The position numbers and the translations under genes were made by a program. Shown here one piece after another: positions 1 to 64,000 of a stretch of DNA of 64,000 nucleotides; the first letter of the stretch is position 1, and each line of letters opens with the position of its first letter. The notes under the pieces are model-generated. The model was not told where the DNA came from, searched no databases, and worked only from the letters and a program-made list of their open reading frames with translations. Source of the stretch: Psammoneis japonica (taxonomy: Eukaryota); the NCBI GenBank assembly GCA_008632985.1, contig QPGO01000037.1, positions 62,001 through 126,000 of the forward strand, given 5' to 3'.

Positions 1-360
1 CTGGTCTGATTTTTGTTTTTGAAATTGTGCACAGGCAAAAACAATGCACGAACACATTTTCCTTTGAGTGGGTTAATTTGTTGGGCAGTTAAATTCTCTA
101 ATTCACATGAGTGTAAAACACACAACAGTTCATTGAGCCTGTTGTGCTTTCCAATTTCCAAAAGTTTTGAGAACAAAAACGCGTTTTTGCCGTCAGAGTC
201 AGTGACTGCGTCCGTCACACAGTCACAGAGGAGAGAAACAATGGACAAACGATGTCGCACAAAGACAGACGATGGCTGCGGAGTGTCCAATCTGAAATCT
301 TTGCTGTTCCATCAAGTTCCATGTTTTGGTCATCGCACATGACATCTGGATGTCGCACAA
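1..360. other. End of a TpA-depleted (hypermutated) tract continuing off the left edge
   Basis: TG/CA-rich; the few TA left are TTAA, TTAA, CTAA and GTAA; normal TA use resumes by ~390-480. Confidence 0.55.
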
Positions 361-472
361 CGGTCGGGATCAAAATCTGCTCAAAACTCTAAGTTTGCTC
401 AACCCAAACACGTCCTGCTGTCCCATCAGTTGTTCTTCGTCGTAAGTTTCTCCTGGCGAATCCCCTTGCACA

Positions 473-1636
473 ATGGGAAACTGTCTCCAAGTTGTGGAAA
501 CCAGAAGCATCGAAAGGGCGGCTAGAAAGGTGGAGGGCGCTTTCAACGAGCTCGTTGGAGCGGAGGGTGATAGTTTCAAAATCGCGGTTGCTCGTGAAAA
601 GTTGAGTTTTGCAAAGCGCGGTTATGAAATCCGCTTGGCAAAACTTGCGGAAAAAGACATTGACATTGCTCAACGGGAGATCGCTAGAGCTGGTAGTGAC
701 CGTAACAAAGTGGACGCTGCCATGGAAAAGCGGCGACGAGCAGAGAGCAGATACCAGCGCCATATGGCCAACATTGAAACTCTCGAAAGACCTGCCGTTG
801 ACAACGCTCAAGTGCACGAGCAAATCACACCGAGCCCTTCGATGAGCGCACTGCGCCATTCTACCGACGCATTGAGTCCTCAGCTTCGAAATCCTTGGGC
901 CATGGAAAATGGATCGTCTACGATCCAGTTTCGCTCAGACAAGAACAAAGATAGGGACCTGCGTGCTCAAGTAGCCAACCACTACCGGTGTAAGAAGAAG
1001 GATACGAAAAACGGAAAGACTGTTGTTTTGGCCAAGTGCTGCATCTCGCAAGTGGTGGGTGATCACAATCAAGCAACAGCGGTGCATCTCCTGCCCCGCC
1101 GAAGCGCCCCGAAGCTTTTGGAGAGTTTTGACATGGATGGTCATCCTGAAGGAATAGACAACTTTCGCAATATTGTCCTTCTGGCAAAGAACATTGAGGC
1201 TGCATTTGATCGACAACGAGTTTGCTTTGTAAAGAATTTTGAGACTGACAAAATTGTACTTGAGATCTTGGACCCCTCGGTTGAGTCAGAGCCGATTTTT
1301 GATGGTGCAACCTCAGCGATTGGAGAATGTAGGGGGAAGCCAATGCAGTTTGCACAGGGCACAGGGCCATACACGCGAGTTCTGTCGTGTCATGCTGCAA
1401 TGAGCCACGCGGTCGCTAAAGAGAACAAGTGGATTCCGTTTGACAAGGATGTTCCGAAAGAATATTTGTGCGGTTCTCCGCTTCGCGAAGATGTAGTCCT
1501 GTGTTTGAAATATGACTTTTCTATGAGCGGCAAGAGTTCAAACGTTTCTGATCTCTCCATTGCCGAAAATGCTGAAACGAAGCCGACAGTGGACAGCACA
1601 CAAAATAGTGCCACTCATTCTAGTGTGCCTGTATAA
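473..1636 (+). CDS. HNH endonuclease-like (HNH_2 / Crinkler C-terminal-type) protein with N-terminal coiled coil and possible N-myristoylation (MGNC)
   Basis: 387 aa ORF; CCIS...AVHLLP...IDNFRNIVLLAKNIEAAFDRQRVCF fits the HNH_2 pattern (C-x-I...AH-I/L-x-P...N-x-LLL...E-x-AFD). Confidence 0.7.
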   Translation: MGNCLQVVETRSIERAARKVEGAFNELVGAEGDSFKIAVAREKLSFAKRGYEIRLAKLAEKDIDIAQREIARAGSDRNKVDAAMEKRRRAESRYQRHMANIETLERPAVDNAQVHEQITPSPSMSALRHSTDALSPQLRNPWAMENGSSTIQFRSDKNKDRDLRAQVANHYRCKKKDTKNGKTVVLAKCCISQVVGDHNQATAVHLLPRRSAPKLLESFDMDGHPEGIDNFRNIVLLAKNIEAAFDRQRVCFVKNFETDKIVLEILDPSVESEPIFDGATSAIGECRGKPMQFAQGTGPYTRVLSCHAAMSHAVAKENKWIPFDKDVPKEYLCGSPLREDVVLCLKYDFSMSGKSSNVSDLSIAENAETKPTVDSTQNSATHSSVPV

Positions 1637-2374
1637 GAAGTTGGCCGGACCGAACAAGAACCTCATAGGGTGCGGGAATACATATTTTCACATTATTTTG
1701 ACGCACTGAAACCTATCCATGGTTGCGGACTGATGAGAAACTCAGGCGAGACTCAAGTCGGCGAAAAAGTTGTGACTGAAAATTAAAAATACAGTTTAGG
1801 GCCCTAGTGGTGTTCGCTAGAGAGAGTCTACTGATGATTGTAAAAATCTCAAGGGAGCTCTGTAAGTGTCTAAGCAACCCAAGATGCTATGAGAGGGTAA
1901 TTTTAAAAAAGATGAAATACACTCTACGACTAGGTTCCGAAGATACAGATCAACCGTTGTTCGAGAGGTAAAAGAGATGTCTTGTCTCTTGGTATCTGTG
2001 ACAAAAGGCGCCTCTTTGGAGTTTAAATGCCGGTAGAATCCCGGCCAAAAGTCCGTAAAGGGCACTCTACTAGTGTTAACTCCCATAGTCATCGTTGTGT
2101 TAATCATTGATCAATAAAGAACACTATGGACGTGTCAAACAGATGAGATTCCTATCTGCCACCGATTGGGCTAGATGAACCCAGAGTCGCAGCCACGCCT
2201 ATTCTGCAGCCGCAAGGCAAACGTCGACGATTGTCAGAATCAAGTTCGTCCCAGAAACATATCCTTTGGGTTGCGATGCTAACAACGCTCCTTGGGGTTT
2301 TCGTAAAAAAGAAACGAAGCATTGTCTTTGTTCTTTTCTATTCACATGGTGTAATCCAAACGCCGTCGCGCCAC

Positions 2375-3328
2375 TCATGTCTCTGTCCTGTTTTGTATCC
2401 AACATGCACCATAGTCGAGTCGATCCAACGTACCACCCATGACGATGCTTCCACTATTTAGCATTTCACTTGCACGCTCAAAGAGTGCTGGATCCAAGGG
2501 TTGTTCCACCGTCACGTGTAAGCCGGCCTTGGACAATTTTGGCACCAGGTGCGAGTGAAATCCATGACGATCCAATACTTGCAGAATCAACACTCGACAC
2601 GACGGAAATTGCTGCAGCAATGCAATAATGACGCTGGCACACGACAAGGCGGTGGATTCGGTATAAATGAGCTCGGATCCGACAATCAAGCGTAAATCGT
2701 GCTTATCTGGAGAACAGGCAAATGATGTTGTTGGAGATTTCTGTTGATTCTTCTCAAACTCGTTCCAATCGAGTTCCTCTACTACTATTTCTGGAATTTG
2801 ACCACTGCTGCACGCCTCTTGCATGGCGTCGTGATTGTCTGTAACGTTGCGCCGCAAATTCTCCAAAATACCATCCACCGTTAAATCCGTCAAAATGACT
2901 CTTGGAGGAGTCCGAGCAGCAACAAAAAATGCTTGTCCCACCTTCATGGCTAGAGCAAGTCCCGACAGACCGACGGCACCACTTCCCAATTCCAAAAATG
3001 TACATGTCTTGTCGTCGTTGTTGCAGGATGCAAAAAAGATTTTGTTTAATTGTTCTTCTCGAGAAGAAAGCAGGTACGCTGCCAAGAGCGCTGAAGCGTG
3101 CCAGGCTTGTGCACCCAGAGTCGAACATATGCCATTGGTTTCCGGTAAATTTGAAAGCTTCAATGTGACAAGGTTGCTGGTATTGGGTAGACGCAACTTG
3201 TAGCTGCGTCTTGTGGAAGCAATCATTGTAGATGTTTCGTCATCATCACTGTCGTCGTACGAACAACGACGGACTGGTGGTTTCTCCAATGCAACACACC
3301 AAAAGTCATCGTCGTCCAAACGAACCAT
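2375..3328 (-). CDS. SAM-dependent lysine methyltransferase, METTL21/Methyltransf_16 family
   Basis: LGAQAWHASALLAAYL, FLELGSGAVGLSGL (motif I), VILTD, ELDW, LIVGSELIY. Confidence 0.85.
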   Translation of the reverse strand: MVRLDDDDFWCVALEKPPVRRCSYDDSDDDETSTMIASTRRSYKLRLPNTSNLVTLKLSNLPETNGICSTLGAQAWHASALLAAYLLSSREEQLNKIFFASCNNDDKTCTFLELGSGAVGLSGLALAMKVGQAFFVAARTPPRVILTDLTVDGILENLRRNVTDNHDAMQEACSSGQIPEIVVEELDWNEFEKNQQKSPTTSFACSPDKHDLRLIVGSELIYTESTALSCASVIIALLQQFPSCRVLILQVLDRHGFHSHLVPKLSKAGLHVTVEQPLDPALFERASEMLNSGSIVMGGTLDRLDYGACWIQNRTET

Positions 3329-3714
3329 ATGGTCTGGATCGATGCGCTATAAACTCACAAATCACAGTTTCAAAAGTAGTCTGTCGGCGGCGCGCTGCTG
3401 CGGAGGCAATCATGGTCGGTCGGATGGATGGATGAACGACGACGACGCGACGGACGGCAAAACTTGATGCCGAGATTCTTATCCAAAGTATTCATACATA
3501 CAGTATTGCATTAGTTTGGATTCACAAAGATTCAATGTGGTTTCAGAAAGTCCATAAGTGATGTTGACGTATTCGGAATGACGTGTGATTTCCCGCCATA
3601 TTCAGAGATCTGCGCCGCACAAAAAAGAGACACACAGTGCTGGTACCCTTCTTGTATTGTTTGTCAGTGTTGTTGTTGCAATCAACGCCTAGAGTAGGGC
3701 GCCGCAAGATCACC

Positions 3715-5228
3715 ATGGCATCGGAAGAAACAAAGGAAGAAGAGCAGGAGGTGTCTCCAGAAGAAGTTGAATTGGAAGCCTCTGAAGAAATTGTCGCGGA
3801 AAACGATGAGACCAACAACAACAATAATGAGGATGATGAACCAGCCGAAGAAGAAGGCAATGATAATGATGATGATGAAGAATTCAATGACAATGACAAC
3901 AAGCGCGTCGACCCCAACGCCCCTTGGCCGGAACGCATGTGGGAAGTCTTTATGACGTTTTGGCCACTCGGTTTGACCGCGTTTGGTGGTCCCCAGGCAC
4001 ATGTTGCCATTTTGCGTGATCATCTCGTGGTACAACGTGGTTGGATGGACGAGGAACAATTTACCGAACTCTTTGCCATTGGTCAGGGTTTGCCGGGACC
4101 CACCTCGACGCAATTGGTTGTCAGTACAGCGTTGAGCCGTGCCGGACCGCTCGGAGGCTTGTTGGCCTTGTTTTTATGGAATTTGCCCGGATTGCTCGTA
4201 TTGACAGTGTGTGGTGTCTTGATTGAAACCTATGTCGATCCAAACAATCCCCCCTGGTATTTGGTGGGACTGCCACCGGCTGCCATTAGTTTGGTCTTTA
4301 AGGCCTTTTATGGCTTTACCGCTAAACTCGATACACTCGGCATTGTGCTGGCACTGTGCAGTTGTATCGTTACCATTCTCATCAATGGCGACGAACGCAT
4401 TGATCCCACCTCGTCGCAATACATTTTTCCCTCCATGCTGGCAGCGGGTGCGCTAATTACCTTTGTGGATTCCAAACGCGCCAAACCCTTTTCGAATTAT
4501 GGCAGTCCCAGTAAGGGATGGGATGCGGAGGGAGATGAAACCATGAAGCGTATTGGTATTCCCATGTGGGTGGGTGCTTTGTTGCTCTTTACATGGGCCG
4601 CTGTCTTGGTGAGTGTCATTTTGGTAAAAGACAAGGGCAACAATGACGGTGTCTATTTGGATATCTTTGAAACCATGTACAGGACGGGAAGCATCATCTT
4701 TGGTGGAGGACAAGTCGTCTTGCCCCTCTTGCAAGAAGAAGTGGTTCCCGATTGGATGACGCGTGATCAATTTCTGCAGGGCCTTGGTTTGGCACAATCC
4801 ATGCCCGGACCGCTCTTTAACTTTTCCGCCTATTTGGGTGCCGTCTACAAGGGTGTTGCCGGTGGCTTGTTGGCCTTTGTCGGGCTCTTTTCGCCCGGTG
4901 TGATTTTGATTTTTGCCATTGTCCCTTTTGGGCTCGTCTCCGCGGATACCGGTGGTTCAAGGCTGTACTCAAGGGGCTCAACTCGACGGCGATTGGACTG
5001 ATTGGAGCTGCCTGTGTTTTATTGTGGGAGGGGGCAATCGTTACCTATGCCGATGCCATGGTGTTTTGCTTGGCCGGGACGCTGGCAGTGGCATTCAATG
5101 TGCAAGCGCCGTTGTGTGTCTTTGCTGGCTTTTGTTTTGGTGCTGTTCTGCACAAGGATGCGTTGAGTTTAGGACAAGAAACCTTTTGTGAGAATCAAGG
5201 CTTTCTTTTGCCGCCTGACGGATTGTGA
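3715..5228 (+). CDS. Chromate ion transporter (CHR/ChrA family, two-domain); one apparent 1-nt deletion at ~4927
   Basis: LGLTAFGGPQAH, LFAIGQGLPGPTSTQ, IFGGGQVVLPLL, LGLAQSMPGPLFNF; one extra T in CTTTTGG restores PFWARLRGYRWFKAVLKGLN and joins the 5022-5228 frame. Confidence 0.9.
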
Positions 5229-5897
5229 TTTCGCTCTCGAGTGCATACGCGGGATGAGGCTAGAAGAAGAGTGTGCCACTTTAGATATGGTCTATTAAGG
5301 TTGCATTTTAATAATATAGTATTCAATCTCCACCAGCTAGTTCATTCCAAAAGCAACTCAAAACACGTTGGCATGAAAACACGTCAGAGTGTGAACTCTA
5401 GAGTGAGGCTCCAGAGAAGAAGAGTGTGACTGTGCGACGTGCCCGCATTACGTTACGTTGTGTTGTACTCGTTCAATCTTCATTCCCGACAATCATTCAA
5501 TACTTGATTGTTGACAATCACAAGTGCAGTCCTCAGTATGCAACGCGGCGATTCTAGTTCGCTGGAGGCCTCAGTAGAATACCACACAAGCCTGGTAAAA
5601 GGGCATAAACGCGACTTGGAAAGCTGAGAAAAAGTCAAACGATCTATACAGTCGTTCTGTACTCTACCCGCAATCCAAAAGTGATTCTACTCCGGTAAAG
5701 TATTGCAATATGATATTCTCTTTCTAGTTTAGGTTGTGCGTTTTTATTATATTCGGTCTCTACCATCAACAATTTCATGTTTGGCAATCGACACGAAAGT
5801 TGCTGCAGCTCGAAACACTCCAAAGCATTGAGCGCGCGTCCTTCACAACCACTGCGTTCCTACTACTACTATACTGTGCTTTCCCGATAGATACAAT

Positions 5898-7022
5898 TCA
5901 TCCCTTTTTCGCCCACCAGCCATTCGTATCCCATCCCTTCTTCTTGTGATAATCCGAAAGGTGCGAATAGGCCGCTTCCGCTTCCGCCACGGAATACTGT
6001 CCAACCTTTTGTTTGGAAAAGTCTTTTCACCCCCCGACTTGAGCTTCTTGGATGGCGGGGCAGCGCCGCCGTCCTTTTGCTTTTCTTGCATGGCCTTTTT
6101 GTTCTCGTCAATCGCCGCTTGGCGCTTTTCATCACTCATGGCCACCGCCGCTTCCAATCGGCCTTCACCCACCACCAACAGAGACCGAATCGACACGATT
6201 ACACTCTCAATGTCATTGACGGGATTCCACCCATCCTTGGTGAGCAACTCCATACAGAGCGCTCCATTCATGACAAATCCCGTTTGTCGCTTGAACCGCG
6301 GACTCACCACGCGCACAAAGGGCGGTTCAAAGGGATACTGATCCGGAAAGGACATTTCCAACTCAACGTGATCCAACCCGAGTGCTAGCAGATCCTGAGA
6401 GAGAGTCGAATCCTCGTCAAATTGAAACAGCTTGATCGTCCACTTGTCCATACAATCCTCATTCTTGGGCTCGAGCGAAAAGCCCGCATCCTTTGTGTCG
6501 GCCATCATGATTTTGTACAATCCGCTGCCAATCGTCGCTTCCCACCCGTTGTTTCCTTTTCGGCTCGAAGTGACATGTTGATGGCTTGCTTGGAGGGTTC
6601 CACCCACTTTTTTGTGGCGCTGCTGGTTCCTCGTCATCCTCCTCGTCTTGTTCGACAATCATGGCGGCGCCTGCGGGCTGCTGCGGTTCGTCCGTCGTTG
6701 TCGACGATTCTACCGGCATGATAAAACCACCATAGTGCGTATCATCCTCGTCTTCATACGAGTATTCCGATTCATCATCTTCATTGTCCACGCCGTCGTC
6801 ATCGTCATGATCATGATCATGTAGTGCTTGTTCTTCTGTATCGCTCTCATCGTGTTCCGAGACTAGAGAATCGACAAGAGACCCGGAAATAGCAGCAGCC
6901 GCTGTGTCCGTTGTTCCGACAGAGGAGACGGTTCGAATCGCTTCTCGTGCTGGAACTTGTTGTATGGATGTTGGAATGTCCATGGTATCATCGTCATCGG
7001 ACGTGCTCTTGACTACATTCAT
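5898..7022 (-). CDS. Ubiquitin-conjugating enzyme E2, UBE2Q-like, with acidic N-terminus; three apparent 1-nt frameshifts (~6610, ~6519, ~6010-6035)
   Basis: FPDQYPFEPPFVRVVSPR...GFVMNGALCMELLTKDGW; restoring frames gives KRRLAADLYKIM and C-terminal YSVAEAEAAYSHLSDYHKKKGW, stop TGA at 5898-5900. Confidence 0.85.
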
Positions 7023-7629
7023 GGTTTTGGAAACGCAATGGCTGTATCAACAACAACAGAAATGCAACGGTGTTTTTTGACGGGAAAACTGGCAGTGCAA
7101 AAGTGCGTCGAGTTCTTGGTACTTATTGAAAACTGCAGAATTGAAATTTTCGTAATGGTGCGTCAGGATTTCGTCGTCCGTACAAATTCTACGTGAAAGT
7201 GGCAGTTGACACGCGTGCGATAAACACAAACGGACTGTATATTTTTATTAAAACATGAGTAATTTTAGGATTTGTTCAAACCGTTTCCGCCATTTTCATT
7301 TGTCTTTTCTACGAAAATCTACGCGAAAACTACGATTAGTATGACCAAACGGCCGGTCATTCTTATGTAACGCTCCGTCTGCCTGGCTGACGCTCGCTCC
7401 CTCGCCTCGCCGCGCCTGCCTCGCTCGCTCCCGTCTGGCTCCTTCCGTCCGTTTGCCTCCCGTGTCGGCGGCAACTTTTGGCTTTTTGTTTTGGCGCCAT
7501 CGCTCCTCGTGGAAGCAAATCCTCACACATCATCAAGCTTCAACACAACAAGCCAACAACTCAACAACAAGTGTAGTGTTGTGATTGCTTCCGATACACT
7601 TTTACATTTTTGCTGATTAAAACTACACC

Positions 7630-8112
7630 ATGAAGACCACATTGCTTGCCTTGTTGTTTGTTTGCGGCGCATCCGCCTTTGCTCCTCCAAACACAAAACC
7701 ATCATCCACTCTTTCTCTCCACATGTTTGGCGGTTCCGGATCGGGCGTGGTCGAAGAGGAAGACCCGGAAAAGATGAAACAAATCGAGGCGGCAGCCAAA
7801 CAAATGGGCATGTCGGTCGATGAGTATCAGCTCGGTATGCAAGCACGACAACGCATGGCGGATACCATTAGTGCCTTTCGTGCCACGTCGGAAAACGACA
7901 ATGTGACGGTGGAACGCGATGCCAATGCGCCGCCGCAATACCTAAACATCAAGATTTCAGACGAAGCCAAGGCCAAGGGGAAGGACCATGTGAGTAAGGC
8001 TATTTTGGCGGGTCTTAAGGATACAAATGAACAGAGTAAAAAGGGAAGAGAAGAGGCGCAAAAGGAAATGATGGTGTTTATTTCGGAAGAGATGAAGAGG
8101 ATTGGTGGATAG
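7630..8112 (+). CDS. Nuclear-encoded plastid protein, YbaB/EbfC-like
   Basis: Signal peptide ending GASA|FAPP (ASAFAP motif) plus transit peptide; C-terminal VTVERD...IKISDEAKAKGKDHVSKAILAGLKD resembles YbaB/EbfC. Confidence 0.65.
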   Translation: MKTTLLALLFVCGASAFAPPNTKPSSTLSLHMFGGSGSGVVEEEDPEKMKQIEAAAKQMGMSVDEYQLGMQARQRMADTISAFRATSENDNVTVERDANAPPQYLNIKISDEAKAKGKDHVSKAILAGLKDTNEQSKKGREEAQKEMMVFISEEMKRIGG

Positions 8113-8678
8113 AAGAAAAAGGCGAGAATCAAGAAAAAATCTTTTGTCATTTTAGTTAAAAGTAATTGACTGAATTTTCAAATAGAAGAGTAGATTTAGC
8201 TAGTATCATAGCTGGAGAACACGCTTTTCTATCTTCAAATGTGTTCAAGTATCGGATCTGAGTCTCTAGAAGCTGATCCTCCGTAGCATATAGTTTTCAC
8301 AACGTGTGTTCTTTCCGTTAATGAAGAGCCACAAGGAGAACTCTGCAATGGCTTGGAGAGATCCGTAGTATACTTGCGACGTTTTCGAAACCAGGCAAGT
8401 ACTTCTCCATCTCTTTGTCGCAACTCTCTCTGTCGGGCTTGATTGTCCTAACTGATACCATATCCACTAGCTTGCCCCTATGAAACGAGGCACCGAACAA
8501 TAAACAGAAGTATAGAGTCGTCGCGTCATGTTGTGTGCCCGAGGCAAAACCGGCAGACCGGGCTCTGTCGCAGCAGTTTCAAGTATCTCAGAAACCACGT
8601 CCTGATGTAGTGTAGCAAGTTTCTTTTTTTTTTGCAGGCCACAACTCAATCTTTCGTATAATTATAACAGATGCTTCA

Positions 8679-8909
8679 TTATTTCTCAAGCGCTTTCTCT
8701 TCGGCTTCCCCCCCATTCTTGCCCTTTTTCGTAAAGCAAGCTTGTGCCAAGCGTCGCTGGGCGGCCCATGCGGCCTCCAATTGTCGCCAGGTTTCTTGTC
8801 TCAAAAGTTCTTCCAATGCCTCATCCTCTCGTAAGGGTACTTCAAGCTCTGTCTCGAGGGGTGGAGTGACACTGTGGTGGTGGTGGTTGTTGTTGCGTTC
8901 TTGCGCCAT
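8679..8909 (-). CDS. Hypothetical small helical protein (76 aa)
   Basis: ATG in a diatom-like ACAACC context, plausible composition; no recognised family. Confidence 0.4.
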   Translation of the reverse strand: MAQERNNNHHHHSVTPPLETELEVPLREDEALEELLRQETWRQLEAAWAAQRRLAQACFTKKGKNGGEAEEKALEK

Positions 8910-9125
8910 GGTGGTTGTGGTTGTTGAAAGTGATGTTCTGACGTTGCGTGTTGAGTGTTGCGTTGTGTGTTGTGTGCTTCAATACATCATACCGGTAGCA
9001 ATCTTTCGTGCCGTAGAGTCATTGTTTCATAAATACGTAGAAATTATGTAGAACAGTACCAGCGAAAATATGAGATTGTCTGTCCGTCTACCCTTAGTGA
9101 ATTTTAATTCTGCGAAAAATGGACT

Positions 9126-9201
9126 TTACTGCAAACTGATCAGGCGTATTTTACAGTAGAACAACATATTAGCAGAAATACGCCTGATCAGTTTGCAGTA
9201 A
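9126..9201. repeat. Perfect 26 bp inverted repeat with 24 nt spacer
   Basis: TTACTGCAAACTGATCAGGCGTATTT (9126-9151) and AAATACGCCTGATCAGTTTGCAGTAA (9176-9201). Confidence 0.95.
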
Positions 9202-9939
9202 TTTCCTTTTTTGCAAAAGTTTTGAGACGATAACAGTTTTGGTACAAAAACGTGTAGATCCTACGGACGTCCATAAGTAATTTATGCGTTTTACGTCACG
9301 GGTCATTTTCGAAAGATTCCTATTGCCTGTTTCAGACTCTATTCTCTATTGGTATGGTTTTGCAGTGAAGAGTGCTGAAGACGGGAGTGAAATGCAGGTT
9401 CAGTCACGAGTTACTTAGCACCCAACACCACGATCAGAGGTGCATAAATCGTCTGTTGTCGCCCGCGTGCAACGCACGAACGACAAAACGATGAGGTGGC
9501 TCACGCGCGTACCGGTAGATCGTCCACTGAAGATTTGTCACGTTGTGCTGTACCTGAGAGAAATTTTGTGGGGCGAAAAACGATTCGCTCGCCAAAAACA
9601 CACACAACAACACGATACATCAACAGCACTTCAGACAGCTCTCTTTGGAAAGCAGAGCAGTAACACCTCGACCCAATGCTTCCTTTTTCATTTACATTGT
9701 CTTCTTCATTTATGATGGTAAGTAAAGTTCAGTAGCACTGTGGGTAATGGAGAAAATGTACAATTTAGACTTACAGCCTCAGTGTTTTTTTCTTTGCGTT
9801 TGCCGTCAGGTGTTTCGGCATTGGCGTCTCTCCGGATGCAATTTCCCCGGTAATTATGCGTTCTCAGCATCAGACATGTCCTACATGACAACATATCAAA
9901 AGGGTCCGGCAGTATCATAACTGTGAGTTGATCGCTCCG

Positions 9940-11090
9940 AATAGGTTTGGTTGCATGTCTAATTTTGGTGATACAAAACGGTACGCAATTTACACGAGCT
10001 TGTATTTTTCCTGTTTTTACAGTTTGTGGTTGGGATAGATATCAAAGCAGTACTCTCATCTAATCTATTATCTGTTTATTGTGCCATTACCACAGGAAGT
10101 ATCTGTTAGTTGATCGCATCTGAATTGGGTTGGCTGCAAGTATTGTTTTGGCGAAGCAAGATAATGGCACGCAGTTTTTATGCGCTCGTATTAGCTGCTA
10201 CATGGTTCACGGCTTGGATTGCTACATATCGAACATATACTCTCACGGACTCTATTGTCTATATCTTGTGCCAATGTCACAGGAGATATAAATCAATTCG
10301 TATCCAATCTGAATTGATTTGCTTGCATCTATTTTTTGGAGAATCAAAACGGTACGCATTTCTTATGAACACGTATTCTCCGCATTGTGCAGTTTATGGT
10401 TTGGATAGCTACATATCGAATAAACACTCTCATGGACTCTTTTGTCTATTTCTTGTGCCAATGCCACAGGAATTGTCAATGGACTTAGTTGACGCTTCAC
10501 GGGCTGTCGTGCATGCATGCGTGATAGAGCACATCGGGGTCCACAGTTTTGTACAGTCATTACGGATGAGCTGGGTATGAACAGAAAGGCAAGATTCAAC
10601 TGTGAACCATTGTCTATTACTCTCCTTCATCTATTGTTTTGGTGGTTCAAAGCGGTGCGCATTCCTTATGAGCTAGTATGTTCCGCTTTGTAAGTTTGGT
10701 TTCTGTGACTGCATGTCAAAGCAATGCTCTCATGGACTGTGTTGTCTGTTTCTTGTACCATTACCACAGGAACTATCTGTTTCTCGTAACATCACCACAG
10801 GAACTGTCTGTCAGTTTATCAAATCCGAATTGATTTGGATGCATCTATTGTTCGGGAGATTTAAGACGGTACAACTTATCATACACCCACGTTCTCCGCT
10901 TTGTGCAGTTTATGGCTTGGACAGCAACATGTCGAAGAAATATTCTCACGAACTCCATTGTCTACTGCTTGTGCCTTGGCCATGGGAATGTCAACGGACC
11001 TTTTAGCTTGATGGGCTGTTGTGCGTGCATTCGTGGTGTTGCGTCGGTGTCCGCAGTTTTGTATCAACATTATGGATGAGCTAGGTATGG
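9940..11090. repeat. Degenerate tandem array, about five ~180-190 bp units, inside the TIR element
   Basis: Recurrent GAATTGATTTG..TGCATCTATT..AAACGGTACGCA..TGCAGTTTATGG..CTCTCATGGAC..TTCTTGTGCCA..CCACAGGAA near 9940, 10120, 10310, 10630, 10830. Confidence 0.85.
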
Positions 11091-11140
11091 CAATGTTTGG
11101 ATAGCCAGATCTTGAAGCAATGTTACCAATAAGGAATGCA

Positions 11141-11600
11141 GTCAAATCTATGAACTGTCCCTTCCATTGTCTGATGTAGTACAAGGATCAGCTTAAATCC
11201 TATCTAGATCCCCCTTTCGATGGGCGGAACTCGGAACAGTCTACTGGTAGGTTCAGTTCTCATGTTGTGCTTTCGTGTTGAATGTTCTACTTCTCTGGAA
11301 ATAACGCTTACCTCTCAAACTCTTGCTGTTCTGTGTGCAAGAAGCGAGAGGTCGGGTACCTTGCATGTGCTGATGCGCGTCCGTGGTTTTACACAAGACG
11401 AGCTAGAGTACAAGACAAGATTGTTCAAGAACTAGACTTGACCGTAACGATTCTTTCTTGCTTTGGTTTTGACCAGTATGACATTGTGCTTTCAATGCGA
11501 CCAGAACAGCAACGCATTCCAATCACGGCTGTCGTAGGTGTGAAAATAGTGGAGTCCGGCAAGCTCACGGTTCGTAACCGTAAAGAAGGCGACCTTGCTT
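11141..11600 (+). pseudogene. thrS: Threonyl-tRNA synthetase fragments (internally deleted, stop and frameshifts)
   Basis: KSMNCPFHCLM*YK, FRWAELGTVY, SGTLHVLMRVRGFTQDE, ILSCFGFDQYDIVLSMRPE, QQRIPITAVVGVKIVESGKLTVRNRKEG match ThrRS catalytic and anticodon-binding motifs in order. Confidence 0.85.
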
Positions 11601-12687
11601 TATTCAGCATCTATGCTTATGATTACCTTTAGCAATGGCTTGATAGTCAGAATCCCAGAAGTAACCCAGTTTTGAGTAATGGCATTGTTGGGTTTCCCTT
11701 TTCTCAAACGCAAAACAATAGGCCGGGTATATAGATACGGTAGAGTCGTCAAGCATTCTTATTTTATTGCAACACAGTCTATTCTACTAGAAATCTGTTT
11801 CTTCTAGGTTCTCAAGGCTAGAAGTAGAAGTGGGAATGGAGATCACAGTTTCATTGAAATGCTCCTAGTGCCACGTAAAGGATCCAACTCGATATGAGCT
11901 CCGTCCTTGGTAGCATGACGTATGGACTTATAATTACATTCCTCTCCATCAACTTCAGGTGAAAATGGAGCCTTGTAATAACCATTTCACCTTTTCCTTT
12001 GAAGCCCTGTCCAACCAAGTGAATAAATAATGCTCTCAAAGCAATGGTCGATCCCTTTTTCCCGCATGGAATTCTGTAATAAGCCAACAGCGGATGCGCA
12101 GTCTTGGTGGCGATTCAGCACTGAGCAATCTCTTTGCAATGGCATTCGGAATCACTCCAATGCCATTGGCACAGATCACATGCCAGCAACTGTGACCTTG
12201 GCATGTTGCATTGAGTATATGATGTCAGCACAAGTGATTGTGTTGTCGGTTGTGGCAGAATATGAACGCAAACTTGTCGGTTGTTGTGCGTTGCGTCGCG
12301 GTGAATTTCTAACTAAAATTATTTCGGATTTCGCCCCACAAAAATTCTCTCAGGTACAGCACATCGTGACAGGCGGAAGTACCAGCGTGATCCACCTCAT
12401 CGTTTTGTCGTTCGTGCGCGCGCTTAGTGTGCGAATGCGCGTGTGCGAACGACAACAGACGATTTATGCACCTCTGACCACGATGGCCAATGGCAACGCT
12501 CAGCTTGCGACAGGTCTCTAGTGTGGCCATGATGTTGTGTGATGTGTGATGGGCACTGTGGCACCGCGCACTGTGGCAACACTGTCAGCAGCAACAAGCA
12601 ACGACGTGAGCAGCGAATGGGTGGTGTCACTGTTTGCTGCAGCAGCGCGATTGCTGAAGCTGGTTGCAGGTGCAGCATCATGCAGCA

Positions 12688-12768
12688 TCAAGCAGAAAAA
12701 ATTGAGCGTGCACTGATGTTCCCAATCAACATTGTCATGCATGTCAATCATGCAACAATCATGGATGT
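12688..12768 (+). repeat. Remnant of the Gypsy 5' LTR
   Basis: Matches 15841-15920, including the identical 37-mer TTGTCATGCATGTCAATCATGCAACAATCATGGATGT. Confidence 0.85.
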
Positions 12769-15700
12769 TCTCATCCAGAAGACAAGAAGAGTTGCATCTG
12801 CATGAACAGTGTCAACAAGCACTGCAACAAGCAGGGAGCTCCCAAGTGTGTTGAATTTTTGAAAACATTCAGCAAACTCATTGAGTCTGAAAAAGACAAA
12901 GGAGCCTTTGAGAAATGCCTGCCTTGTCTCTCCAACCACATCTTCCCTGAAAATGAACTTCAGAGTCAGAAGTGGCATCTGCAATGTGATCACAAGAAGC
13001 CAGACTCCATGAAGATCCAAGAAGTTGTGCTGCTTGGACACAGGAGGTCAAGGAAAATTTCAAGTGCTGTCCTCCTTTTGAGCCTTTGCAGAAGAACCTG
13101 GATGAAGAGATGAGCTCTGTGACTGCATTTGCAATGTTGCACCTTGTTGATGGCAACATCAGTCAGCCTTGCAAGGTTTCAAAATTTTGGATCATGCCTT
13201 TGATGAGTTGGTGGAGTTCTTGGAGTGCCTGGAGGTCACTGAGAACACATCTGATCAAACTCATGTCAAACCCAACAAGTCTGGTTGTTCAAAAACCAAA
13301 GATGGCTCTCATTGCAGTCCCAAAAATGGGTGCAAATCTGGCACCAAATGGTCCAAGTCTGACAAGTGGTGCAATCATTGCAAGAAGACCACTCACAAGA
13401 CCAGAGCAAAAAACAGCCAAGAGAATGGTGTGAAGCAAACCCAAAATGGCAAGATTCAAATGGCAACCGGGGGTCACTGAGAACACATCTGATCAAGCAA
13501 ACTGATGTCAAGCCCAACAAGTCTGGTTGTTCAAAAGTTAAAAACCAAAGATGGCTCTCATTGCAGTCCCAAAAATGGTCACAAATCTTGCACCAAATGG
13601 TCTGAGTCTTTGACAACAATTTGGGTTTGCTTCACCATTCTCTTGGCTGTTTTTTGCTCTGGTCTTGTGAGTGGCAATCATGCAAGAAGAGTTGAACACC
13701 ACGATCATTCAGGCGGCCAACAAATCTCTCAAGATGAGTTCCTTCACAAAGAACCAGAAGTGCAGGAACAAGGAATGAGCAACTTGGATGAGGAATGACC
13801 AGCAGCACTCATGGAGATTTGCTCAAGTCCAGTGGTTGAAGGGTCAATGACAAGATCAACAAAACCCTCAATGCCAACTCCTCCCATGCTGCCAACCTCA
13901 ACAATGTGACTGCTGCAGCAACACATCTGACCCCTGAGGAACAAAAGCAACCGAGCTTCCTCCCAAATGGTTTGGGCCCCTTTGTGATGGTTTTCCAGGC
14001 AAACAGATGGGGAAACTGGTGGAGTTCACACTGAAATTGGGCGCAGCTCTGCATCATGCAAAACCTTTTCTCTTTCCACAAGCCTTGAAGGGTGCTGCTC
14101 AAAAGGGAGCAGACTGACTGTGCAAGACAGGAGCCCCAAGAAAAACAAGCCATTCTCTGAATGGGCAGCTCCAACCTTTGTTCAGTTGAAGAAAATCAGT
14201 CAAGCTTGGTTCCTGCTCAACTTCTGTCAGCTCAACAGAATGTCAGTGGCTGCACACTCCATGTCCTTTGCCAAAAATTCAGGATGTGCCACAGAAAAGC
14301 CAGAAGATTTCATGTGTGCAACCTTGCTTGATTTGAGCACAGGACATTGCCGCATTGCATTGACACCACATGCCCATTGTTTGTGCCCAACCATGATGCC
14401 ACAGGGCAAACATGAGCACCGCAGACTCCTCAAGGGAATTTGTGGAGCTCCAAATGTCTTTCAAGAACATGTGAGTGAGCTCATGGCAGGACCAGAATTT
14501 GTCAGAACTCACATTGATGACACAGCCCAATGTGCCTGACAAAAGGCAACTTCAAAGATCATCTGAAGAAAGCTCAAGACAGTGTTCATGCATCTCAAAC
14601 AAGCTGGTTTGAAGGTTGGTGCCAAAAAATCATTTTTTGCCAAGCCCAAAGCAGACTGTCTGGGCTTTCATGTCTCCTGAAACAGCACCAGACCAGCGCC
14701 TGAGAAATTGGAAGCAATTTAAGCAATTGCACCCCCACAACTTGCAAGGAAGCAAGCGCAATGTTTCATTGGTGTGATTGACTGCTGGCAAGACATGTGG
14801 CCTCATCAATCTCATGCACTTGCTCCTTCAGCCAAACTCACCTCATCTGAGAGGCTGAGTGGCAAAGGACAAGCACAGAACAAAATCTTTTGAAACTGTG
14901 AAAATCAAATGATGTTGAAAGACATGTTGTTGTCACACCTGAATTTCAAAGACAAGCTCTTTGAGATGTGTGCCAATGCAAGCAACAATCAATTTGAAGC
15001 AGCCATTGTGCAGAACAGCAGACCTGTTGCCTTCCACAGCCACAAGCCAAGTGGAGTGCAGAAGTGACACACCACAATGGGAAAAAAAATTCTGTCCACA
15101 GCTGAAACACTTGAAAAATTCCAAAACATGCTGTTTGGCCAACAGACAAACATGCACATGGATCACAAAAATCTTGCCCACAAGAATGTTGCAATGGGCA
15201 GAGCCATGCACTGGCATCTGATGATTGAAGAAGGCAGCCTCAAAATGATCCATCTGAGGGCAAGGCTGACGTCATTGCAGATGCGATCAGCAGACCCAAA
15301 ATGCACAAAATCCACAAGCAAATGCCACAATTGAGCATGCACATCAAGGGCCAGGCAACACATGGCCTGCACCTGAATTTTAAAATGCACCCCTGGACAC
15401 ACAGAATCCATTTGAGGGAATGCTGTCAGCAGCAGTCTTTGCAGTGCATTTGACATGCCATGCTGCTGTGCAAGCTGCACCAGGACAACTGGTTCTCAAC
15501 AGAAACATGAAATTTGATGTCCAACACAATGCTGACTGAAAGTTTGTTCAGAAATGAAAACAAGTCATTGCAAATAAAAATGGTGCTAGAGAGAATGCTC
15601 GATGGCATGCACTCCATGCACCCACAGAGTGAGAGAAAAGATCCCGCTGGAGAAAGATTCTCAAAACTAGAACAGCCCTGCATTGGACCTTCTTGTGAGA

Positions 15701-15824
15701 TGACAACAGCACACACCAATGTTGCAGCACAGGAGATCAATCATGGTGATGTTGTTGACACTGTCAACATCCATTGAAGGACTCCATTCAACAAATGACT
15801 CCAATGTGCAGAGCCAGGGAGGCA

Positions 15825-15920
15825 TGTGCAGCACGCATTGTCAAGCAGAAGAAATTGTGTGCATGAATGTTCCCAATCACAGGTTGTCATGCATGTCAAT
15901 CATGCAACAATCATGGATGT
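15825..15920 (+). repeat. Start of the Gypsy 3' LTR
   Basis: Begins TG just after purine-rich AGGGAGG (PPT-like, 15816-15822); matches 12670-12768. Confidence 0.8.
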
Positions 15921-16799
15921 GTGCAAAGGTCAGATCAATCACACAGAAATTTTGTCAGATGTCCAAAATTGCAAATGTGATTGATTGATGATGTTGTTTT
16001 GCAAGATGTCAATGTTGATTGCATCCAGACAATCTTGTCATCACAACTGGATTCTCCAAACACCTTTGCTGTGTGTGAGCAGTGCAAATGCTTTGGGCCA
16101 TTGAAAACTTGTTTGGAGAAACCCAAAACCGCAAAACAAAGTCTCCAATCTCACAATTGTTACTTTCAGTGATTTGCTCTGCTTTTGTTCATGCTCATGC
16201 ATGCTGTGAGCATGGTGCACAGACAAGAAGGTGGCAGGCAGCAATCATGGTGTGGTTGCAGCATTGGATTGACACCAGCACAAAATGCCAACATGAGCAA
16301 CTCAACTCAACACAACGATTGCCAGTTGGCACTGGTGCCCTTTACGGACTTTGGCCCCCAATGGACCCGACCGGCTGGGGTGCAGAACTCCTTGGAGAAA
16401 AGTTCCAGACCGGCATCTAAGAAATGGAAATAGAAAAAGAATGTTGACGCGTTCCAGGTCTAGGTGGGACCTCGTACTGCTGAACTGTGACATCGACAGT
16501 TTTTTGAATCACGTCGTATGTCGCGCACGTAGATTTCTACGTGATTTTTTCGATATTTTGTGTCATTTTACGGTACACTTATTGAGCGATCCGTCCAACA
16601 ACTTTTGACATTTTTTGTTACAGCGCGATTCTATAATGTCTTAAGAATCGCGTAGGGCAGGCGCATTTGCAAAAACGTCGAGTGGTAAGAGGCATAATTG
16701 TACCACAAACTTGGCCGTTTATTTGATGTTTAAGATAAATATATCCATTAATTAAATTCTCGTACTACGGAGCTCGCACGTAGAATTCTACGGGCCCAA

Positions 16800-19700
16800 T
16801 GTCACACGGAGTCCCACCTAGGGCTGGAACGCGTCTGTTTTGCGATCGCACTCAACCCAAAGTTGAGGAGCAACACCGTCAGTTGTCCAGTTCGTCGGAT
16901 GACAATGGGTCCCTGGTGCAGGTTGCTTCATTGTCGCCGGCGAAGCCGTCAGTTTTCCAGTCATGTCAAGTGGGTCCCCGGTGCAGCTGATGAAAAAGAG
17001 AGAGTTGCCAATCCACCACGATTGTCAGGAGTCAGAATGCTCCTGTGCTTGTGCCTCAACCTCCTGGTCCTGAGAAACATGACAACGTTTGGAGGGAGGG
17101 AGGTCTTACATCGTCGTCCTGATTGTTTGTCGGATCGAGTTCCCGAATTCTGGGTTGACTGCACACCCATCTGTGCAGCGCCGCTCGTTCATCCTGGAGT
17201 TGCACACCAACCCCAAGCTTGCGAGACAGACGTTCTCAGGCTGCCACGACATTTGCCAGCCAAGAGCGTTTGAAAGAGGTTGACTTCAAGAGCAGCGAGA
17301 CAACGTGACCGCAGAAATGACAAGCGAATTCCCCTGGAAGACCTTCTCGGCCCCGCTGAAAATGATGGCAAATCCATGAGTCTAGCTTGTCTCTGGCTTG
17401 CTTGCTGATTTGAGGGTGGGCGGCGGCGTTCCTGTGCTCCCACAGCCGATGCGTTATCCTGACAAGTTGGTGGACCCATCTTCTGACCCATTTGGATCCC
17501 GATTTTCTAGAGCCTTGGAGCCGGAAATGTTCCTGTTGCAGCAGAGCCCACTCCTTTGCCACACAGCCCTCCAGAAGTCTGTCCCAGCCAATGACATGTT
17601 GTGACTCAACCACCTGATGAAGGACCGGGCTTGCGCAAGGGTCGATGCAGACATTGACATTTTGCTGGCTGCGCCAGGCAGTGAGGTGTTCCTGAATGGT
17701 GGTCGCTAAACCAAATGCCGCGTCGTTGCGGTCCACCCAGCGGGTGTGTTTGCGCAAGAGCGACCTCCACTTGTCCGTGGCCTCTGGGCAAGTGGTGATG
17801 TGCGTGGCATCTTCATTATCGCCGTCTCACCGGGGGCATCGCAAATGATCCTGAACCTTCCAGCGTTTCAGCCATTTGCCTGCTCCGCACATTCCCACTG
17901 CGTGTTTGGCCATCCACCGTCGTTTGCCGACACCGAGACTCCTGGCGACAGTCTGAATGACATCCCAATCAATCCTGCGAAAGCCCTTGTCCGTGAAGCA
18001 TCTTTTTTGTTCGATCCAGCATTTCGCCAGCCGTGTGCCGTGAACGTGGTGATGCAGTCGATCAGAAAGCTTTGTCGAGATCTTGTGTCCTCCAACGAAG
18101 ACACCCCACATTTCGTCTTCGATGTCAAACTGTCGTGGCTGCCTTTCCTGGGGATCTGGTCTGGTCTCGTGTTGCCATCAAGCTTTAGCCAGGTTGTCCA
18201 TCTCAATGTTCAGTCTTGCCCATCTGTCGAGTCTTCTGCATCGTTGAGTGTCTTGATGTCCTTTGACCCACCGGAATTTCCACCGCAGCGGGCTCTTGGC
18301 GATTTTAGCCTTGACAGCGCTTAAAATGTCGAAGTCATTGGACTGAGCTGTGACGGGAAGAGTGGGGTCCGACGATTTTTGCAGGGCTTGTTTGCCATCA
18401 CAGGCAATTTCAATTGCTCCTTGATGAACGTCATGATGCAGACAAATGTCTTCAACTGTGCAAACAATGCTGCAGAGACCCGCTGTCTCTGCTCGGCAGG
18501 AATTCACATCACCAGGGTGACCTGGCACAACATTGGCACCCGTCACTTGGTGGGTGTCTCGTTTGCCTTGGACAGTGAATGCCGATGTTGCAAGATCGTC
18601 TTTAGCTGACCCGTCACTGACAGCAATGGCTGCTCCTGATTTGATGGCGTTGGCAACACACAATCCATCGTCGTCGACCGAGACTTTGTCGTTCGCCCAT
18701 TGTCTGGCTGGAGGTCGTTGGCGGAGGCGTTGGAGAAGATTGATTGGGGCTGGGGCGTCTTGACTGAGTCTCTTGCCGGTGGACCCCGAGCGACACATTC
18801 CCCATCTGTCCTCACCTTTGTGGCAAACACGGGTGCGTTGACTGTCGTTGGGCAGTGCAGCCGGTCCAGCCGGGATAAATCTGTGATGATGGTTTCTCAT
18901 TTGCCTGCGACTCGACAACCTGAACGATGTCCATTGGTTGTTCTGACCTCTTTGATGTGGTTGCTGTTCAGATGGAGAGTGGAGCCACTGCCAGCGGGAA
19001 TCATTGTCTCTAGCATCAGGAAGCCAGGCGCCCAAGGGATGGTGCAGTCGCCTTGAACAGACGTTGGCAGCCTGTGCAAAGCAGTGCCTTAGAGCCTTGT
19101 GCCACATCGTCCAATCGGCAGCCTTCGGGCGTTGCTGCGGGGGCCAATTGCACTGGGACCGAAAGAAGACATCCTTCTTTCCATTCCACATGTCACACAG
19201 AATGTCACATCCATTGCCAGTTGAGATGTCAGCAAGTGTCACGACATTCAGGAAGACATGGCAACGATTGAGGGCCTGCAGCTCAGCTCCGACAAAGCCA
19301 TCATCTGCAAATCTTTCCATGAGAAAGGCGTCATTCTTGCGTGAGAGTCTCAGCGACGGTGTGTCTTCTTTGATGCTGATGTCGTGGCTTGAAAAGAATT
19401 TCCAAAGATGTTTGACCCATGATTGGGTGGCTGGGCATCCGAACAATTGGTGGGAACTCGCAAGGAAGGAGCTGCCAATTCCGACTTCCAGCTTGTGTTT
19501 CTCCACAAGTGCTTGGAGAAGTTGACCCGTGATCGTGTCAGCTTTGCCGTGTTTGACAAATGCCTTGACATGTTTCCCACACATGGCAGAAGCGATCGAT
19601 TCAAATCCGAGGCCCTGCAGTCGGACAGGACCGTGCACAACTGCGCAGGGAAAGGACTCACACAAACCCAATCTTGGAAGGCCTTGCTTGAGCAGCGGTG

Positions 19701-19901
19701 CTTCGATGCATTTGCATTCTTTCGATGACAGGGCAAGGGCGAGAAGAGGATGGTCAAGGGCCTCATGGACTCGTTGAGTCAGAGCCAGCCACGCATCAGC
19801 CTTGGAAAGATGACCTGGTCAAGCCCGATCCGCCCAACCTTCAGCATGCTTCCGGAGTTCTTCCACCGCCTTCCTGCAGTTTCCGTCAGGGGCTGGCCAC
19901 A
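16800..19901 (-). mobile_element. 3' part of an Ambal-like non-LTR retrotransposon (post-RT region, RNase H, C-terminal domain, 3' UTR)
   Basis: WPAPDGN right after the junction; RNase H AVSDGS / NSCRAETAG / ACDGKQAL / WVKGHQD / LNIEMDNLAKA; C-terminal IGWDRLLEG..LWEHRN; 3' end approximate. Confidence 0.88.
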
Positions 19902-20457
19902 GCATCAGAGGCCGCAACACAGTGTTGTTCACTTTCCTTTGGAAAATTTGGGACATTTGTTTTGACAATTGTGTGCAAAAATTAGTGATGGTTCATTTGT
20001 TTTTTGACAGTCAATTTACACTCATTGTCGCCATTTTATGTTGGCAATTGTCGCCGTTTTATTTTGCTTTTAAGTTGCCAAAGAATTTCAATGAGCCCTT
20101 TGTTGTTGAACAACGCTTTTTGTTTTGATTAATTTTTCACACATTTGTGGAATCGTCAACTTTGACAGTGCTTTTCAATGGCTTCACCGCAGCCTTGCGT
20201 CACCACAGACAATGGCATTTCTCCCTCGCCCCAGTCGGCCATGCAATTGCCTGGAGGAACACCATCTCATTGTTTCCACCTGCACGCTCCAGTTGTCCAG
20301 TCAACAGGCCCCCACCTGCATTTTGGCACCTTTTCTACATGCGCAGTTCTCTGCCCATTTCACAACAGCACACCCTCTCCCCAAAATGCTTTTGACGAGA
20401 GGGTGTGCTGTTGTGAATCCTGCACATTCTACGTGAATCGGCAACTGACTGTTGGCC

Positions 20458-23400
20458 ATGGCTTCTAACGACTTTACCCCATCTGACGACGAGGTCGACC
20501 CTGACCCTTCTTTCCAAATTACCGAGGACTTAAATTTTGATGAAATGGAACATTTCACCAACGGTTTCGGATTCGAATTGTTCCAACCCAAGCTCAAAAG
20601 CACAATTGCAACGCGTGCCTCGAAAAAGAAGTTTTTGGAGTCGACGAATTGGACCCCCTCTCCAGAATTCCTCGCTCTTCCCTTCCTTTGTCACAAGCCG
20701 AAGTTACGCCATGTTCCTCGTGTTGTCGAAGTCATCCGCACCAACAATGTTGTAAGGAAAACCCTTGGCTATCCCAACATTTGGTCCCACATCATGACTC
20801 GTGGTTGGTCCACCAAGAAATCCCGCCGTGCGAAAGGCGAACATGTCCTGCGATGTAAAAATCTCGAGGAGGCTCTGCATTTCTCCAAAGTGTCCGGAGA
20901 GACAGAAAAAGAACAGCACAACCGTGTGCTTCTTCACCGCAACATCCAGGCGATGGTAGAATTTGTTTGTGCGATCATTGCCGGAGACGACCCAAACGAT
21001 CCTTTATCCGGCAAGCCTTGTTTCCGATTTTTACGGTGCAAAAGTCTCCAAAGTTTGATCAACGATCAAGCCCAAGACCTCCACAGTGCCCATTTTGTCA
21101 CTGACATCGTCGTGCGTTACGTTCAGCACAAGCCCAAGGACATGGACTGTTGGCTCTTGAAGATTTTCCGTCACATCAAAACCCAAAAGGAATGGCGCCT
21201 CTTTGTTGACAGCTTTCTGAGTTACATGCGACACTGACGATCCTGGTGCCCAGGCGGATGAGATCAAGGGGTTCCTTGACGACTCAACCGGTGACACAAA
21301 GAACATGGTGACAATGCAAGGCGATTCCCTTGCACGCCGTGAGGCTTGTGAAGAAAAAATCAATTCCATGTTGAATCACGAATTTGGGAAGCGTTGTCCC
21401 AAGGAGCAAATTGGCATCTGACCTGGGTGCAGCAAGCAGCTCACAATGCTCCATTGCAGAATGCGTGATCAGAGGGCCGACCACTTGGAAGACGACAACA
21501 AACGAATCTACAACTCTAAAACCAAACGCAAAATTAGGAGGACCCGCAAGGATGGCACCTGTTTGTACGATTGTGAGAACCCCCCCCCACCTCCCGCCTT
21601 CTACCTTTCCGCCTGCATCTGTCGTCTCAATGTCTCTTCTCACACCCCATGATTGTTCACGACCCACCAGAGCCTTCCTTGACCGTTCCCAACAAGAAGG
21701 CCAAGCCTGCATCTCGCAATGAACAAGCCCCTCCATCGCTTTCTGGCAATGTTCTGTTGTCCGGGGAGGCACACCGGACTCTCACCACTGACCTTCCGTC
21801 ACTCTCAGAAATTGTGGAAAACCTAAAACCTGCTTCTACCTCCAAAGGTCCTTTGTCCAAACCTCACTCCTCTCCTCCTTCTGTTTCAGCCAATCCTCCC
21901 GCGGTTGCGTCTCCTCCCAGTGACCCTGACGACATGTCGTGGCTGGACCTGTCCACACTCCGTGATCGCTTTGACCCATCCAAGTGTCGACCCGTCACCA
22001 CCGAGGAAGTTTCTTCTCATTTGTCACACCTGCACATCATTGACAAAGCCACCGACACTGATCGGGTGCTTCATCATTCTGCCGCCGACTTTTACCTGGC
22101 GGACAACTTGCGGGAAAACTGGCACACGTTCTCAAACAATGCGCCATCATGTGATTCCGCCACCGCATCTCGTGTTCGAACCGAGTGCCCTCCCAACCTC
22201 GATCACTTCTCCGAGGAACTCTCCGTCGCCCGTCAGGCTAACTCTCTGTACAAGGGGCACTTCGGGTGCCTTCGTGCATGCATTCCCACCCTTCTTCCAT
22301 TTATTTTGTTGAAGGGAGAGTCCGATTTGACACGTGACGGACCGGTTGCAGTTCAAAATGGCGAAGCATGCAGGACAAAGTTCGGTTGTGCTGGGAGAGC
22401 GCATCACCCCAAGACGCCTGGTTCTGCCAAACTGGCCAAACCAAAGGCTGCTTACGGACTTGATGTCTTTGAGTCCGATGATGACTTTGACGCCAATGAG
22501 ACCTCCAAAATCAAGGCGATGGCAGCTGACATCCTTGACTCGATTCAGCTTTGCGAAAATGAGGTAGAGCTGAAAAAACTGAGCAATCCACCGCCATTTA
22601 ACTTTTCACTTCGGTGCGAGGAATGCTCGCAAAAGTTGGGCAACGAAATGGGCTGTCTCTTCTTCAAACGTGAGGACGTTGCCATGCAGGGATTGTGCAT
22701 TTCCCGGGGTCAAGTCTGTGATGGTCACTGTGACAATAAAAACTGCACCTGGCGTCGACACAGGAAGACAGCTGCCGGTTGCTTCTTTGTTGTGGATGCC
22801 TTTGGCAACATCTGGTCCTTCAAGGTTGTCACCAACAGCAGAAGGACCATTGGTGAATGCTGCGACGACCAGTGCGACATGAAGCCTGTGCTCACTCGCA
22901 TGCACCACAATCGAGCTCAGCTTGATTTTGCACTTAAAGACTTGGACTTGCAGCACGATGGTCCCACCCACCCCAATGTGTCGCTTTCCAGCATTGCATT
23001 CAAGCATCTTTCCCTTGACGACAACAGGCCGTGGGACAATGTTCTTGTTGGTGGAGGTGGCGACTCTTCACATGTCGAGGTGCACATGGATCGACTCAAG
23101 TTCCCAACTTTCCCAGTCAGGGACTTCCACTTGTCTGCCCCAGTCACAGTGATCTGCCGTTTCAAGAACATTGTGCACCGATCGGGTCCTGACCCAAAAC
23201 GAGTCATTCGTTTGGCGATCCATGCTGGTCATCCCACCGGATGTCGCCGATTTTGCTGCGTGGGGGACAAGCATCTTCCTGACCTTTGTTGCGAAGGTGC
23301 TGACCCGTTTGTCAACTTTGCTGATTGCTTGCAGAACACATTTGGGGTGCCATGCGGTGACCCACAGGTGGGTGGGATCAGCCCCACCAATTTGACGTAC

Positions 23401-24477
23401 GAGAAATTTTGCGATGCATTTCTAGACCCTTGTTGCGTCGGAACCGCGAATGACCTAATTGATGCAATGGTGGAAGAAATCTGTGCTGCACTTCTCTGGA
23501 TGAACAACAACGTTGACACCAACGAGTTCTGTCCCAACTTAATGGAACAATGGTGCAAGGCAGCGTGTGATGCTTGGGCAGACCGGGGAGCAGATTTCAG
23601 TGAGATTCGTCTCATGTTGGTGCTGCAATGTCTGGTGCTGGCAGGTGTCACAGTGAAAGACCATCCAAGACTCAACAACATCATCTGTCCTGTCTTCAAT
23701 TCGGGAGCTGCCGCACAACTGGGGCATGTTCAACCGGAAGAAAGGCCGCTCATGCACCAAAGGATGTCATCCGAAACAGGAACCGAAGAGCACGGTTGGA
23801 ACGGAACTGAGCACAAACTTTGTGAGAATTCAGACAATCGCTGCACCTGTGTTTTTGATTGTGTTTTCCAAGGACCCTGTTCAGGACAAGACCTGTTTGC
23901 CTTCTCTCCCTCTGGGCAGCATCTCTGCAAGCCACATGGGCCAACCGAGTGTGAAATTTTGGAGTGTGTTGACGACGACCCCAACCTTTTCCAATCACAA
24001 GACAATGCTGAATCGTGCACATTTGTGTGTGAATCAGCCATGCAATCAGACGGTGCCAGTGTTTTCTCTGCTGTTGATGGACTGCCCGCGGACAATGAAC
24101 TTAGCTCATTGTCATCGGAGGAGTCTAGACTCGCCGCAAACAATGAACTTGGCTCATTGTCTTCGGAGGATTGTCGATTTGACGTGGAGAAAGAACCAAG
24201 TTCATTGGATTCGGAGGAGTCTCGACTCGCCGCAGACAATGAACTCAGCTCATTGTCTTTGGAGGAGTCTGTGTTGTCGGAGGACTGCTCGTGTCCTGAT
24301 TCTGACTGCCGCGTTCCAATTGTCACGGTAGATTCTGTTGTCCTTCAGTTGCAGGATCAAGAATCCGATGAAGATGATGCAAGTGACGCAACCGCGTGCG
24401 ATCGACCCGAGCCACCGGTCCTTTTACAAGCACAAGATTTTGACATGGACAAACATGTGAATGCCATTTTTGAGTGA
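20458..24477 (+). pseudogene. Large transposon cargo gene (frameshifted; main 942 aa ORF 21649-24477), possible DNA base-modification enzyme
   Basis: Adjacent ORFs 20452-21237, 21446-21652 and 21649-24477 linkable by frameshifts and a TGA; HCDNKN at 22726-22743; SGAAAQLG..EHKLCE ending 23826; acidic repeat tail; Tyr nearly absent. Confidence 0.55.
24090..24270 (+). repeat. In-frame tandem repeat encoding DNELSSLSSEESRLAA-like units (x4)
   Basis: Repeated AATGAACT..GCTCATTGTC..CGGAGGAGTCT.GACTCGCCGCA. Confidence 0.85.
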
Positions 24478-25424
24478 GTCCATCAACAGCCGAAGAACTG
24501 CTGCAATTGTTTGGTGTCATGTTTTTCACAAATCTTAATCCGCAACATGACTCCTCCTGTGCTTTTGTTTCACATTGTCATGTCATCCCCAGACAAGACG
24601 GAGGTGCAAATGTCCTGTGGCTTTGCATGACGAGGCCCGTCATGGCCGGAAACCTGACATTAGATGAGACATGTTCGGACCGTGGCATGGAGGCCATCCG
24701 ATCCACTCAGCAAAGAAGAGATGAGGCAAGGTGTCAAGTCGTTCAGGATCTCTACACGAACTCAAATGTTCGTGCATGCACTGTGTCCCTGCAGGATGGC
24801 AGCCCCGCTTGTCACTTGAATTGCAACACATCCACCAAGAATTTTGCCCAAAGGGTCAAGACGCGGTTTGGAACAGTGATTGATTTTAAGAAAAGTGGCT
24901 TTGTTCAGATCTGCATGGACTGCTGCTGGATGCAAAAAGGGGAGTGGCTGCAGTCGACACTCGGAAATTGCTTCTTTGGCGAAAACCCAAGGGATGTGAT
25001 GGAAACGTTGTTTCATCCAAAGCTCCAGAGGTGCCGCGTCATAATCCCGTGCACCATTTGGTCACTGACCCAAACCGCGCGCAATTTGGACAACATTTTG
25101 GAATGCGCACTGGTGCAGGCCATGACACAGGACATGGCATGTGAAACAGTGACGCTCTGCCAGGCTTCCCAGGAGATTGTGGAGGAGCACCGTGTGGATT
25201 GGCTGGGAAAATCATCTGACCAGGAAGCATTGCATTTGGGAGTCACGGAACAGGAAATTTGGGAAACGCCACCACATGAAGAAGCCAACTCAGTCCCAGA
25301 GTTCCTGCGAGAGTGTGGAAATTACAACCCGAAGGAACCGTTCCCGTTCCTGTCCTTCGAGAGGAGAATTCCCGATTTCAGGGATGAGTTAAGGAAATGG
25401 CCCAGGAGTTGTTTGCTGTGCTAG
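24474..25424 (+). pseudogene. Unknown transposon cargo ORF (316 aa), Tyr-depleted
   Basis: Long open frame abutting the 942 aa ORF; no recognised family. Confidence 0.4.
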
Positions 25425-25538
25425 TTCCCAGTCGGATTTGTGAGCAGATTGTCAAAGCAGGTGAGTGAACGTTGTCACTGTTGTCCTTGTCGTCCCAATC
25501 AAGTTTTCTGCTGCTGTTGTCGGATGCTCACATGCTTT

Positions 25539-28500
25539 TCACCTGCTTTTGTGAGACAGCTCTCCCCATGCATTTCTGCGGTCTTGAACTGCCCAAACAT
25601 GCTTTGTCCTGTCATGTGTCTCAGCAATGCCGGGTTGCTCCTCACACACCAACAATTTGTCGCCAACAGCATCGATGGGCACCAAGAAAAGCTTGGGTGA
25701 GCACACTGTTTGTTCAGTGGAGGACAAGTTGTTGTTCTTCACTTGGTCCAATTGCCAGCGACTAACCAGGTCGGTGTGTTGCATTCGTTCAACCATGGCA
25801 CGCTTGTCAGGCTGGCACGTGCAAGGGTGAACGACCGCATGCAAGTCACCGTCGCTTTCCCTTTGGAAGAAACAGCGAAGTCTTGACGGGAAGCACAATT
25901 CCCCCCTGGTTGTGCCAAATTTAACATTTGCCCAGTCGTGAGCCGGTCCTTCGCTGTTGCAGTCTGGGTGTGCGCGGCAAGTGTCTTTCCCATTCTTGTG
26001 GGGGAATTCGGTTTTGCAAACAAGGTTGACGGTGAGGTTGCCTCCTGCTCCAACGCATTCCCTCCACTTCTTTTGAAAGAAATGGAGCAGGACCGGGTGA
26101 ACCTGACATTGTTTTTGCTTTCCGTGCCAGAGAAAGCTTGCTGCATTGTTTGTCGCACTGTGGGTGATGGCAAAGGTGCTGCCACCCAGTGTGTGACCAT
26201 CGTCACCACATGCAACGTCCTTTCGTCCAACTCTCGATGTGATCCATGGGTTGGCCGACAACGCACGGTGCACCGTCATTTGGTCTTGCATGCACGACGC
26301 AACCTGACCCAGGAAGATGTCAAAGCTGCGTTGTTGTGCTGTGGCAGAGGGCAATTTGAAAAAATCCTTGAGCAAAGATTCTCCAAGAACAGCGTCAAAG
26401 TTCATGGCATGACGGAAACAACATAGAAAGATTGGAAGGTGAAGAAGCTCGTGAAGTTTTTGCAGCTTCCACCCAGCCCCTTCGTGTCCAGGGGAGCAAT
26501 GTACGATGCGAGACACCAGCAGCCGAATTTTCTTTGTGATTTTGGTCAGGTCAGTTGTGTCGGTCGGTGGGTCGCCAAGTTGATGCCAAGCATGGAAGGC
26601 AAGCAGGTCTTCCAGCAACTGGACGCATTGCCCAACACTGCAACTGAGGGGCTTTCTCTTTTTTTTTTCCTTTTCTGTTGATTGTGGCTGTTGCCTTCAT
26701 CCTCGGACTCGTCCGGTTGTTGTTCCACATGATCGTCTTCATCCGTTTTGTACGGATCATCTGCTCTGTTGTTGGAATGATGATCGTTGCCATTGTCGCA
26801 CTCTTCCGGCATGTGACAGCGATTGATTCGGAACCCAGGTGTCCCATGCCCTGACGGCAATGGAGGATTGTCTTGGTCTTCCTGGAGAAAACAAGATTCG
26901 CAGACATCTCTGCCTTCCTTTGTCAGCAGCAACAAATGAAAAACAAAGGCCATCCCCGCCCAATGATGTGAGTTGAGGCAGGTGAGTGATGTTGCCCCGC
27001 CCTTGAAATTGGTTCGTAAGAAAGAATTGCACGTGGATCGGTGATTGCCAAACATTTTTTCCACCAATCTGTCGACCTCGCTTCTCACTGAGTTTGTCAT
27101 GCTGTCGACAAAAACACCAACCTCCCTTTTTAAAGTTCCGTTTTCAAAAAGGTGCATCATGTCGCTTGCCGTGGAAAGGGTTGCTCCGAACGGCTGTTCT
27201 CCAAAATCTGCATTGAGCAAGCTGTTGGTGGGCACATTGTGCTGCTTCATGCAATGAAGCTGCTGCAGCCAGTGGTTCCTTTCTTGCTCGTCAAGACTGA
27301 GATCATTTGCGTGGTTCTGGACTGACAAAATGTCGCCAGCCCTGACTGGTTCGCACTCCTTCCAAGGGTCGTCAAGCTCATTGTATCCGGTCACGCAAAA
27401 CCTGGAACAACGTTGGTGACAGTTCTTGGCACCATGCCCACCCCACAAGGCAGTCACCACTCTTCGCATCTCCGTTGATTGGGGTTGTTGTTGGAATGAC
27501 ATGAAGGAAACGCATCTCATCACCGCGTCAAACGCAGCAGCAAAAGCCACCGTTTTCCATTGTGTCCAGCAGAGGCTGGAGCATTGTTGCCAACACCTTG
27601 TGACAAAACCCGGATGCTTTGGCCCTTCTCCGACTTTCGAGCGTTAGATTGCTGTTTGGCGGCGGAGGAGGACATTTTTTCTAGGTCGGGAATGTGACCA
27701 AGGACACGCCATTTTGCTCTGTCATGCCATTGGTTGCAGGCAACATGAGCCGACGTAACTGTGACGGGTTCTCTGCAGGAAGACGACATGGAGGCTGTCT
27801 TCCCAGTCTTGTCAACGTAAATTGTCAAACATTCGAGGAACTCTTTAAGAGGATCCAAGACCCTGGCTGCGCACGTGCTTCTGCACCACTCTCCTGCCAA
27901 AACACACTTGTCGTGCTTTCCCTTTGAGACATGCATTCCGCATGGATCGGCAGTGTCGGCGAGATCACTTGGGTTGGCCCATGTGCAAGCATCCAGCATG
28001 AACGATTCCCACACATCTTTGAAATTCCATCGCGGAACTCTTGCTGTTGTCTCACCGCATTCCCCATTGACGCTTTCTAGGTTGACTGGAATCATCTCAC
28101 ATTCCGGACCTGCAAAAGATTCACGTGGGTTCTCCATCAGTTTGGTCCGGCGAGGGATTTGCGTTCCAAGATGGAAGGCACTGCCACAGTGTCTTTCGAT
28201 GAACTCGGCGATCTTGTCGCACAGGTGAAGCGGTGCTCTGCAGTCATCTAAGAGCTTGCACAGCTCTACACAAGCACCGTTGAGGTTGCCAAGAGATGGC
28301 ATGTGCGCAAAGGCATCTTCGGCTGGGCTGCGGCACACCTTGCCCAATCGGCTGTCTTCACTCCGCGAATCATCTTCGTCTGAGCTGTTTGATTTGTCAG
28401 GATTTGTGGCTTCGGAGCCCTCCATTGTGACATCTGGCAGCGTGTCAAATGAGTCATCTGGTGACAAGCTGGCTTCGGAAGACAAGTCCAGGGACATGTC

Positions 28501-28941
28501 ATGAATTTCCTCATGATGGGATCGCGACCCAAGAGCGGAAATGTCATCATCAAACGGTGGTGATCATGGTTCATCGCTTCTGTCGTTTTTGTTGTCAGTG
28601 GACCCAAGCCTGATGTTCGCTGCGGACGCACCTCGTCTGGACCGCCTCAGCCGTGGCTGTGACACGTCATCTGATGAGGAGGAAATGTCGAGATCAACCG
28701 ACCCACGTCTGCGAGAGAATTTGTTGCCAACGTTGGAAGATTTAGCCGCAACCCTTGCTGACAACTCTGGCATTGGGCAGTTTGTGACTGCATCGCGACG
28801 TGACAAGTTGGACATCTCTTGAGCAAACGAAAAACACAGTGGGTCATGATGGAAATGGGTGAGTGTCCGTTTGAAGGATCGTTTGCAACGGGGACATGCC
28901 ACCACACCACCCCCACCCTGCCAACCACCATTTCCTTCCAT
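25539..28941 (-). pseudogene. Plavaka-type transposase with N-terminal zinc finger, frameshifted and hypermutated
   Basis: CPRCKRSF..H..C; LTIYVDKT; EPVTVT; WRVLGHIPDL; DMMHLFENG; WKLQKLHELLHL; NFDAVLGE; CRAHPDC..GPAHDW across ORFs 28564-28941, 27520-28497, 26546-27550 and 25539-26618. Confidence 0.78.
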
Positions 28942-29304
28942 TTGTCATTGCAGCAGGTTTGTGGGCCACCCAAACACATGTGTGTTCGAATGGCAGCACC
29001 GGTTCAGTTCGTGAAAAGTGAAACAGTTTGGGCAGCAAGGAAGGAAAACACGACACGAATTGGCGCGAAAACATGGGTGCATTGTGTTCTTCCCATCAAT
29101 GAAAACATCAACAGGTGAGAATGAATCGAATGCGTTGCGATGATTGACAACTTTGAGCATGAACAACTGGTTGCAAATGTTGTTTTTCTGCGGAAAGGAA
29201 AAAATGAGTTGTGACGTGACAAGCCGTGATGCGTTGCAGCGAGAAGTCTGGGAGGGGTGCACCCACACCTGCTACAGCACCAGACACAAACGTTGCAATC
29301 AACA

Positions 29305-30432
29305 ATGAATGTTGTTGTACAAAATGACCGCTTGACGGCACATTGGCCAAACGACTGCTGGAGGAGATTTGAAAGTTTGACAATCATGACGGCAGATGGA
29401 AGGCGACAAATCATGGAATCGGAGCACGAGGCAGCTTTTGATGAATTGGATCATTTGACACAAAGTTTGCCACAAGGCAGGATGGTGCATTCTGATGACA
29501 CGGGTGTGGCTTTGATCGAGTTTGAGAGCAGCACACATGTGGTTAACCTGCACCTACGCCGTGATGCGATGGACCTGTGATGCATGATGAATGAGGACGA
29601 CATTGAAGGGAGGTGGCGGGAACTGTGGAAGCAGAGGTGCAACCACATGGTTTGGCTGCACGAACATGTGAGTGATTGGAGCACAGAAGCAATTGAGTGC
29701 ATGCACGCCAACACAGGCATGATCTCAATTCACGACAACCTGAACTGGTTGAATGGCGTCGTCAACCGTGGGATTGATGCTTGCCATTTCCCAGAGTGTT
29801 GGGACTGCGTCGCGACTCACCAAGACAGGCAAGGAAGGATGTGCTGTGTCCACAGCACTCTGCACAATGAAGGAGAGAAAGAGCTGAGGGATGAATTTGC
29901 AGCGGGTGCGTGTGATGACACAAAACCAGTCATTGACAGGGGAGACGTTTCGAGATTGAGACGGAATTCGAGCGTCAGCATGCCGACCTGTGGCATGGAC
30001 GAGACAGGCACTTGCGGACCGTTGGGAGAAACATCGGCAAGGGGAGGCACATGCGGACTTGCAATGGACAAGAAGGGAATTGTTTGCGATGCATTGAAGC
30101 TGGCGAAGTGGTTCCAGCGTGACATCGTGCGAGACAACCATGAAAGACTTTGGTTCTGTGAGCAAATGGAGTTCTTCAGGTTGTCTCCACGGACAGTCAA
30201 TGAATGGACACTGGACATTATCTGGAAGGAGGATGGTGAGCGGGAGAAATTTCAAAGCAGGAGAAAGGAAAAGTGTTGGGTGGAGAGACGTCGTCACATT
30301 GAAGTTAACGAATTCGTGAGAATGGTCGGAGCGGAGACGAGGGCTTTCACCCACATGACTGACTGTTCCGACATCAGGCGATGCATCAAGTTGAGAGTTA
30401 CGAAGTTAGAGGGTGATGACGAATTGGACTAG
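29305..30432 (+). pseudogene. Unknown transposon cargo ORF broken by one in-frame TGA (29578-29580)
   Basis: ORFs 29257-29580 and 29584-30432 share a frame; TGA is consistent with CGA->TGA; Cys cluster PTCG..TCGPLG..TCG. Confidence 0.5.
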
Positions 30433-30870
30433 AGAAAACGATTTGGCACCAAAAAGGATGGATGTGCTCAGGCCCCAACAGCAAACCGGAATGACGTTAA
30501 AGCAGGTGAGGGGTTTGTTCATTGTGGTAAAAACAACTTTCACAGGTGCACGTTTCACAATGATGTTTTGAACAAAATGCTTTTGCAAGCAATTTACACT
30601 GTGGAAGTGGATTTCGAAATTGCAGCAAAAGAGAGGTTTGAACTGGAATTTGCAATGATTCAAAATTTTCACAAGATCACAAGGAGTGGCAAAATGGACA
30701 AATTGTGTGCACATTAAAAGATTTGGTCAATTCTCAATTATGTTGCATTTGAGAAAAAGGAATCATTGATGGCAACTGTGAGATTTTTGGCATTAAAGAG
30801 AGGTTTGAAAATTTTCCAACGGCGAAAACAACTGGGACACAAGGCATGGAGCCACCCACAATTGGCGACA

Positions 30871-32096
30871 ATGGCAAGGAAGAAGAAGAAAGGAACTGCG
30901 GGGGTGGCTGGAGATCAACCAACAAGCCCAAGGCCAGCCGCAGCGTTGGTGCGGGTGGGAGCCACTGGGGATCACCAGTCTACAAAGAGAGAGGTAGAAG
31001 AGGTGGTGCGGAAGGAACTTTTCCCAAAGGCAAAATTCCTTGTCAAGGCGGACATGGCAAGCAGTGGCAAAGTGTCGCGGCTCATCAGGAAAAAGACAGC
31101 CGGAGGAAATTACAGCAAGCGAGACTGGGCGGGAGCATGGGAAGACTGGGCAAAGAAGTGCGTCATGTGTGCAATTAACGTGAAAAGGAGCACGGTCACT
31201 CAGGCGATCAAGAACAATGCAACGGCTGGTGGGTGTTTTGTGGTGCACGGCATGTTGAGTGCAGTTGTGCTTGACACAACTGCACCTTTGTTTGTTGAAG
31301 TCGTGTTGACAGAGAATGAAGCAGAGGAGATGCACAGTCAGAAGCCGGCAGCAAAGGGCAGAGGTGGGAAGAAGAGCAAGAAGAGGAAGAAGAATGATCG
31401 CACGGAAGAGGAAGAGCCGTTCCTGGCGACTTGGGGGGAGGAGACTGTGACAACAATTGTGGAGGACAAGCGCAAGAACAAGGAAGCACATGCTTGGTTC
31501 TATGAAAACATCCTGAAATTCACAAAGAGCGCCACCACATGGAGAAGGAAGGTGGAGTCGGGTGAGACAAAGGCAACCGGTCTGGCTGCAGTGAGCGACA
31601 AGGCTCTGGCGCTGTTGATGTTGGAAAACCACTGGAAGAGTTGGGGAGCACAAGGCACGTCATGACAAGACTGTTGCAGCAGGGGGGGGTTCAGACGAAG
31701 AAGATGAGGAAGAGTCGGAACCAACACCCAAGCACACGGACCCGTCAAGGCAACGAGACTCGTGGAAAGATGCAGGGATCAAGCGATTCAACAAACTGCT
31801 TGCGGCAGCAAAAGAAAGACAGGTTGAGTGAGGAGGGCATGCAGTTTGACACATGGTGCAGCAAAAGCAAGAAAAGGAAGAGTGACGAAAGAGGCAAGGG
31901 ATCGAAAAGAAAGAAAAAGCAGGTGGAGGAGGCAAGAACACAGGCAACGACAGAGCTTTCAAGTGACGATGAGGAGAAGGAGGAAGAGGTGACGGACGAG
32001 AACAGAGGAGACGAGGACAGCGACGAAGGGGAGGAGGACAGTGATGCGGAAAGCGATGTGAATGTAGATGCAGATGGTGAGCGAGCTGTGGCATGA
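30871..32096 (+). pseudogene. Transposon accessory protein (helical, acidic C-terminal tail)
   Basis: VVRKELFPKAKF..INVKRSTVTQAIK..VSDKALALLMLENHWKSW, then basic and acidic tail over frameshifts. Confidence 0.55.
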
Positions 32097-32562
32097 AAAG
32101 GCAGCGGAGGCTTTTGTCAGTGTGATGATGGAAAGAGGACAAGCAATGTAGCAGGTTTCAATGTTGACAGTCACAAGGTTTTAATGAAGTGTCAAAGGGA
32201 TCATTGTTTTGTGATCTAACCTTTCGTTTGACAACCAGTGCATGCAATGGAACCAGTGCATGCAACAGAAGGTTCTCTTGACCAATGCAACGCAATGATT
32301 GGCATCAAATTGTTGTTGACCAAAACGTTGTGAACATTGCTTTCAAAAGGTAAAAAGTGACGGAATTCTGACAGTCAAGGGAGGGGTCCCACAGGCAAAG
32401 GAGGGGTCCCATGGTGAAAAATGTAACACTGTGATGTGCAATAAAAAATCACGTTCTACACAACTCACTCAATGTGAAACTGTTGCATTTGTGCCCCACA
32501 ACAGCACCAAAAATTACCCACAAGAAGGGTGGTCAGGATCACCACATTTCGCGCTCTGATGC

Positions 32563-35500
32563 CACTCCCAGAGTTTCCTTGGTGATGGAGGGTGAAAGCC
32601 ATTCGATCGGATGTCCAGTTCCTTCTGCATCCTCTACGCACATCTGTGGGTTGTCCTGGTCATCAGGATCACCATCTTCGTGAACGCACTCCCATCTGCC
32701 GTTGGACCATTTGAATTCGATTGGATGCCACCAACATTCATCCGGACGAGTGTCGCCTCCCGCAACTCTCATGCCGCCTGCAAAGTGGTCCAGTCCTCTC
32801 TGGGCTTCTTGGACAACTTCCCACCCCGGTTGTGGCGGATCTGTGGCTGTGTGAATGATGTCACTGTCATCGACGAATGCAAACCCCACTGTTCAAAGTT
32901 CCTCGTTCGAGATGGCCAGACGGAAGGCTGCCCCGTGACCTGCAGTCCTCATCATTTCAAGAACGGGAGCACTGACTGCTGCCCAAATCTGGGGGGCATT
33001 GCCGTCACCTTGACCGAGTCCTTGTGGAGGCTTGCAATCCGATTCAAAGTTGTCGGGGTCAAATTCGATTGCGAAGAGGTCGCCACCAAACGATTGCTCG
33101 GATCGACCACAAATTGTTTTTACAGTGTGCTCCATCTGCTGAAGAGTGGTGAATTTGCAGACAATTGGTGGTTCTGGAGCTCCTTTGCTTCACATTGCCA
33201 GTGAGGCACACGAGTGGACGACAAGGTCGTAGCACGAACGTAAGTCCACAGCGGTGTCCACAGCGTTGATTCTGTCCACTCGAATGAGGTCAAAAATCAG
33301 TTGTTTGTTCAGAGCTTGTTCTTCCGCTGAGTGACCCTTCCTGCTGCCGCACTGCTCCCGGGCAATCCATTGCCTGGGTTCGGCTTTCCTCATCATTTGT
33401 CGTCCAAGGATCTTGTTGTTGTTGTTTGCATCCACTTCGAAGCACAGAACAGGCCGCAGAGCATCCACGTGTTCTTGTCCTGTTTTCTTTGGGATCAGAA
33501 GGTCCACACCTTGTTGCCATCACTTTGGAGAGTGGCCTGAGACATGAGGAAAGTTTGCCATGGAAGCATCAAGTTGGGTGAGGGTGTCGTCAAAACGAGC
33601 AGCTTTGAAATGGGCGGTGTGCAACCTCGAAGGACCGGCGCAGATTTTTTCCTTCACTCTCTTCCAAGACTCCGTGTGTTCTTCTGTGGAGATCCACGGC
33701 TTTGCATCCACAGAGCAGTCAGGCGGGTGCCGCAGATGTAGAAGGTGTTCTCGTGCACATTGAGTTGCACCCGGTGGGAATTCATGCCATCTAGAATGGC
33801 GTCTGCGTGGGGCCCAACTCCGAGAAATTGGACGTTGTTGATGAGCGGCTCCTGCATGAGTGCGGTCCGGTGAGTTTGATGTGGTCTTAACTTGCAGTCT
33901 TGGAGGGCAAGAGTTTCCATTTCCTCTTTGTCTGTGACCTCTTGATTGGAGCTGTCTGCTTGTTTCTTGAGGAGACGTGTGAGTGGAGATCAGAGAGGTT
34001 TGCCGGAGATCCGATTGACTCTGCGATTCTGCTCCCCACTCTCTTCGCGGTTGATGAGCACCCGCAGTTGTGTTTTGGCGTTGGAGTTGTTGGCTTTGGC
34101 CAGCTGTTCCGCTCACTTCTCTAGAAACTTGCATCAATGATCAGGAGCATCTTTGGCGATTGCTCGACACTCTTTGTGGCGTGGTGACAAACCTGCCTCC
34201 AACTGTTCGAGAGTGAGGGTGTGCGCATCGAAGTCTTTTGCTTTCCTTTCCAGACGACGCATTTTCCCAGAGCTGATTGTGAGGCGTTTCCGTCGGCGAA
34301 TCAGGGCTTGACACAATTCGATTTGCTTGGACGCTCGTTTGAGCTTGGAGGACCAGGATTTGCCTCCCATGCGAAGCTTTCTGCATTTTTTGTCGGCGAG
34401 CCACACACCTTGAACTCACAATTCGTCAATTCTTTCCCATTCATCAGTGAGGTTGGGATGCGGGGGGGCAAGTGGCTTGCTTTTCGTTTCGAATGCTCCT
34501 GTTGGGAAGATTGTGTGTCAGTGCATGACGTTTACGAATTTTGTTGAATCTGCCAACAGTGACTGGATCGTCAAGTTTGAGTCTCCGAGTAGGGTGCCTT
34601 TTGAGTTCAGGGGGAAGCGCACCAAAAGCGGTCTGAAACAAGATGTCGATCCAAGCCATTTGGTGGTTGGATCCCGTGATTCCATCTCCAAAAGGCAAGA
34701 ACCCGCCCTGTTCGATTGTTGCACCTGCAGTGGCCCAGATGCCATCAATTGGAAGGGAGCCAGGGTTCCGTGTCGCCGGAAGTGAGTCCTCTCCGCAGCG
34801 CTCTGTCAGCAAATTTCTGAGTTGCATGGCTGAGAAGGTGTCTTTGATCTCGGTGGACCGAATGTCTTTGTTCACGTCGCCTGATGGAATGATTTGATCT
34901 CCGTCCGCAAGCCACTTGATGACCTCCTCGGTCAGGTCCTCGATCCAGGCTGCTCGGGGACATCTGTCATCATCGTGTTCGTTGAGATGCCTTTCATGCT
35001 GGGAGCAAACTGTCCTGGCGCCTTTGCGACTTGCACAGGGCCGGTGCGCTGCAACAATGCGAAGAGTCATGCCTGCTTTGCCACGGAATCGGAGCCAAGA
35101 CCACCTTCCCAAACTGGACGAATCTGTGCCTCTTGCGATCACTCTGTGTCCCGCTTGATCGATTGCCATTGGCATCGTTCTGCCTGGCTGGCAGAAAGAG
35201 GAATGTAAGTCGTGAACATTGCAGGTGGCCGAGATGGACGGAGGATGTTCCCAGTGCCCTCGGAATCTTTCCCTTGGTCGCTTGGAATGTGGGACGGTTT
35301 TCCAACACCTTCCAGTTTCATTCGTGCACAATGCATCGATGCATTTTTCTTGAACTGTGCGGTGCACACTTTGGTTTTTTTGATCTTTGTCGTCCAAGGG
35401 AAGGCCATTGATGTTCTGAAATGTGATCTGCAGGGCAGTCTCAGGTTTTTCATTGGTGCAAGCAGCACCATGTGTCTTGTTGTTTGATGGTTGTGTGGCA

Positions 35501-35580
35501 GACTTGTTGCTTGTGCTCTCTTGTTTGACATCGAGTTTTCTTTTTCTATTTCCATTGCGGCAGCCGCCTCTCTTTGTCAA
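32563..35580 (-). pseudogene. LINE ORF2 N-half: APE endonuclease and reverse transcriptase
   Basis: APE ITFQNINGL, NET, GRWSW, IVAAHRPC, SGDVN, PIDGIW, GSNH; RT LRPVLCFEVDAN, EQCGSRKG, DLRSCYD, GLGQGDGNAPQIW, FAFVDDSD. Confidence 0.88.
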
Positions 35581-38500
35581 ATGACCACATGGCCACCCAC
35601 CGTGATCCTTCTCTTCATGCGCTGCTCGGACTCACTGGCTTGGTCCCGTGCCAAGCCGGCTTGAACGATCTGAGTGTCGCCCTGGAAGGGATCCGACTCC
35701 CCTCCCTGCATTGCTGCAGTGGCTTCACTGGAGACGCTTTGCGAGGTCTCCATGTTATCGTCATGTCCGTTGCTCTGTTCACTGAGAACAGATCCTGTGT
35801 CGACAGATTGGGCGATCTTCTCCTTTCCTTTGAGGAGGGCAGATTTGACCAGCCCAACAATGTCTGCTAGAGTCATGTTTTTTGTGTCGACGTTGTCAGG
35901 GAGATGGGCTGCCAGATCCTGAATCTCGCCAGTGATGTTGGCCATTTTCTGTTTCGTGGTCTCCGTGGTTCCCGAGGTCTCATTAGATTGGTGTGATCCA
36001 GAAGATTTCTCATCTGTTGGTGGTTGCTTGGTCGGATTGACATGAGCATTTTTTCCTTTCCTGGCTTCTCGAGCCGAGGCTGGTGTGTCTTCGTCAAGGC
36101 CGCCTCATCCAAGCATTGCTGGGTCGACAGGTTCTGGAGCAGGAGGAGTGTTTTCAATTGGTGAGTTGTCTTGCATCACCTCAACTTGGACGTCTTCCAG
36201 ATTCTCAAAGTCATGGTCATCATTGTCTGGCTCCTCCACCAAAGCTTGGGTGCGTGGGTGAGTGGTTGCATGCTTTTCTTCGTCCCATCCAGCTCCTTCC
36301 ATGTCCTGCACATGGGAGGCAGCAAAGAACCTTTCAACACCGCGTCTGTGTCGATGCCGCAGGTGCGGAAGCAGGGAGTGAGCCATGGGAAGGGCCTCGG
36401 ACTCCACCTGTGGATGACATGTCACTGCAGCGGTTCCTCCTTTGTGCTGAGGAAGCACTCCTGCCTCCATGAACTGAGTGGATTTTGGTTTGTTTGGTCT
36501 TTTGATCATTGCGATCATCTGCCAAAGAGTGAGTTTCGTAGCTGGATCAGGTGCGTGGAGAGCTTGAACATTGTGGAGAGGAGCAATTTTTGCGTGTTTC
36601 AGGTGGGCTTGCTGCCGGATGACTGCCGTGTCCACAAGATCAGTCTCGGTTGGGCTGATGCAAAAGGAGCATTCGGGAACAAGCTTGGCGATGGTTCCGA
36701 GCGGTTTGTTGGGGTTCGATTTGGAGAACATTGCTTGGAGAGGACCTCCAGCGTTGTCTGCGTCTCGTTCGTCCATGATGATGTGCAGAGCTTTGGGTTG
36801 TGGGTGTGCAGCCATTGCGTCTGATGGTTTAGAGACTTTCCAAGCACGAAGCTCAACTGGCACCTTAAGACGAGAGCCAATTTCCTTTTCGAGCTGAGTC
36901 GGGTCGAGATCGGCGTGAGCCCACATGAGGAAAAAGCCTCCTTTGGTTCTTTCCGCCTTTTGAAGGACCTTGGGTTTGAGGAAGACTTTGAATGTGTCGT
37001 TGAGTGCGTTTTTAAGGATCTCCTGATTCTCATTGGGGTGTTGGTCCATTCCGAGTCGGAGATCGATCCAATTGTCTTTCTCCGGATTGAGACGAACACA
37101 TTGGAGATGCTGGCGCATCTGTCCGAATGGGAGCTTGGAGAACTGCTTCCGAAAGGTTCCGCCCTTGAGAGCAATGGCCTTGTCGCCGCAGTCTCCCGAC
37201 CACGTCGCCACTGCGACATTGTTGCCGGTGAGATTGCACGCTCTGTCCATGACCTCACCAAAAAATTTTCCAATTGAGACTTCTGGATTTTCATCCTTTG
37301 GGAGATTGGATTGTGCAGGGAGTTTGAGAGTGTGGCGATGCCAACATTTTCGAACAGTTTTGTTTGATTTCGAATTGATGGGGTCGAAGAAGGCCGATGC
37401 TTTGATGACTTCATTGGGTTCTTCCACCGGTGCCGTCTCCATTGACCGTGATTCATTGTGGAGGTCATTGTTTTCTGGTCCTTTCTTGACTCGTTTGTTG
37501 GGTTTCTGAGTTGTTTTGGTTTTCCCTTTGTTGTCGGGAGTGATTTGCTTGGTCGGTTGTCCTGAGCCGGCCTCATTCGCAGAAGTGGAGATGGCCTTGG
37601 CCGTTTTCGTGGCTGCCGCATCAGGGGCTCAAAGGGTGTTTTTTTTGTTCTCATTGGTCGTCTGAGTTTGTTTCTGGTTGGGTTTGGTGCCTTCCGAAGT
37701 GACCTTGGATTGTGCCGCCTTGAGGCTTGACAACAGTGTGGTCGATTTCTGTTTGTTTTCAGCTGGTTTTTTCCTGGTCGAGAGCGTTGTTCCTGTGAGT
37801 TGACGAGAAGTGTTTGAGGGGATCGTGGTTTTTGGATCGGTTGTTTTCAGCATGATTTCTTCATCGGAGCTGGAGGTCTGGTTGTCAGACAGTCCTGTGG
37901 TTTTGAATGGCTTGGGAACCGGCGGTGCAACACCAAGAACCACCACGTTGTCATCAGAGTCCTGGGATGGATTGGAGTGACAAAGGAACTCTCCGTCCTG
38001 TGGGGTTGTGCCACTGCTGACCGAGCTAGAGTCAGAGGACGAGGAGGAGGACGAGGAGGAGGAGGAGGAATTTGTTCCTTCGTTCGAAAAGGAGGAAACA
38101 CTCTCGCTGTCCTTGATCTTGGCCTGGAGTGTGGCGTGCCTGTGTGCTTCCTTTTTTTCAATGCTTGGTGACACGCGCCTTTTGTTGCTCTGATTGGAGA
38201 GATCATCTTGAAGGTCTTCGTCAACAGGAGTGTTCTTAATGAAATTGTTGACAAAATCCTCTTCAGAGTCGAGCGTCGAGTCGACTAAAGAGTCTTCGTC
38301 GCCGCCGCTTTGGAGAGGTTCATGCCTGTTTTTGTTGTGTTGATTGGTCGAACAAGGTGAGTCAGTGGGAGCTGAGATCTCTTTGTTGGAATCGTTCATC
38401 GATGCTTCCGGTTTCTCATTTTTTGCAGTGTTCTTGGGGGTCTTGCAGTTGCTGTTGTCTTCTTCGAAATCCATCTGTTTCTGACCGATTTCAGCCGTTG

Positions 38501-38666
38501 CGCCAGGAGAACCGTCAATCTCAAGAAATTTTTTGATCCCTTGCTGTTTCGGATGCATCCTTTTTTGCTTGCGCTTGTCGGGAGAACTCACATCGGTTTG
38601 AGAGGTTACTTTCTTGCTGGGTGAGGAGGCACCCTTGCGTTTGGTGCCGTTTTGCTTGTTGGCCAT
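35577..38666 (-). pseudogene. LINE ORF1 (long, low-complexity N-terminus), frameshifted
   Basis: Consecutive ORFs 37629-38690, 36105-37442 and 35577-35945; stop overlaps the start of the ORF2 frame. Confidence 0.65.
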
Positions 38667-38749
38667 GGTTGATTTTCGTTGCTGGTTCACGTGGGTGCTG
38701 GCACTGAGTTTGTGTGGACTTTCCGGGTCACTTTAGATGCTGATGCGCG

Positions 38750-41700
38750 CTGCCAACATGAGCAGAGCAAGCAATGGGTGCTCAGCATCCAACAAGGAGG
38801 TTAGAACATCACAAATCAAGCAAAAAAAAACATCAATGAGTCTGGCTGCCAATGTGCATGCCAAAACAGGAATCCAAGACTTGGCATTGGCTCCTTGTCA
38901 TTTGTGGGACTCCTTGTTCCCTCCCCAGCCATCGGAAAACCAGCACTGTGCAAAAGATCCAAAAGCTTGCTTCAACCACAGTGTTGCCCACCAACAATGT
39001 GTGGTCCTTGTGGAAAATCCACAGAGGGCCATGGACATCTTGGAATGGCCACTGCCAAAAACGAAAAGCAGTCCTGTTGTTTTCACAATTCACCAGGGTC
39101 ACATGCACTCATTTGTGAAAGCCCTGATTGTCAATCTGTGGCTTCATGTCTCCACAGTGCAGCAAGTCCTGTTTGCTGTTGCCAGACAGCAATTTGCAAA
39201 GTTTTGGTGTGAGAACAGAATGGTGCTTTTTGCTTTGGGCAATTTAAAGTGTTCTTGTTTTGACAGCTTCTGCTGCTGATTGCATTGTTGTCATTTAGAA
39301 TTCCTCCCACGAGTGGGTTGAAATCTTGATGGCACATGTCAACATTTTGTCTTCCCAGCTTTCTTCCTGTTTTTCTTCTGAAATGGGCTCCTGCCTTGTG
39401 CTTGGTTTTCCATGATTCATGCATCATTTTCTGCATGGTCAGCACTGGCAAAACAGTGGGGCAAGATTTGGCAAAAGATTCAAATTCTTTCTGGAGATCA
39501 CTTTGTTTGCTGCTGTCCCTGAAGTGCTTTTGGTTTTGTCAAACCACCTGTTGGAAGTGCAGAATGAACAAATGCCATCAATCCTGCCCACCTCTGACCC
39601 CCATGCACTGGTCAAGGCATTTGTGGTGGCAAGAGCTGCACCCTTTTGAGTGATGAGGATGCAAAAGTGGTGTCTTGCAACAATCATTTCCCCTTTTCCT
39701 TTGAAGCCTTGTCCAAGCAAGTGAACAAGTGATGCTTTCAAAGCAAAGGTTGGTTCATTGTTCCCTCACAGAACTTTGCAGTGACCCAACAATGGATGCA
39801 CAGTCTTGGCACAGCAATTTGGTGCTGACAGTCCCTTTGCAGCATCATTTGCAATCACTCCAGTTTTACAACAGACAACCCATGCACCTCTGGATGATGC
39901 CACCTGATGGCAATGCATCCAAAAATGGCTCTGTCCACATCTTTTTGTGGCTTCTCTTTCCCTCACCTGATGATCGCTCCAAAAGGGCCAGGGAAAGCTC
40001 ACAATTTTTCTGTTGTGACAGAAGAGTGCAAGTGCAAGTTGTTTGGCTTCATTCCACAATGCAGTGCAACAGATTGCCAAAAAGGCATGTTGGCTGCATC
40101 AGCCAAATCAACACCAATTGCTGTTCACTCCAGCAGAACAACAATGGAGATGTGGTGCCCCGCCAAAATGAACTCTGCACCCTCATCACAAACTGCAAAG
40201 AGGACAGCTCTGGCTGTTGGCTTGCACTCTTGAGCTGCTTTCAAGACTCTGCCACAATGACCTGATCCATCTGTCAAGGCTTTTGCTCTCTAAATTTGAT
40301 GCACTGGCTGACAAATGAGACAAAGAAGTCACAGATTTCTGGGTTGTGGACTGCCTTGCAGCCAAAAGAAGCAGTCTGCACCTTCAGAACCACCATGATG
40401 CACTGGTTTGCCAAATCAAACTCCACATCACCATGTGGAGATGGGGAAAGCTCTTGTCAACAATGCACTGTGACAGATCTGAGTTCTTGAGAGCTTGCCC
40501 AGCTTTGGACACACCCACAGATCCAAGTCACCACATTTGTTGTGAACTCTTCCTGATGCTGTGTCTGTGACTTGGCCTCATTTTTAAACTGCTGTGGCCA
40601 CTGCACAACAGAAATGGCACTCTTGATGAGAAAAGGCATCTCTTGAACAAAAGAGCAATGTAGAAAGAGAAAATGCATGCAAGCCAAACAGGTGCAAGAA
40701 ATGTGCAAAGACTCAACAAACGCACAGCATGAGTGGCAACACATGTGGATGGTTGATGGTGGTGATGCAACAGAAGCAACATCATCAGTGCAAGCCTTCA
40801 ACAAGAATTTTTGCCACAACCCAAGCATGCAAAGCTGAACATTCTCAAGCTTGTCTCACATCTCATGATGAAATGCACCCCAGATTCTGTTGGATTGCCC
40901 AAATTTTTGCCTCAGAGACAACCACATTTTTGAAATGTGCAAAACACCATTGTCTGCACAATTTTGTGTGTCACAATGTTTTAAGATGTGAGCCAGAAAA
41001 CACTCCCAAAACCTGTTCTGCATGGCAACCATGCCTGTCAGGGAGCATCAACCATGACATCAGGCAGCCCCAACCCTCCATGTGCATGTGCCTCTGCTGC
41101 AGTGCATTGGCCCAGCACGGTGGATGGTCACAGCCAGCATGTGTGCAGGGCCCCTGTGTGTGAGTGCCACCAAGGGCAACAGATGGAGGGGCCATTGGCG
41201 GTGCAGATGGCCATCACATTTGATGGCTCATGCCATGTTTGGGCCTGTGGCAAGGTGCGCAGTGTGCAGACCATGGAGACTCTTTTTTCTCCATTTTGCT
41301 GCCAAAACACTGTGTTGCACAAACTTGCTCGTTGTTTGTGACATGTTTTTTCCAGTGTGACTTTTCATGTGCAATTCATGACAAATTGTCTTTGCACAAA
41401 GCTGAGTGCATTGTTTTTCAACATTCCATGCTGGCAACCCTGATTTTTCATGAGTTGAGCATGTCTGAGCACACACTTGAGCTTGAATGAGTGGTTGAAC
41501 ACATTTGAGCACAACAAACCAAACACTGTTGTAAAGCAGGATGTCAGTTGCTGGCAGATCTGGCAGTCAGCAGAGTGCAGCAGCCTCATGGCAGCCAAGC
41601 ATGAAAACCACCAAGTCATCAGCGCCAGAAGATTTGTTCAAACTGCTGCGCAAAGATGAAACAGGCTGTTTTGCACTGCTCAGCAAGGGTCAAACAATGG

Positions 41701-44700
41701 CTCTCTGCTGTTCTCCATGTCTTTGGTGTGGTGAAAGAAAGGCAGTTGGCAATTCAAATGAGCACAGTTGAGCATGTTGAGCACATGGCGGCACACTCAA
41801 GCACATTTGAGAACAGTTGGAGATGATTTGAGCACAGTTGGGCATCAGCAAACCGGCAATGACATCAATCATCAGCAGAAGTGAGAACAAGAAACAAACA
41901 AACAAACATTTTCATTTTAACAAAGGTTTGTAATTTTGATGCCCCCCACGCATCTTTGTGAGTGAGTGCCAGCAAAAAACTGAGTTGAGCCCTTGTTTTT
42001 GCCATGTGATGAGTGGCCATTTTTGCCTCACACCACTTGCACACCAGCCCAAAACTGGCCATTTCTTCCCATTTTCTGGCTTTTCAGCATCCAAATGACT
42101 TCTTTGATGACAGTTGGTTGTGAAATGGGCTTGAGATTCACTCTCCATCCTTGTGAGCCCATGTGTCGACTGTTGCACCACATGTGAATCTCATCAGAAA
42201 GATGCCAAAATTGCAAAGTTCAAGTTTGCAAGAGCTGTGCCAAACGACAAATGCATGAGAGAACATGCAGTCTCTCTCCATGAACAAGTCAAGGGGAGTG
42301 CAAATGAGTGGTCCAAAGAATTTGTCATGCAAAATGCTCAAGTTTCCATCATCCGGGAGAGGGTTGAAGTTGGCTGGGGAACTTTGGCAATTTGCGCAGA
42401 AAACATGTCAAGTTCCATGCACGCAGAATCTGGCCCATTTTTGCAGCCATGCCACCCCAATCTAGCTTCTAAAGTTGCGCCTCATTTGTGCAATGGCTCA
42501 ATTTGGTGCCCCGCACATTTCTGCATGTCAAGTGCCAGAAGAAATTTTCAGCACATCTCCAAAACCATCAACACAACAAGCAGCGCCATTCGTTGACCAT
42601 GCCAACGGGGTTCATGGCATGGCATCTTCTCAGAAGAAGGACAGCACATTCACTGCAGCACATCATGAGGCATCTGTGAGTGTCACAGCAGATGTGCTGA
42701 CATGCTTGTTGAGACCACACAGCTGCTTCATTTTGAAGCAATCTTGCTGGTGCCATTTTTTTGCATCCTTGTCTTTTCATTCACAAACAGGGTGTCCAAT
42801 GGCCAAGTGGTTGTTCAACATGTTTGCAGCAGGGCCAGCACCCACCAGAATCATGTCAGATTTACACGAATGCCCTGCAGCAAGTGTCACAGCAGATGCA
42901 TGATTGACACACTTTTAGATGCTGTGCAACTGCTCCATCGAGGAGCAATCTCAAAGGTGTCTTTGTTGCCTCATTTGCTGTGCAGGGTGTCAAACGGGTG
43001 TTGAGTTGTCAATGTGTTCACAGTTGCACCTGCCAGTTTCCCACCCCCCATCAACATTAAACCCCTGAAGGGACGGTGCTCCCAGTCTTTCATCTCTTCG
43101 ATTTTCTTCTTCTTGTGGAAACTTGCCACTGTCTCAGACTCCGGAGCCTTTTTGCCATCCTTGAAGGAAAGTTGTGCGACTTCTTGATGGATCAGTTGTT
43201 CTCAAAACATGATTGTCATCAAAGAGGAAGTTCCAGAGTTGGGGCCCACCTGTGCAAGTCAACAGAGTTGGGCCAATTTAGACTCGAAATGACATGGATT
43301 GCAATTTCTGTTGCGCTGACATCATTGTTTCTGAGCAATCCATTGACTGCGAAGTTGTTGCTTCTCACTGCATTGACTTCAAAACCAGTTGAAATTTCAG
43401 CAGGTGTGCAATGTTCACAGCTCCTGAACATTGGAGCCGCAAGCTTTCCAAAGATCTCATCCAGTTGCTCACTTGCGCCCAAGTGTGCATCAATGTCATT
43501 GGCAATTGGCTGCAGTTGCTGACTTCTCCTTGCAGGAACAAGCCATGACAAAACAAGTGCCATGCTGGTGACAGCATCAACTTGCAGCTGGAACATTCGC
43601 ATCAAATTAAAAAGCTTCAAAATTAAGAAGCAGCTGCATTTTTGTGCAAGGGATGATGGCATGTGATGTGCACATCTTTGCAAGACAATTTCTTGATGTC
43701 AGGTCCAAGTCTTGCAAAGAACAGTTAAATCTCATTTTTGCATTTAAAACACAGACAACCATGTTCAATGGCAATGGGCAGCTGGAGAAAACTGAAACAA
43801 CATCTGAGCCCAAACACACATGGACAGAAGTGGCAGCAATTGAAGATTGTCATGGCAGCAAAAACAGTTTGATTGCTTGGTTTTTTCATCATTTTTTCGA
43901 TCAACTCAACACATGGGTTGGAAAAGGACTCAGTTTGGTTTTTCACTGTGCCGGCACATGTAAGATGAATGTGACAATGTCTGTCCTGGCACACAACTGC
44001 AGCATTTTCCTTTTTGAGTGGTCATTGGTGGTCAACAAAATGCATGGCAGCAGTGAATCTGCACAGATTTGGGTGTGCCAGGCCATGTAGAAAGTGAACG
44101 GGTTGAAGCACACATGGCCGACGGCCCATGGCCATGTTGCTGACACATGCTGCAGTTTCTCCAACCTCTGGCATGACAGGAGAAAAGTTGTTTTTTTGTG
44201 GCCATGGACACGCAAGAACACAAAATTGAATTTTGTGTCTGGAATGGATGACACCTTGAACCTGGTCAATGTCATTGTGCCCTGATGTGAATCCCCAGGC
44301 AGCTTGTCTTGGTTCAGTGGCAGCATGGAACAGACTGGCTTGTCCATCCTCCTGGCACTGGGGTGGGGTGTTTGGTTGGAGCTGATCTGGGATGAGGAAA
44401 TTCATGAGCCTCTGAGGCAGAGGGTGAGTTGCACACAACTTGCAACAAATTGGTTTTGTTCAAAGCTGCACAAAGCTTTCAACATTCCATGCCATGAACC
44501 CCAATCATTCAAAAGTCTTGATGCCCCAGACTCCAAGCCAAGCAACAAGAGGAGGCTGCTGCCTGGTCAAGTTGTGGGGGCCATCACTGAAGAAGACCAG
44601 CAAGGGACAGATGGGGGGGCAAGGATGGAGGGCAGATGGACACAACAAGATCCCAGACATGCATGACTGACCCACACATTCTTCCCTTGCCAGTCAGCAT

Positions 44701-47100
44701 CAGAGGGGTTGCAACCATGGCAAACCACAGCAGCCATTTCTCATTGCGAAATTCCCCACCACGTGCCCACCCCAGCTGCTGCTTTTGCACAGTGCCAGGT
44801 GTCCCACATCTGGTCTGGGCTGTGCAGCTGCTGCAAACTTTCAAACTCACACACCTGGGGCAGCTCCCACTGACTGGTTGCTGCTTCTGCATCACAACTG
44901 CTGCTCTGCCCATTGCACATGCATCATTGAGGCACTGATCCCCTGAGGCAGGAGTGACTGGGAATCTCCAATGTCACCCCCCATGAAACCCAATGTGTGC
45001 CCAATGCTCTTTCTCCAAACTTGACCAGCTCAACAGTGTTTCCTGAATGTGCATTTCAGCTGTCCCAAATTGCCTCCTTGGTCAGTTCAAATTTGTTCAG
45101 GAGGGAATCTTCTGTTGGAAAATGGTCATGACATGTCGACATGCTGCGCAAGTTTCTCATGGAAGATGTGTCAGCATTGTTTGTGCAGAGTGCAGAAATG
45201 GGCTTGAAAAAGAGTTTGGTTGACACTTCACAAACATCAATTTGACTGACCAAATTAATTTAGTTGGTCTGCAAACTTGGCGGACCAAAACATTTTGGAC
45301 CAACCAAAGTGGCAATTTGGTCCAACCAAAGTGCACATTTGGGAAACATGGATCCCAAGAAATGGCCTGTGCTGTTCAAGGTGACAAGGGACACACTTCA
45401 AAGCAGTGGCCAACCAACACAGGAGTGGTCAACAGCTCCCACTCATTCATGAGCATGGCAGAGGTTTCTAGCTGCTTTTGAGTCTTGGAAAGACTGACCA
45501 GCACAACTGAGTTGGTCACATGTGTTGCCGCATCTGACAGTGCAAAATGTGGTGCACGGAAGCTGTCACACAGACAGACTGCCACTGCGATTCTCCTTGA
45601 CACCCAACTCTGAGACCCTGTCCAAACTGGACCATGCCTGTGTGCACACCTGGTGTCATGGAGCCAAGAGCAAGCCTCTTCAAACAAATTGGTGGTTGCT
45701 GGCCCTGTGCATGACACAATTTTGGGCCATGCCAACTTCAGCAAGGAACTTTGTTCTGGCCAGAACAGCATTTCCTTGAAAACATCATGCCCCAAACACC
45801 ACACCCCCAAGTTGAGACACAAAACAACCCAGAAGCAACTTTTTTGATGCAACAAAAGTGAACATGGCTGCATCTTGTCCAAGGACAACCCACAACCTTG
45901 TCACACATTGTGCACTTGCTGTGTTTGGGGTGCATTGCACGCTGTTCTTGTCTCATCACAATGCAGCATTTTTCCTTGACATTCTCTCAAACAACAAATG
46001 GCAGATGCTTGTGCAGTGAAGTTGTTCACACACAAGCCATGCATGAGTTTAATGTTTGCTGTGGTGATCAATTTTTGTCATTTGCTTGGCTCATTGTCAC
46101 CTTGTGTCTGCATTCTTGTCATCACAGTGGCATCATTGTTGTCATGTTTTTTTGTGTTTCATGTCACCCCAACTTCATTGATGCAGCCAGCTCAGCACCC
46201 TTGTTAAATGACAACACACTTGTGTCATGTGGATGAAGCACAGGTGTGTGCAAAAGCAAGATGCAGTTTGGAAAGCACTGCATGGGCACAAAAGTGTGAC
46301 ACCCACAAAAAGCTTCATGCTGACATCAGGCATGTGCACCAGTGTGATCCAGTTTGGACAGGGTCCAAGAGCAGAGAGTGGCAGCAGCACATTCTGGGTG
46401 GCATGACATGTCTGAATCAAGACCCTGGTGTCCAAACTAAATTGGGCCATGCCTGTGCATGCACCTGATGTCATGAAGCCTTCACGCAGATGTCACAGGG
46501 TCACACCCACCTGCAGCACAAGCAGCAAGCATGCTGATTTTGTGGGGGAGAACCGTTGAACAATTGAGTGGATGGATGTGTTTCAACAATCGCGCCTCCA
46601 CCTCAAACTGCATCATCCAAACAAATCGCCACATTGGCGGTGCTTGTGTGTGCAAGGAATTTGGTTTTGCCATTTGCTTTCTCCAAAAACTCATGCCAAG
46701 TCATTTTACATGGCCTTGGTGCAGATTCCACACAAGTGGAATTTGTGCCAAGTCTGCCCTGTTTGGCTCAGATTGCGTTTTTGGAGAAAGCGCGAGTGGT
46801 GGCAGCAAGAACCAAATTCCTTGCATGTGAAACGCAGGTTGGGCACTGATGGTTTGTTCAGATGACATGGTTTGAGGCAGAGATGTGATCATTGAAACAC
46901 ATCCATCCACTCAATTGTTCAATGATTCTCCCCCGCAAAATCAGCCTGCTCACTGCTTGTGCATTGCCCTCCAAATGGCTGCATCATGCTTTCATGCATG
47001 CCCACACTTCACCCATCATGCACAAACACATTCCTGCCCTGATTTTGTTTTTTTTTGTCACTCATGCAGGTTGATCATTTAACAAGGGTTTAAACCAACT
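38750..47100. other. Highly eroded repeat/TE-derived tract lacking both TpA and CpG
   Basis: TG/CA-saturated; no credible ORFs; 39650-39862 is homologous to 11940-12160; internal direct and inverted repeats at 45600-46965. Confidence 0.7.
46515..46965. repeat. Long imperfect inverted repeat (foldback/MITE-like), arms ~185 bp
   Basis: GCTGATTTTGTGGGGGAGAA..TTGAACAATTGAGTGGATGGATGTGTTTCAA near 46535-46585 is mirrored at 46892-46945; mirror ORFs both begin MDGCVS. Confidence 0.85.
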
Positions 47101-47451
47101 GCATCGATGAAGTTGGAATGAAACAGAACAAAAACACACGACGAGAACTGCGCCACCATGACGACGAGAACGCAGGCACACCACAAAGGCGACATGAGAG
47201 ACATCCACGAATGAGAGGAAGACGGGAATGAAACTACTGAGCTACGTACGCGATGGTATCAAATGTACAGTGTCGCATTTGACTATCAGTGAAAGAGAAC
47301 CCAATTCAAATTCACCGATTTTCAAAATAATATCAGTTGATTTCCAACGGAATAAGAAACACACGCAAGAGAAAGAGACAAAGACATCATTCATCAGCCA
47401 CTTTCGGTGTGCATGTGATGAAGACACAAAGTGCTTTGAGCGAGAACCATC

Positions 47452-48447
47452 ATGAAACTTCACCGTCTCATACTGGACGCCGCAGGGCCCAACCCCGAAT
47501 ACGATTGGTCAAACGTTTTGACAAGAATCGATTCTCATCCCGAAGAAGCAAAACATCAGATTCATTCGGTGACTTCGGCTCTTTGCCTGGCCATCTTCCA
47601 TGGCGGTCCTGTTGAGATTGTGGATGCTCTTGTCAAGACTTGTCCAGAAGCAGTGTCGATAAGTTATACGGAAACAGCATATGGATATCGTATTGGTACC
47701 GTGGTCGAAAACCCTAATGGATTGACGGCGTTGCATTTTGCTGCCCGATTCTCGCCTCCTCAAGTGCTATTGAGACTCCTTCCGTACTACCCAGAACATG
47801 TCCTGCGATCAGAAAGTAACTACCTTTCTCCCTTAGGGTACTTGTATAAGTATCACTTTGGGCCACAATCGAAATCAAAGGCAACGGACGAGAGCCGTGC
47901 AAGAGCCTTGACCAACGCAGGCGTTCTTGCTCGAGCAAGAGGTGATTCACAGAAAGATGTTGAACACTCGTCTTTCATTCTTCATGATTTGGTGAAATAT
48001 ATGAATCATATGGAAGGCACCGAGTTGATTCGCTATGCTGCAGAAAAGCGCCGGGGAGAGCTCTGTCGTGTTGATTCAGACGGAAACACGGCTCTACATA
48101 TTGTTTGTGCCGTTGACGGAACCAAACCCGACAGTGCAGGTCTCTCGACCAATGCTATTAAGATTCTTGCTTCTGCATGCCCTAAAGCCGCGGAAATCAA
48201 AAACAACAAGAATGAGCTTCCGTTGGCTGTAGCTGTTAGGAACGTCAAGGACCAACACTTGGAATGTCTCGTTCGGGCTAATGCTGCCGCCGTACATCAA
48301 GTCGATCAAGCAACAGGACTTTATCCTTTCATGACTGCAGCAAGTATTATCGGTTCAGACAAGAGAAGTAAGGCACGACACGTTTCTACGATTTATACAC
48401 TTCTTCGTGCTTGTCCCGAGCTGCATCGCATGGATACTGGGAGCTAG
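47452..48447 (+). CDS. Ankyrin-repeat-like protein (diatom expanded family)
   Basis: NGLTALHFAA, DGNTALHIVCA, NELPLAVAV, C-terminal DQATGLYPFMTAA..STIYTLLRACPE; normal TA and Tyr content. Confidence 0.8.
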   Translation: MKLHRLILDAAGPNPEYDWSNVLTRIDSHPEEAKHQIHSVTSALCLAIFHGGPVEIVDALVKTCPEAVSISYTETAYGYRIGTVVENPNGLTALHFAARFSPPQVLLRLLPYYPEHVLRSESNYLSPLGYLYKYHFGPQSKSKATDESRARALTNAGVLARARGDSQKDVEHSSFILHDLVKYMNHMEGTELIRYAAEKRRGELCRVDSDGNTALHIVCAVDGTKPDSAGLSTNAIKILASACPKAAEIKNNKNELPLAVAVRNVKDQHLECLVRANAAAVHQVDQATGLYPFMTAASIIGSDKRSKARHVSTIYTLLRACPELHRMDTGS

Positions 48448-48603
48448 AAGTTTTTTCGGTTCAGTCGAGCAACAAGCTTCGTGATTACAAGGAGAGAACA
48501 CCGTTTTTCTGGCATCGAATTTGCGAGCAACAACATCTATAAAATACATTTTTCAATCAATATTTTTGCAAACTACTTAGACAACCCCCCCCCCTTTTAC
48601 ACA

Positions 48604-50340
48604 TTACGGCCATTCAATGTTGAGAAAGCTTCGGATTCGGCATCTTCCAATGGGGCACGCTCCACCTCTAGCTTGGTCAAGCAATCGTCATTGGCACACT
48701 CTTGGCAAAAAGCAACACGTGACCACAGGGAACAACCGCGTGCGATCGTGTTCCCTCCAGGCGAATGACACGCGGTTGTTGATCCATGGGCGATCCAATC
48801 ACTTTTTGGGCTCGAAAGAAACGGCATTGTCGAATCGGGCAACCTGAAGAACGACGGAAAAGAGGAAAAGTGTAAGGCCCCAAAGACAAAGAACATCCAA
48901 ACAACCACGACATGGTTTTGTACATCAGACTTACACCGATCGAGTCGCACGAGGCAATCCATGTCGGCGCAGTCATGGCACAACACCACGTGGCCACAAG
49001 GAACCAACGCGTGAGACAGTTTGCCCTCGAGACAGACACAGCACGTGTTGAGCATCGCATGCAGCGAGGGTAACGGTGAAAATGAATTGTCCTGGCGCCG
49101 ACGTTTTTGTGGAGGCATCTCTTGTTGCATGTCGTCATCTTCTGCAATGTCACGCTTTTTGGCTGCTCCACTCGCCGCAAGCAGTTCTTGAATGGGAGCC
49201 TCCAGATTGCAATCCATGGACAAGCAGCATCCTTGTCTGTGTGTTTCGGTGGCCACCATGCTTGGTGTTGCCGTAGTCTTTGTTTGTTCTTGTGCTGTGC
49301 ACATCCGGGGCAGACTTTGAGCAGCACGCACAACTTTTTGCCAAGATCAAAGGTTCGTGCTCCCCAGACAGAGGGCAAAATGAATGGGCAAACTGCTGTT
49401 GCGGTTCTCAACTTGCACACTTTTGGGATGGGATGCCACGAGGCACTGAATTGTCATGAGACTGGCGTTTTCTTGTTGAAGAGCCAAATGCAATGCAAGG
49501 CAGCTGTCACATGGTCTAGATGAGTGAGTGCATTGGGGGACAGGCACTGAACAACAACTTGAGAGCAGCCTGCTTGGCACTGGCTTGGACAAAGCAGTGA
49601 AGTGGCAATTGACAATTCATGTCTGGAGAGGCGCGCAGCAGCAGCCAACAAGAAGGGAGATGGCAGCAAGTCACTTGTGGTCAGCAGCTGTGCAACTTTG
49701 AGAGAATTGTCACAACCGGCAGCTGCATGGAGTGACAGCATGAGAAGCAGAGCAAATTGGACACAATGTGCTTCATCTTGTTCAACAACAATGACTCAGA
49801 GGTTTCATTTTTTCACCTGACAACACGTTTCGACACTTGCAATCTACCGTGACCTGCCTGCATCATTGAGTGTCAAATGATGCTGGGCAAGAGTTTGTTT
49901 TGCACCACCAGCACAAGCACTGGTCAACTCATTCTGATGGCATTCTTTTCTCATTGCTGTTTTTCAATCTCTGATTGAATTGCCATGACAAGATCATTGG
50001 ACCACACATGATGCTGGCATTGTCTTTGATGAATCAAGTCTTGAGCGACACTTGTTTTGCAGGGACAAATGGACAGCAGAGTTTCAATCAAAGCCAGGGG
50101 TGTTGAGGCCACTTGCAGTGTGGCAATGAGCAGCAGGTTGCTGCCACTGTTGTCCACAAGGTTGACCTTGTTTGGAAACTGTTCCACACGTCAGATGGCC
50201 AGTTGGTGGAATTTGGATCGAATCAATTTGCAAAGCTGCAGTGTGCCTGCAGCTTGATTGTTCAGTGCCACTGATGCCACTGCTGACATGGCTGACAGAC
50301 CCATTTTGCTTGTCATCATTGCAAAACACACATCATGATC
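48604..50340 (-). pseudogene. Ankyrin-like plus two RING-HC fingers (E3 ligase-like) pseudogene; 5' two-thirds TA/CG-eroded
   Basis: NLLLIAT, LHAAAG, LALHLAL, LPIHFAL repeats; CCVCLEGKLSHALVPCGHVVLCHDC and a second RING SHAVVPCGHVLL..CQEC; GT-AG intron ~48845-48935; stops and frameshifts; start approximate. Confidence 0.7.
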
Positions 50341-50753
50341 CCACACCACTGGTGCCGCCTCACATCACACAAAAGAACTCAAACAAATTGTTCTTTTTTG
50401 CCTTGCAACACCGCAGTGGCTGCAATGTTTCTTCTTGTTCAAATGAGAACAACCGCTTGTGCAACATGTTGACAACAACACAAACACGGAATCTCCCTCG
50501 GAAAACAGATTGTTTCGACAAGATTTCGATTCAAGAAGCGAAGACAAATCCAGAATGTGATGTCATCTAAATTGGATCTTCACAGAAACAGCCAGTCAGA
50601 CATGTTGAATATATGATACAGACAAACAGACAACATGGTTGTTTTGCTCGATGATCGCGGCGGCGTGCGTTCGTCACCGCGACGAAGGAAACACCAACAA
50701 CATCGTGTTGACACTGTTGATCTCTCAGCACAGACTCTGTGTTTTACGTAACC

Positions 50754-53700
50754 ATGAACGACGACTTGTTGGTGGGCCGCGTGGTGCGGTTGCACTTTGA
50801 ATGTCGGGCTGAACTACCATTGGGTAGCACGTTGCGCGTCACAGGATCCTCGCTCTGGGCACCGACACACTTGACGCAACAGGATCCCACCAACGCACAC
50901 CATATTGCGACTCAAAACGCGTCTCAGGGACCGCCCGTGGGCACCTTGGAAGATGTGGTGGATCCGCACGTGCTGGAATTGGGATCGGAATCGCTCTATG
51001 CGAGTTCGGTGGAGCTCGTCACGTCGCCGGAAGAGTATCCCGTGTGGCGGACACGACGGCCCGTGGTGGTGGTGTTGCATCGAACGTCCTCGTCGTCGCA
51101 GATTCAGCATCACTACTATAGATACATGGTGATTACACCCGGAGCGCAAGTCGCTGAGGATGAATACGATGAATCCATTACACCCGGAACGTCGCCGAGT
51201 GATCAAGACTTGACGGGCTTGGAGGGAGTTGTTTCCACGTCGGACAATTGGGAAGGCAGTGTGCCGGTTATGATGTGGGAAGACCCGTTTCCACACATTG
51301 GAAGCCAACAAAAACAATCCGTGTCTTCGGTAAGCTTGCTGTCCTACAAGGGAAGATCCGATCCCAAGGCACTCAAGAATTTGCCCTACCGGACTCTGGG
51401 TATTGAAGTGGCGACGGGACGGATTTCAGAAGCGACCGAGGAGGGAGTTGTTTCTGACATGTGGAACAAGGGAGATGATTACACCTTTCGAGCGTATCAG
51501 ATTCGTGAAGCGGTATGTGTGCATTATCATATGATGTAATGGTTGACTGAGCTCGCTTGTTTCTGACAATTTATGCTCTGACTTTCTACACAGGTGAATG
51601 CCGAAAATCGCAAGCGCAACGCTCTTGCCTACGATACTGCTGCTGCGGCGGCCGCAGCTACCAGCAGCGATCAAGAAATGTCCGAGACGGAAGACACGGC
51701 TGTCGATCCGCGTGGCGTGATTGGCCTGGGCATTGGAAGTGGTGGTGGCCCCTCTTCGACGGGATCTCGGACTCCCCCAACGTCGTCTTCGGCGCCGCGC
51801 ATTTTCTTTGTCTGTTATCACTTGCCCGTGTTTGTGGAAAAAATCAATGGCGAATGGAAGGCCACATGGAACGAGTCGATTCTGGCAAAAACCACCAAAT
51901 CCAATGTCGTGCGAGCCTACGATGCCCATTGGGTCGGAACCGTCACGACGAATCCCGTTATTCAAACCCAAGAAGACAAGGACGCTGTCACGAACTTGTT
52001 GCATTCCATGGATTGTCTTCCCATTTTCATCGATGAAGAAACACGTCAAGCGCATTATTATGGCTTTTGCAAACAAGTCTTGTGGCCCGCCTTTCACAAT
52101 ATTGACTTGTTGGATCTCTCTACCAGTGGTTGGATTTTTGGAACCGACAATGACGGGACCGAAAATCTCGAGAGCAATTGGGATCAATCGCGTCTTGGCA
52201 ATTGGTGGAGCGCCTACCAAGCGGTCAATCAAAAGTTTGCGGATTTGATGATTCAAGCCATTAAACCCAATGACATTTTGTGGATTCATGATTATCACTT
52301 GTCGCTTTTGCCCAAGTTGGTACACGACCAGGAAGTGCAGCGTTATGGCAATACGCTGTCGAAAAAGGTCTTCTTTTTGCACATTCCCTTTCCAACGTCA
52401 CAAATCTTTCGTGAATTGGAGTGTGGTGAAGCGGTGCTGCAGGGTATTTTGCACGCCGATGTTGTTGGCTTTCATGCCTTTGACCACGCGCGGCACTTTT
52501 TGAATGCCGCCAAACGCATCTTGGGACTCAATTACGAGAGTCTGGTGGGTGGTTTGATTGGAGTGCACTTTCAGGGCAAGACCGTGCTAGTGACCATGGC
52601 CAATGTGTCTGTCGAGCCGCAGCGTGTGGATGGTACGTACCGGATTGGTCGTTTGTGGGGAGAGTCGTCAGAGTAAGAGATATCGTTTCTGACTGACATT
52701 ATTGCTTGCATTTACCTTGTTCTACAAAGAAACCTTGGCGCTGCCCGAGGTTGCGAGCGGCACCGAGGAGCTCCTACAGAAGCATAAAGGCCGCAAGATT
52801 ATTGCCGGCGTGGACATTGCCCAACGTCTCTCTGGAGTCAGTCTCAAACTCATTGCCTTTGAACGGTTGCTCAGGGACTATCCCTCGTGGCAGCAAAAGG
52901 TGGTTATGGTTCAACGCTGTTTGGTACCTGGATCCCGAAAGGCGGATGAGCAGAATACCATTTGCGAGCTTCGTTTCTTGGTAAATCGCATCCAGAAAGC
53001 CTTTGGTCCTCACGTGATTGATTATCAAGAATTGGTGGGTTCTTCTCTTGCTGCCAACGAACGCTTGTCCCTCTGGAGGGCGTCGGACGTGTTTATGGTG
53101 ACTCCTATTCGAGAGGGATTAAATATGTTGCCCATGGAGTACATTTACGCCCGCATGGAGCCGCACGCTCCTGGTGTTGTGATTGCGTCAGAGTTTTCTG
53201 CCGTTTGCAGCATTCTCAACGGAGCGCTCCGTGTGAATCCGTATGACATTCAACAGAGTATCATTATCATTGATCAGGCGCTGTCCATGAAGAAGCAAGA
53301 AAAGGAAGGACGGCGTTATCGTGATACCGACTTTGTGTCGTCGAGTCCGTCCGACATGTGGACTCGCAACGTGTTGCGGGACTTGCGAGATGCCACCATG
53401 AATCGGGGCGACAATAATAGCGAGAGTGGAGGCAACTCGGCCTCCACTCCATGCGGTCATCCTACTCGGCCCAAGCAACTTGTGGATAGCACCGCTGGCT
53501 TTTTGGCAAGAGGTAAGCTTCTGGTCTCTTATCGGTTTCATACCCACCAATATCGTTTGCTAAACTGCTGTTGTTCTTGTGGTAATTTCAGAGAGTGAAA
53601 TAGCCTTTACTCGTCTAAACGAAAAGCAGGTGAAGGCAGCCTACGATCGGAGTAAGCGCCGTGTCATTATTCTGGACTTCAATGGCACTATTGTGTTGAA

Positions 53701-54883
53701 GGAGCCTCCTGGCAAGTACCTCAAGCGAGAAATCTTGGGCACCAGTGGATACAAGCCACCGGCGGCGGTACGCAGTCTATTATTGAACTCGATGCTTGTT
53801 GTCTTTTGCATCTCTATACATTGACTCAACCACCTCGGTTCCTCCTTTAGGTTATCCAAGCTCTAACGACACTTTGCGAATGCCCGGAAAACACTGTGTA
53901 CGTCGTGTCAGGCGATTCGAGCGAAAATGTAGAAAACGCGGTTGGACACATTCCTAGGCTTGGTCTCGCCGCCAGCAACGGAGGTCACTTTTCACCTCCA
54001 TCCGCTCCCGGACAAGGGAATCGCCAGTGGCTGACTTTTGATTTGGGTGTGGACTGGAATACAGTGAAAAAGGTGTGAATGTTGTGATTGTCAAGGTTTC
54101 CTGCTGCGGTGTATGAGGCACGTCTCGATGAAACGGGATCTCACGGGTTCTTTTTCGTACAACGTTTTCTTAGGTCGCGTTGCCAGTTCTTTCAAAGTAC
54201 ACCGCGAGATCCAATGGCTCATTTGTCAAGTTGACTCATTTTAGTATTGGTTGGTCATACTATTCGTGTGATCCGGAGTGGGGCTCCTTGCAGGCTTCCC
54301 ATCTTGTATTGGAACTCGAGAACGCACTTCGAGCCTTTGACGTCCGTTTCGTCACTCTCAAGGGCATTGTGGAGATTGTGCCTCGCAAGCTGAACAAGGG
54401 CCTTATCGTCAAAAAAGTCCTTCGAGATGCTGCGGCTCAACACAATGAAGGTATAGACTTTGTTCTCTGTATGGGAGATGACATTTCAGATGAGAAGATG
54501 TTTAGCGTAAGTGTCTTGTATACCCTTTTGTGATGCTCTCGCCTTTGTGAAAAACTTATTTTTTTGTTTCATTGTTTGAACTGGTGCAGTCTGTGTTTTC
54601 GTATATTGCCGAGGTTGGGGACAAGAACCAAAGCTTTACGCCTTCTCCTCCCGTAGTCGGTGCCGATTCCCAAATGGAAGATAGCAACTTGTTGTCGCAG
54701 GGGCCTGTTGATCCAATGTATTCGTATGCTACTGCAGTTGGAAAGAAAGCCACCCATGCTTCTTTTTATGTGAATGACGCGGAGGAAGTGGCGAACCTTC
54801 TTGTCTTGTTGAGTGAAGAAGAGCTTCCACAGGGAGGTGTCGCCAATTGGGAACAGCGCAGTTCTGAGCACTTGTTCTCTTAA
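50754..54883 (+). CDS. TPS: Trehalose-6-phosphate synthase/phosphatase (GT20 plus HAD TPP) with CBM20-like N-terminus; 7 exons
   Basis: YYGFCKQVLWPAFH, WIHDYHL, FFLHIPFP, TPIREGLN, SEF, VNPYD, LDFNGT, GDDISDE; introns 51513-51593, 52633-52729, 53513-53591, 53768-53850, 54073-54173, 54507-54589. Confidence 0.93.
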
Positions 54884-55249
54884 AGAACTTGTTGGGCATA
54901 ATATTAGACGTGAAAGTTACATAGTGCAATTCTTTATACAGCATTAAGGGTAAATACCAACTCCGCCGGCACCATCTTCAATGACAACCTCTTTTCAGTG
55001 TGACTTGAATTCTTTTGTGGAAAACTTTTGAAATTGTCATCGTCGGCAGTCCAGCGCTTTTCAAAGAAGTAGGCTAAGGAAAGGCACGACCCGTTTACGA
55101 TTCGACCACTTGTTCCCTTTTGCGTGTAAAGCCTTGTAATTCACTCTGGTTGTCAGACTGACACACCATGGTGCAGCACAAGTGGAAAAGATCCACATTG
55201 TTTCAGTCGTGGCGTGGGTGCTCTCAGTCGTACGGTGCCTCATCTTTGA

Positions 55250-56080
55250 CACCAGGTTCAACGTGTTTGCGCCTTTCAAAAGTCTATGTTCGTGGTCGTC
55301 AGTTCACGTTGACGTGGAGATGTTCTGCCACAGAAGGCAATGTGACAGTTGTCACCTCGTCAAAGAAACCAAGTCATGTTTGCATGTCTCCCCATGAATG
55401 CGTCCATCTTTTTCAACCAGTTTCCCATTTCCCTGGCATCTTTCAAATCAACATGTTTTTTGGTTGGGTGTTTTGACTGTGTGGCCACCTTTTGCAGATG
55501 GCGCCAGCAACTGCATCACCCAATGTGGGTTTGAGCTTGGTGGCTTGTGTGGTGCAAATTTGCACTGCTGAATCAGCAGCACACTGTGCTTGTGTTGTCA
55601 ACAACGAAGGTTTTTTTTTTTTCACATCCATTTTGGAAGATGTCAGAGCACATGCTCTGATGCCATTGTTGCTGAGATGGCAAAGCATTTGGCAGCTTGT
55701 GCAAATGTGGGCAGAAAAGGATGCACTGATCTTGGTGCTGCCAAGATTGGACTTAGGCTTTGCCCTGCTGGCAGTTTCATGACAAGCAGCAGGGTGGGGG
55801 AAACCTTTGCCAGCTGCAAGCACCACCCCTGCAGCAGCTCTGGGTTGCTGGTGAAACATTTGGGGTCAAGCTCCTTTGAAAAAGCCAAAAGTGGTGTCAA
55901 TGGCTGCACATGACTTGAAGTTGCTCCTGTCTTTTGTTTTCCCATGATGGTGTGTGCTGAGGCCAGCAACTTGTTTTTCATTCAAAACTTGCTGGGCACC
56001 TCTGTGCATTCAACATCACACTCAACACATCACACAAAGAAAGCAGCTCTGCCCCACACATCAGAGGCTCGCTCACAGTG
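55250..56080. other. Small isolated TpA/CpG-depleted patch between intact genes
   Basis: Almost no TA (one TTAG near 55753, one CTAT near 55285) and few CG; unidentified origin. Confidence 0.65.
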
Positions 56081-56231
56081 GCGGAGGAACGTCGGACCGC
56101 GCGCATGGAATAATCTTTTTTTGCGCTAGTGAGGCGATGAGATTCCAAGATGCTGGAAGAGCCGAAGACGCCAACGCCGATGTTGTCATGCCATCTGCCA
56201 GCAACCAGCGTCGTTCATTTCAATCATCATC

Positions 56232-56690
56232 ATGGCGCCTCCATCGCAAGCAAAAAGCCTCATCTATCTTGTTGCGACTCTGCATCTGTTGTCGATTGTT
56301 GTATTCTTCCTTCTTTGCACCTACGGTGTGTTTCCTCTAGACAGCTCCAATCCAATCGTGGATTTGAGTTTCAACGACCCTTCCGTTTTTACCAACGACA
56401 CTGTACTCTTCCTCTTGAAGTTTCTCTTTGTTGTACTTTTATTTTTCGGACTTGGATACTACCGACTATATGTTGACGGGCCTCAGGCAAATCCAGTAAT
56501 GGTTGCTAGCGGAGGTTTACTCAAGGCATGGGTCGCGTTCGCCCTCATTAGGGGTTACCTCGACGGGTATTTGGGAATCTTGATGGCTATATGTGGTGTT
56601 GCGGACGGAACCTTGTCTGTTTTCTTTTTAACCGACTGGTCTCGTATGGGCTACACTCTCACTCCAGCTGCTCCGATAAAGCGAGAGTAG
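56232..56690 (+). CDS. Small multi-pass membrane protein, unknown function
   Basis: 152 aa, about four hydrophobic segments, normal codon composition. Confidence 0.65.
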   Translation: MAPPSQAKSLIYLVATLHLLSIVVFFLLCTYGVFPLDSSNPIVDLSFNDPSVFTNDTVLFLLKFLFVVLLFFGLGYYRLYVDGPQANPVMVASGGLLKAWVAFALIRGYLDGYLGILMAICGVADGTLSVFFLTDWSRMGYTLTPAAPIKRE

Positions 56691-56956
56691 CGAGAAGGTC
56701 AATTTGAATTGGATATTTGGACTCTCGGCTTTCCCAAAATGTTAAACGACGAACATCTTCTACTCTTTCGAAGGTCCGCACTTTCTCTGATGATTAGATT
56801 TGTATTCACAACAAATGTTGCATTAGCATTATTTTAGTGTCGTAGCTACACCCAGAAACACAGAGAGAAAATCAACAGCATTAATTCTTCCCAACGGCAC
56901 ACGACATCCCGGATACACACAATTTCAAAGATAACTCCTCTGGCTGAAGTGTTAGT

Positions 56957-57628
56957 CTATACGTCCTCCACAAAGATGTTACCACATCCAGGGCGGGCAC
57001 CTGCATTACCAACGGCACGCGAGCCAGCGTCGCCGCCCAAACCATAGTCATCGGTGCCTTCATGGACCACCACCGCACGGTCCCTGATGCCAAGCTTGCC
57101 CTTCAATGGGACAAAAGCCTTAAGAGTCCCTACTGCAGAGCCGTTTTCATCCGCAAGGATGTTGCCCAAGTCACCAATGTGGCGCTGATCATCAAGATTG
57201 CTTCCGTGATTGTTGCTCTGGGGATTCCAGTGTCCTCCGGTGGAGGCGCAAGTGTTCTCCCCACCTGTGCCCACGGGAGACTCATGAACATGAAGACCAT
57301 GCAACCCCGGAGTTAGTCCAGTAATGCTGTAGGTGATCTCCGCGAGGCCACTCTTGTGAAAATCAATGGGACACGCAAAGCGCATAGTGCCACAGACATT
57401 GTTTTCGCAGTCTGTCGGGTCTGATGCGCTGGGGTTGAAAATGGTGACACTCAGAGGCCTGTTGCAGCCAAATTTTGCCCACTTACTATATCCTCGGAGA
57501 CCACGAGAATCTTCATGTGTCACTGACACAATGGCTTCGTCTCCTTTCGTCGTGCTTTCATCGAAAGAGTAACCGAGTGCTCCTGGGATGAAGAGGAGAG
57601 CAAGAAGAGTTTTGGAGGAGATCTTCAT
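56957..57628 (-). CDS. Cu/Zn superoxide dismutase with signal peptide
   Basis: GLHGLHVHE, CASTGGHWNP, NHG, RHIGDLGNI, VVVHEGTDD, GNAGARPGCG; N-terminal MKISSKTLLALLFIPGALG. Confidence 0.93.
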   Translation of the reverse strand: MKISSKTLLALLFIPGALGYSFDESTTKGDEAIVSVTHEDSRGLRGYSKWAKFGCNRPLSVTIFNPSASDPTDCENNVCGTMRFACPIDFHKSGLAEITYSITGLTPGLHGLHVHESPVGTGGENTCASTGGHWNPQSNNHGSNLDDQRHIGDLGNILADENGSAVGTLKAFVPLKGKLGIRDRAVVVHEGTDDYGLGGDAGSRAVGNAGARPGCGNIFVEDV

Positions 57629-60004
57629 GATTAAACAGCTGGGAAGAGAGTCGAGCTGAATCAACGGAATAGAGCGATACGATATGGTAGCGTTTTGCTA
57701 TGCTGTGTTTCACGGCGGAGAAAAAGAAGTGAGGTTGCAAGTTGCAAATCGCAAATCTTTTGAGATGTCGTTTCGCAAGAAAAGCGAGCGAGATACTAAC
57801 TGTGAAACAAGTGAAAAGTGAACCTCCGCCTCCACTTTTTTGTCCTGATGTCTTGTACAAATGTGCCGTGGAGTTGTAGTAAAAATGGACAGAGTGGTAA
57901 AATTCGCCAACCTGTGAAAGACATGAGTTACTTAAATACATCTAACATTTATAAAGATATGACTTCAATGACTTCAATTTGAAAAAAGGTACAATACTAT
58001 ATAGACATAGAGATAGATACAGTACACGGCAGCACTCTCTCTCTGTAGCTAGTACAGTAGCTCGCTCTCGCTCTACCGGTGCTCGTAGGGCCCTACATAC
58101 GGTAAACACTGTAGGGCCCAGTAGTAAGATACTGAGTATGGTGGATCCTTTCGAAATGAATCTAAAGGTTACAACGTTAAGTAAATCTAACATTTATAGG
58201 ACCAATTTGTCGACTTTTCTTGCCCATGGCAATGTATACAATTTGACGAAAATGTCCTCGAGGCGCAGCATTGTGTCATTCATTTCTTCGCATTTCCGCA
58301 AAAAATTTCGGCATCCAAACCGCGCCGCCGCGCGCGCCCACAATCTCAAATCACAATAGACATGAGCGAACACCATCCTTAAGTAAGATTTAACGGTCAT
58401 GGCTGAGAGTTCCAGTCTACTGTGTCTTTCGTTGGCTTTCGCAACTGAAAGTTTGAGCAATTGCTCGACCATTTGATCGAACTTGGCAAGTTTGAGCACA
58501 AGTTTGAGCAATCTCTCAAACTTGCAAGAGTGCTCAAACTTGCACAAATCTGAGCAATCACTCAACTTGCGCAGCTTTGAGCAGCGGCTCAGATGCCCGC
58601 AAAAATGCAGCTGCAACGAGCTGAGATGCAAAGAGCTGAGGTGCTGCACATGAACACATCAGCGCACACTTTGCTGTTGTCACATGAGTGGTGGCCATGC
58701 ACACTTTGTCTCCATTGTTTTGATTTTGTGCTGAAACCTGTGCAGCGCTGCTCCTCACGGCAACACCACGCGAGTGCAGCATGCGTGCAGACAAAAGGTT
58801 GTTTTTGTCACGCCCTTTGTGACATTTAAAGGCTGCAACACGTCGCCGTGACACATTGACTCTTATCAGCAGCTGCATGTTGCACTCCTCCCCATGCACC
58901 ACGCGTCCATGCGGCTCTTTGCTGACGTGTGCTGACACTGCACGGTTTTGGCAGAACAGTGTGGGTGCGCACGAAGGAACATGCAGAACTGCACAGAGTT
59001 TTGCGCATTCGACAGTGATCAATGTTGCTGCAGACAACTCCCACTCAGGGTTTCAAACCCCTGGCCTCCTGCCCAATGGTTGCGATGAACCACTCCGCTG
59101 TGAATTCATGGTGCAACATGCATGCAGATAAATTTAAAGGCTGCAACACATCGCCGTGATGCATTGGCTCTCATTGGCAGCTGTGTGTTGCACCAGTGCA
59201 TGCCGGGGGGGATCAGTGGTTTTTTGCCAATGCCTTGCCTGTGCCCACCATTTAGACTCGAAATCACATTTGCTCAAGGATGCTGCATGTTGAGCAATTG
59301 CTCAAACATGTTGCACCATCTGAGCAGCACATTTGAGCAATTGCTCAAATTTGTGCAAGCTTGAGTGGTTGCTCAAACATTGATGAGCCCCGCTTGCTCA
59401 AGCATGGCATGTTTGAGCAAAAGTGGTGTTTCAACAAAACATGATTCAATGGCAAGCCCCACATTCTCCACAACATCCACAAATGTTTTTTTAAAATGCG
59501 GCGGTCTTGCAAAATTTGTGCTGCAGGGTGCAGTGCAGCACTCACTCCATCTCACCTGCAATGCACAGACCCCCGGCAGAGACATTCTGTGCACAGCCAC
59601 GTGAAATTCCATGCATTTGCACCAGCAAAATGCACCTCCAACCTTGGTCCATGAAGCCAGCAGCAGGCATGAAAACTGTTTCATGTCCAGGAAAGAGCCC
59701 GCCGGTGCCGGCGAACAACACTGCCCCATGCGACAGGACTGGGACAAATCTGCAAAATGCACAGACATGCTCTGGAGCACATCTGTGCAAATTGGAGCTT
59801 GCAAAAAAAGCAGGGTTGTTGCATCATGTTTTTGCTTCTATTTGCAATGCAACTGGCTGGCAGGCTCTGTGCTGCATTGCTGTTGCACATGTCTTTCATT
59901 GTCTGGCATCATGTGCATGGCACAAAAAATTCACACAACATGCGATGATGTGTTGTCATCTTGGTGGGACATTTCCAAAATCAGAAAATCTGGCTGGTTT
60001 GTTT

Positions 60005-60026
60005 TGTGTGTGTGTGTGTGTGTGTG
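60005..60026 (+). repeat. (TG)11 microsatellite
   Basis: Direct reading. Confidence 0.9.
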
Positions 60027-62554
60027 ATGACAGATCACAATTTAGCTCAATCAAGCTGATCTTCACTTGACTGCTGCAGAAGTGGAGCAAGCAGGAAACT
60101 TGGAACAGGTCATTCTTTTGCATTTTTGTCAGTCTGGATGCGCTCCATGCTTTGACCATTGACTCATTTTTGGCACCATGGAGGCATTGCTTGTTGTGGA
60201 AAAGGCAAAATGGTGGAACATGAGGCTTTTTTTTGCTCATCCAAACCCTTGTCAGAGACAAATTGATGGTCCATTGATGCTGCTTCGCTGCCCATTCTTC
60301 ATGTGGCAGGACACATCATGATTTCTGTGGACATTGTGTCTTCTTGACTGGTGTTGTGCTGCCCCACAAGTCAGTCACATTGCTGCAACAGAGAGGAGTG
60401 GTGCTCTCTTGATGCCATGGGATGTCCAATGGCAACCACCATGATGTTTCATCCTGCTCCATTCACTCACAAGCACTTAAAAAATGAGCCTGTTTTGTTG
60501 CTGTTGCAGCTGTCTTGCATGCTCATGCCACCATTGCTGCATTGCATGGCTGTGGCAGAAATGACAACAAACTGTGACAAAAGGTTGAGACACAACATTT
60601 TTTGATGCACCAACCCTCTTGACATCAACCAATCAAGGTGCTGTCAAAATTGTTGAGACAAAAATGTCAAAGGTGCCTTGCAGTGCAATTGGTTTGCTTG
60701 TCAAATCATCTTTTGAGGCTGAGGTGCTTGTTTGCAAAGCAGCAAGAAACATTGTGATGTCAGATGAGTTTCAGCAACCCAAATGAAGGGTTGCTCCTTT
60801 CACCTCAAAAGCCTCAACTGTTTTTGACAAACATTTGGCCTTGTGGCTTTGTCCGCAACAGCCACACTTTTCACCCATCACATGGAAGCTTGATTTCTGT
60901 GGATTGACTTGCATGTTCAGAAGATTAACTTTCTTGACTGTTGGGCTGTTTGCTTTGAATGACAAATGTGCAAATGTTGCCAAATGGGGTTTTCTTTGGG
61001 TTGAAACTGTGCACACATCAGAGCACAAACAAAACGTGCCCAAAAATTCCTCCTTGGTTTGCCTCAGCAATGCACCTGTGCAAATTCACAGTGCTGATCT
61101 TTTTTTGCTGGCCCCTTCATGTGCACACAATGAGAGAAATCACTGTTGCATGGTGACAACAAGAGACTGTTTGAATGCAAAAATAAAAAAAAATGGGGGT
61201 TGATCCTCTGAACCTAAAAGTTGATCTGCCAGCCCCATTTTTCCCCATCACATGCTTTGACAGAGTCACCAAAATTGCCATTTGAGTGCCACTGGCACTG
61301 CTGTTCATCTTCCCAAAAAAACAATTTGACTGTGTTCTTGCTCTTGTGCTCAGCAAATGGATGAAAAATTTGTTGGACTTTGCATCCAATGGAAAGACAT
61401 TTTGGTGCATGCATGGCACTGATGGGCAAAGCAGCCCATTTTAATTTTCCACAACCGCCAAAAAGGTGCTCATGGTTCCTTGCACTTTTGGCATGAGAAG
61501 GCACCTTTGGCATCTTTGGAAAAACACAACAAACTGTTTCAATGTTGCATGGAAGGATGTGGCTCTGTTTTGCCAAGTGCTGTGTCCTTGATGCTGTGCA
61601 GCACAAGCACTTGCCCCTCCAAAGTTTTGTTGCTGCTTTCTGTCTAAAGCCAACGCACATCACCATCTGTCTCATCATTTTTTGTCATGTGGGTGTGGCA
61701 CAAGTGCCTCTTGTCTGGTTTTGGTGAGTTGAGAATCCAGTGCCTGCCCTTTCATCTGTGTCATGCTCATGTTGCTTCTCTTGTCTGGAGCAATGCTTTG
61801 ACATTCTCTGCATGGCAACAGTTCTTGCACTCATGACACCCAGCTCTCTTTGGTGTGCTGTGAGCAGGTGCTGCAAGGACATTTTGTGAAAAATCACGTG
61901 GCAAACAAAAAGTGTGGTGGGTGGGAGAGATGAGCCACTGAAGACCCAACTCTGAATCAGCTCATTGAGCTCATTCCAGGTCTGCCCTTGATCTTTTTGT
62001 TGTGGCTGTTTCTAGCTGGTTGTGTGTCTGCACACCACAGACAGGCTGCTCACCCTGTCCATGCCATCAAAAAAAGATCTCCCCTCTCTGCCAAACTCCA
62101 AAACTGGGAAGGATGACACCAAACCCCCCCTTCCCAACATTTGCAACCACACTTGACAATGACAACAGCTCATGAATTGCTGGCTTGGACCAACTGATTG
62201 TTTTTTGCTTCAGCAGACCCCACAGCTGTCAATGCCTTGGCAGCTGGCTGTTTGCCATCATGCCATTGGTTCTGCACCTCATTGTGCCCCCCAGTTTTGT
62301 CTCACAGGCTCTTGATGTGAGAGTGTGAGTTGTCATGTGTTGGTCTCCCCCCTTCAAGACATTTTTAACATGACAGCTTTCCACCCCATGTTCTCAAAGG
62401 TGGCAACCAGCTGCTCACTCTGTCACAGAGCAGTGGCAGCCAAGTCAGCAACTGATGTGAACTTTGCTGCAAACTGGATGACATGTGCACCAGCAAAAAA
62501 GAGTGAGAAGAGGCAGGTCACAGAGAGATCTGGAACAGAAATGTCAACAACATT

Positions 62555-62730
62555 GCCCCATCATCTGACAGGCATGGCAGGCATGCGCATTGACCAAAGA
62601 GCCTTGGCAAGGCAATTGCTTGGGTCAATCATGCCAGGAATGTGCTGAGTGACAACCTGCCTGGTGTCCTTCCAGCCATGGAGAGCAAACCACTGAATGC
62701 CAATGTTTCAGGCATGGCAAAATGTTGAAC
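62555..62730 (-). mobile_element. Ty1/Copia (CoDi-type) RNase H C-terminal relic
   Basis: Manual translation *NIGIQWFALHGWKDTRQVVTQHIPGMIDPSNCLAKAL..HACHACQMMG resembles the Copia pol end RHIDIxYFALQxW..HIPGxxNPSDxLTK..H..MMG. Confidence 0.7.
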
Positions 62731-64000
62731 ATGCCATTGTCATGATTGGTCATGTGACAAAAGTTCTGTGCCAGCCAGTGTCACGCAACACCAAGAAATT
62801 GACATCCAGGAAACACAACACAGCAAGAGACCACACATCTGGTGTCACAAACTTCAGAGCATGCTCCTCTTTAGCCTCCAGCAAAGAAACAAAAATGCAA
62901 TGTCCCACCAGAGCCCACTGGAGTTGTTCAGGATCCAACCATCACCCAGGAGCAAACACAATCTAAAACACAGGAGGGTTGTCCGTGTCATGGAGGTTTG
63001 GAGTTCCCCAAGCACCTGATCACAAGCAAACACAACAATGCCATCAATTGAACAAGTGTGTGCACCCACAATCTTGTTGCAAGCAGTGTTGAGAGATGAA
63101 AAAAGGTGGGCCACAGAACTGCTGAACATTTGATGTCCAGCATGTAGACCTGATTCAAACTTGTCGGTCATCACCAGCTCCATGCAACACATGGGGCCCA
63201 AAATGGAGTGCTTCACAGTGCATGTTCAGAGTCTTGACAAATGGGTTGTTGCCAGTGAATTTCAAATGGTCAACCATGGTCTCCTTCAGTTCCTCTGGAA
63301 AAGATTTGCCATTCTGGGTGTGCTGCAGGTGGATGACATTCCGAGGGATTGCATCATGGGGCAAGCCATTTTCATTCTTTTTCAAACCAAACATGCTTCT
63401 CATTCTTGACCCAAGATGTTGCTGGGTCATGCCACAAAATGTTCTTGACAGTGTCAAGGAGACAACCAAGGACAGCACCCTTTGCTGAGTTGGGCCACAT
63501 TGCAGCAGCAGGACATCAATGGCAATTCTTGCAGACCCAAACACAGCAACCAAACATGCAAAATGCACTTTTGAGTTTTGTTCTTACCCAGGGTCACAGC
63601 AAGAGCAACAGGAGCAGTGCACTGATCCTTGGACATCCCCTGGGCTTGATTGGGAGCATTCACACCTTGCCCTTTCCACTCTCTCTGGGGCTCTGAAGTT
63701 TTTCTTGGCCAGTGTGACCCACTTGGGGATTGGACACACCTGCCTTTAATGCCACCTGGCCCGGGAACTGGGGAGCCAACCTTTGTCATGCTTGGACCTG
63801 CCTGACTCCTGAAGTTGTTCAAGATTTGAATTGGTCAGCAGATTCCTGCTTGCAACACAGGCAAGAGCAGACAGCTTGATTTGCTCAGACAGCTCTGCTG
63901 GAAAAGAGAGCTCAAGACCTTGCTCCCAATGCTGTGGCACCTTTGCTGCCTTCCTCACAATGACATCTGTGGTGTCAAAATTTTTTTGCTTTGCCAACAA

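Follow-up and report, generated by a model that had tools for sequence, protein, structure and literature searches.

Near-absence of TpA in mobile-element DNA of a diatom: direction of the changes, flank preference and a probable DNA-level process

Introduction

Why is the dinucleotide TpA nearly absent from long tracts of DNA that lie beside host genes of normal composition? This question is raised by the 64-kb stretch analyzed here (referred to as the window hereafter), whose host is a diatom and which most probably belongs to the nuclear genome. A sequence-only reading had described positions 12,490–47,100 as a repeat-targeted hypermutation of TpA over ~34 kb of transposable elements (TEs), for which no named pathway was known to it. 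Targeted hypermutation of selfish DNA is textbook knowledge only for RIP in fungi, and for AID/APOBEC and ADAR in animals. A precedent does exist: TpA editing of DNA was first reported in 2026 for one rhizarian alga, Bigelowiella natans, where the consulted text describes the same TpA>TpG/CpA hypermutation arising de novo (Mettrop et al., bioRxiv 10.64898/2026.01.13.699255).

Extent, borders and contents of the TpA-poor tracts

The observed/expected ratios (O/E) of TpA and CpG were followed along the 64-kb window. The TpA O/E was 0.53–0.69 in the host stretches and 0.03–0.10 in the depleted tracts: 0.03 at 12,500–16,200, 0.10 at 17,100–38,500, 0.05 at 38,600–47,000, 0.05 at 49,000–50,600, 0.08 at 55,100–56,100, and 0.06 at 58,600–64,000. 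In the 34,101 nt of 12,500–47,000 that lie outside the MITE region, only 177 TpAs were found, as against 2,173 expected from the base composition and 1,239 expected at the host O/E of 0.57. The tract borders are abrupt, to ~100 bp. On the left of the main tract, the final TpAs are located at 12,465 and 12,519, and none follows until 13,539; on the right, TpAs occur at 46,707, 47,080 and 47,091 and are dense from 47,235. Three further TpA-poor tracts lie at 48.7–50.6, 55.1–56.1 and 58.45–64 kb, the border of the last falling between the TpAs at 58,418 and 58,827. Outside the tracts, the ankyrin, TPS, SOD and chromate-transporter genes are normal in TpA and in tyrosine (Tyr). The near-absence of TpA noted earlier, with sharp edges against normal host genes, is thus borne out for the main and the smaller tracts. 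The parts of the window are as follows.

12,520–16,445, plus strand: remnant of a Gypsy/Ty3-type LTR retroelement, with the reverse transcriptase (RT) at ~14,315–14,525 and RNase H at 15,068–15,331 (TpA O/E 0.03, CpG O/E 0.13)
16,446–16,835, no strand: MITE of 390 bp, terminal inverted repeats present (GACGCGTTCCAG...), target duplication TGTT (TpA and CpG normal)
16,836–19,959, minus strand: 3′ part of a LINE (non-LTR), comprising the post-RT region and RNase H (150 homologues by tblastn, covering 17,100–19,959)
19,960–32,564, no strand: nested insertion of ~12.6 kb splitting the LINE, whose halves stop at 19,959 and restart at 32,565 (TpA O/E ~0.05–0.23, CpG mildly lowered)
32,565–35,553, minus strand: 5′ part of the LINE, coding for the AP endonuclease and the reverse transcriptase and interrupted by frameshifts and stops (tblastn cover; weak RVT_1 match at 33,193–33,519)
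35,554–38,500, minus strand: TpA-poor stretch lying upstream of the LINE and containing open frames devoid of Tyr (TpA O/E 0.02–0.10)
38,600–47,080, no strand: heavily decayed tract poor in TpA and CpG, no Pfam domain (TpA O/E 0.05, CpG O/E 0.15, CA and TG ~1.9)
48,700–50,600, no strand: smaller tract poor in TpA and CpG (TpA O/E 0.05, CpG O/E 0.42)
55,100–56,100, no strand: smaller tract poor in TpA and CpG (TpA O/E 0.08, CpG O/E 0.35)
58,450–64,000, no strand: tract poor in TpA and CpG reaching the end of the window, no Pfam domain (TpA O/E 0.06, CpG O/E 0.16)

The Gypsy remnant matched the Ty3 RT (4ol8; E=0.001) and RT_RNaseH (E=3.6e-5), and a word-indexed homologue search with its RT frame gave no match. 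The 3′ part of the LINE (best phmmer E=1.7e-103) holds a 546-aa open frame at 18,181–19,818. Within the nested insertion lie a transposase of Plavaka type, spread over three frames (25,542–28,563, minus strand), whose homologues are P0123–P0125, one of them with PF18759, and an open frame of 966 aa that has no known domain (21,577–24,474, plus strand); terminal repeats were sought for the insertion, and none was convincing. Neither Tyr (0%) nor a Pfam match was found in the open reading frames (ORFs) at 36,108–37,628 and 37,632–38,732, and a RING-finger ORF (48,600–49,346, minus strand; zf-C3HC4_3, E=1.4e-5) also has 0% Tyr. Among 198 open frames of at least 90 aa in the tracts, Pfam gave only the weak RVT_1, the RING finger and two chance-level matches; 89 more frames of 62–89 aa gave RT_RNaseH and chance-level matches only. 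Rfam gave 0 matches in the entire window. TE identity is demonstrated for ~12.5–35.5 kb only, and the "~34 kb of TEs" of the sequence-only reading holds for that part: 35.5–47 and 58.45–64 kb have no recognisable domain, and TE identity is not proven for ~17 kb of the depleted DNA. The TpA loss itself runs uninterrupted across the junctions of the nested elements and the stretches without a recognisable domain. The depletion proposed for 12,490–47,100 also holds overall, with one exception, a TpA-normal island at 16.3–17.0 kb. This island is the MITE insertion, which sits within the depleted tract; an empty-site joint (16,441>16,836) was found for it.

Direction of the changes

Conserved Tyr columns were compared between the elements and their homologues. 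When the LINE, the Gypsy RT and the Plavaka-type transposase were pooled, Tyr was kept in 1 of 29 columns, while His (TAY to CAY) occurred 12 times and Cys (TAY to TGY) 8 times. In the host gene used as a control, Tyr was kept in 7 of 9 columns (p=2e-5 against the TEs) and Arg in 9 of 9. In the LINE, one of 16 conserved Tyr columns still reads Tyr (Cys in 6, His in 5, Phe in 3 and Ala in 1), as compared with 423 of 584 other columns kept (p=8e-8). All six Ty3 tyrosines read His (5) or Cys (1) in the Gypsy RT, and none of seven was kept in the transposase. The motifs that had drawn attention to this replacement in unrelated TE enzymes behave in the same way: in the Gypsy RT, GHCRI and THIDD stand where Ty3 has GYHQI and VYLDD; the His of AHRP in the LINE AP endonuclease, encoded by CAC, stands at a position that is Tyr in 44 of 44 homologues; the Cys of SCRAE in the LINE RNase H is Tyr in 95 of 137; and CRAHPDC..HDW of the transposase corresponds to RAHPDY..WYDW of its homologues. 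The ORF at 18,178–19,671, like the 546-aa open frame to which it belongs, has no Tyr at all. Tyr-free proteins were not found among the 150 LINE homologues (minimum 0.8% Tyr, median 3.0%).

One might suppose that the elements arrived with a low TpA content, or that selection, for example for escape from a UA-cutting nuclease or TA-targeting insertions, lowered it; TpA is mildly low everywhere in the window, including the host genes (O/E 0.53–0.69). Against this, catalytic or invariant tyrosines were destroyed, and the elements are dead, carrying frameshifts and stops. Moreover, a metagenome scan with a 5-sequence alignment found environmental LINE relatives of the same family, all of which are normal in TpA (16 of 16 loci, O/E 0.59–0.88); a scan with a single LINE protein as the query found no relative. 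We consider a native or selected composition to have a negligible probability.

The replacement spectrum agrees with this direction. Among 99 unambiguous single-step replacements in the LINE, polarised by the homologues, 32 were A>G or T>C, of which 24 fell at TpA (expected 17.6%; p=2e-12). Divided by type, A>G occurred at TpA in 15 of 21 cases and elsewhere in 6 of 21, and T>C at TpA in 9 of 11. Self-BLAST of the window gave 12 matches, among which the pairs of TE copies amounted to one 200-bp pair: a TpA-normal copy at 11,962–12,159 and a mutated copy at 39,664–39,862, inside a depleted tract. All 6 TpAs of the normal copy are CA (4) or TG (2) in the depleted copy. As internal paralogues are few, the nucleotide-level spectrum within the window is that of this single 200-bp pair and of the protein-inferred changes. 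When the ORFs of the pair were compared as proteins, just 26 residues aligned, too few to be informative. The sequence comparisons show that the TpA deficit stems from TA>CA and TA>TG changes and not from native composition. The His (12) and Cys (8) outcomes likewise show that both strands were affected, in line with the strand-symmetric A:T>G:C change proposed earlier.

The affected elements include a DNA transposon, so the process works on DNA. This bears on another possibility, namely that TE transcripts were hyperedited from A to I by an ADAR-like enzyme and the edits fixed by reverse transcription. Two of the elements are indeed retroelements, and the consulted text of the B. natans preprint gives a U 5′ of the changed A, with A>G, as the preference of ADAR. 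However, the DNA transposon and the non-coding or domain-less DNA are hit equally, the two strands are hit about equally within one ORF (His 12, Cys 8), and the loss continues in place across junctions. The pattern is not that of a process confined to RNA and to the transcribed strand and passing through reverse transcription. In addition, ADARs are metazoan enzymes and dislike a 3′ U, the most favoured context here. We regard this route, already contradicted by the transposase and the strand symmetry, as exceedingly improbable.

Flanking bases and the loss of CpG

Two features were found in the composition of the tracts. One is a flank rule. The R-TA-Y sites are erased (0.19 per 1,000 in the tracts, as against 12.8–15.9 in two baselines), and the Y-TA-R sites are reduced to 2.54 per 1,000 from 6.3–9.7 in the two baselines; the retained fraction of the baseline is ~1–1.5% for R-TA-Y and 39–64% for TTAA, which is largely spared. 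The relative rates per strand are TAT ~6–12 : TAC 3–6.5 : TAG 2–3 : TAA 1, which on the opposite strand means that a purine 5′ of T is favoured. The ranking is identical in two independent tract classes, and a four-parameter per-strand model fits all ten flank classes. Each strand is hit independently, following the flank rule.

Another feature is the loss of CpG, which the title of the sequence-only reading, concerned with TpA only, had omitted. The CpG O/E is 0.13–0.42 in about half of the TpA-depleted DNA; at 17.1–38.5 kb it is 0.71 with a TpA O/E of 0.10, so that the two losses are uncoupled. The O/E of CA and TG is 1.4–2.0 across the kb-scale TpA-poor tracts. Per 1,000 dinucleotides, the tracts poor in both lost 36.8 TA and 43.9 CG, 80.7 in total, and gained 84.6 CA and TG; in the tract poor in TA only, the fit is looser, with a loss of 42.1 and a gain of 30.4. 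In the LINE, 14 of the 16 G>A replacements lie at CpG. The CpG loss does not follow the R-YR-Y flank rule. It is a second, separate process overlaying the TpA loss in part of the tracts, and is most simply explained by deamination of 5-methylcytosine in methylated TEs. A single enzyme behind both losses was considered and is ruled out by this uncoupling and by the lack of the flank rule at CpG.

The flank rule can be viewed from the opposite base. TpA is palindromic, and the sequence alone leaves A and T undistinguished as the attacked base: a T>C change is an A>G change when the complementary strand is read, and the rule is equally readable as a purine 5′ of T. A TET/JBP-type or other thymine-modifying enzyme might mark T in R-T-A of silenced DNA, the marked base then being mis-paired or mis-repaired to C. 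The 5-hydroxymethyluracil of dinoflagellates, which sits preferentially at TpA and TpC, would suit this idea; the weak mutagenicity of 5-hydroxymethyluracil paired with A does not. On balance we judge a thymine target to be unlikely.

A bias of silenced chromatin with no dedicated enzyme, in which TpA is slowly eroded because replication is late, repair is error-prone or polymerases misbehave at the flexible TpA steps, would agree with a regional loss that is continuous over nested elements and domain-less DNA, and with the copy of a host-adjacent segment that is mutated only inside the tract. Nevertheless, such a bias would have to be extremely specific, given the contrast between R-TA-Y and TTAA, and A>G beyond TpA is scarce (6/21). 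The rate described in the consulted text on B. natans, ~1,000-fold and on or off between lines, also points to a regulated activity. We find this explanation decidedly improbable.

Copy number and sequencing reads

The MITE bears on repeat targeting. Its depth in a sequencing run (X1) is ~400 times that of single-copy DNA: the summed word depth of its two bins (16,004–17,337) is 62,000–83,000, as against ~180–350 for host DNA. It is untouched, yet it carries R-TA-Y sites (ATAT 3, GTAC 4). The 3′ part of the LINE is near single-copy depth in the same run. A high copy number is therefore unlikely to be a sufficient trigger, and "repeat-targeted" and "repeats of all classes", as first proposed, are not supported or overstate the case.

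The reads also bear on whether the TpA-poor letters are real. Since methylated motifs give systematic consensus errors in long reads, a long-read base-caller might have systematically misread modified TE bases as G or C, the true DNA being TA. At the tract sites, however, the run X1 contigs, built from 31-letter words with word depths of 30–190, carry the TpA-poor sequence exactly: a 416-nt contig equals 14,267–14,682 with 0 differences, spanning the HIDD and GHC sites, and 1,335 of 6,955 contigs are at least 99% alike to the window, a check that is weakly independent because the reads come from one study that is possibly related to the assembly source. The tracts further show frameshifts, stops, nested insertions, a MITE with its target duplication and diverged paralogues, and TTAA is spared and ATAT erased alike in two tract classes, which an artefact would not give unless the modification itself were real and site-specific. 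An artefact thus seems very improbable. The paralogous run X1 contigs differ at 987 transition places and 250 transversion places; among the 30 listed events within the tracts, 17 set CA/TG against CG (10), TA (3) or the opposite product (4).

Another run (X2) is RNA-like: within the host gene at 10.1–10.7 kb, its contig twice leaves out ~117 nt. Its cover over 12.7–30 kb is zero, which says nothing on expression.

Proposed explanation and significance

We consider it probable that silenced, decaying mobile-element DNA in the diatom nucleus has had its TpA converted to CpA/TpG, near saturation, by a locus-restricted process at the DNA level, as in B. natans. Elements of three kinds (LTR, LINE and DNA transposon) were changed in place in the window. 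The event would be an A:T>G:C transition on either strand of the palindromic TpA step, and its agent would be an enzyme, most likely a nucleic-acid deaminase that converts adenine to hypoxanthine in 5′-TA-3′ of DNA; for this particular chemistry we can claim only a tentative preference. A small RNA or a silencing mark, and not copy number, may direct the enzyme to the chromatin of TEs, and its role may be to disable mobile DNA. Such a process would remove every Tyr codon, as well as the TAA and TAG stops, and long spurious open frames are left because these stops are erased. ADAR favours a 3′ G and disfavours U, and the tRNA contexts of ADAT2/3 mostly have a purine at position 35. A moonlighting tRNA deaminase is thus not an obvious fit, because the pyrimidine preference 3′ of A differs from these contexts.

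A broader reading, which we put forward more speculatively, is that diatoms and chlorarachniophytes share an old, SAR-wide immunity by DNA editing: a chromatin-guided deaminase (or thymine modifier) would rewrite 5′-R-TA-Y-3′ in silenced transposon and viral DNA, a mirror of fungal RIP, removing Tyr codons and pushing invaders towards GC. The window would then present the saturated end state and the sequence preference of this editing.

With a saturated footprint in a diatom, the process would be no one-species curiosity and could be common across the SAR clade, acting on ordinary transposons of every major class beyond integrated viruses. The ranking TAT>TAC>TAG>TAA per strand can be used for comparison between lineages and for in vitro screening of enzymes, and the topic now moves to diatoms, for which genetic tools and many genomes exist. 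The depleted tracts also defeat domain-based TE annotation, as the nearly empty Pfam result indicates. The base-editing field, too, would be interested in a naturally occurring DNA adenine editor whose context is defined.

Comparison with known systems

Fungal RIP consists of C:G>T:A changes, mostly at CpA, which create TpA, and it hits all copies of a duplication. The present case resembles RIP in that mobile elements are ruined where they lie by a hypermutation of transitions, in that a dinucleotide is preferred, and in that the contrast to nearby genes is sharp. It differs in that the predominant change runs in the opposite direction and removes TpA, as the earlier reading had recognized, and the C>T component lies at CpG, not CpA. 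As to a duplication trigger, neither the 390-bp MITE, whose depth is very high, nor the normal copy of the duplicated 200-bp segment has been touched, although both may fall below a length threshold or postdate the process.

Decay of 5-methylcytosine accounts for the CpG>TpG/CpA component at 12.5–16.2, 38.6–47, 48.7–50.6, 55.1–56.1 and 58.45–64 kb, and the consulted text on diatoms describes CpG-methylated TEs, with DNMT5a in P. tricornutum (PMC9998398). However, the changes are not of CpG>TpG/CpA only: such decay cannot remove TpA, and at 17.1–38.5 kb, with TpA almost completely lost, the CpG loss (O/E 0.71) is mild or absent.

ADAR has RNA as its substrate, and the changes made by APOBEC are C>U in TC/CC contexts. 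The likeness to ADAR and AID/APOBEC lies in a deaminase-based mutational restriction of selfish nucleic acids, and, for ADAR, in a U favoured before the edited A, as far as the consulted text goes; the differences are that a DNA transposon is hit here on both strands at TpA and that a pyrimidine is favoured 3′ of A.

In the literature searched, with most subscription-journal papers outside its scope, no report of TpA hypermutation in diatoms or stramenopiles was found, and the B. natans preprint was the sole precedent. According to its consulted text, the hypermutation was seen in mutation-accumulation lines at ~1,000 times the background; the changes are almost exclusively A>G/T>C at TpA and lie in integrated giant-virus and virophage DNA beside a normally mutating host; the viral DNA retains many TpAs (Rho 0.45); the TpA-poor coding sequences are enriched in DDE, endonuclease-RT and RT Pfams; and an ADAT2 homologue is a candidate (10.64898/2026.01.13.699255). 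The two cases differ in several respects. The host here is a diatom, a stramenopile, as against Rhizaria; the rate was measured de novo there, while the end state only is seen here, at an O/E of 0.03–0.10 and in remnants of LTR, LINE and DNA transposons. The flank rule and the CpG overlay free of it are new here, neither appearing in the consulted text of the preprint, and so is the untouched MITE of very high copy number. What the two cases share, on the same text, is the A:T>G:C change concentrated at TpA (24 of 32 replacements and 6 of 6 sites of the pair here), the loss of TpA with a matching gain of CpA and TpG in tracts, and the position of foreign or selfish DNA beside normal host DNA. 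Judged from its sequence, the diatom appears to be a second lineage, after B. natans, for this barely known process.

TpA and CpG composition of the window

The sequence-only reading had described a near absence of TpA in mobile-element DNA, and this description was confirmed. When computed by region, the observed/expected ratio (O/E) of TpA is 0.03–0.10 in the TpA-poor stretches (the tracts) and 0.53–0.69 in the TpA-normal remainder (the host DNA). In 1-kb windows, it is 0.3–0.8 in the host DNA vs 0.01–0.2 at 12.5–47 kb, and low values recur at 48.7–50.6, 55.1–56.1, and 58.45–64 kb. Over 34,101 nt, 177 TpAs were counted, against 1,239 predicted from the host's own level. The tract edges, resolved to ~100 bp, are sharp. 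CpG is also depleted (O/E 0.13–0.42) at 12.5–16.2, 38.6–47, 48.7–50.6, 55.1–56.1, and 58.45–64 kb, where CA and TG each have an O/E of ~1.9, while the tract at 17.1–38.5 kb still has a CpG O/E of 0.71. The deficit of TA and CG is accounted for by a surplus of CA and TG: per 1,000 dinucleotides, the CA + TG gain is 84.6 vs a TA + CG loss of 80.7 in the tracts poor in both, and 30.4 vs 42.1 in the CpG-retaining tract. Over the six frames, 1,589 TGA stops were found vs 162 TAA and 96 TAG, and the scarcity of the latter two explains the numerous long ORFs devoid of domains.

The following elements were recognized within the tracts:

12.5–16.4 kb: Gypsy/Ty3-type remnant, with a reverse transcriptase (RT) block aligned with Ty3 (4ol8, E = 0.001)
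15,068–15,331: RT_RNaseH match of the Gypsy remnant
35,553–32,565, minus strand: LINE, endonuclease and RT half
19,959–17,100, minus strand: LINE, RNase H half
25.5–28.6 kb: Plavaka-type transposase in three frames, inside the nested insertion

The two LINE halves are separated by this nested insertion of ~12.6 kb. The domain search of 35.5–47 and 58.45–64 kb gave nothing recognizable. Two open frames of 966 and 316 aa (21577–25421, plus strand) are Cys-rich, contain 0.4–0.6% Tyr, and have no Pfam match; within them, four tandem 48-nt units (24,039–24,266) encode an acidic Ser/Leu-rich repeat. These frames adjoin the Plavaka-type transposase and may represent a second gene of that element. A small TpA-poor tract carries a RING finger (zf-C3HC4_3, E = 1.4e-5) in a Tyr-free frame of 249 aa (48600–49346, minus strand). 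The process may here have caught a copy of a host-type gene, or the frame may be a gene carried by a TE.

Direction and specificity of the changes

The conserved Tyr residues of the mobile elements had been claimed to read His or Cys, and the homologue comparisons bear this out. For the LINE C-terminal frame, 150 homologues were placed on the window by tblastn, and 600 columns (50% consensus, at least 30 homologues) were scored. Tyr is retained in only one of the 16 Tyr columns (Cys 6, His 5, Phe 3, Ala 1), while the other residues are retained in 423 of 584 (p = 8e-8). Among the Arg columns, 26 of 43 are unchanged, and the replacements, which include stop, Gln, Cys, His, and Trp, are of the types that CpG decay predicts. 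The LINE endonuclease Tyr, present in 44 of 44 homologues, is a CAC codon in the window. All six Ty3 Tyr residues in the aligned Gypsy RT block are replaced by His (5) or Cys (1), and none of the seven transposase Tyr columns retains Tyr. In the host control, a chromate transporter compared with 120 homologues, Tyr is retained in 7/9 and Arg in 9/9 columns. Pooled Tyr retention is thus 1/29 for the TEs vs 7/9 for the host (p = 2e-5). The balance between His (12) and Cys (8) indicates that both strands are hit.

An excess of TA to TG or CA changes had also been predicted, and it was found in two comparisons. Among 99 single-step replacements with an unambiguous ancestral codon, A>G occurs 21 times (15 at TpA) and T>C 11 times (9 at TpA), giving 24/32 at TpA in total vs 17.6% expected (p = 2e-12); G>A and C>T changes lie at CpG in 14/16 and 4/10 cases, respectively. 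The other comparison is a natural paralogue pair, TpA-normal at 11,962–12,159 and in-tract at 39,664–39,862: all six TpAs of the normal copy are CA (4) or TG (2) in the in-tract copy, and five of six CpGs are TG or CA. The core proposal of the sequence-only reading, a strand-symmetric TA>CA/TG process, is upheld; judged from the identified elements, the process is restricted to mobile-element DNA.

Native composition and artefacts

Two other origins of the low TpA were considered. If the composition were native to the elements, relatives should share it; however, TpA O/E is 0.59–0.88 in 16 of 16 environmental loci encoding LINE relatives, and no Tyr-free member was found among the 150 LINE homologues. 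The low TpA of the tracts is thus not native.

The second is a sequencing artefact. Contigs built from the words of a public run (X1) contain 73% of the words sampled at 10–20 kb, and one of 416 nt is an exact copy of 14,267–14,682, a stretch that includes both the GHC and the HIDD site of the Gypsy RT. Of 6,955 contigs aligned to the window, 1,335 are at least 99% alike, and paralogous contigs show mostly transition differences (987 places vs 250 for transversions). Among the 30 in-tract events listed, which come from a selected subset (40 of 1,243 rows), the window has CA/TG against CG in 10 and against TA in 3, and 4 are double TG/CA swaps, the expected outcome where the two strands of a single ancestral palindrome have been hit separately. 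Since all such DNA reads come from one study, this check is weakly independent; the TpA-poor sequence is probably no artefact.

Flank dependence of the TpA loss and the CpG overlay

The survival of TpA is not random. ATAT (0 left), ATAC (1), and GTAC (7) are almost erased relative to the host density, while 47 TTAA are left, corresponding to ~0.64 of the host density and 0.39 of that in the environmental LINE loci. In a four-parameter model that fits all ten classes, hits on the A of one strand do not depend on the other strand, and the base 3′ of each A determines how often it is hit; the relative rates are approximately TAT 6–12 : TAC 3–6.5 : TAG 2–3 : TAA 1. Owing to the symmetry of TpA, the ranking is equally readable as a purine preference 5′ of T. 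We infer the chemistry, as well as the guide and the biological role, and consider adenine deamination the most likely; a thymine modification is possible.

The flank ranking is identical in the CpG-poor and CpG-retaining tracts. The CpG loss follows no flank rule, ACGT and GCGC surviving comparatively well, and is uncoupled from the TpA loss; there are thus two superimposed processes. The CpG component is consistent with methylated CpG, as known in diatom TEs (PMC9998398), decaying in the ordinary way.

An unmutated high-copy MITE

One element lies apart from this pattern:

16,446–16,835: 390-bp MITE bounded by perfect 12-bp terminal inverted repeats, with TGTT duplicated at the target site

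Its empty site is present in an X1 contig. The summed X1 word depth is 62,000–83,000 in its two bins (16,004–17,337) vs ~180–350 in host DNA. Nevertheless, the MITE retains 32 TpAs, including sites with a 5′ purine and a 3′ pyrimidine, and its CpG is normal. Copy number alone is therefore no trigger, and induction of the process by repeats is not demonstrated. Short length or young age may have spared the MITE, or it may escape the signal that guides the process. In a small sequencing run (X3), only the MITE is covered (contigs of 47–154 nt), which could reflect small RNAs or mere abundance.

Host genes and adjacent TpA-normal DNA

Outside the tracts, the long ORFs have few introns and code for common eukaryotic proteins: the chromate transporter, a lysine methyltransferase, an E2 enzyme, an ankyrin protein, a trehalose-phosphate synthase, and a Cu/Zn superoxide dismutase. 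The best named relatives of the chromate transporter are all diatoms (65–76% identity; Fistulifera, Epithemia, Nitzschia, Mayamaea, Cylindrotheca, and others), which places the host among the diatoms, probably the raphid pennates. The GT20 domain of the trehalose-phosphate synthase (51594–53598, plus strand) is split between two adjoining open frames (profile positions 19–253 and 253–472), likely by a single short intron or by a shift of reading frame at ~52,680–52,700. A 387-aa ORF (473–1636, plus strand) contains an HNH_2 endonuclease domain (E = 1.5e-6), and TpA O/E around it is 0.30–0.39, below that of the other host DNA.

Inverted copies of ~150 bp, 71% alike (9434–9578 and 12329–12477), flank a 3-kb TpA-normal segment adjoining the tract edge. 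It contains tandem units of ~185 bp (9,918–11,089), and a contig of another run (X2) omits ~117 nt twice in it, as would a spliced gene in which short exons are repeated; the segment may belong to the host as a gene, or it may be a mobile element that escaped mutation. In the host DNA at 10001–12300, X1 contigs carry a different letter from the window at scattered single sites, with full depth on that letter (e.g., 10,050, 10,657, and 11,196). X1 therefore comes from a different strain or haplotype, unless the contig builder lost one allele.

Comparison with known systems

Fungal RIP is a functional analogue of opposite chemical direction. ADAR and APOBEC were ruled out by substrate and context. 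No diatom or stramenopile report of TpA hypermutation was found in the literature covered, which leaves out most subscription journals. The sequence-only reading knew of no named pathway; this is contradicted by a 2026 preprint on Bigelowiella natans (Mettrop et al., bioRxiv 10.64898/2026.01.13.699255). In that study, two integrated viral regions in mutation-accumulation lines mutate ~1,000 times faster than the remaining genome, in some lines only; A>G/T>C accounts for nearly all the changes, every one of which is at TpA. Its Table S2 comprises 231 de novo mutations. The genome also has clustered windows poor in TpA and rich in CpA + TpG, and its TpA-poor CDSs are enriched in TE-type Pfams. 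Its authors propose, as a candidate, an ADAT2 homologue deaminating DNA adenine.

The diatom tracts match every sequence-testable feature of that signature. From its description there they differ in lineage, in targets (LTR, LINE, and DNA-transposon remnants), in near-saturation, in the flank rule, and in the CpG overlay. What is new here is the flank rule of TpA loss, the separate CpG overlay, and the unmutated high-copy MITE. The window thus adds a second lineage, independent of the first, to a process described just months earlier, and the quantified sequence preference makes the hunt for the enzyme testable.

Follow-up and report, generated by a model that had tools for sequence, protein, structure and literature searches.

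Introduction

Fungal RIP changes CpA to TpA, raises TpA, creates stop codons, and has a length threshold. ADARs are, to our knowledge, known from animals only. In the tRNA anticodon loop, U33 precedes A34. The motif given for TadA/ADAT2 is 5′-ACG, and APOBEC3 acts on C (5′-TC or CC) in single-stranded cDNA, as tabulated in PMC10661471 (Table 1).

The closest precedent for the locus described here is the TpA hypermutation of Bigelowiella natans. Mutation-accumulation lines of this organism were reported to acquire de novo TpA -> TpG/CpA changes in integrated viral DNA (Mettrop et al., bioRxiv 10.64898/2026.01.13.699255, 2026). According to the preprint, the changes were almost exclusively A:T to G:C, all on TpA and in foreign DNA only; genome-wide, TpA-poor clusters rich in CpA and TpG were enriched in reverse-transcriptase, endonuclease-RT, and DDE domains; and an ADAT2-like enzyme was proposed to deaminate the adenine (bioRxiv 10.64898/2026.01.13.699255). 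Its main text describes only the 5′ T, with no wider context and no mention of CpG. The window analysed here, the whole 64,000-bp stretch of Psammoneis japonica DNA, adds to that account a hierarchy of 3′ and 5′ flanks, a synergy at RTAY, a co-occurring CpG decay, and an untouched MITE.

Results

TA-poor tracts occupy two thirds of the window

Applying a two-state HMM to TA density, we found five TA-poor tracts that jointly cover 42,984 of the 64,000 bp. Their rho(TA) of 0.03-0.09 marks a deeper erosion than the value of 0.45 in the B. natans viral region given in the preprint, and rho(TG)/rho(CA) is 1.5-2.1. The tracts, with one old part of the longest of them, are as follows.

12520..16417, no strand: old eroded tract, low in TA and CG, 8 TAs
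16820-47234, no strand: TA-poor tract, from the HMM on TA density
38901..47234, no strand: old eroded tract, low in TA and CG, 1-10 CG per 500 bp
48606..50567, no strand: short TA-poor tract, 8 TAs, rho 0.06
55138..56264, no strand: short TA-poor tract, 5 TAs, rho 0.07
58419..64000, no strand: old eroded tract, low in TA and CG, extending past the window end

The first tract (rho TA 0.03, CG 0.14, TG 2.07, CA 1.73) contains no recognisable ORFs, and in the last one YTAR accounts for 15 of the 21 TAs. The host genes between the tracts are normal, with rho TA of 0.52-0.70 and Pfam matches. Host exons run long without interruption and the protein collections contained no near-identical paralogue, both of which speak against an origin from the annotated B. 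natans reference. Internal repeats are nearly absent from the window, whose self-comparison gave 14 weak matches.

The longest tract holds a retroelement interrupted by a DNA transposon

The 16.8-38.9 kb part of the longest tract is a non-LTR retroelement interrupted by a nested Plavaka-like DNA transposon of 12,663 bp. The elements are listed below.

16446..16835, no strand: MITE-like element inside the tract, high-copy, 390 bp, with 30-nt terminal inverted repeats
16836..19899, minus strand: 3′ part of the non-LTR retroelement, C-terminal ~900 residues of ORF2 (tblastn, BLASTP)
19900..32562, no strand: nested multi-copy DNA transposon, 12,663 bp, with 9-nt terminal inverted repeats
21577..24477, plus strand: 966-codon open frame of the transposon, Tyr 0.4%, Cys 5.4%
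25557..28437, minus strand: Plavaka-like transposase remnant in three shifted frames (tblastn map)
32563..38900, minus strand: 5′ part of this retroelement, mapped by tblastn with P0153 and P0154, TA-depleted

TA is depleted in the 3′ part of the retroelement and CG is only slightly reduced; by tblastn, P0153 (residues 986-1898), P0154, and P0001 map to 19953..17107, and BLASTP against P0001 gave 36% identity (E=6e-103). In the 5′ part, the ORF2 endonuclease and reverse transcriptase lie at 35454..32563, with low-complexity ORFs upstream (36105-38732). P0154 matches Pfam Exo_endo_phos above the cut-off (36 bits against 24.5), whereas its RVT_1 match stays below (23 bits against 29.6).

The boundaries of the nested transposon are marked by an empty site, as a contig of the public run X1 joins 19899 to 32563. 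Its depth in that run is 1000-4000, against ~30 for exact single-copy pieces, and erosion is weaker at its ends (19900-21650 and 30200-32650) than in the core. At E<=0.001, the 966-codon ORF has 169 relatives, among which P0003 ranks first (53% identity); this family has no Pfam model, and no Pfam match was found for it. The transposase remnant matches P0155 (E=5e-52) and P0157 (E=3.5e-13), and the latter carries Pfam Plavaka at 42.3 bits (cut-off 26.3).

The terminal inverted repeats of the MITE are 87% complementary, and the element has a 4-bp duplication (TGTT). TA is not depleted in it, as the surrounding 402-bp segment has 31 TAs (rho 0.87). The run X1 bin touching it has the highest depth. 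That this 390-bp element is untouched suggests a targeting signal based on a length or chromatin threshold rather than on copy number.

TA loss depends on both flanking bases

We compared the flanks of the 210 TAs surviving in all tracts with those of the 861 TAs outside them (21,016 bp).

Tracts: YTAR 109, YTAY 54, RTAR 38, RTAY 9
Outside: YTAR 139, YTAY 246, RTAR 206, RTAY 270
Interval 16820-46700 (165 TAs): YTAR 83, YTAY 45, RTAR 30, RTAY 7

The original observation that residual TA is mostly YTAR was thus borne out (odds ratio 5.6, Fisher p=5e-25), and all ten sites cited for it lie within 2 nt of a YTAR (CTAG, CTAG, CTAA, TTAG, TTAA, CTAG, TTAA, CTAA, CTAG, and TTAA, in order). The 10 strand-symmetric NTAN classes differ between tracts and outside (chi-square p=2e-33). 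Their density ratios, inside over outside, take the host sequence rather than ancestral elements as the baseline and span more than 200-fold:

TTAA 0.61; CTAA/TTAG 0.31; CTAG 0.27; GTAA/TTAC 0.17
CTAC/GTAG 0.11; ATAA/TTAT 0.075; GTAC 0.066; ATAG/CTAT 0.03
ATAC/GTAT 0.003 (1 versus 151); ATAT 0 (0 versus 60)

The range holds against a second baseline, the AT-rich and largely non-coding 8000-12519 and 16418-16819 (278 TAs, 43 of them YTAR), whose flank distribution is that of the whole outside. It also holds against a first-order Markov expectation from the tracts' own dinucleotides, under which 63.1 YTAR (109 seen) and 42.8 RTAY (9 seen) were expected (chi-square p=8e-14). Depletion is therefore non-uniform after normalisation for composition, and uniform depletion, the outcome that would have spoken against a context preference, is not what we find. 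The flank-dependent loss of TA in the tracts is real and far beyond chance.

The TAY/RTA target motif proposed earlier needs some refinement. Loss is strongly flank-dependent in an enzyme-like manner, but it is graded by the 3′ neighbour (T>C>G>A, with TAT >> TAC > TAG > TAA) and shows no clean R/Y split. ATA and GTA were said to be rare among survivors, yet R-TAR is not rare, making up 38 of the 147 surviving TAR. A four-parameter half-site model, with loss terms for the base 3′ of TA of 2.68 (T), 1.49 (C), 0.74 (G), and 0.27 (A), fits the 10 NTAN classes with a deviance of 10.2. TACG is not favoured over other TAC contexts.

The order of loss was read from density ratios in three parts of differing erosion.

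Transposon ends, less eroded: RTAY 0.019, single-flank 0.387, YTAR 0.576
Transposon core: RTAY 0.026, single-flank 0.086, YTAR 0.389
Old tracts: RTAY 0, single-flank 0.044, YTAR 0.365

In the less eroded ends, we saw 1 RTAY where independent half-sites predict 14.1 (Poisson P=1e-5), so the best target looks like the self-complementary RTAY.

The YTAR excess could in principle arise with no context-selective mutator, from ancestral make-up, selective retention, or re-creation of TA in YTAR by C->T. YTAR is nearly as dense in the old tracts (0.365) as in the young core (0.389), which could indeed reflect an equilibrium of loss and re-creation. However, the range from ATAT/ATAC to TTAA lies outside any natural flank bias, the two baselines agree while the Markov expectation from tract composition fails, and the RTAY-first order recurs in all three parts. 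Since the tracts are dead elements, selection is implausible too. We consider this explanation extremely unlikely.

TA is converted to TG or CA

The loss of TA in the tracts is mutational, TA -> TG or CA. Across the tracts, the gain of TG+CA is about equal to the loss of TA+CG: the CG-poor tracts differ from the outside by -37.2 TA, -46.1 CG, and +85.5 TG+CA per kb. In the young tract, the TG/CA gain (30.7 per kb) is smaller than the TA+CG loss (43.6 per kb).

The coding remnants tell the same products. As predicted from the motif, Tyr codons are hit, and Tyr is nearly gone from the tract ORFs (0.3% of 5,054 residues versus 2.3% of 2,653 in host ORFs). The residues now found where homologues have Tyr are given below.

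966-codon ORF, 14 columns where half or more of 17 homologues carry Tyr: Tyr 2, Cys 5, His 3, other 4
966-codon ORF, 25 Tyr positions of P0003 (53% identity): Cys 10, His 9, Tyr 2, Phe 4
Retroelement, 21 Tyr columns: His 7, Cys 3, Tyr 1, other 10
Transposase, 27 Tyr positions versus P0155: Cys 7, His 6, Tyr 1, other 13

Ile->Val and Thr->Ala changes occur mostly after T (T|AT -> T|GT, T|AC -> T|GC). In a 200-bp paralogous pair with one copy outside and one inside a tract, 6 RTAR were changed, 4 to RCAR and 2 to RTGR, along with several CG -> TG or CA. As TA->TG/CA creates no stop and removes TAA and TAG, very long open frames persist in the dead elements, where Tyr -> Cys/His changes abound.

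We also checked which base changes in single-flank contexts. For Tyr codons that follow a pyrimidine, comparison with the closest homologues gives Cys 14 versus His 11, and the excess over composition is +42.6 for Cys versus +23.2 for His. These codons show Cys 6 : His 1 in the 966-codon ORF and Cys 1 : His 5 in the retroelement (at least two homologues agreeing). The direction differs between the elements, and no simple one-strand rule fits. The k-mer products shift to YTGY/RCAR in old tracts only (ratio 1.47 versus 1.21 outside; 1.26 in the young tract). Bases of both strands are clearly hit, and the direction is resolved in part, with A -> G at TAY in about 55-65% of the single-flank events. 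The idea that the mutator prefers the A in TAY is hence supported for its context, with A itself only a candidate for the base that changes.

Sequence alone cannot separate A->G from T->C on the opposite strand, and both products occur in every context class; the thymine of TpA could thus be the base attacked, for example by a TET/JBP-type dioxygenase whose products, 5-hydroxymethyl- or 5-formyl-uracil, mispair with G and so lead to T -> C. In that case, the RTA/TAY preference would come from an enzyme reading the flanks of T. In fungi, KDZ/Plavaka transposons occur in association with TET/JBP genes; in dinoflagellate DNA, 5-hydroxymethyluracil is enriched at TpA. A lead rather than evidence is that the nearest Atlas clusters of P0004 carry a thymidine-hypermodification domain (ADDT), at a score of 0.76 that is below the level reached by shuffled proteins too. 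Oxidised thymine, however, is normally repaired without a strong T -> C outcome, and we found no TET/JBP or other Pfam domain in the tract ORFs or in 10 relatives of the 966-codon ORF. The sole published proposal for TpA hypermutation, as put forward in the preprint, is adenine deamination. An attack on thymine therefore appears unlikely to us.

A slower CpG decay marks the older tracts

The tracts also undergo a second and slower change, CpG -> TpG/CpA, by which the older ones stand out: these have lost 80-95% of CG to TG/CA (rho CG 0.05-0.18). This decay is most simply explained by deamination of methylated cytosine, as in the CpG decay of silenced repeats, which likewise turns CG into TG/CA. 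Its context dependence is weak (density ratios 0.055-0.40), whereas that of the TA loss is strong.

Copies in run X1 differ by transitions

In run X1, the contigs reveal multiple copies of the tract. Where the copies differ, 747 of 820 places are transitions. Among the 40 listed of these 820, most are CG versus TG/CA. The 40 also include 5 adjacent TG-versus-CA pairs, and 4 of these pairs stand in RxxY context, the pattern that independent erosion of the copies at RTAY sites would give. Only one of the 40 is a plain difference of TA against CA, so the listed differences do not show ongoing TA mutation.

The copies also bear on a technical artefact, in which modified bases (A at TA, 5mC at CG) would be miscalled as G and T. 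TA and CG are both self-complementary, the kind of site that carries DNA modification, and both are read as transitions. Yet the copies differ from one another by real transitions, and run X1 contigs (records 2 and 3) match TA-poor stretches exactly over 282 and 283 nt, although the assembly may itself have been built from X1. The B. natans precedent, according to the preprint, rests on Illumina data (bioRxiv 10.64898/2026.01.13.699255). We regard such an artefact as extremely improbable.

Discussion

We propose, with a probability of about 75%, that the tracts are transposable elements, both young and old insertions, that were hit after integration by a flank-selective TpA -> TpG/CpA hypermutation at the DNA level. 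The loss, with its context dependence and its products, is restricted to mobile elements and acts on the DNA transposon and the retroelement. In the proposed course, the elements would have inserted first and then undergone A:T to G:C transitions at TAs with a 3′ pyrimidine (T more than C) or, equivalently, a 5′ purine. RTAY would go first; sites favourable on one side only would follow at about a tenth of the rate, and YTAR would be nearly refractory. The favoured chemistry, by analogy, would be that of a polynucleotide adenosine deaminase that turns adenine in DNA into inosine and is possibly recruited to silenced repeats, as proposed for B. natans.

The two elements are eroded alike, which places the process on DNA rather than on retroelement RNA or cDNA. 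A-to-I editing of element transcripts (ADAR-like, or by a tRNA-deaminase-derived mRNA editor), fixed by reverse transcription, would suit the retroelement part of the tract, and it would share with ADAR hyper-editing of repeat-derived dsRNA the A->G change, the repeat substrate, and the U favoured 5′ of the edited A (PMC10661471 Table 1). Nevertheless, erosion is equally strong in the nested DNA transposon, an element copied without an RNA step; both strands are affected; and the TG-versus-CA pairs between copies suggest erosion after insertion. Furthermore, the ADAR hot spot is given as 5′-UAG (PMC10661471), while TAG is spared here relative to the targeted TAT and TAC. RNA editing is thus a very unlikely source of the pattern.

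DNA-level deamination would resemble the tRNA adenosine deaminases TadA/ADAT2 and the DNA editors derived from them in acting on an A with a 3′ pyrimidine, and an ADAT2 homologue is the candidate named in the B. natans preprint; but the best context in the window is TAT, TACG is not favoured, and the −2 base matters too. APOBEC3 is likewise a deaminase defence that leaves context-specific transitions in integrated elements, although its signature is strand-biased G to A and confined to retroelements. With fungal RIP the tracts share DNA-level transitions at repeated or mobile DNA, a dinucleotide preference, and intact neighbour genes, and the escape of the short element recalls the RIP length threshold. 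The polarity is opposite: the tracts lose TpA, CpA/TpG rise, and stops cannot arise. The pattern suggests a DNA mutator that is sequence-selective and directed at mobile elements; a TpA mutator of this kind has so far been reported in one 2026 preprint only.

TpA erosion is restricted to mobile DNA

We set tract borders by a two-state HMM on TA density and obtained five TA-poor tracts, which combined cover 42,984 of the 64,000 bp of the window.

12520-16417, TA-poor tract (HMM)
16820-47234, TA-poor tract (HMM)
48606-50567, TA-poor tract (HMM)
55138-56264, TA-poor tract (HMM)
58419-64000, TA-poor tract (HMM)

The observed/expected ratio (rho) of TA in the tracts is 0.03-0.09, and those of TG and CA are each 1.5-2.1. 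The segments between the tracts show a rho(TA) of 0.52-0.87 (0.52-0.70 in the host-gene segments). CG is nearly absent as well from 12520-16417, 38901-47234 and 58419-64000 (rho CG 0.05-0.18), and these CG-poor old tracts carry no recognisable ORFs. In the young tract (16.8-38.9 kb), CG is mildly lowered to a rho of ~0.7 as against 0.05-0.18 in the CG-poor tracts, which indicates that TA erosion is much faster than CpG decay.

The sequence is of eukaryotic origin. Performing Pfam searches, we recognised host genes in the normal segments, namely those for an HNH_2 protein, a lysine methyltransferase, a chromate transporter, a ubiquitin-conjugating enzyme, an ankyrin protein, a trehalose-phosphate synthase and a Cu/Zn superoxide dismutase. 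The trehalose-phosphate synthase gene has an intron of ~95 nt (52633-52728) that starts with GTACGT, contains a CTGAC branch-like motif and ends with AG; host-gene exons are otherwise long and uninterrupted. An Atlas look-up with a fragment of the trehalose-phosphate synthase matched bacterial GT20 clusters only. Upstream of the first tract, direct repeats with units of ~150-380 bp, 71-76% identical, occupy 9918-11089 within a normal segment that is AT-rich and contains TA. In two rounds of Pfam searches, with 25 and 12 tract and host ORFs, every tract ORF remained unmatched even at E ≤ 1, and an Rfam search of the window gave 0 matches. Comparison of the window with itself returned 14 weak matches, including two usable paralogous pairs. 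The mutation is restricted to mobile DNA: a retroelement and a DNA transposon make up the tracts together with older degenerate sequence, and the host genes are spared.

A nested DNA transposon is as eroded as the surrounding retroelement

Two proteins of ~1,900 residues, P0153 and P0154, align collinearly to the minus strand at 35454-32563 and then at 19953-17107, spanning residues 52-1898 of P0153 and 20-1876 of P0154. Non-LTR (LINE-like) retrotransposons carry a long ORF in which an apurinic-type endonuclease is followed by a reverse transcriptase. P0154 matches the Pfam model Exo_endo_phos above the cut-off and RVT_1 at 23 bits, below the cut-off of 29.6. The two blocks within 17107-35454 are the halves of one non-LTR retroelement. 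As expected after erosion, no Pfam model matched the window's own retroelement ORFs. Among sequencing runs, X1, a public run, was the only one listed as containing the window (share of words 0.51), and no RNA run was listed. A contig of X1 joins 19899 to 32563 and so represents the empty site of a nested insertion.

19900-32562, nested insertion, 12,663 bp
21577-24477, plus strand, 966-codon ORF within this insertion
16446-16835, MITE-like element, 390 bp, with 30-nt inverted ends and a 4-bp duplication

The inverted repeats at the ends of the insert measure 9 nt only, and the candidate target-site duplication is 2 ambiguous letters. Opposite in strand to the 966-codon ORF, the insert carries a frame-shifted ORF matching the protein P0155 (E = 5e-52) and, more distantly, P0157 (E = 3.5e-13). 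P0157 scores 42.3 bits with the Pfam Plavaka transposase, and P0155 has no Pfam match. Plavaka/KDZ (CACTA-superfamily) DNA transposons are characterised by a Plavaka-type transposase, terminal inverted repeats and insertion with an empty site.

For the 966-codon ORF, 169 relatives were found at E ≤ 0.001; the family has no Pfam model, and the relatives that were looked up all come from metagenome-type contigs. Pfam searches with 10 of the relatives gave nothing relevant, and a metagenome scan with the ORF yielded 43 pattern matches and 0 relatives. In an Atlas look-up of the protein P0004, the best score, 0.76 with ADDT clusters, was too low to count.

The depth in X1 is 1000-4000 over the insert and 100-180 over the retroelement parts, as compared with ~30 for exact window matches; both elements are therefore multi-copy. 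No near-identical paralogue of these multi-copy tract ORFs turned up in the protein collections, the best matches being 53% and 36% identical. All seven relatives in a cluster look-up came from metagenome-type contigs. Copies in the X1 contigs differ at 820 places, 747 of which are transitions. The 40 listed places are mostly CG versus TG/CA and include five adjacent TG-versus-CA pairs, four of them in an RxxY context. Such pairs would be expected if the copies eroded independently and RTAY could go either way; a CG ancestor may also lie behind them.

The transposon ends retain 3-4 times more TA than the core, despite the X1 depth being highest at the ends. As a whole, the nested DNA transposon matches the retroelement in TA poverty, so RNA or cDNA editing during retrotransposition cannot be the general mechanism. 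The MITE-like element, the sole copy in the window, has normal TA content within the otherwise eroded region. X1 depth peaks in the bin that touches it, so a high copy number alone does not draw the mutator. The escape of the element may be due to its shortness, to a recent arrival or to the state of its chromatin.

Transitions at TpA remove tyrosine and leave long stop-free frames

TA is lost by mutation, through transitions at TpA that give TpG or CpA. Compared with the sequence outside, the CG-poor tracts have 37.2 fewer TA, 46.1 fewer CG and 85.5 more TG+CA per kb; for the young tract the respective changes are -34.4, -9.2 and +30.7. In a 200-bp paralogous pair (~11.96 kb, outside; ~39.66 kb, tract), all six RTAR sites are altered in the tract copy, four to RCAR and two to RTGR, and several CG are now TG or CA. 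The tract copy of the second pair retains TTAA.

The proteins keep the same record, and the proposal that the mutator hits Tyr codons is borne out by it. Tyr makes up 0.3% of 5,054 residues in tract ORFs versus 2.3% of 2,653 in host ORFs, with Cys at 3.8% versus 1.9% and His at 4.1% versus 2.6%. In the 966-codon ORF, Tyr accounts for 0.4% of residues, and for mostly 2.5-4.5% in its relatives. Conserved Tyr positions have turned into Cys or His.

Residues of the eroded elements at the Tyr positions of homologues
966-codon ORF, 14 columns with Tyr in at least half of 17 homologues: Cys 5, His 3, Tyr 2 (both TTAC), other 4
966-codon ORF against P0003 (closest relative, 53% identity), 25 positions: Cys 10, His 9, Phe 4, Tyr 2
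Retroelement, 21 columns: His 7, Cys 3, Tyr 1, other 10
Transposase against P0155, 27 positions: Cys 7, His 6, Tyr 1, other 13

The 966-codon ORF also keeps only 2 of 16 conserved Ile columns. A T precedes five of its seven Ile-to-Val and four of its five Thr-to-Ala changes, giving the signature T/AT to T/GT and T/AC to T/GC. Because A-to-G or T-to-C at TA creates no stop and removes TAA and TAG, frames in dead elements stay open over as many as 966 codons. The stops in the retroelement alignment sit at Arg columns (three) and a Leu column (one) of the homologues. Tract ORFs in the dead elements are stop-free over 260-966 codons, and gene finders would annotate such frames as genes. For annotation, this is a warning that very long stop-free ORFs in such tracts are dead genes.

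TpA loss is graded by the flanking bases

We sorted the surviving TA sites by their flanks (R, purine; Y, pyrimidine).

Surviving TA sites by flank class
All tracts, 210 TAs: YTAR 109, YTAY 54, RTAR 38, RTAY 9
Outside, 861 TAs: YTAR 139, YTAY 246, RTAR 206, RTAY 270
16820-46700, 165 TAs: YTAR 83, YTAY 45, RTAR 30, RTAY 7

The original prediction that the survivors are mostly YTAR is confirmed by these counts. All 10 sites it named are YTAR within 2 nt, and YTAR makes up 109/210 TAs in the tracts versus 139/861 outside (odds ratio 5.6, Fisher p = 5e-25). The flank distribution of the whole outside is matched by that of a baseline which is AT-rich and largely non-coding (43 of 278 TAs YTAR). Depletion is not uniform after normalisation to the tracts' own dinucleotide content either, with 109 YTAR against 63.1 expected and 9 RTAY against 42.8 expected (p = 8e-14). 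The 10 strand-symmetric NTAN classes differ strongly (chi-square p = 2e-33), and this heterogeneity is present separately in the young tract (137 TAs, p = 8e-18) and in the old tracts (60 TAs, p = 4e-29). The density ratio inside/outside descends from TTAA (0.61), CTAA/TTAG (0.31) and CTAG (0.27) at the spared end through the remaining middle classes (0.17, 0.11, 0.075, 0.066 and 0.03) to ATAC/GTAT (0.003; 1 versus 151) and ATAT (0; 0 versus 60) at the lost end.

To describe this order, we used a half-site model with four parameters for the 10 classes, in which TA loss is the sum of one term per strand for the base 3' of TA. The loss terms are 2.68 for T, 1.49 for C, 0.74 for G and 0.27 for A (deviance 10.2), corresponding to a survival per half-site of ~0.07, 0.23, 0.48 and 0.76, respectively. 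Of the proposed TAY/RTA target motif, the dependence of loss on the flanks is therefore supported; the clean purine/pyrimidine split gives way to a graded preference, TAT >> TAC > TAG > TAA. TACG shows no extra preference relative to other TAC contexts. At the +2 base 3' of the surviving tract TAs, A has a frequency of 0.50 versus 0.30 outside and T one of 0.13 versus 0.28. Given this skew, the context of TA loss may extend past the tetramer.

We used tract parts of differing erosion as a rough time series.

Density ratios in tract parts of differing erosion
Less eroded transposon ends (4,202 bp): RTAY 0.019, one favourable flank 0.387, YTAR 0.576
Young-tract core: RTAY 0.026, one favourable flank 0.086, YTAR 0.389
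Old tracts: RTAY 0, one favourable flank 0.044, YTAR 0.365

For the transposon ends, the additive half-site model predicts 14.1 RTAY, and one is seen (Poisson P = 1e-5). Mixing more and less eroded stretches would shift the RTAY count the opposite way. Thus, the two favourable flanks appear to act jointly, with the self-complementary RTAY as the preferred target. At the other extreme, YTAR is nearly unchanged from the young core to the old tracts and may be essentially refractory. CG loss in the CG-poor tracts depends weakly on flanks (ratios 0.055-0.40; 159 CG versus 1,155 outside, p = 1.6e-4), and this effect has no purine/pyrimidine structure.

Both A:T pairs of TpA are changed, the one with the A of TAY probably more often

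Depletion alone cannot separate a change of the A of TAY to G from a change of the A of RTA to G. The two can be told apart by their products. The ratio (YTGY+RCAR)/(RTGR+YCAY) is 1.21 outside (95% CI 1.10-1.34), 1.26 in the young tract (1.16-1.36) and 1.47 in the old tracts (1.35-1.61), where ~1.6-1.7 is predicted by the rule that the A of TAY changes and ~0.8 by the opposite rule. Counting codons in excess over the closest homologue, we find after a pyrimidine +12.7, +18.3 and +11.6 Cys and +0.7, +13.9 and +8.6 His in the three elements, and after a purine totals of +35.4 Cys and +33.8 His. At Tyr columns of the closest homologues, Cys:His is 14:11 after a pyrimidine and 13:15 after a purine. 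The elements disagree on Cys:His after a pyrimidine, with 6:1 in the 966-codon ORF and 1:5 in the retroelement (at least two homologues agreeing).

The suggestion that the A of TAY is the base that changes is thus only partly supported: it captures a majority of events, roughly 55-65% for the young tract and a higher share for the old ones, but not all of them, as both products occur. A one-strand rule that confines the change to the A of TAY, or to that of RTA, fails as a full description since YTAY codons show both products. Taken with the RTAY synergy, this majority assignment fits an enzyme sensitive to the -2 purine as well as to the +1 pyrimidine on the strand it attacks, with somewhat more weight on the +1 base. 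Over the 5' part of the retroelement (33-39 kb), the plus strand has a strong TG-over-CA skew of +0.16 to +0.41, which may come from retroelement strand composition or from strand bias of the mutator.

Comparison of the window with known mutators

RIP changes C to T at CpA in repeats, raising TpA and lowering CpA and TpG. We rejected it because the polarity in the window is the opposite, with a tract rho(TA) of 0.03-0.09 and rho(TG/CA) of 1.5-2.1. CpG decay through cytosine methylation turns CG into TG or CA, largely regardless of flanks. The window shows this CG loss and these products, with a mild flank dependence (0.055-0.40).

Deaminases of the TadA/ADAT2-like type carry the motif HxE...PCxxC. 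The review PMC10661471 gives the motif targeted by TadA/ADAT2 as A followed by CG, and the ADAR hot spot as UAG. The window agrees with TadA/ADAT2 only in the 3' pyrimidine; T is favoured over C, and TACG does not stand out. RNA hyper-editing of the ADAR type, fixed by retrotransposition, is contradicted on two counts: TAG is spared (loss 0.74 versus 2.68 for TAT and 1.49 for TAC), and such editing needs an RNA intermediate, yet the nested DNA transposon is equally eroded.

The closest likeness is to the case of Bigelowiella natans, as described in a 2026 preprint (bioRxiv 10.64898/2026.01.13.699255). There, 231 of 302 de novo mutations fell in two integrated viral regions; 230 of those 231 were A-to-G or T-to-C, all of these on TpA. 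Its TpA-poor coding sequences are enriched in reverse-transcriptase, endonuclease-RT and DDE domains, and an ADAT2 homologue is the candidate enzyme (bioRxiv 10.64898/2026.01.13.699255). Erosion covers two thirds of the window, as compared with 124 TpA-poor, CpA+TpG-rich clusters reported for the whole B. natans genome (bioRxiv 10.64898/2026.01.13.699255). This extent, the long host exons and the lack of near-identical paralogues in the protein collections argue, short of proof, for an organism other than B. natans. The window shares with B. natans the direction, the dinucleotide and the targets, and adds the flank code, the erosion of a DNA transposon in place, a short element that escapes and CpG decay alongside. 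The main text of the preprint takes up neither wider sequence context nor CpG (bioRxiv 10.64898/2026.01.13.699255). Our literature searches found no TpA-directed mutator outside B. natans, that preprint being the only account; a Rhizoctonia paper that also came up concerns ordinary transition bias and RIP indices.

A possible RTAY-directed genome defence

TpA hypermutation is a kind of mutation only just described, in one 2026 preprint, and the flank code is new information. The window presents the long-term end state of such a process on ordinary transposons of both classes. Relative to the main text of that preprint, it contributes a quantitative flank code, evidence for the full RTAY as the preferred target, evidence for action on DNA in place and a high-copy short element that escapes. 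We favour a DNA-acting adenosine deaminase, its chemistry being inferred; the record would look identical if an enzyme modified the thymine of TpA instead. The flank code speaks against an ADAR-like enzyme and fits a TadA/ADAT-like one only in part, which makes the enzyme question directly testable.

A bolder reading, with a probability of about 0.4, is that of a genome defence based on a new kind of chemistry and working in an organism other than B. natans. A duplex-reading enzyme would recognise RTAY and, in integrated mobile DNA of more than a few hundred bp, turn either A:T pair of the TpA to G:C, inactivating its targets purely by missense, at every Tyr and most ATA Ile codons, and never by stops. 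Such an RTAY-directed defence would in effect be the mirror image of RIP. If this is true, the flank code (the order T > C > G > A for the base 3' of TA, plus the RTAY synergy) would be the fingerprint of an enzyme distinct from ADAR, APOBEC and canonical TadA.

Follow-up and report, generated by a model that had tools for sequence, protein, structure and literature searches.

A two-stage erosion of TpA and CpG was found in a 64,000-nucleotide stretch of the Psammoneis japonica genome (contig QPGO01000037.1, positions 62,001 to 126,000; hereafter the window). As the initial annotation had noticed, a LINE and a transposon nested in it are nearly devoid of TA (observed/expected, o/e, 0.07-0.13) yet CG-rich (about 0.7), and the relics on their flanks have lost both dinucleotides (0.03-0.05 and 0.06-0.14). 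The data support a TA conversion that occurs after insertion, is fast, and is separate from CpG decay. Silenced DNA is probably subject to two host mutation processes that are independent of each other, a fast A:T->G:C change at TpA and a slower decay of CpG. The window contains the following features.

9434..12477: young TIR element of family Y, stage 0, with inverted repeats and CCACGA on both sides
12480..16297: old relic at stage 2 with both TA and CG erased, holding a copy of repeat family S (13885-15295)
16288..16297, plus strand: left target-site duplication of the LINE, CCAACATGAG, 10 bp
16298..38752, minus strand: LINE, an APE-endonuclease non-LTR element, stage 1, in the pieces 16298-16445, 16836-19901, and 32563-38752
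16446..16835: MITE of 390 bp inserted in the LINE, stage 0, an inverted repeat with 30-bp TIR; empty sites in other LINE copies
19902..32562: Plavaka-like DNA transposon nested in the LINE, short TIR, stage 1; empty sites in the LINE copies of contigs C33 and C234
38753..38762, plus strand: right target-site duplication of the LINE, CCAACATGAG, at the position of the CpG switch
38753..47090: old relic, stage 2, holding a copy of repeat family R (39886-41028)
48500..50500, minus strand: duplicated host gene (ankyrin/RING), this copy erased, with TA gone before CG along a gradient at its edge
55285..56110: small TA-less block with CG partly gone
58420..64000: TA-less block, CG partly retained to ~59750 and erased after it

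The TpA and CpG o/e values are 0.52 and 1.01 in the genic part (1-9400), 0.03 and 0.13 in the relic at 12480-16297, 0.08 and 0.71 in the LINE piece 16836-19901, 0.07 and 0.72 in the piece 32563-38752, 0.13 and 0.70 in the nested element, 0.05 and 0.14 in the relic at 38753-47100, and 0.05 and 0.06 in the relic at 59800-64000. TG/CA reaches 1.36-1.9 in the TA-depleted parts. The block at 55285..56110 has a second match in the genome for its first part only; the rest has none, and its former partner may be lost. Long contigs of a public run (X1) are identical, with 0 differences, to the TA-less stretches 14267-14682, 14653-14944, and 18879-19161, which speaks against an artefact of assembly, although X1 possibly comes from the source sample itself.

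The CpG switch proposed near 38750 does lie at the end of the LINE. The 2 kb to the left of 38752 contain 99 CG and the 2 kb to the right contain 6 (binomial p 8e-23), the TA counts being 8 and 7, and within 36000-42000 a maximum-likelihood fit puts the CG change point at 38750, with the LINE ending at 38752. Two other boundaries were revised. The LINE does not stop at 16800 but reaches 16298, with the TA-intact MITE inserted in it, and the nested element starts at 19902 instead of 20450. Colinear LINE copies on C33, C234, and C128 lack both window inserts. The LINE has an Exo_endo_phos match (an Atlas lead) and has kept 198 of 272 CG and 27 of 129 TA at a background of 0.0037. Along its inferred coding path there is one Tyr in 2929 codons. 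All 13 stops are TGA, and at 10 of the 13 one or more of three further copies have CGA, consistent with the suggested CGA->TGA origin. Where five database homologues have Tyr, 3 of 96 aligned positions are Tyr and 33 are Cys or His; for Phe, 55 of 134 are identical in the same comparison. A Copia-type insert in the C234 copy has a TA o/e of 0.56, against 0.19-0.30 in the surrounding LINE DNA, and of the six mismatches between its LTRs, four are TA-type and one is CG-type.

The direction of the change is seen in family Y, whose window copy is intact (TA and CG o/e 0.69 and 0.89). Copies elsewhere are 99, 97, 94, and 86% identical, and those with 99% identity are still intact. With the window copy as the reference (3017 aligned bases), the copy L067 shows 72 TA->CA, 66 TA->TG, 1 TA->CG, and 22 kept TA. 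In other words, 138 of 160 TA were converted to TG or CA, 9 of 129 CG were lost (120 kept), and 2 transversions occurred; the further private changes are 6 A->G and 2 C->T at non-CpG sites. Two other copies kept TA at 156/160 and 151/161 sites. In this youngest pair, the TA hazard is 1.98 (95% CI 1.61-2.43) and the CG hazard 0.072 (0.033-0.137), a ratio of about 27. The first seven of seven TA are retained at the end of L067 that adjoins unique DNA. The strand runs in L067 are borderline (60 observed, 69.9 expected, p 0.05). The MITE has TA and CG o/e values of 0.95 and 1.60, and transitions have removed 6 of 29 TA and 2 of 30 CG from its copy L017.

The nested element has a PF18759 match (an Atlas lead; the domain is present in one of three homologues), and a 2-kb part of it gave 50 matches. 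The window copy has kept 0.85 of CG and 0.24 of TA at a background of 1/810. Among 14 copies, 48 column pairs have the states TA/TG/CA, 121 have CG/TG/CA, and TA occurs with CG in 1 (of 82 TA-containing pairs); in three LINE copies, the two share 1 of 136 TA-containing pairs. Each TpA change gives TG or CA and loses the target on both strands, and thus CG is almost never made. The TG-or-CA choice is concordant between copies at about 0.44-0.72, with 0.59 expected under independence. These co-occurrence counts and the hazards of the youngest pair bear out the view that TA conversion is fast and distinct from CG loss. The extra TA reported for 20450-21600 is real, with 17 in 1151 bp (o/e 0.23; p 0.008 compared with the remaining element), but is not special: a scan along the element gives p 0.37 for at least 17 TA, and the mean retention of TA-origin sites in 13 copies is flat over four bins (0.19-0.25). 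TpA and CpG loss were compared with divergence, as the initial annotation had advised. Divergence outside TA and CG is 0.0087 in the CG-poor copies (n=5) and 0.0017 in the CG-rich ones (n=21; p 7e-4, 26 copies in total). CG retention scales with divergence (rho -0.65, p 4e-4, n=26); TA retention does not (rho -0.21, p 0.31). Neither of the two outcomes that the initial annotation had named as contradicting its view was obtained.

In 53 of 55 copies, a smaller share of TA than of CG survives; the remaining two are at the floor. The correlation of CG kept with background divergence recurs in two more families (rho -0.55, n=17; rho -0.89, n=12); in family R, subfamily structure accounts for part of the divergence. 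Throughout, each copy yields few background changes (0-11 over about 800 columns), and the copies are partly non-independent. TpA loss is saturated early and CpG loss follows background divergence; in family S, TA retention follows it too (rho -0.74). The CG hazard is 175 times the background in young copies and 134 times in old ones. For a genome census, 38 unselected 10-kb stretches gave 379 1-kb tiles, of which 141 are TA-low, with CG high in 45, mid in 33, and low in 63, and 194 are TA-normal, with CG low in 0 and mid in 4, a bimodal distribution. Since the TA step is about 27 times faster initially and then saturates, silenced stretches follow an L-shaped path from intact, through TA lost, to both lost. 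The TA step resolves the earliest stage and the CG step the later one.

Is this a clock for insertions? The order of stages stands, and the nesting order agrees with the CG kept: 0.00-0.04 in the relics, 0.73 in the LINE, 0.85 in the nested element, and an intact MITE. The relic at 12480..16297 kept TA at 0.00 of 75 sites and CG at 0.04 of 52 with a private background of 0.039, and that at 38753..47090 kept TA at 0.02 of 56 and CG at 0.00 of 29 with a background of 0.064. What is timed, however, is local exposure to the silenced state and not the insertion date, because gradients occur within one insertion. The clock starts at silencing and its dose is local, so that insertion order is only roughly given; the paired scars rank how long copies have been silenced, as TA is lost early and CG later. 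Two relic copies have 1 and 4 TA, although 16 and 20 are expected to have been re-formed through background C->T. Thus, the TA process seems to continue on relics.

The host gene copy at 48500..50500 has a partner on C50 that is intact at this gene and erased in the flanking genes. In one duplicated segment, CG is kept at 22 of 25 sites at the edge and at 7 of 49 inside. Such reciprocal erasure in a segmental duplication is compatible with a homology trigger or with silencing of redundant copies.

The A->G spectrum of the TA step is TAY>TAR>>VAY>>VAR overall. Conversions per strand in L067 are 52/90 at TAC, 48/97 at TAT, 21/62 at TAG, and 17/71 at TAA; those in the nested family are 626/1253, 564/1140, 278/820, and 268/1225, with a weak tail at VAY (0.004-0.010) and VAR (0-0.003). 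YTAR makes up 38 of 52 residual TA in relics and 96 of 589 in genic DNA. Strand runs are absent from adjacent TA-TA events (z -0.05, n=1361). In the accessible part of a study of TadA-derived adenine base editors, A->G editing peaks at TAY and is lowest at MAR, with TAT, TAC, CAT, GAC, and GAT as promoted motifs (PMC10879117). This is the order found here, which favours a DNA adenine deaminase, although the editors are engineered and Cas9-guided and their motif comes from human cells, whereas a candidate natural enzyme would act in the diatom. On this basis I lean towards a TadA/ADAT2-fold enzyme that deaminates DNA adenine to hypoxanthine. The best structure matches of one locus (L089) are ADAT2; its HAE is accompanied by a PCIM motif that an apparent intron interrupts, with GCRNDRFGG downstream, and it conforms to the HxE and PCxxC plus Asn pattern given in the Bigelowiella natans preprint discussed below. 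TadA-like and ADAT2-like genes are present in the genome, which is not discriminating, since these are ordinary housekeeping tRNA-editing genes.

Repeats of some protists carry modified thymine. The sequence leaves it ambiguous which base of the pair is damaged, and in the mirror reading (RTA>YTA>>RTB) a modified T in RTA (5hmU/5fU-like or other) would pair with G and become C. Such a thymine lesion is unlikely, since the complete context order is that of a known adenine deaminase fold (PMC10879117, as far as accessible). Tet_JBP has no match in the genome, a weak point given that the search control has none either.

In the CpG step of the nested family, 305 TG and 340 CA were counted in 3071 CG-origin cells. 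The hazard is 0.12 per C, about 90-fold above non-CpG C->T (13/9860), with a 5′ flank preference of A>T>G>C. The mammalian CpG decay excess is roughly tenfold, lower than that seen here. The change is symmetric, repeat-restricted, and scales with age, as expected of 5mCpG deamination, and 27 PF00145 matches exist in the genome. According to the accessible part of a diatom study, transposable elements form CG-methylated islands that need DNMT5 (PMC9998398). Shared with the decay of such methylated elements are symmetric CG->TG/CA changes, repeat islands, divergence scaling, and CGA->TGA stops; it differs here in being a second, slower step and in its excess over non-CpG C->T, 5mC being presumed. 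The three sequencing runs listed include neither bisulfite nor nanopore reads. The CG step most probably arises when 5mC, deposited by the diatom CG methylation system on the same domains that lose TA, is deaminated.

Could one methylation-linked complex (e.g. DNMT4/RID-like, or DNMT5 with a partner) perform both steps with two efficiencies? Both losses share domains, the CpG excess is high, diatom DNMT4 groups with RID (PMC9998398, in part), and TA and CG retention correlate in 17 young nested copies (rho 0.70), which shared exposure time predicts as well. Among three tests, one gives a weak same-direction coupling of adjacent TA and CG events (z 2.1, n=762). However, the chemistries are opposite (A:T->G:C and C:G->T:A), the flank preferences differ (Y 3′ of A for TA, the 5′ order above for CG), one of six metagenome LINE loci has a CG o/e of 0.54 with TA at 0.82, and the B. 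natans regions are TpA-hypermutated with almost no GC->AT (bioRxiv 10.64898/2026.01.13.699255, accessible part). A single machinery is thus quite improbable, and two separate processes are preferred.

As a source of the TA step, pol eta-like error-prone synthesis (WA->WG) while methylated repeats are being repaired is still more doubtful. Pol eta prefers A->G at TA, and a weak AA->AG tail exists (AAC 12/1188, AAT 8/1285), but AA is no higher than CA or GA (CAC 14/1381, GAT 6/882), AAA (3/2263) and AAG (1/1886) are at background, transversions remain at 0.0014, and strand-coordinated tracts are absent. An inherited TA scarcity, selection (codon use, TA target avoidance), or a base-calling artefact can practically be dismissed: genic DNA is mildly TA-poor as well (0.5), but this reading is refuted by the TA differences between the near-identical L067 and window copies, and it is opposed by the independent TG/CA choice, the destroyed Tyr codons, the six metagenome LINE relatives with TA o/e 0.60-0.82, and the X1 contigs. 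ADAR-type RNA editing has an RNA intermediate, a strand bias, and a 3′ G preference; acting via reverse transcription, it was rejected, as the changes are symmetric in DNA transposons, MITEs, and duplicates of host genes and TAG is weak. The fungal RIP signature was also rejected, with CA->TA at only 5/6335 over NCA contexts and TpA lost rather than gained.

In the proposed mechanism, a mutator restricted to repeat domains would act on the adenine of TpA on either strand, site by site over many cell divisions and even on old relics, turning Tyr codons into Cys or His and removing TAA and TAG stops. Dead copies would retain long ORFs through this loss of stops. A slower CpG->TpG/CpA decay in the same domains would make TGA stops from CGA. 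None of the 14 element ORFs had a Pfam match, and the TA mutator may explain why long Tyr-free ORFs of dead diatom elements escape Pfam. Identity-based ages of transposable elements in such genomes would be overestimated many-fold.

Fungal RIP changes C to T, mainly at CpA, and creates TpA; it is premeiotic, depends on RID/DNMT4, and is set off by homology between duplicates. The diatom process resembles RIP in being transition-only, repeat-restricted, and a post-insertion killing of copies that includes duplicated host genes; it differs in removing TpA and in that no strand-coordinated tracts were seen. The closest case is TpA hypermutation in integrated viral DNA of B. natans, for which ADAT2 was put forward as a candidate (bioRxiv 10.64898/2026.01.13.699255, accessible part). 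The words "diatom" and "CpG" are absent from the preprint text, neither a trinucleotide context nor a two-stage clock was found in its accessible part, and no report of diatom TpA hypermutation or of such a clock was found in print. As far as that part goes, the two systems share TpA->TpG/CpA changes on both strands, confinement to foreign or silent DNA, a very high local rate, and genome-wide TA depletion of RT/DDE sequences. The B. natans type is further characterized by action on single-copy inserts, with no need of homology, and by continuing in vegetative lines, though in only some of them. The transitions in L067 are nearly all of this type, on both strands, and genes are spared (TA o/e 0.03-0.13 in elements against 0.5 in genic DNA). 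B. natans is a Rhizarian with two viral inserts in which TpA is still 3.3% of steps (bioRxiv 10.64898/2026.01.13.699255, accessible part), whereas the diatom shows near-complete erasure in the TA-low census tiles, affects LINEs, DNA transposons, MITEs, and duplicated host genes, and has CpG decay afterwards. That 2026 preprint, which concerns viral DNA in a Rhizarian alga, is the sole published precedent for a repeat-directed A:T->G:C mutator. A second SAR lineage is now added at genome scale, with all transposon classes examined and duplicated host genes affected; the two-stage result sets the TA mutator apart from CpG decay and quantifies how fast it is compared with that decay and with background, and the TAY fingerprint points to a few candidate enzymes. 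I tentatively suggest an undescribed diatom genome defence: a natural DNA adenine deaminase of the TadA/ADAT2 fold, steered to silenced chromatin, would chronically rewrite TpA in transposons and redundant gene copies, before and apart from 5mC decay; it might be common to B. natans, as an old SAR-wide "adenine RIP". If true, the defence pathway would amount to adenine base editing in nature, and silencing events in these genomes could be dated from the TA/CG pair.

The assembly behind the window comprises 91 Mb in 597 contigs. The window's genes (chromate transporter, trehalose-phosphate synthase, Cu/Zn SOD, E2, and others) are eukaryotic and intron-poor, and its genic DNA has a TpA observed/expected ratio (o/e) of about 0.5 and a CpG o/e of about 1.0. 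A LINE and the transposon nested in it had been described as lacking TA but keeping CG, between relics that lack both. The o/e values confirm this: TpA 0.07-0.08 and CpG 0.71-0.72 in the LINE pieces, 0.13 and 0.70 in the nested element, and 0.03-0.05 and 0.06-0.14 in the relics, where TG/CA is as high as 1.9. The elements are laid out as follows.

16298-38752, minus strand: LINE; limits set by other copies; split by the MITE and the 12.7-kb element
16446-16835, no strand assigned: MITE within the LINE; missing from the LINE copies on contigs C33 and C234
19902-32562, no strand assigned: nested element, 12.7 kb; missing from the same two LINE copies

Since a 10-bp TSD borders the LINE, it was inserted into a relic. 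The CpG switch noticed at about 38750 is indeed the LINE end: the CG change point is 38750, and over 2 kb each the CG count is 99 to the left of 38752 and 6 to the right, with TA flat (8 versus 7). The derivation of scattered TGA stops from CGA also held, as all 13 stops in the inferred LINE coding path are TGA and 10 of them have CGA as their counterpart in one or more other copies; Tyr occupies 1 of 2929 codons. A TA-richer patch at 20450-21600 did not survive as a feature (scan p 0.37; retention flat at 0.19-0.25 across copies) and is a modest fluctuation. The LINE protein match in Atlas carries the label Bacillariophyta; the Plavaka-like assignment of the nested element is an Atlas lead, with PF18759 in one of three homologues, and 14 element ORFs gave zero Pfam matches. 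The nested element's long plus-strand ORF contains a 48-bp tandem repeat in four copies (24039-24266). The MITE is TA-intact within the TA-less LINE and has a very high summed depth in the public run X1, and the C62 copy of the nested element carries another MITE copy at its right end.

X1 contigs match stretches of TA-less window DNA with 0 differences. At 8781-8839, four differences of the A/T->G/C type cluster within 60 bp, none of them in TA context; they are at about half depth in X1, fixed in run X2, and probably an allele. X2, which is not recorded as RNA, does not cover the relic, the LINE, or the nested element and has no bearing on their expression. In the family Y element (9434-12477; 3 kb, TIR, 186-bp internal repeat), X2 joints at 9979-10469 skip 115-118 bases, two with GT..AG ends. 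They are absent in X1, bear alleles of the TA-intact copy L066, and look like spliced transcripts.

Family Y also displays the TA step. Across 3017 bases aligned with the TA-intact window element, the copy L067 has 72 TA->CA, 66 TA->TG, and one TA->CG change. The remaining differences are 9 CG->TG/CA, 10 transitions of other kinds, and 2 transversions. TA is retained at 156/160 and 151/161 sites in two more copies. Among 14 closely related copies of the nested element, the column-pair sets are TA/TG/CA (48), CG/TG/CA (121), and TG/CA (127), and TA and CG occur together in one column only. At positions aligned with Tyr of five database homologues, Tyr is kept at 3/96 and Cys or His stands at 33/96. 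Six metagenome LINE relatives from an alignment-based scan have normal TA o/e (0.60-0.82; none TA-depleted), and a scan by the LINE endonuclease ORF confirmed none of 52 candidate stretches. One relative, L153, has CG o/e 0.54 and TA o/e 0.82: here, in another organism, CpG has decayed and TpA has not been lost. TA loss is a real, directional process acting after insertion.

An all-or-none switch per copy was rejected because of intermediate copies (TA kept 0.06-0.41 in family R; 6/29 TA lost in a MITE copy and 7/161 in L066). RIP-like, strand-processive single bursts were also rejected: the choice between TG and CA has a lag-1 autocorrelation of 0.025 (permutation sd 0.031, 79 columns; second test z -0.05), its concordance between nested copies is about that predicted by independence, and strand-run tests by copy gave p 0.05 for L067 (borderline) and 0.83 for L068. 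Because the events lack strand runs, TA sites would have been converted singly across many cell divisions. The process continues on old DNA, since relic copies have 1 and 4 TA, against about 16 and 20 expected to have re-formed.

TA conversion had been proposed to be fast and distinct from a slower CG loss, and the per-site hazards in L067 agree: 1.98 (1.61-2.43) for TA versus 0.072 (0.033-0.137) for CG, a ratio of about 27. Other young pairs behave alike: the MITE copy with 6/29 TA lost has lost 2/30 CG, and the LTR pair of a Copia-type insert has four TA-type changes, one CG-type change, and one transversion. This insert (L010:8591-10000 plus L011:1-5695, contig C234) is a young element within a TA-depleted LINE copy, with an intact 1926-codon frame including 46 Tyr and LTRs 97.5% identical. 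Of 55 copies in three families, 53 have kept less of their TA than of their CG; the other two are at the floor for both. A census of 1-kb tiles, cut from 38 unselected stretches of 10 kb (1 of 380 dropped for N), traces an L-shaped path. TA is low in 141/379 tiles, which divide into 45 with high, 33 with mid, and 63 with low CG; 44 are intermediate. The 194 TA-normal tiles include four that are CG-mid and none that is CG-low.

The initial annotation had also suggested a relative clock for insertions. Background divergence was taken from private changes at conserved non-TA/CG columns, excluding A->G. The more diverged a copy, the less CG it keeps, with rho -0.65 over 26 nested copies, -0.55 over 17 of family R, and -0.89 over 12 of family S; a tree-based version gave -0.71. 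TA retention scales with divergence only in family S (-0.74, versus -0.21 nested and -0.10 family R), whose copies range from young to very old. CG-rich nested copies are less diverged than CG-poor ones (0.0017 versus 0.0087, p 7e-4), and the ratio of CG hazard to background is similar in young (175) and old (134) copies. In the window, scores and nesting order agree. CG kept and background are 0.00-0.04 and 0.039-0.064 in the relics, 0.73 and 0.0037 in the LINE, and 0.85 and 1/810 in the nested element; the MITE is intact. These values come from small per-copy counts, copies with common ancestry, and mixed subfamilies in family R; 30 of 50 matches to a 2-kb part of the nested element and 20 of 107 to family Y were retrieved, and four nested copies were left unscored (L049, L052, and L053, partial over 20350-23100; L061, with no close subfamily). 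Exposure varies within one insertion: in L067 the first 7 TA, which adjoin unique DNA, are unconverted, and conversion lies towards a TA-less flank; in the erased gene copy at 48500-50500 the partner's CG is kept at 22/25 at the edge and 7/49 inside. Thus, the clock stands in amended form, reading time in the silenced state at the local dose; the interpretation as a whole is supported, subject to such amendments.

This erased gene copy belongs to a segment (48039-52288) duplicated at G000:C50:392936-397572 with about 80-87% identity; a further matching piece lies at 55000-55266. At 48500-50500 only the C50 copy is intact, the window copy being erased; at 48000-48300 and 50750-52290 the roles are exchanged. 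Erased copies have lost TA and most CG, and the set of genes left intact differs between the two contigs. Since erasure is reciprocal, the process also takes redundant host genes. It appears that selection maintains one working copy per gene, and the pattern is compatible with a homology trigger and with silencing of redundant copies alike.

What makes the TA step? Conversion in L067, when read as A->G, depends on the 3' base (TAC 52/90, TAT 48/97, TAG 21/62, TAA 17/71), with the identical order in the nested family. A weak tail lies outside TA (VAY 0.004-0.010, VAR 0-0.003; transversions 0.0014), all six private non-TA A->G changes of L067 are VAY, and residual TA is YTAR (TAR on both strands) in 38/52 cases in relics versus 96/589 in genic DNA. 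TadA-derived base editors are described in PMC10879117 as acting best on TAY and least on MAR. This match and the TAY-first order favour a DNA adenine deaminase of the TadA/ADAT2 fold. A thymine lesion at RTA is possible from the sequence; a Tet_JBP search of the genome gave zero matches, its control being silent too. ADAR-type RNA editing has a signature different from hits on both strands of DNA elements with weak TAG, as seen here, and is disfavoured. Polymerase eta, whose signature favours AA, is disfavoured since AA is not favoured here. For the preferred deaminase, a TadA-like protein and an ADAT2-like protein encoded in the genome are candidates for action on DNA. PF02137 (ADAT1/ADAR-like) occurs at two separate loci (G000:C40:112674-113392 and C79:344558-345390), a second such gene being a candidate for classification. 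A 3.3-kb dCMP-deaminase locus with normal TA is present twice (L084 and L085 on C41 and C317; 99.2% identity), as a haplotig or a very recent duplicate.

Figures in the Bigelowiella natans preprint (211 changes, 6169 TpA, 3132 generations; bioRxiv 10.64898/2026.01.13.699255) give roughly 1e-5 per TpA per generation, at which a hazard of 2 takes about 2e5 generations. At the Phaeodactylum tricornutum mutation rate stated in PMC6604790 (4.77e-10), about 0.3 background changes are roughly predicted in L067, and 2 are seen. By this rough check, the TA rate may be of the same order as in B. natans or several-fold slower.

CG loss is symmetric (305 TG and 340 CA of 3071 cells), and its 5' preference, A>T>G>C, is unlike that of the TA step. 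It is likely to be 5mC deamination, because diatom TEs are described as DNMT5-dependent CG-methylated islands (PMC9998398) and the genome has 27 PF00145 matches; neither of two weak matches inspected has DNMT5 accessory domains. Enzyme-assisted decay, or a complex shared with the TA step, is possible given the high rate (about 0.12 per C versus 13/9860 for non-CpG C->T) and the weak coupling between neighbouring TA and CG events (z 2.1). Several PF00145 matches (L139, L140, L141, and L145; C301 and C297) lie in TA-erased, CG-retaining DNA (TA o/e 0.07-0.11), which suggests element-borne or foreign methyltransferase genes being erased.

The logic resembles that of fungal RIP, whose defining feature, C->T with TpA gain, is absent here. 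No diatom report of a TpA process was found in the literature covered, subscription papers being mostly outside it. The pattern matches the TpA hypermutation recently reported in the B. natans preprint, the text of which contains neither "diatom" nor "CpG". To this kind of process, the present locus adds the separation, order, and relative rates of two steps, the TAY fingerprint, and duplicated genes that are erased reciprocally.
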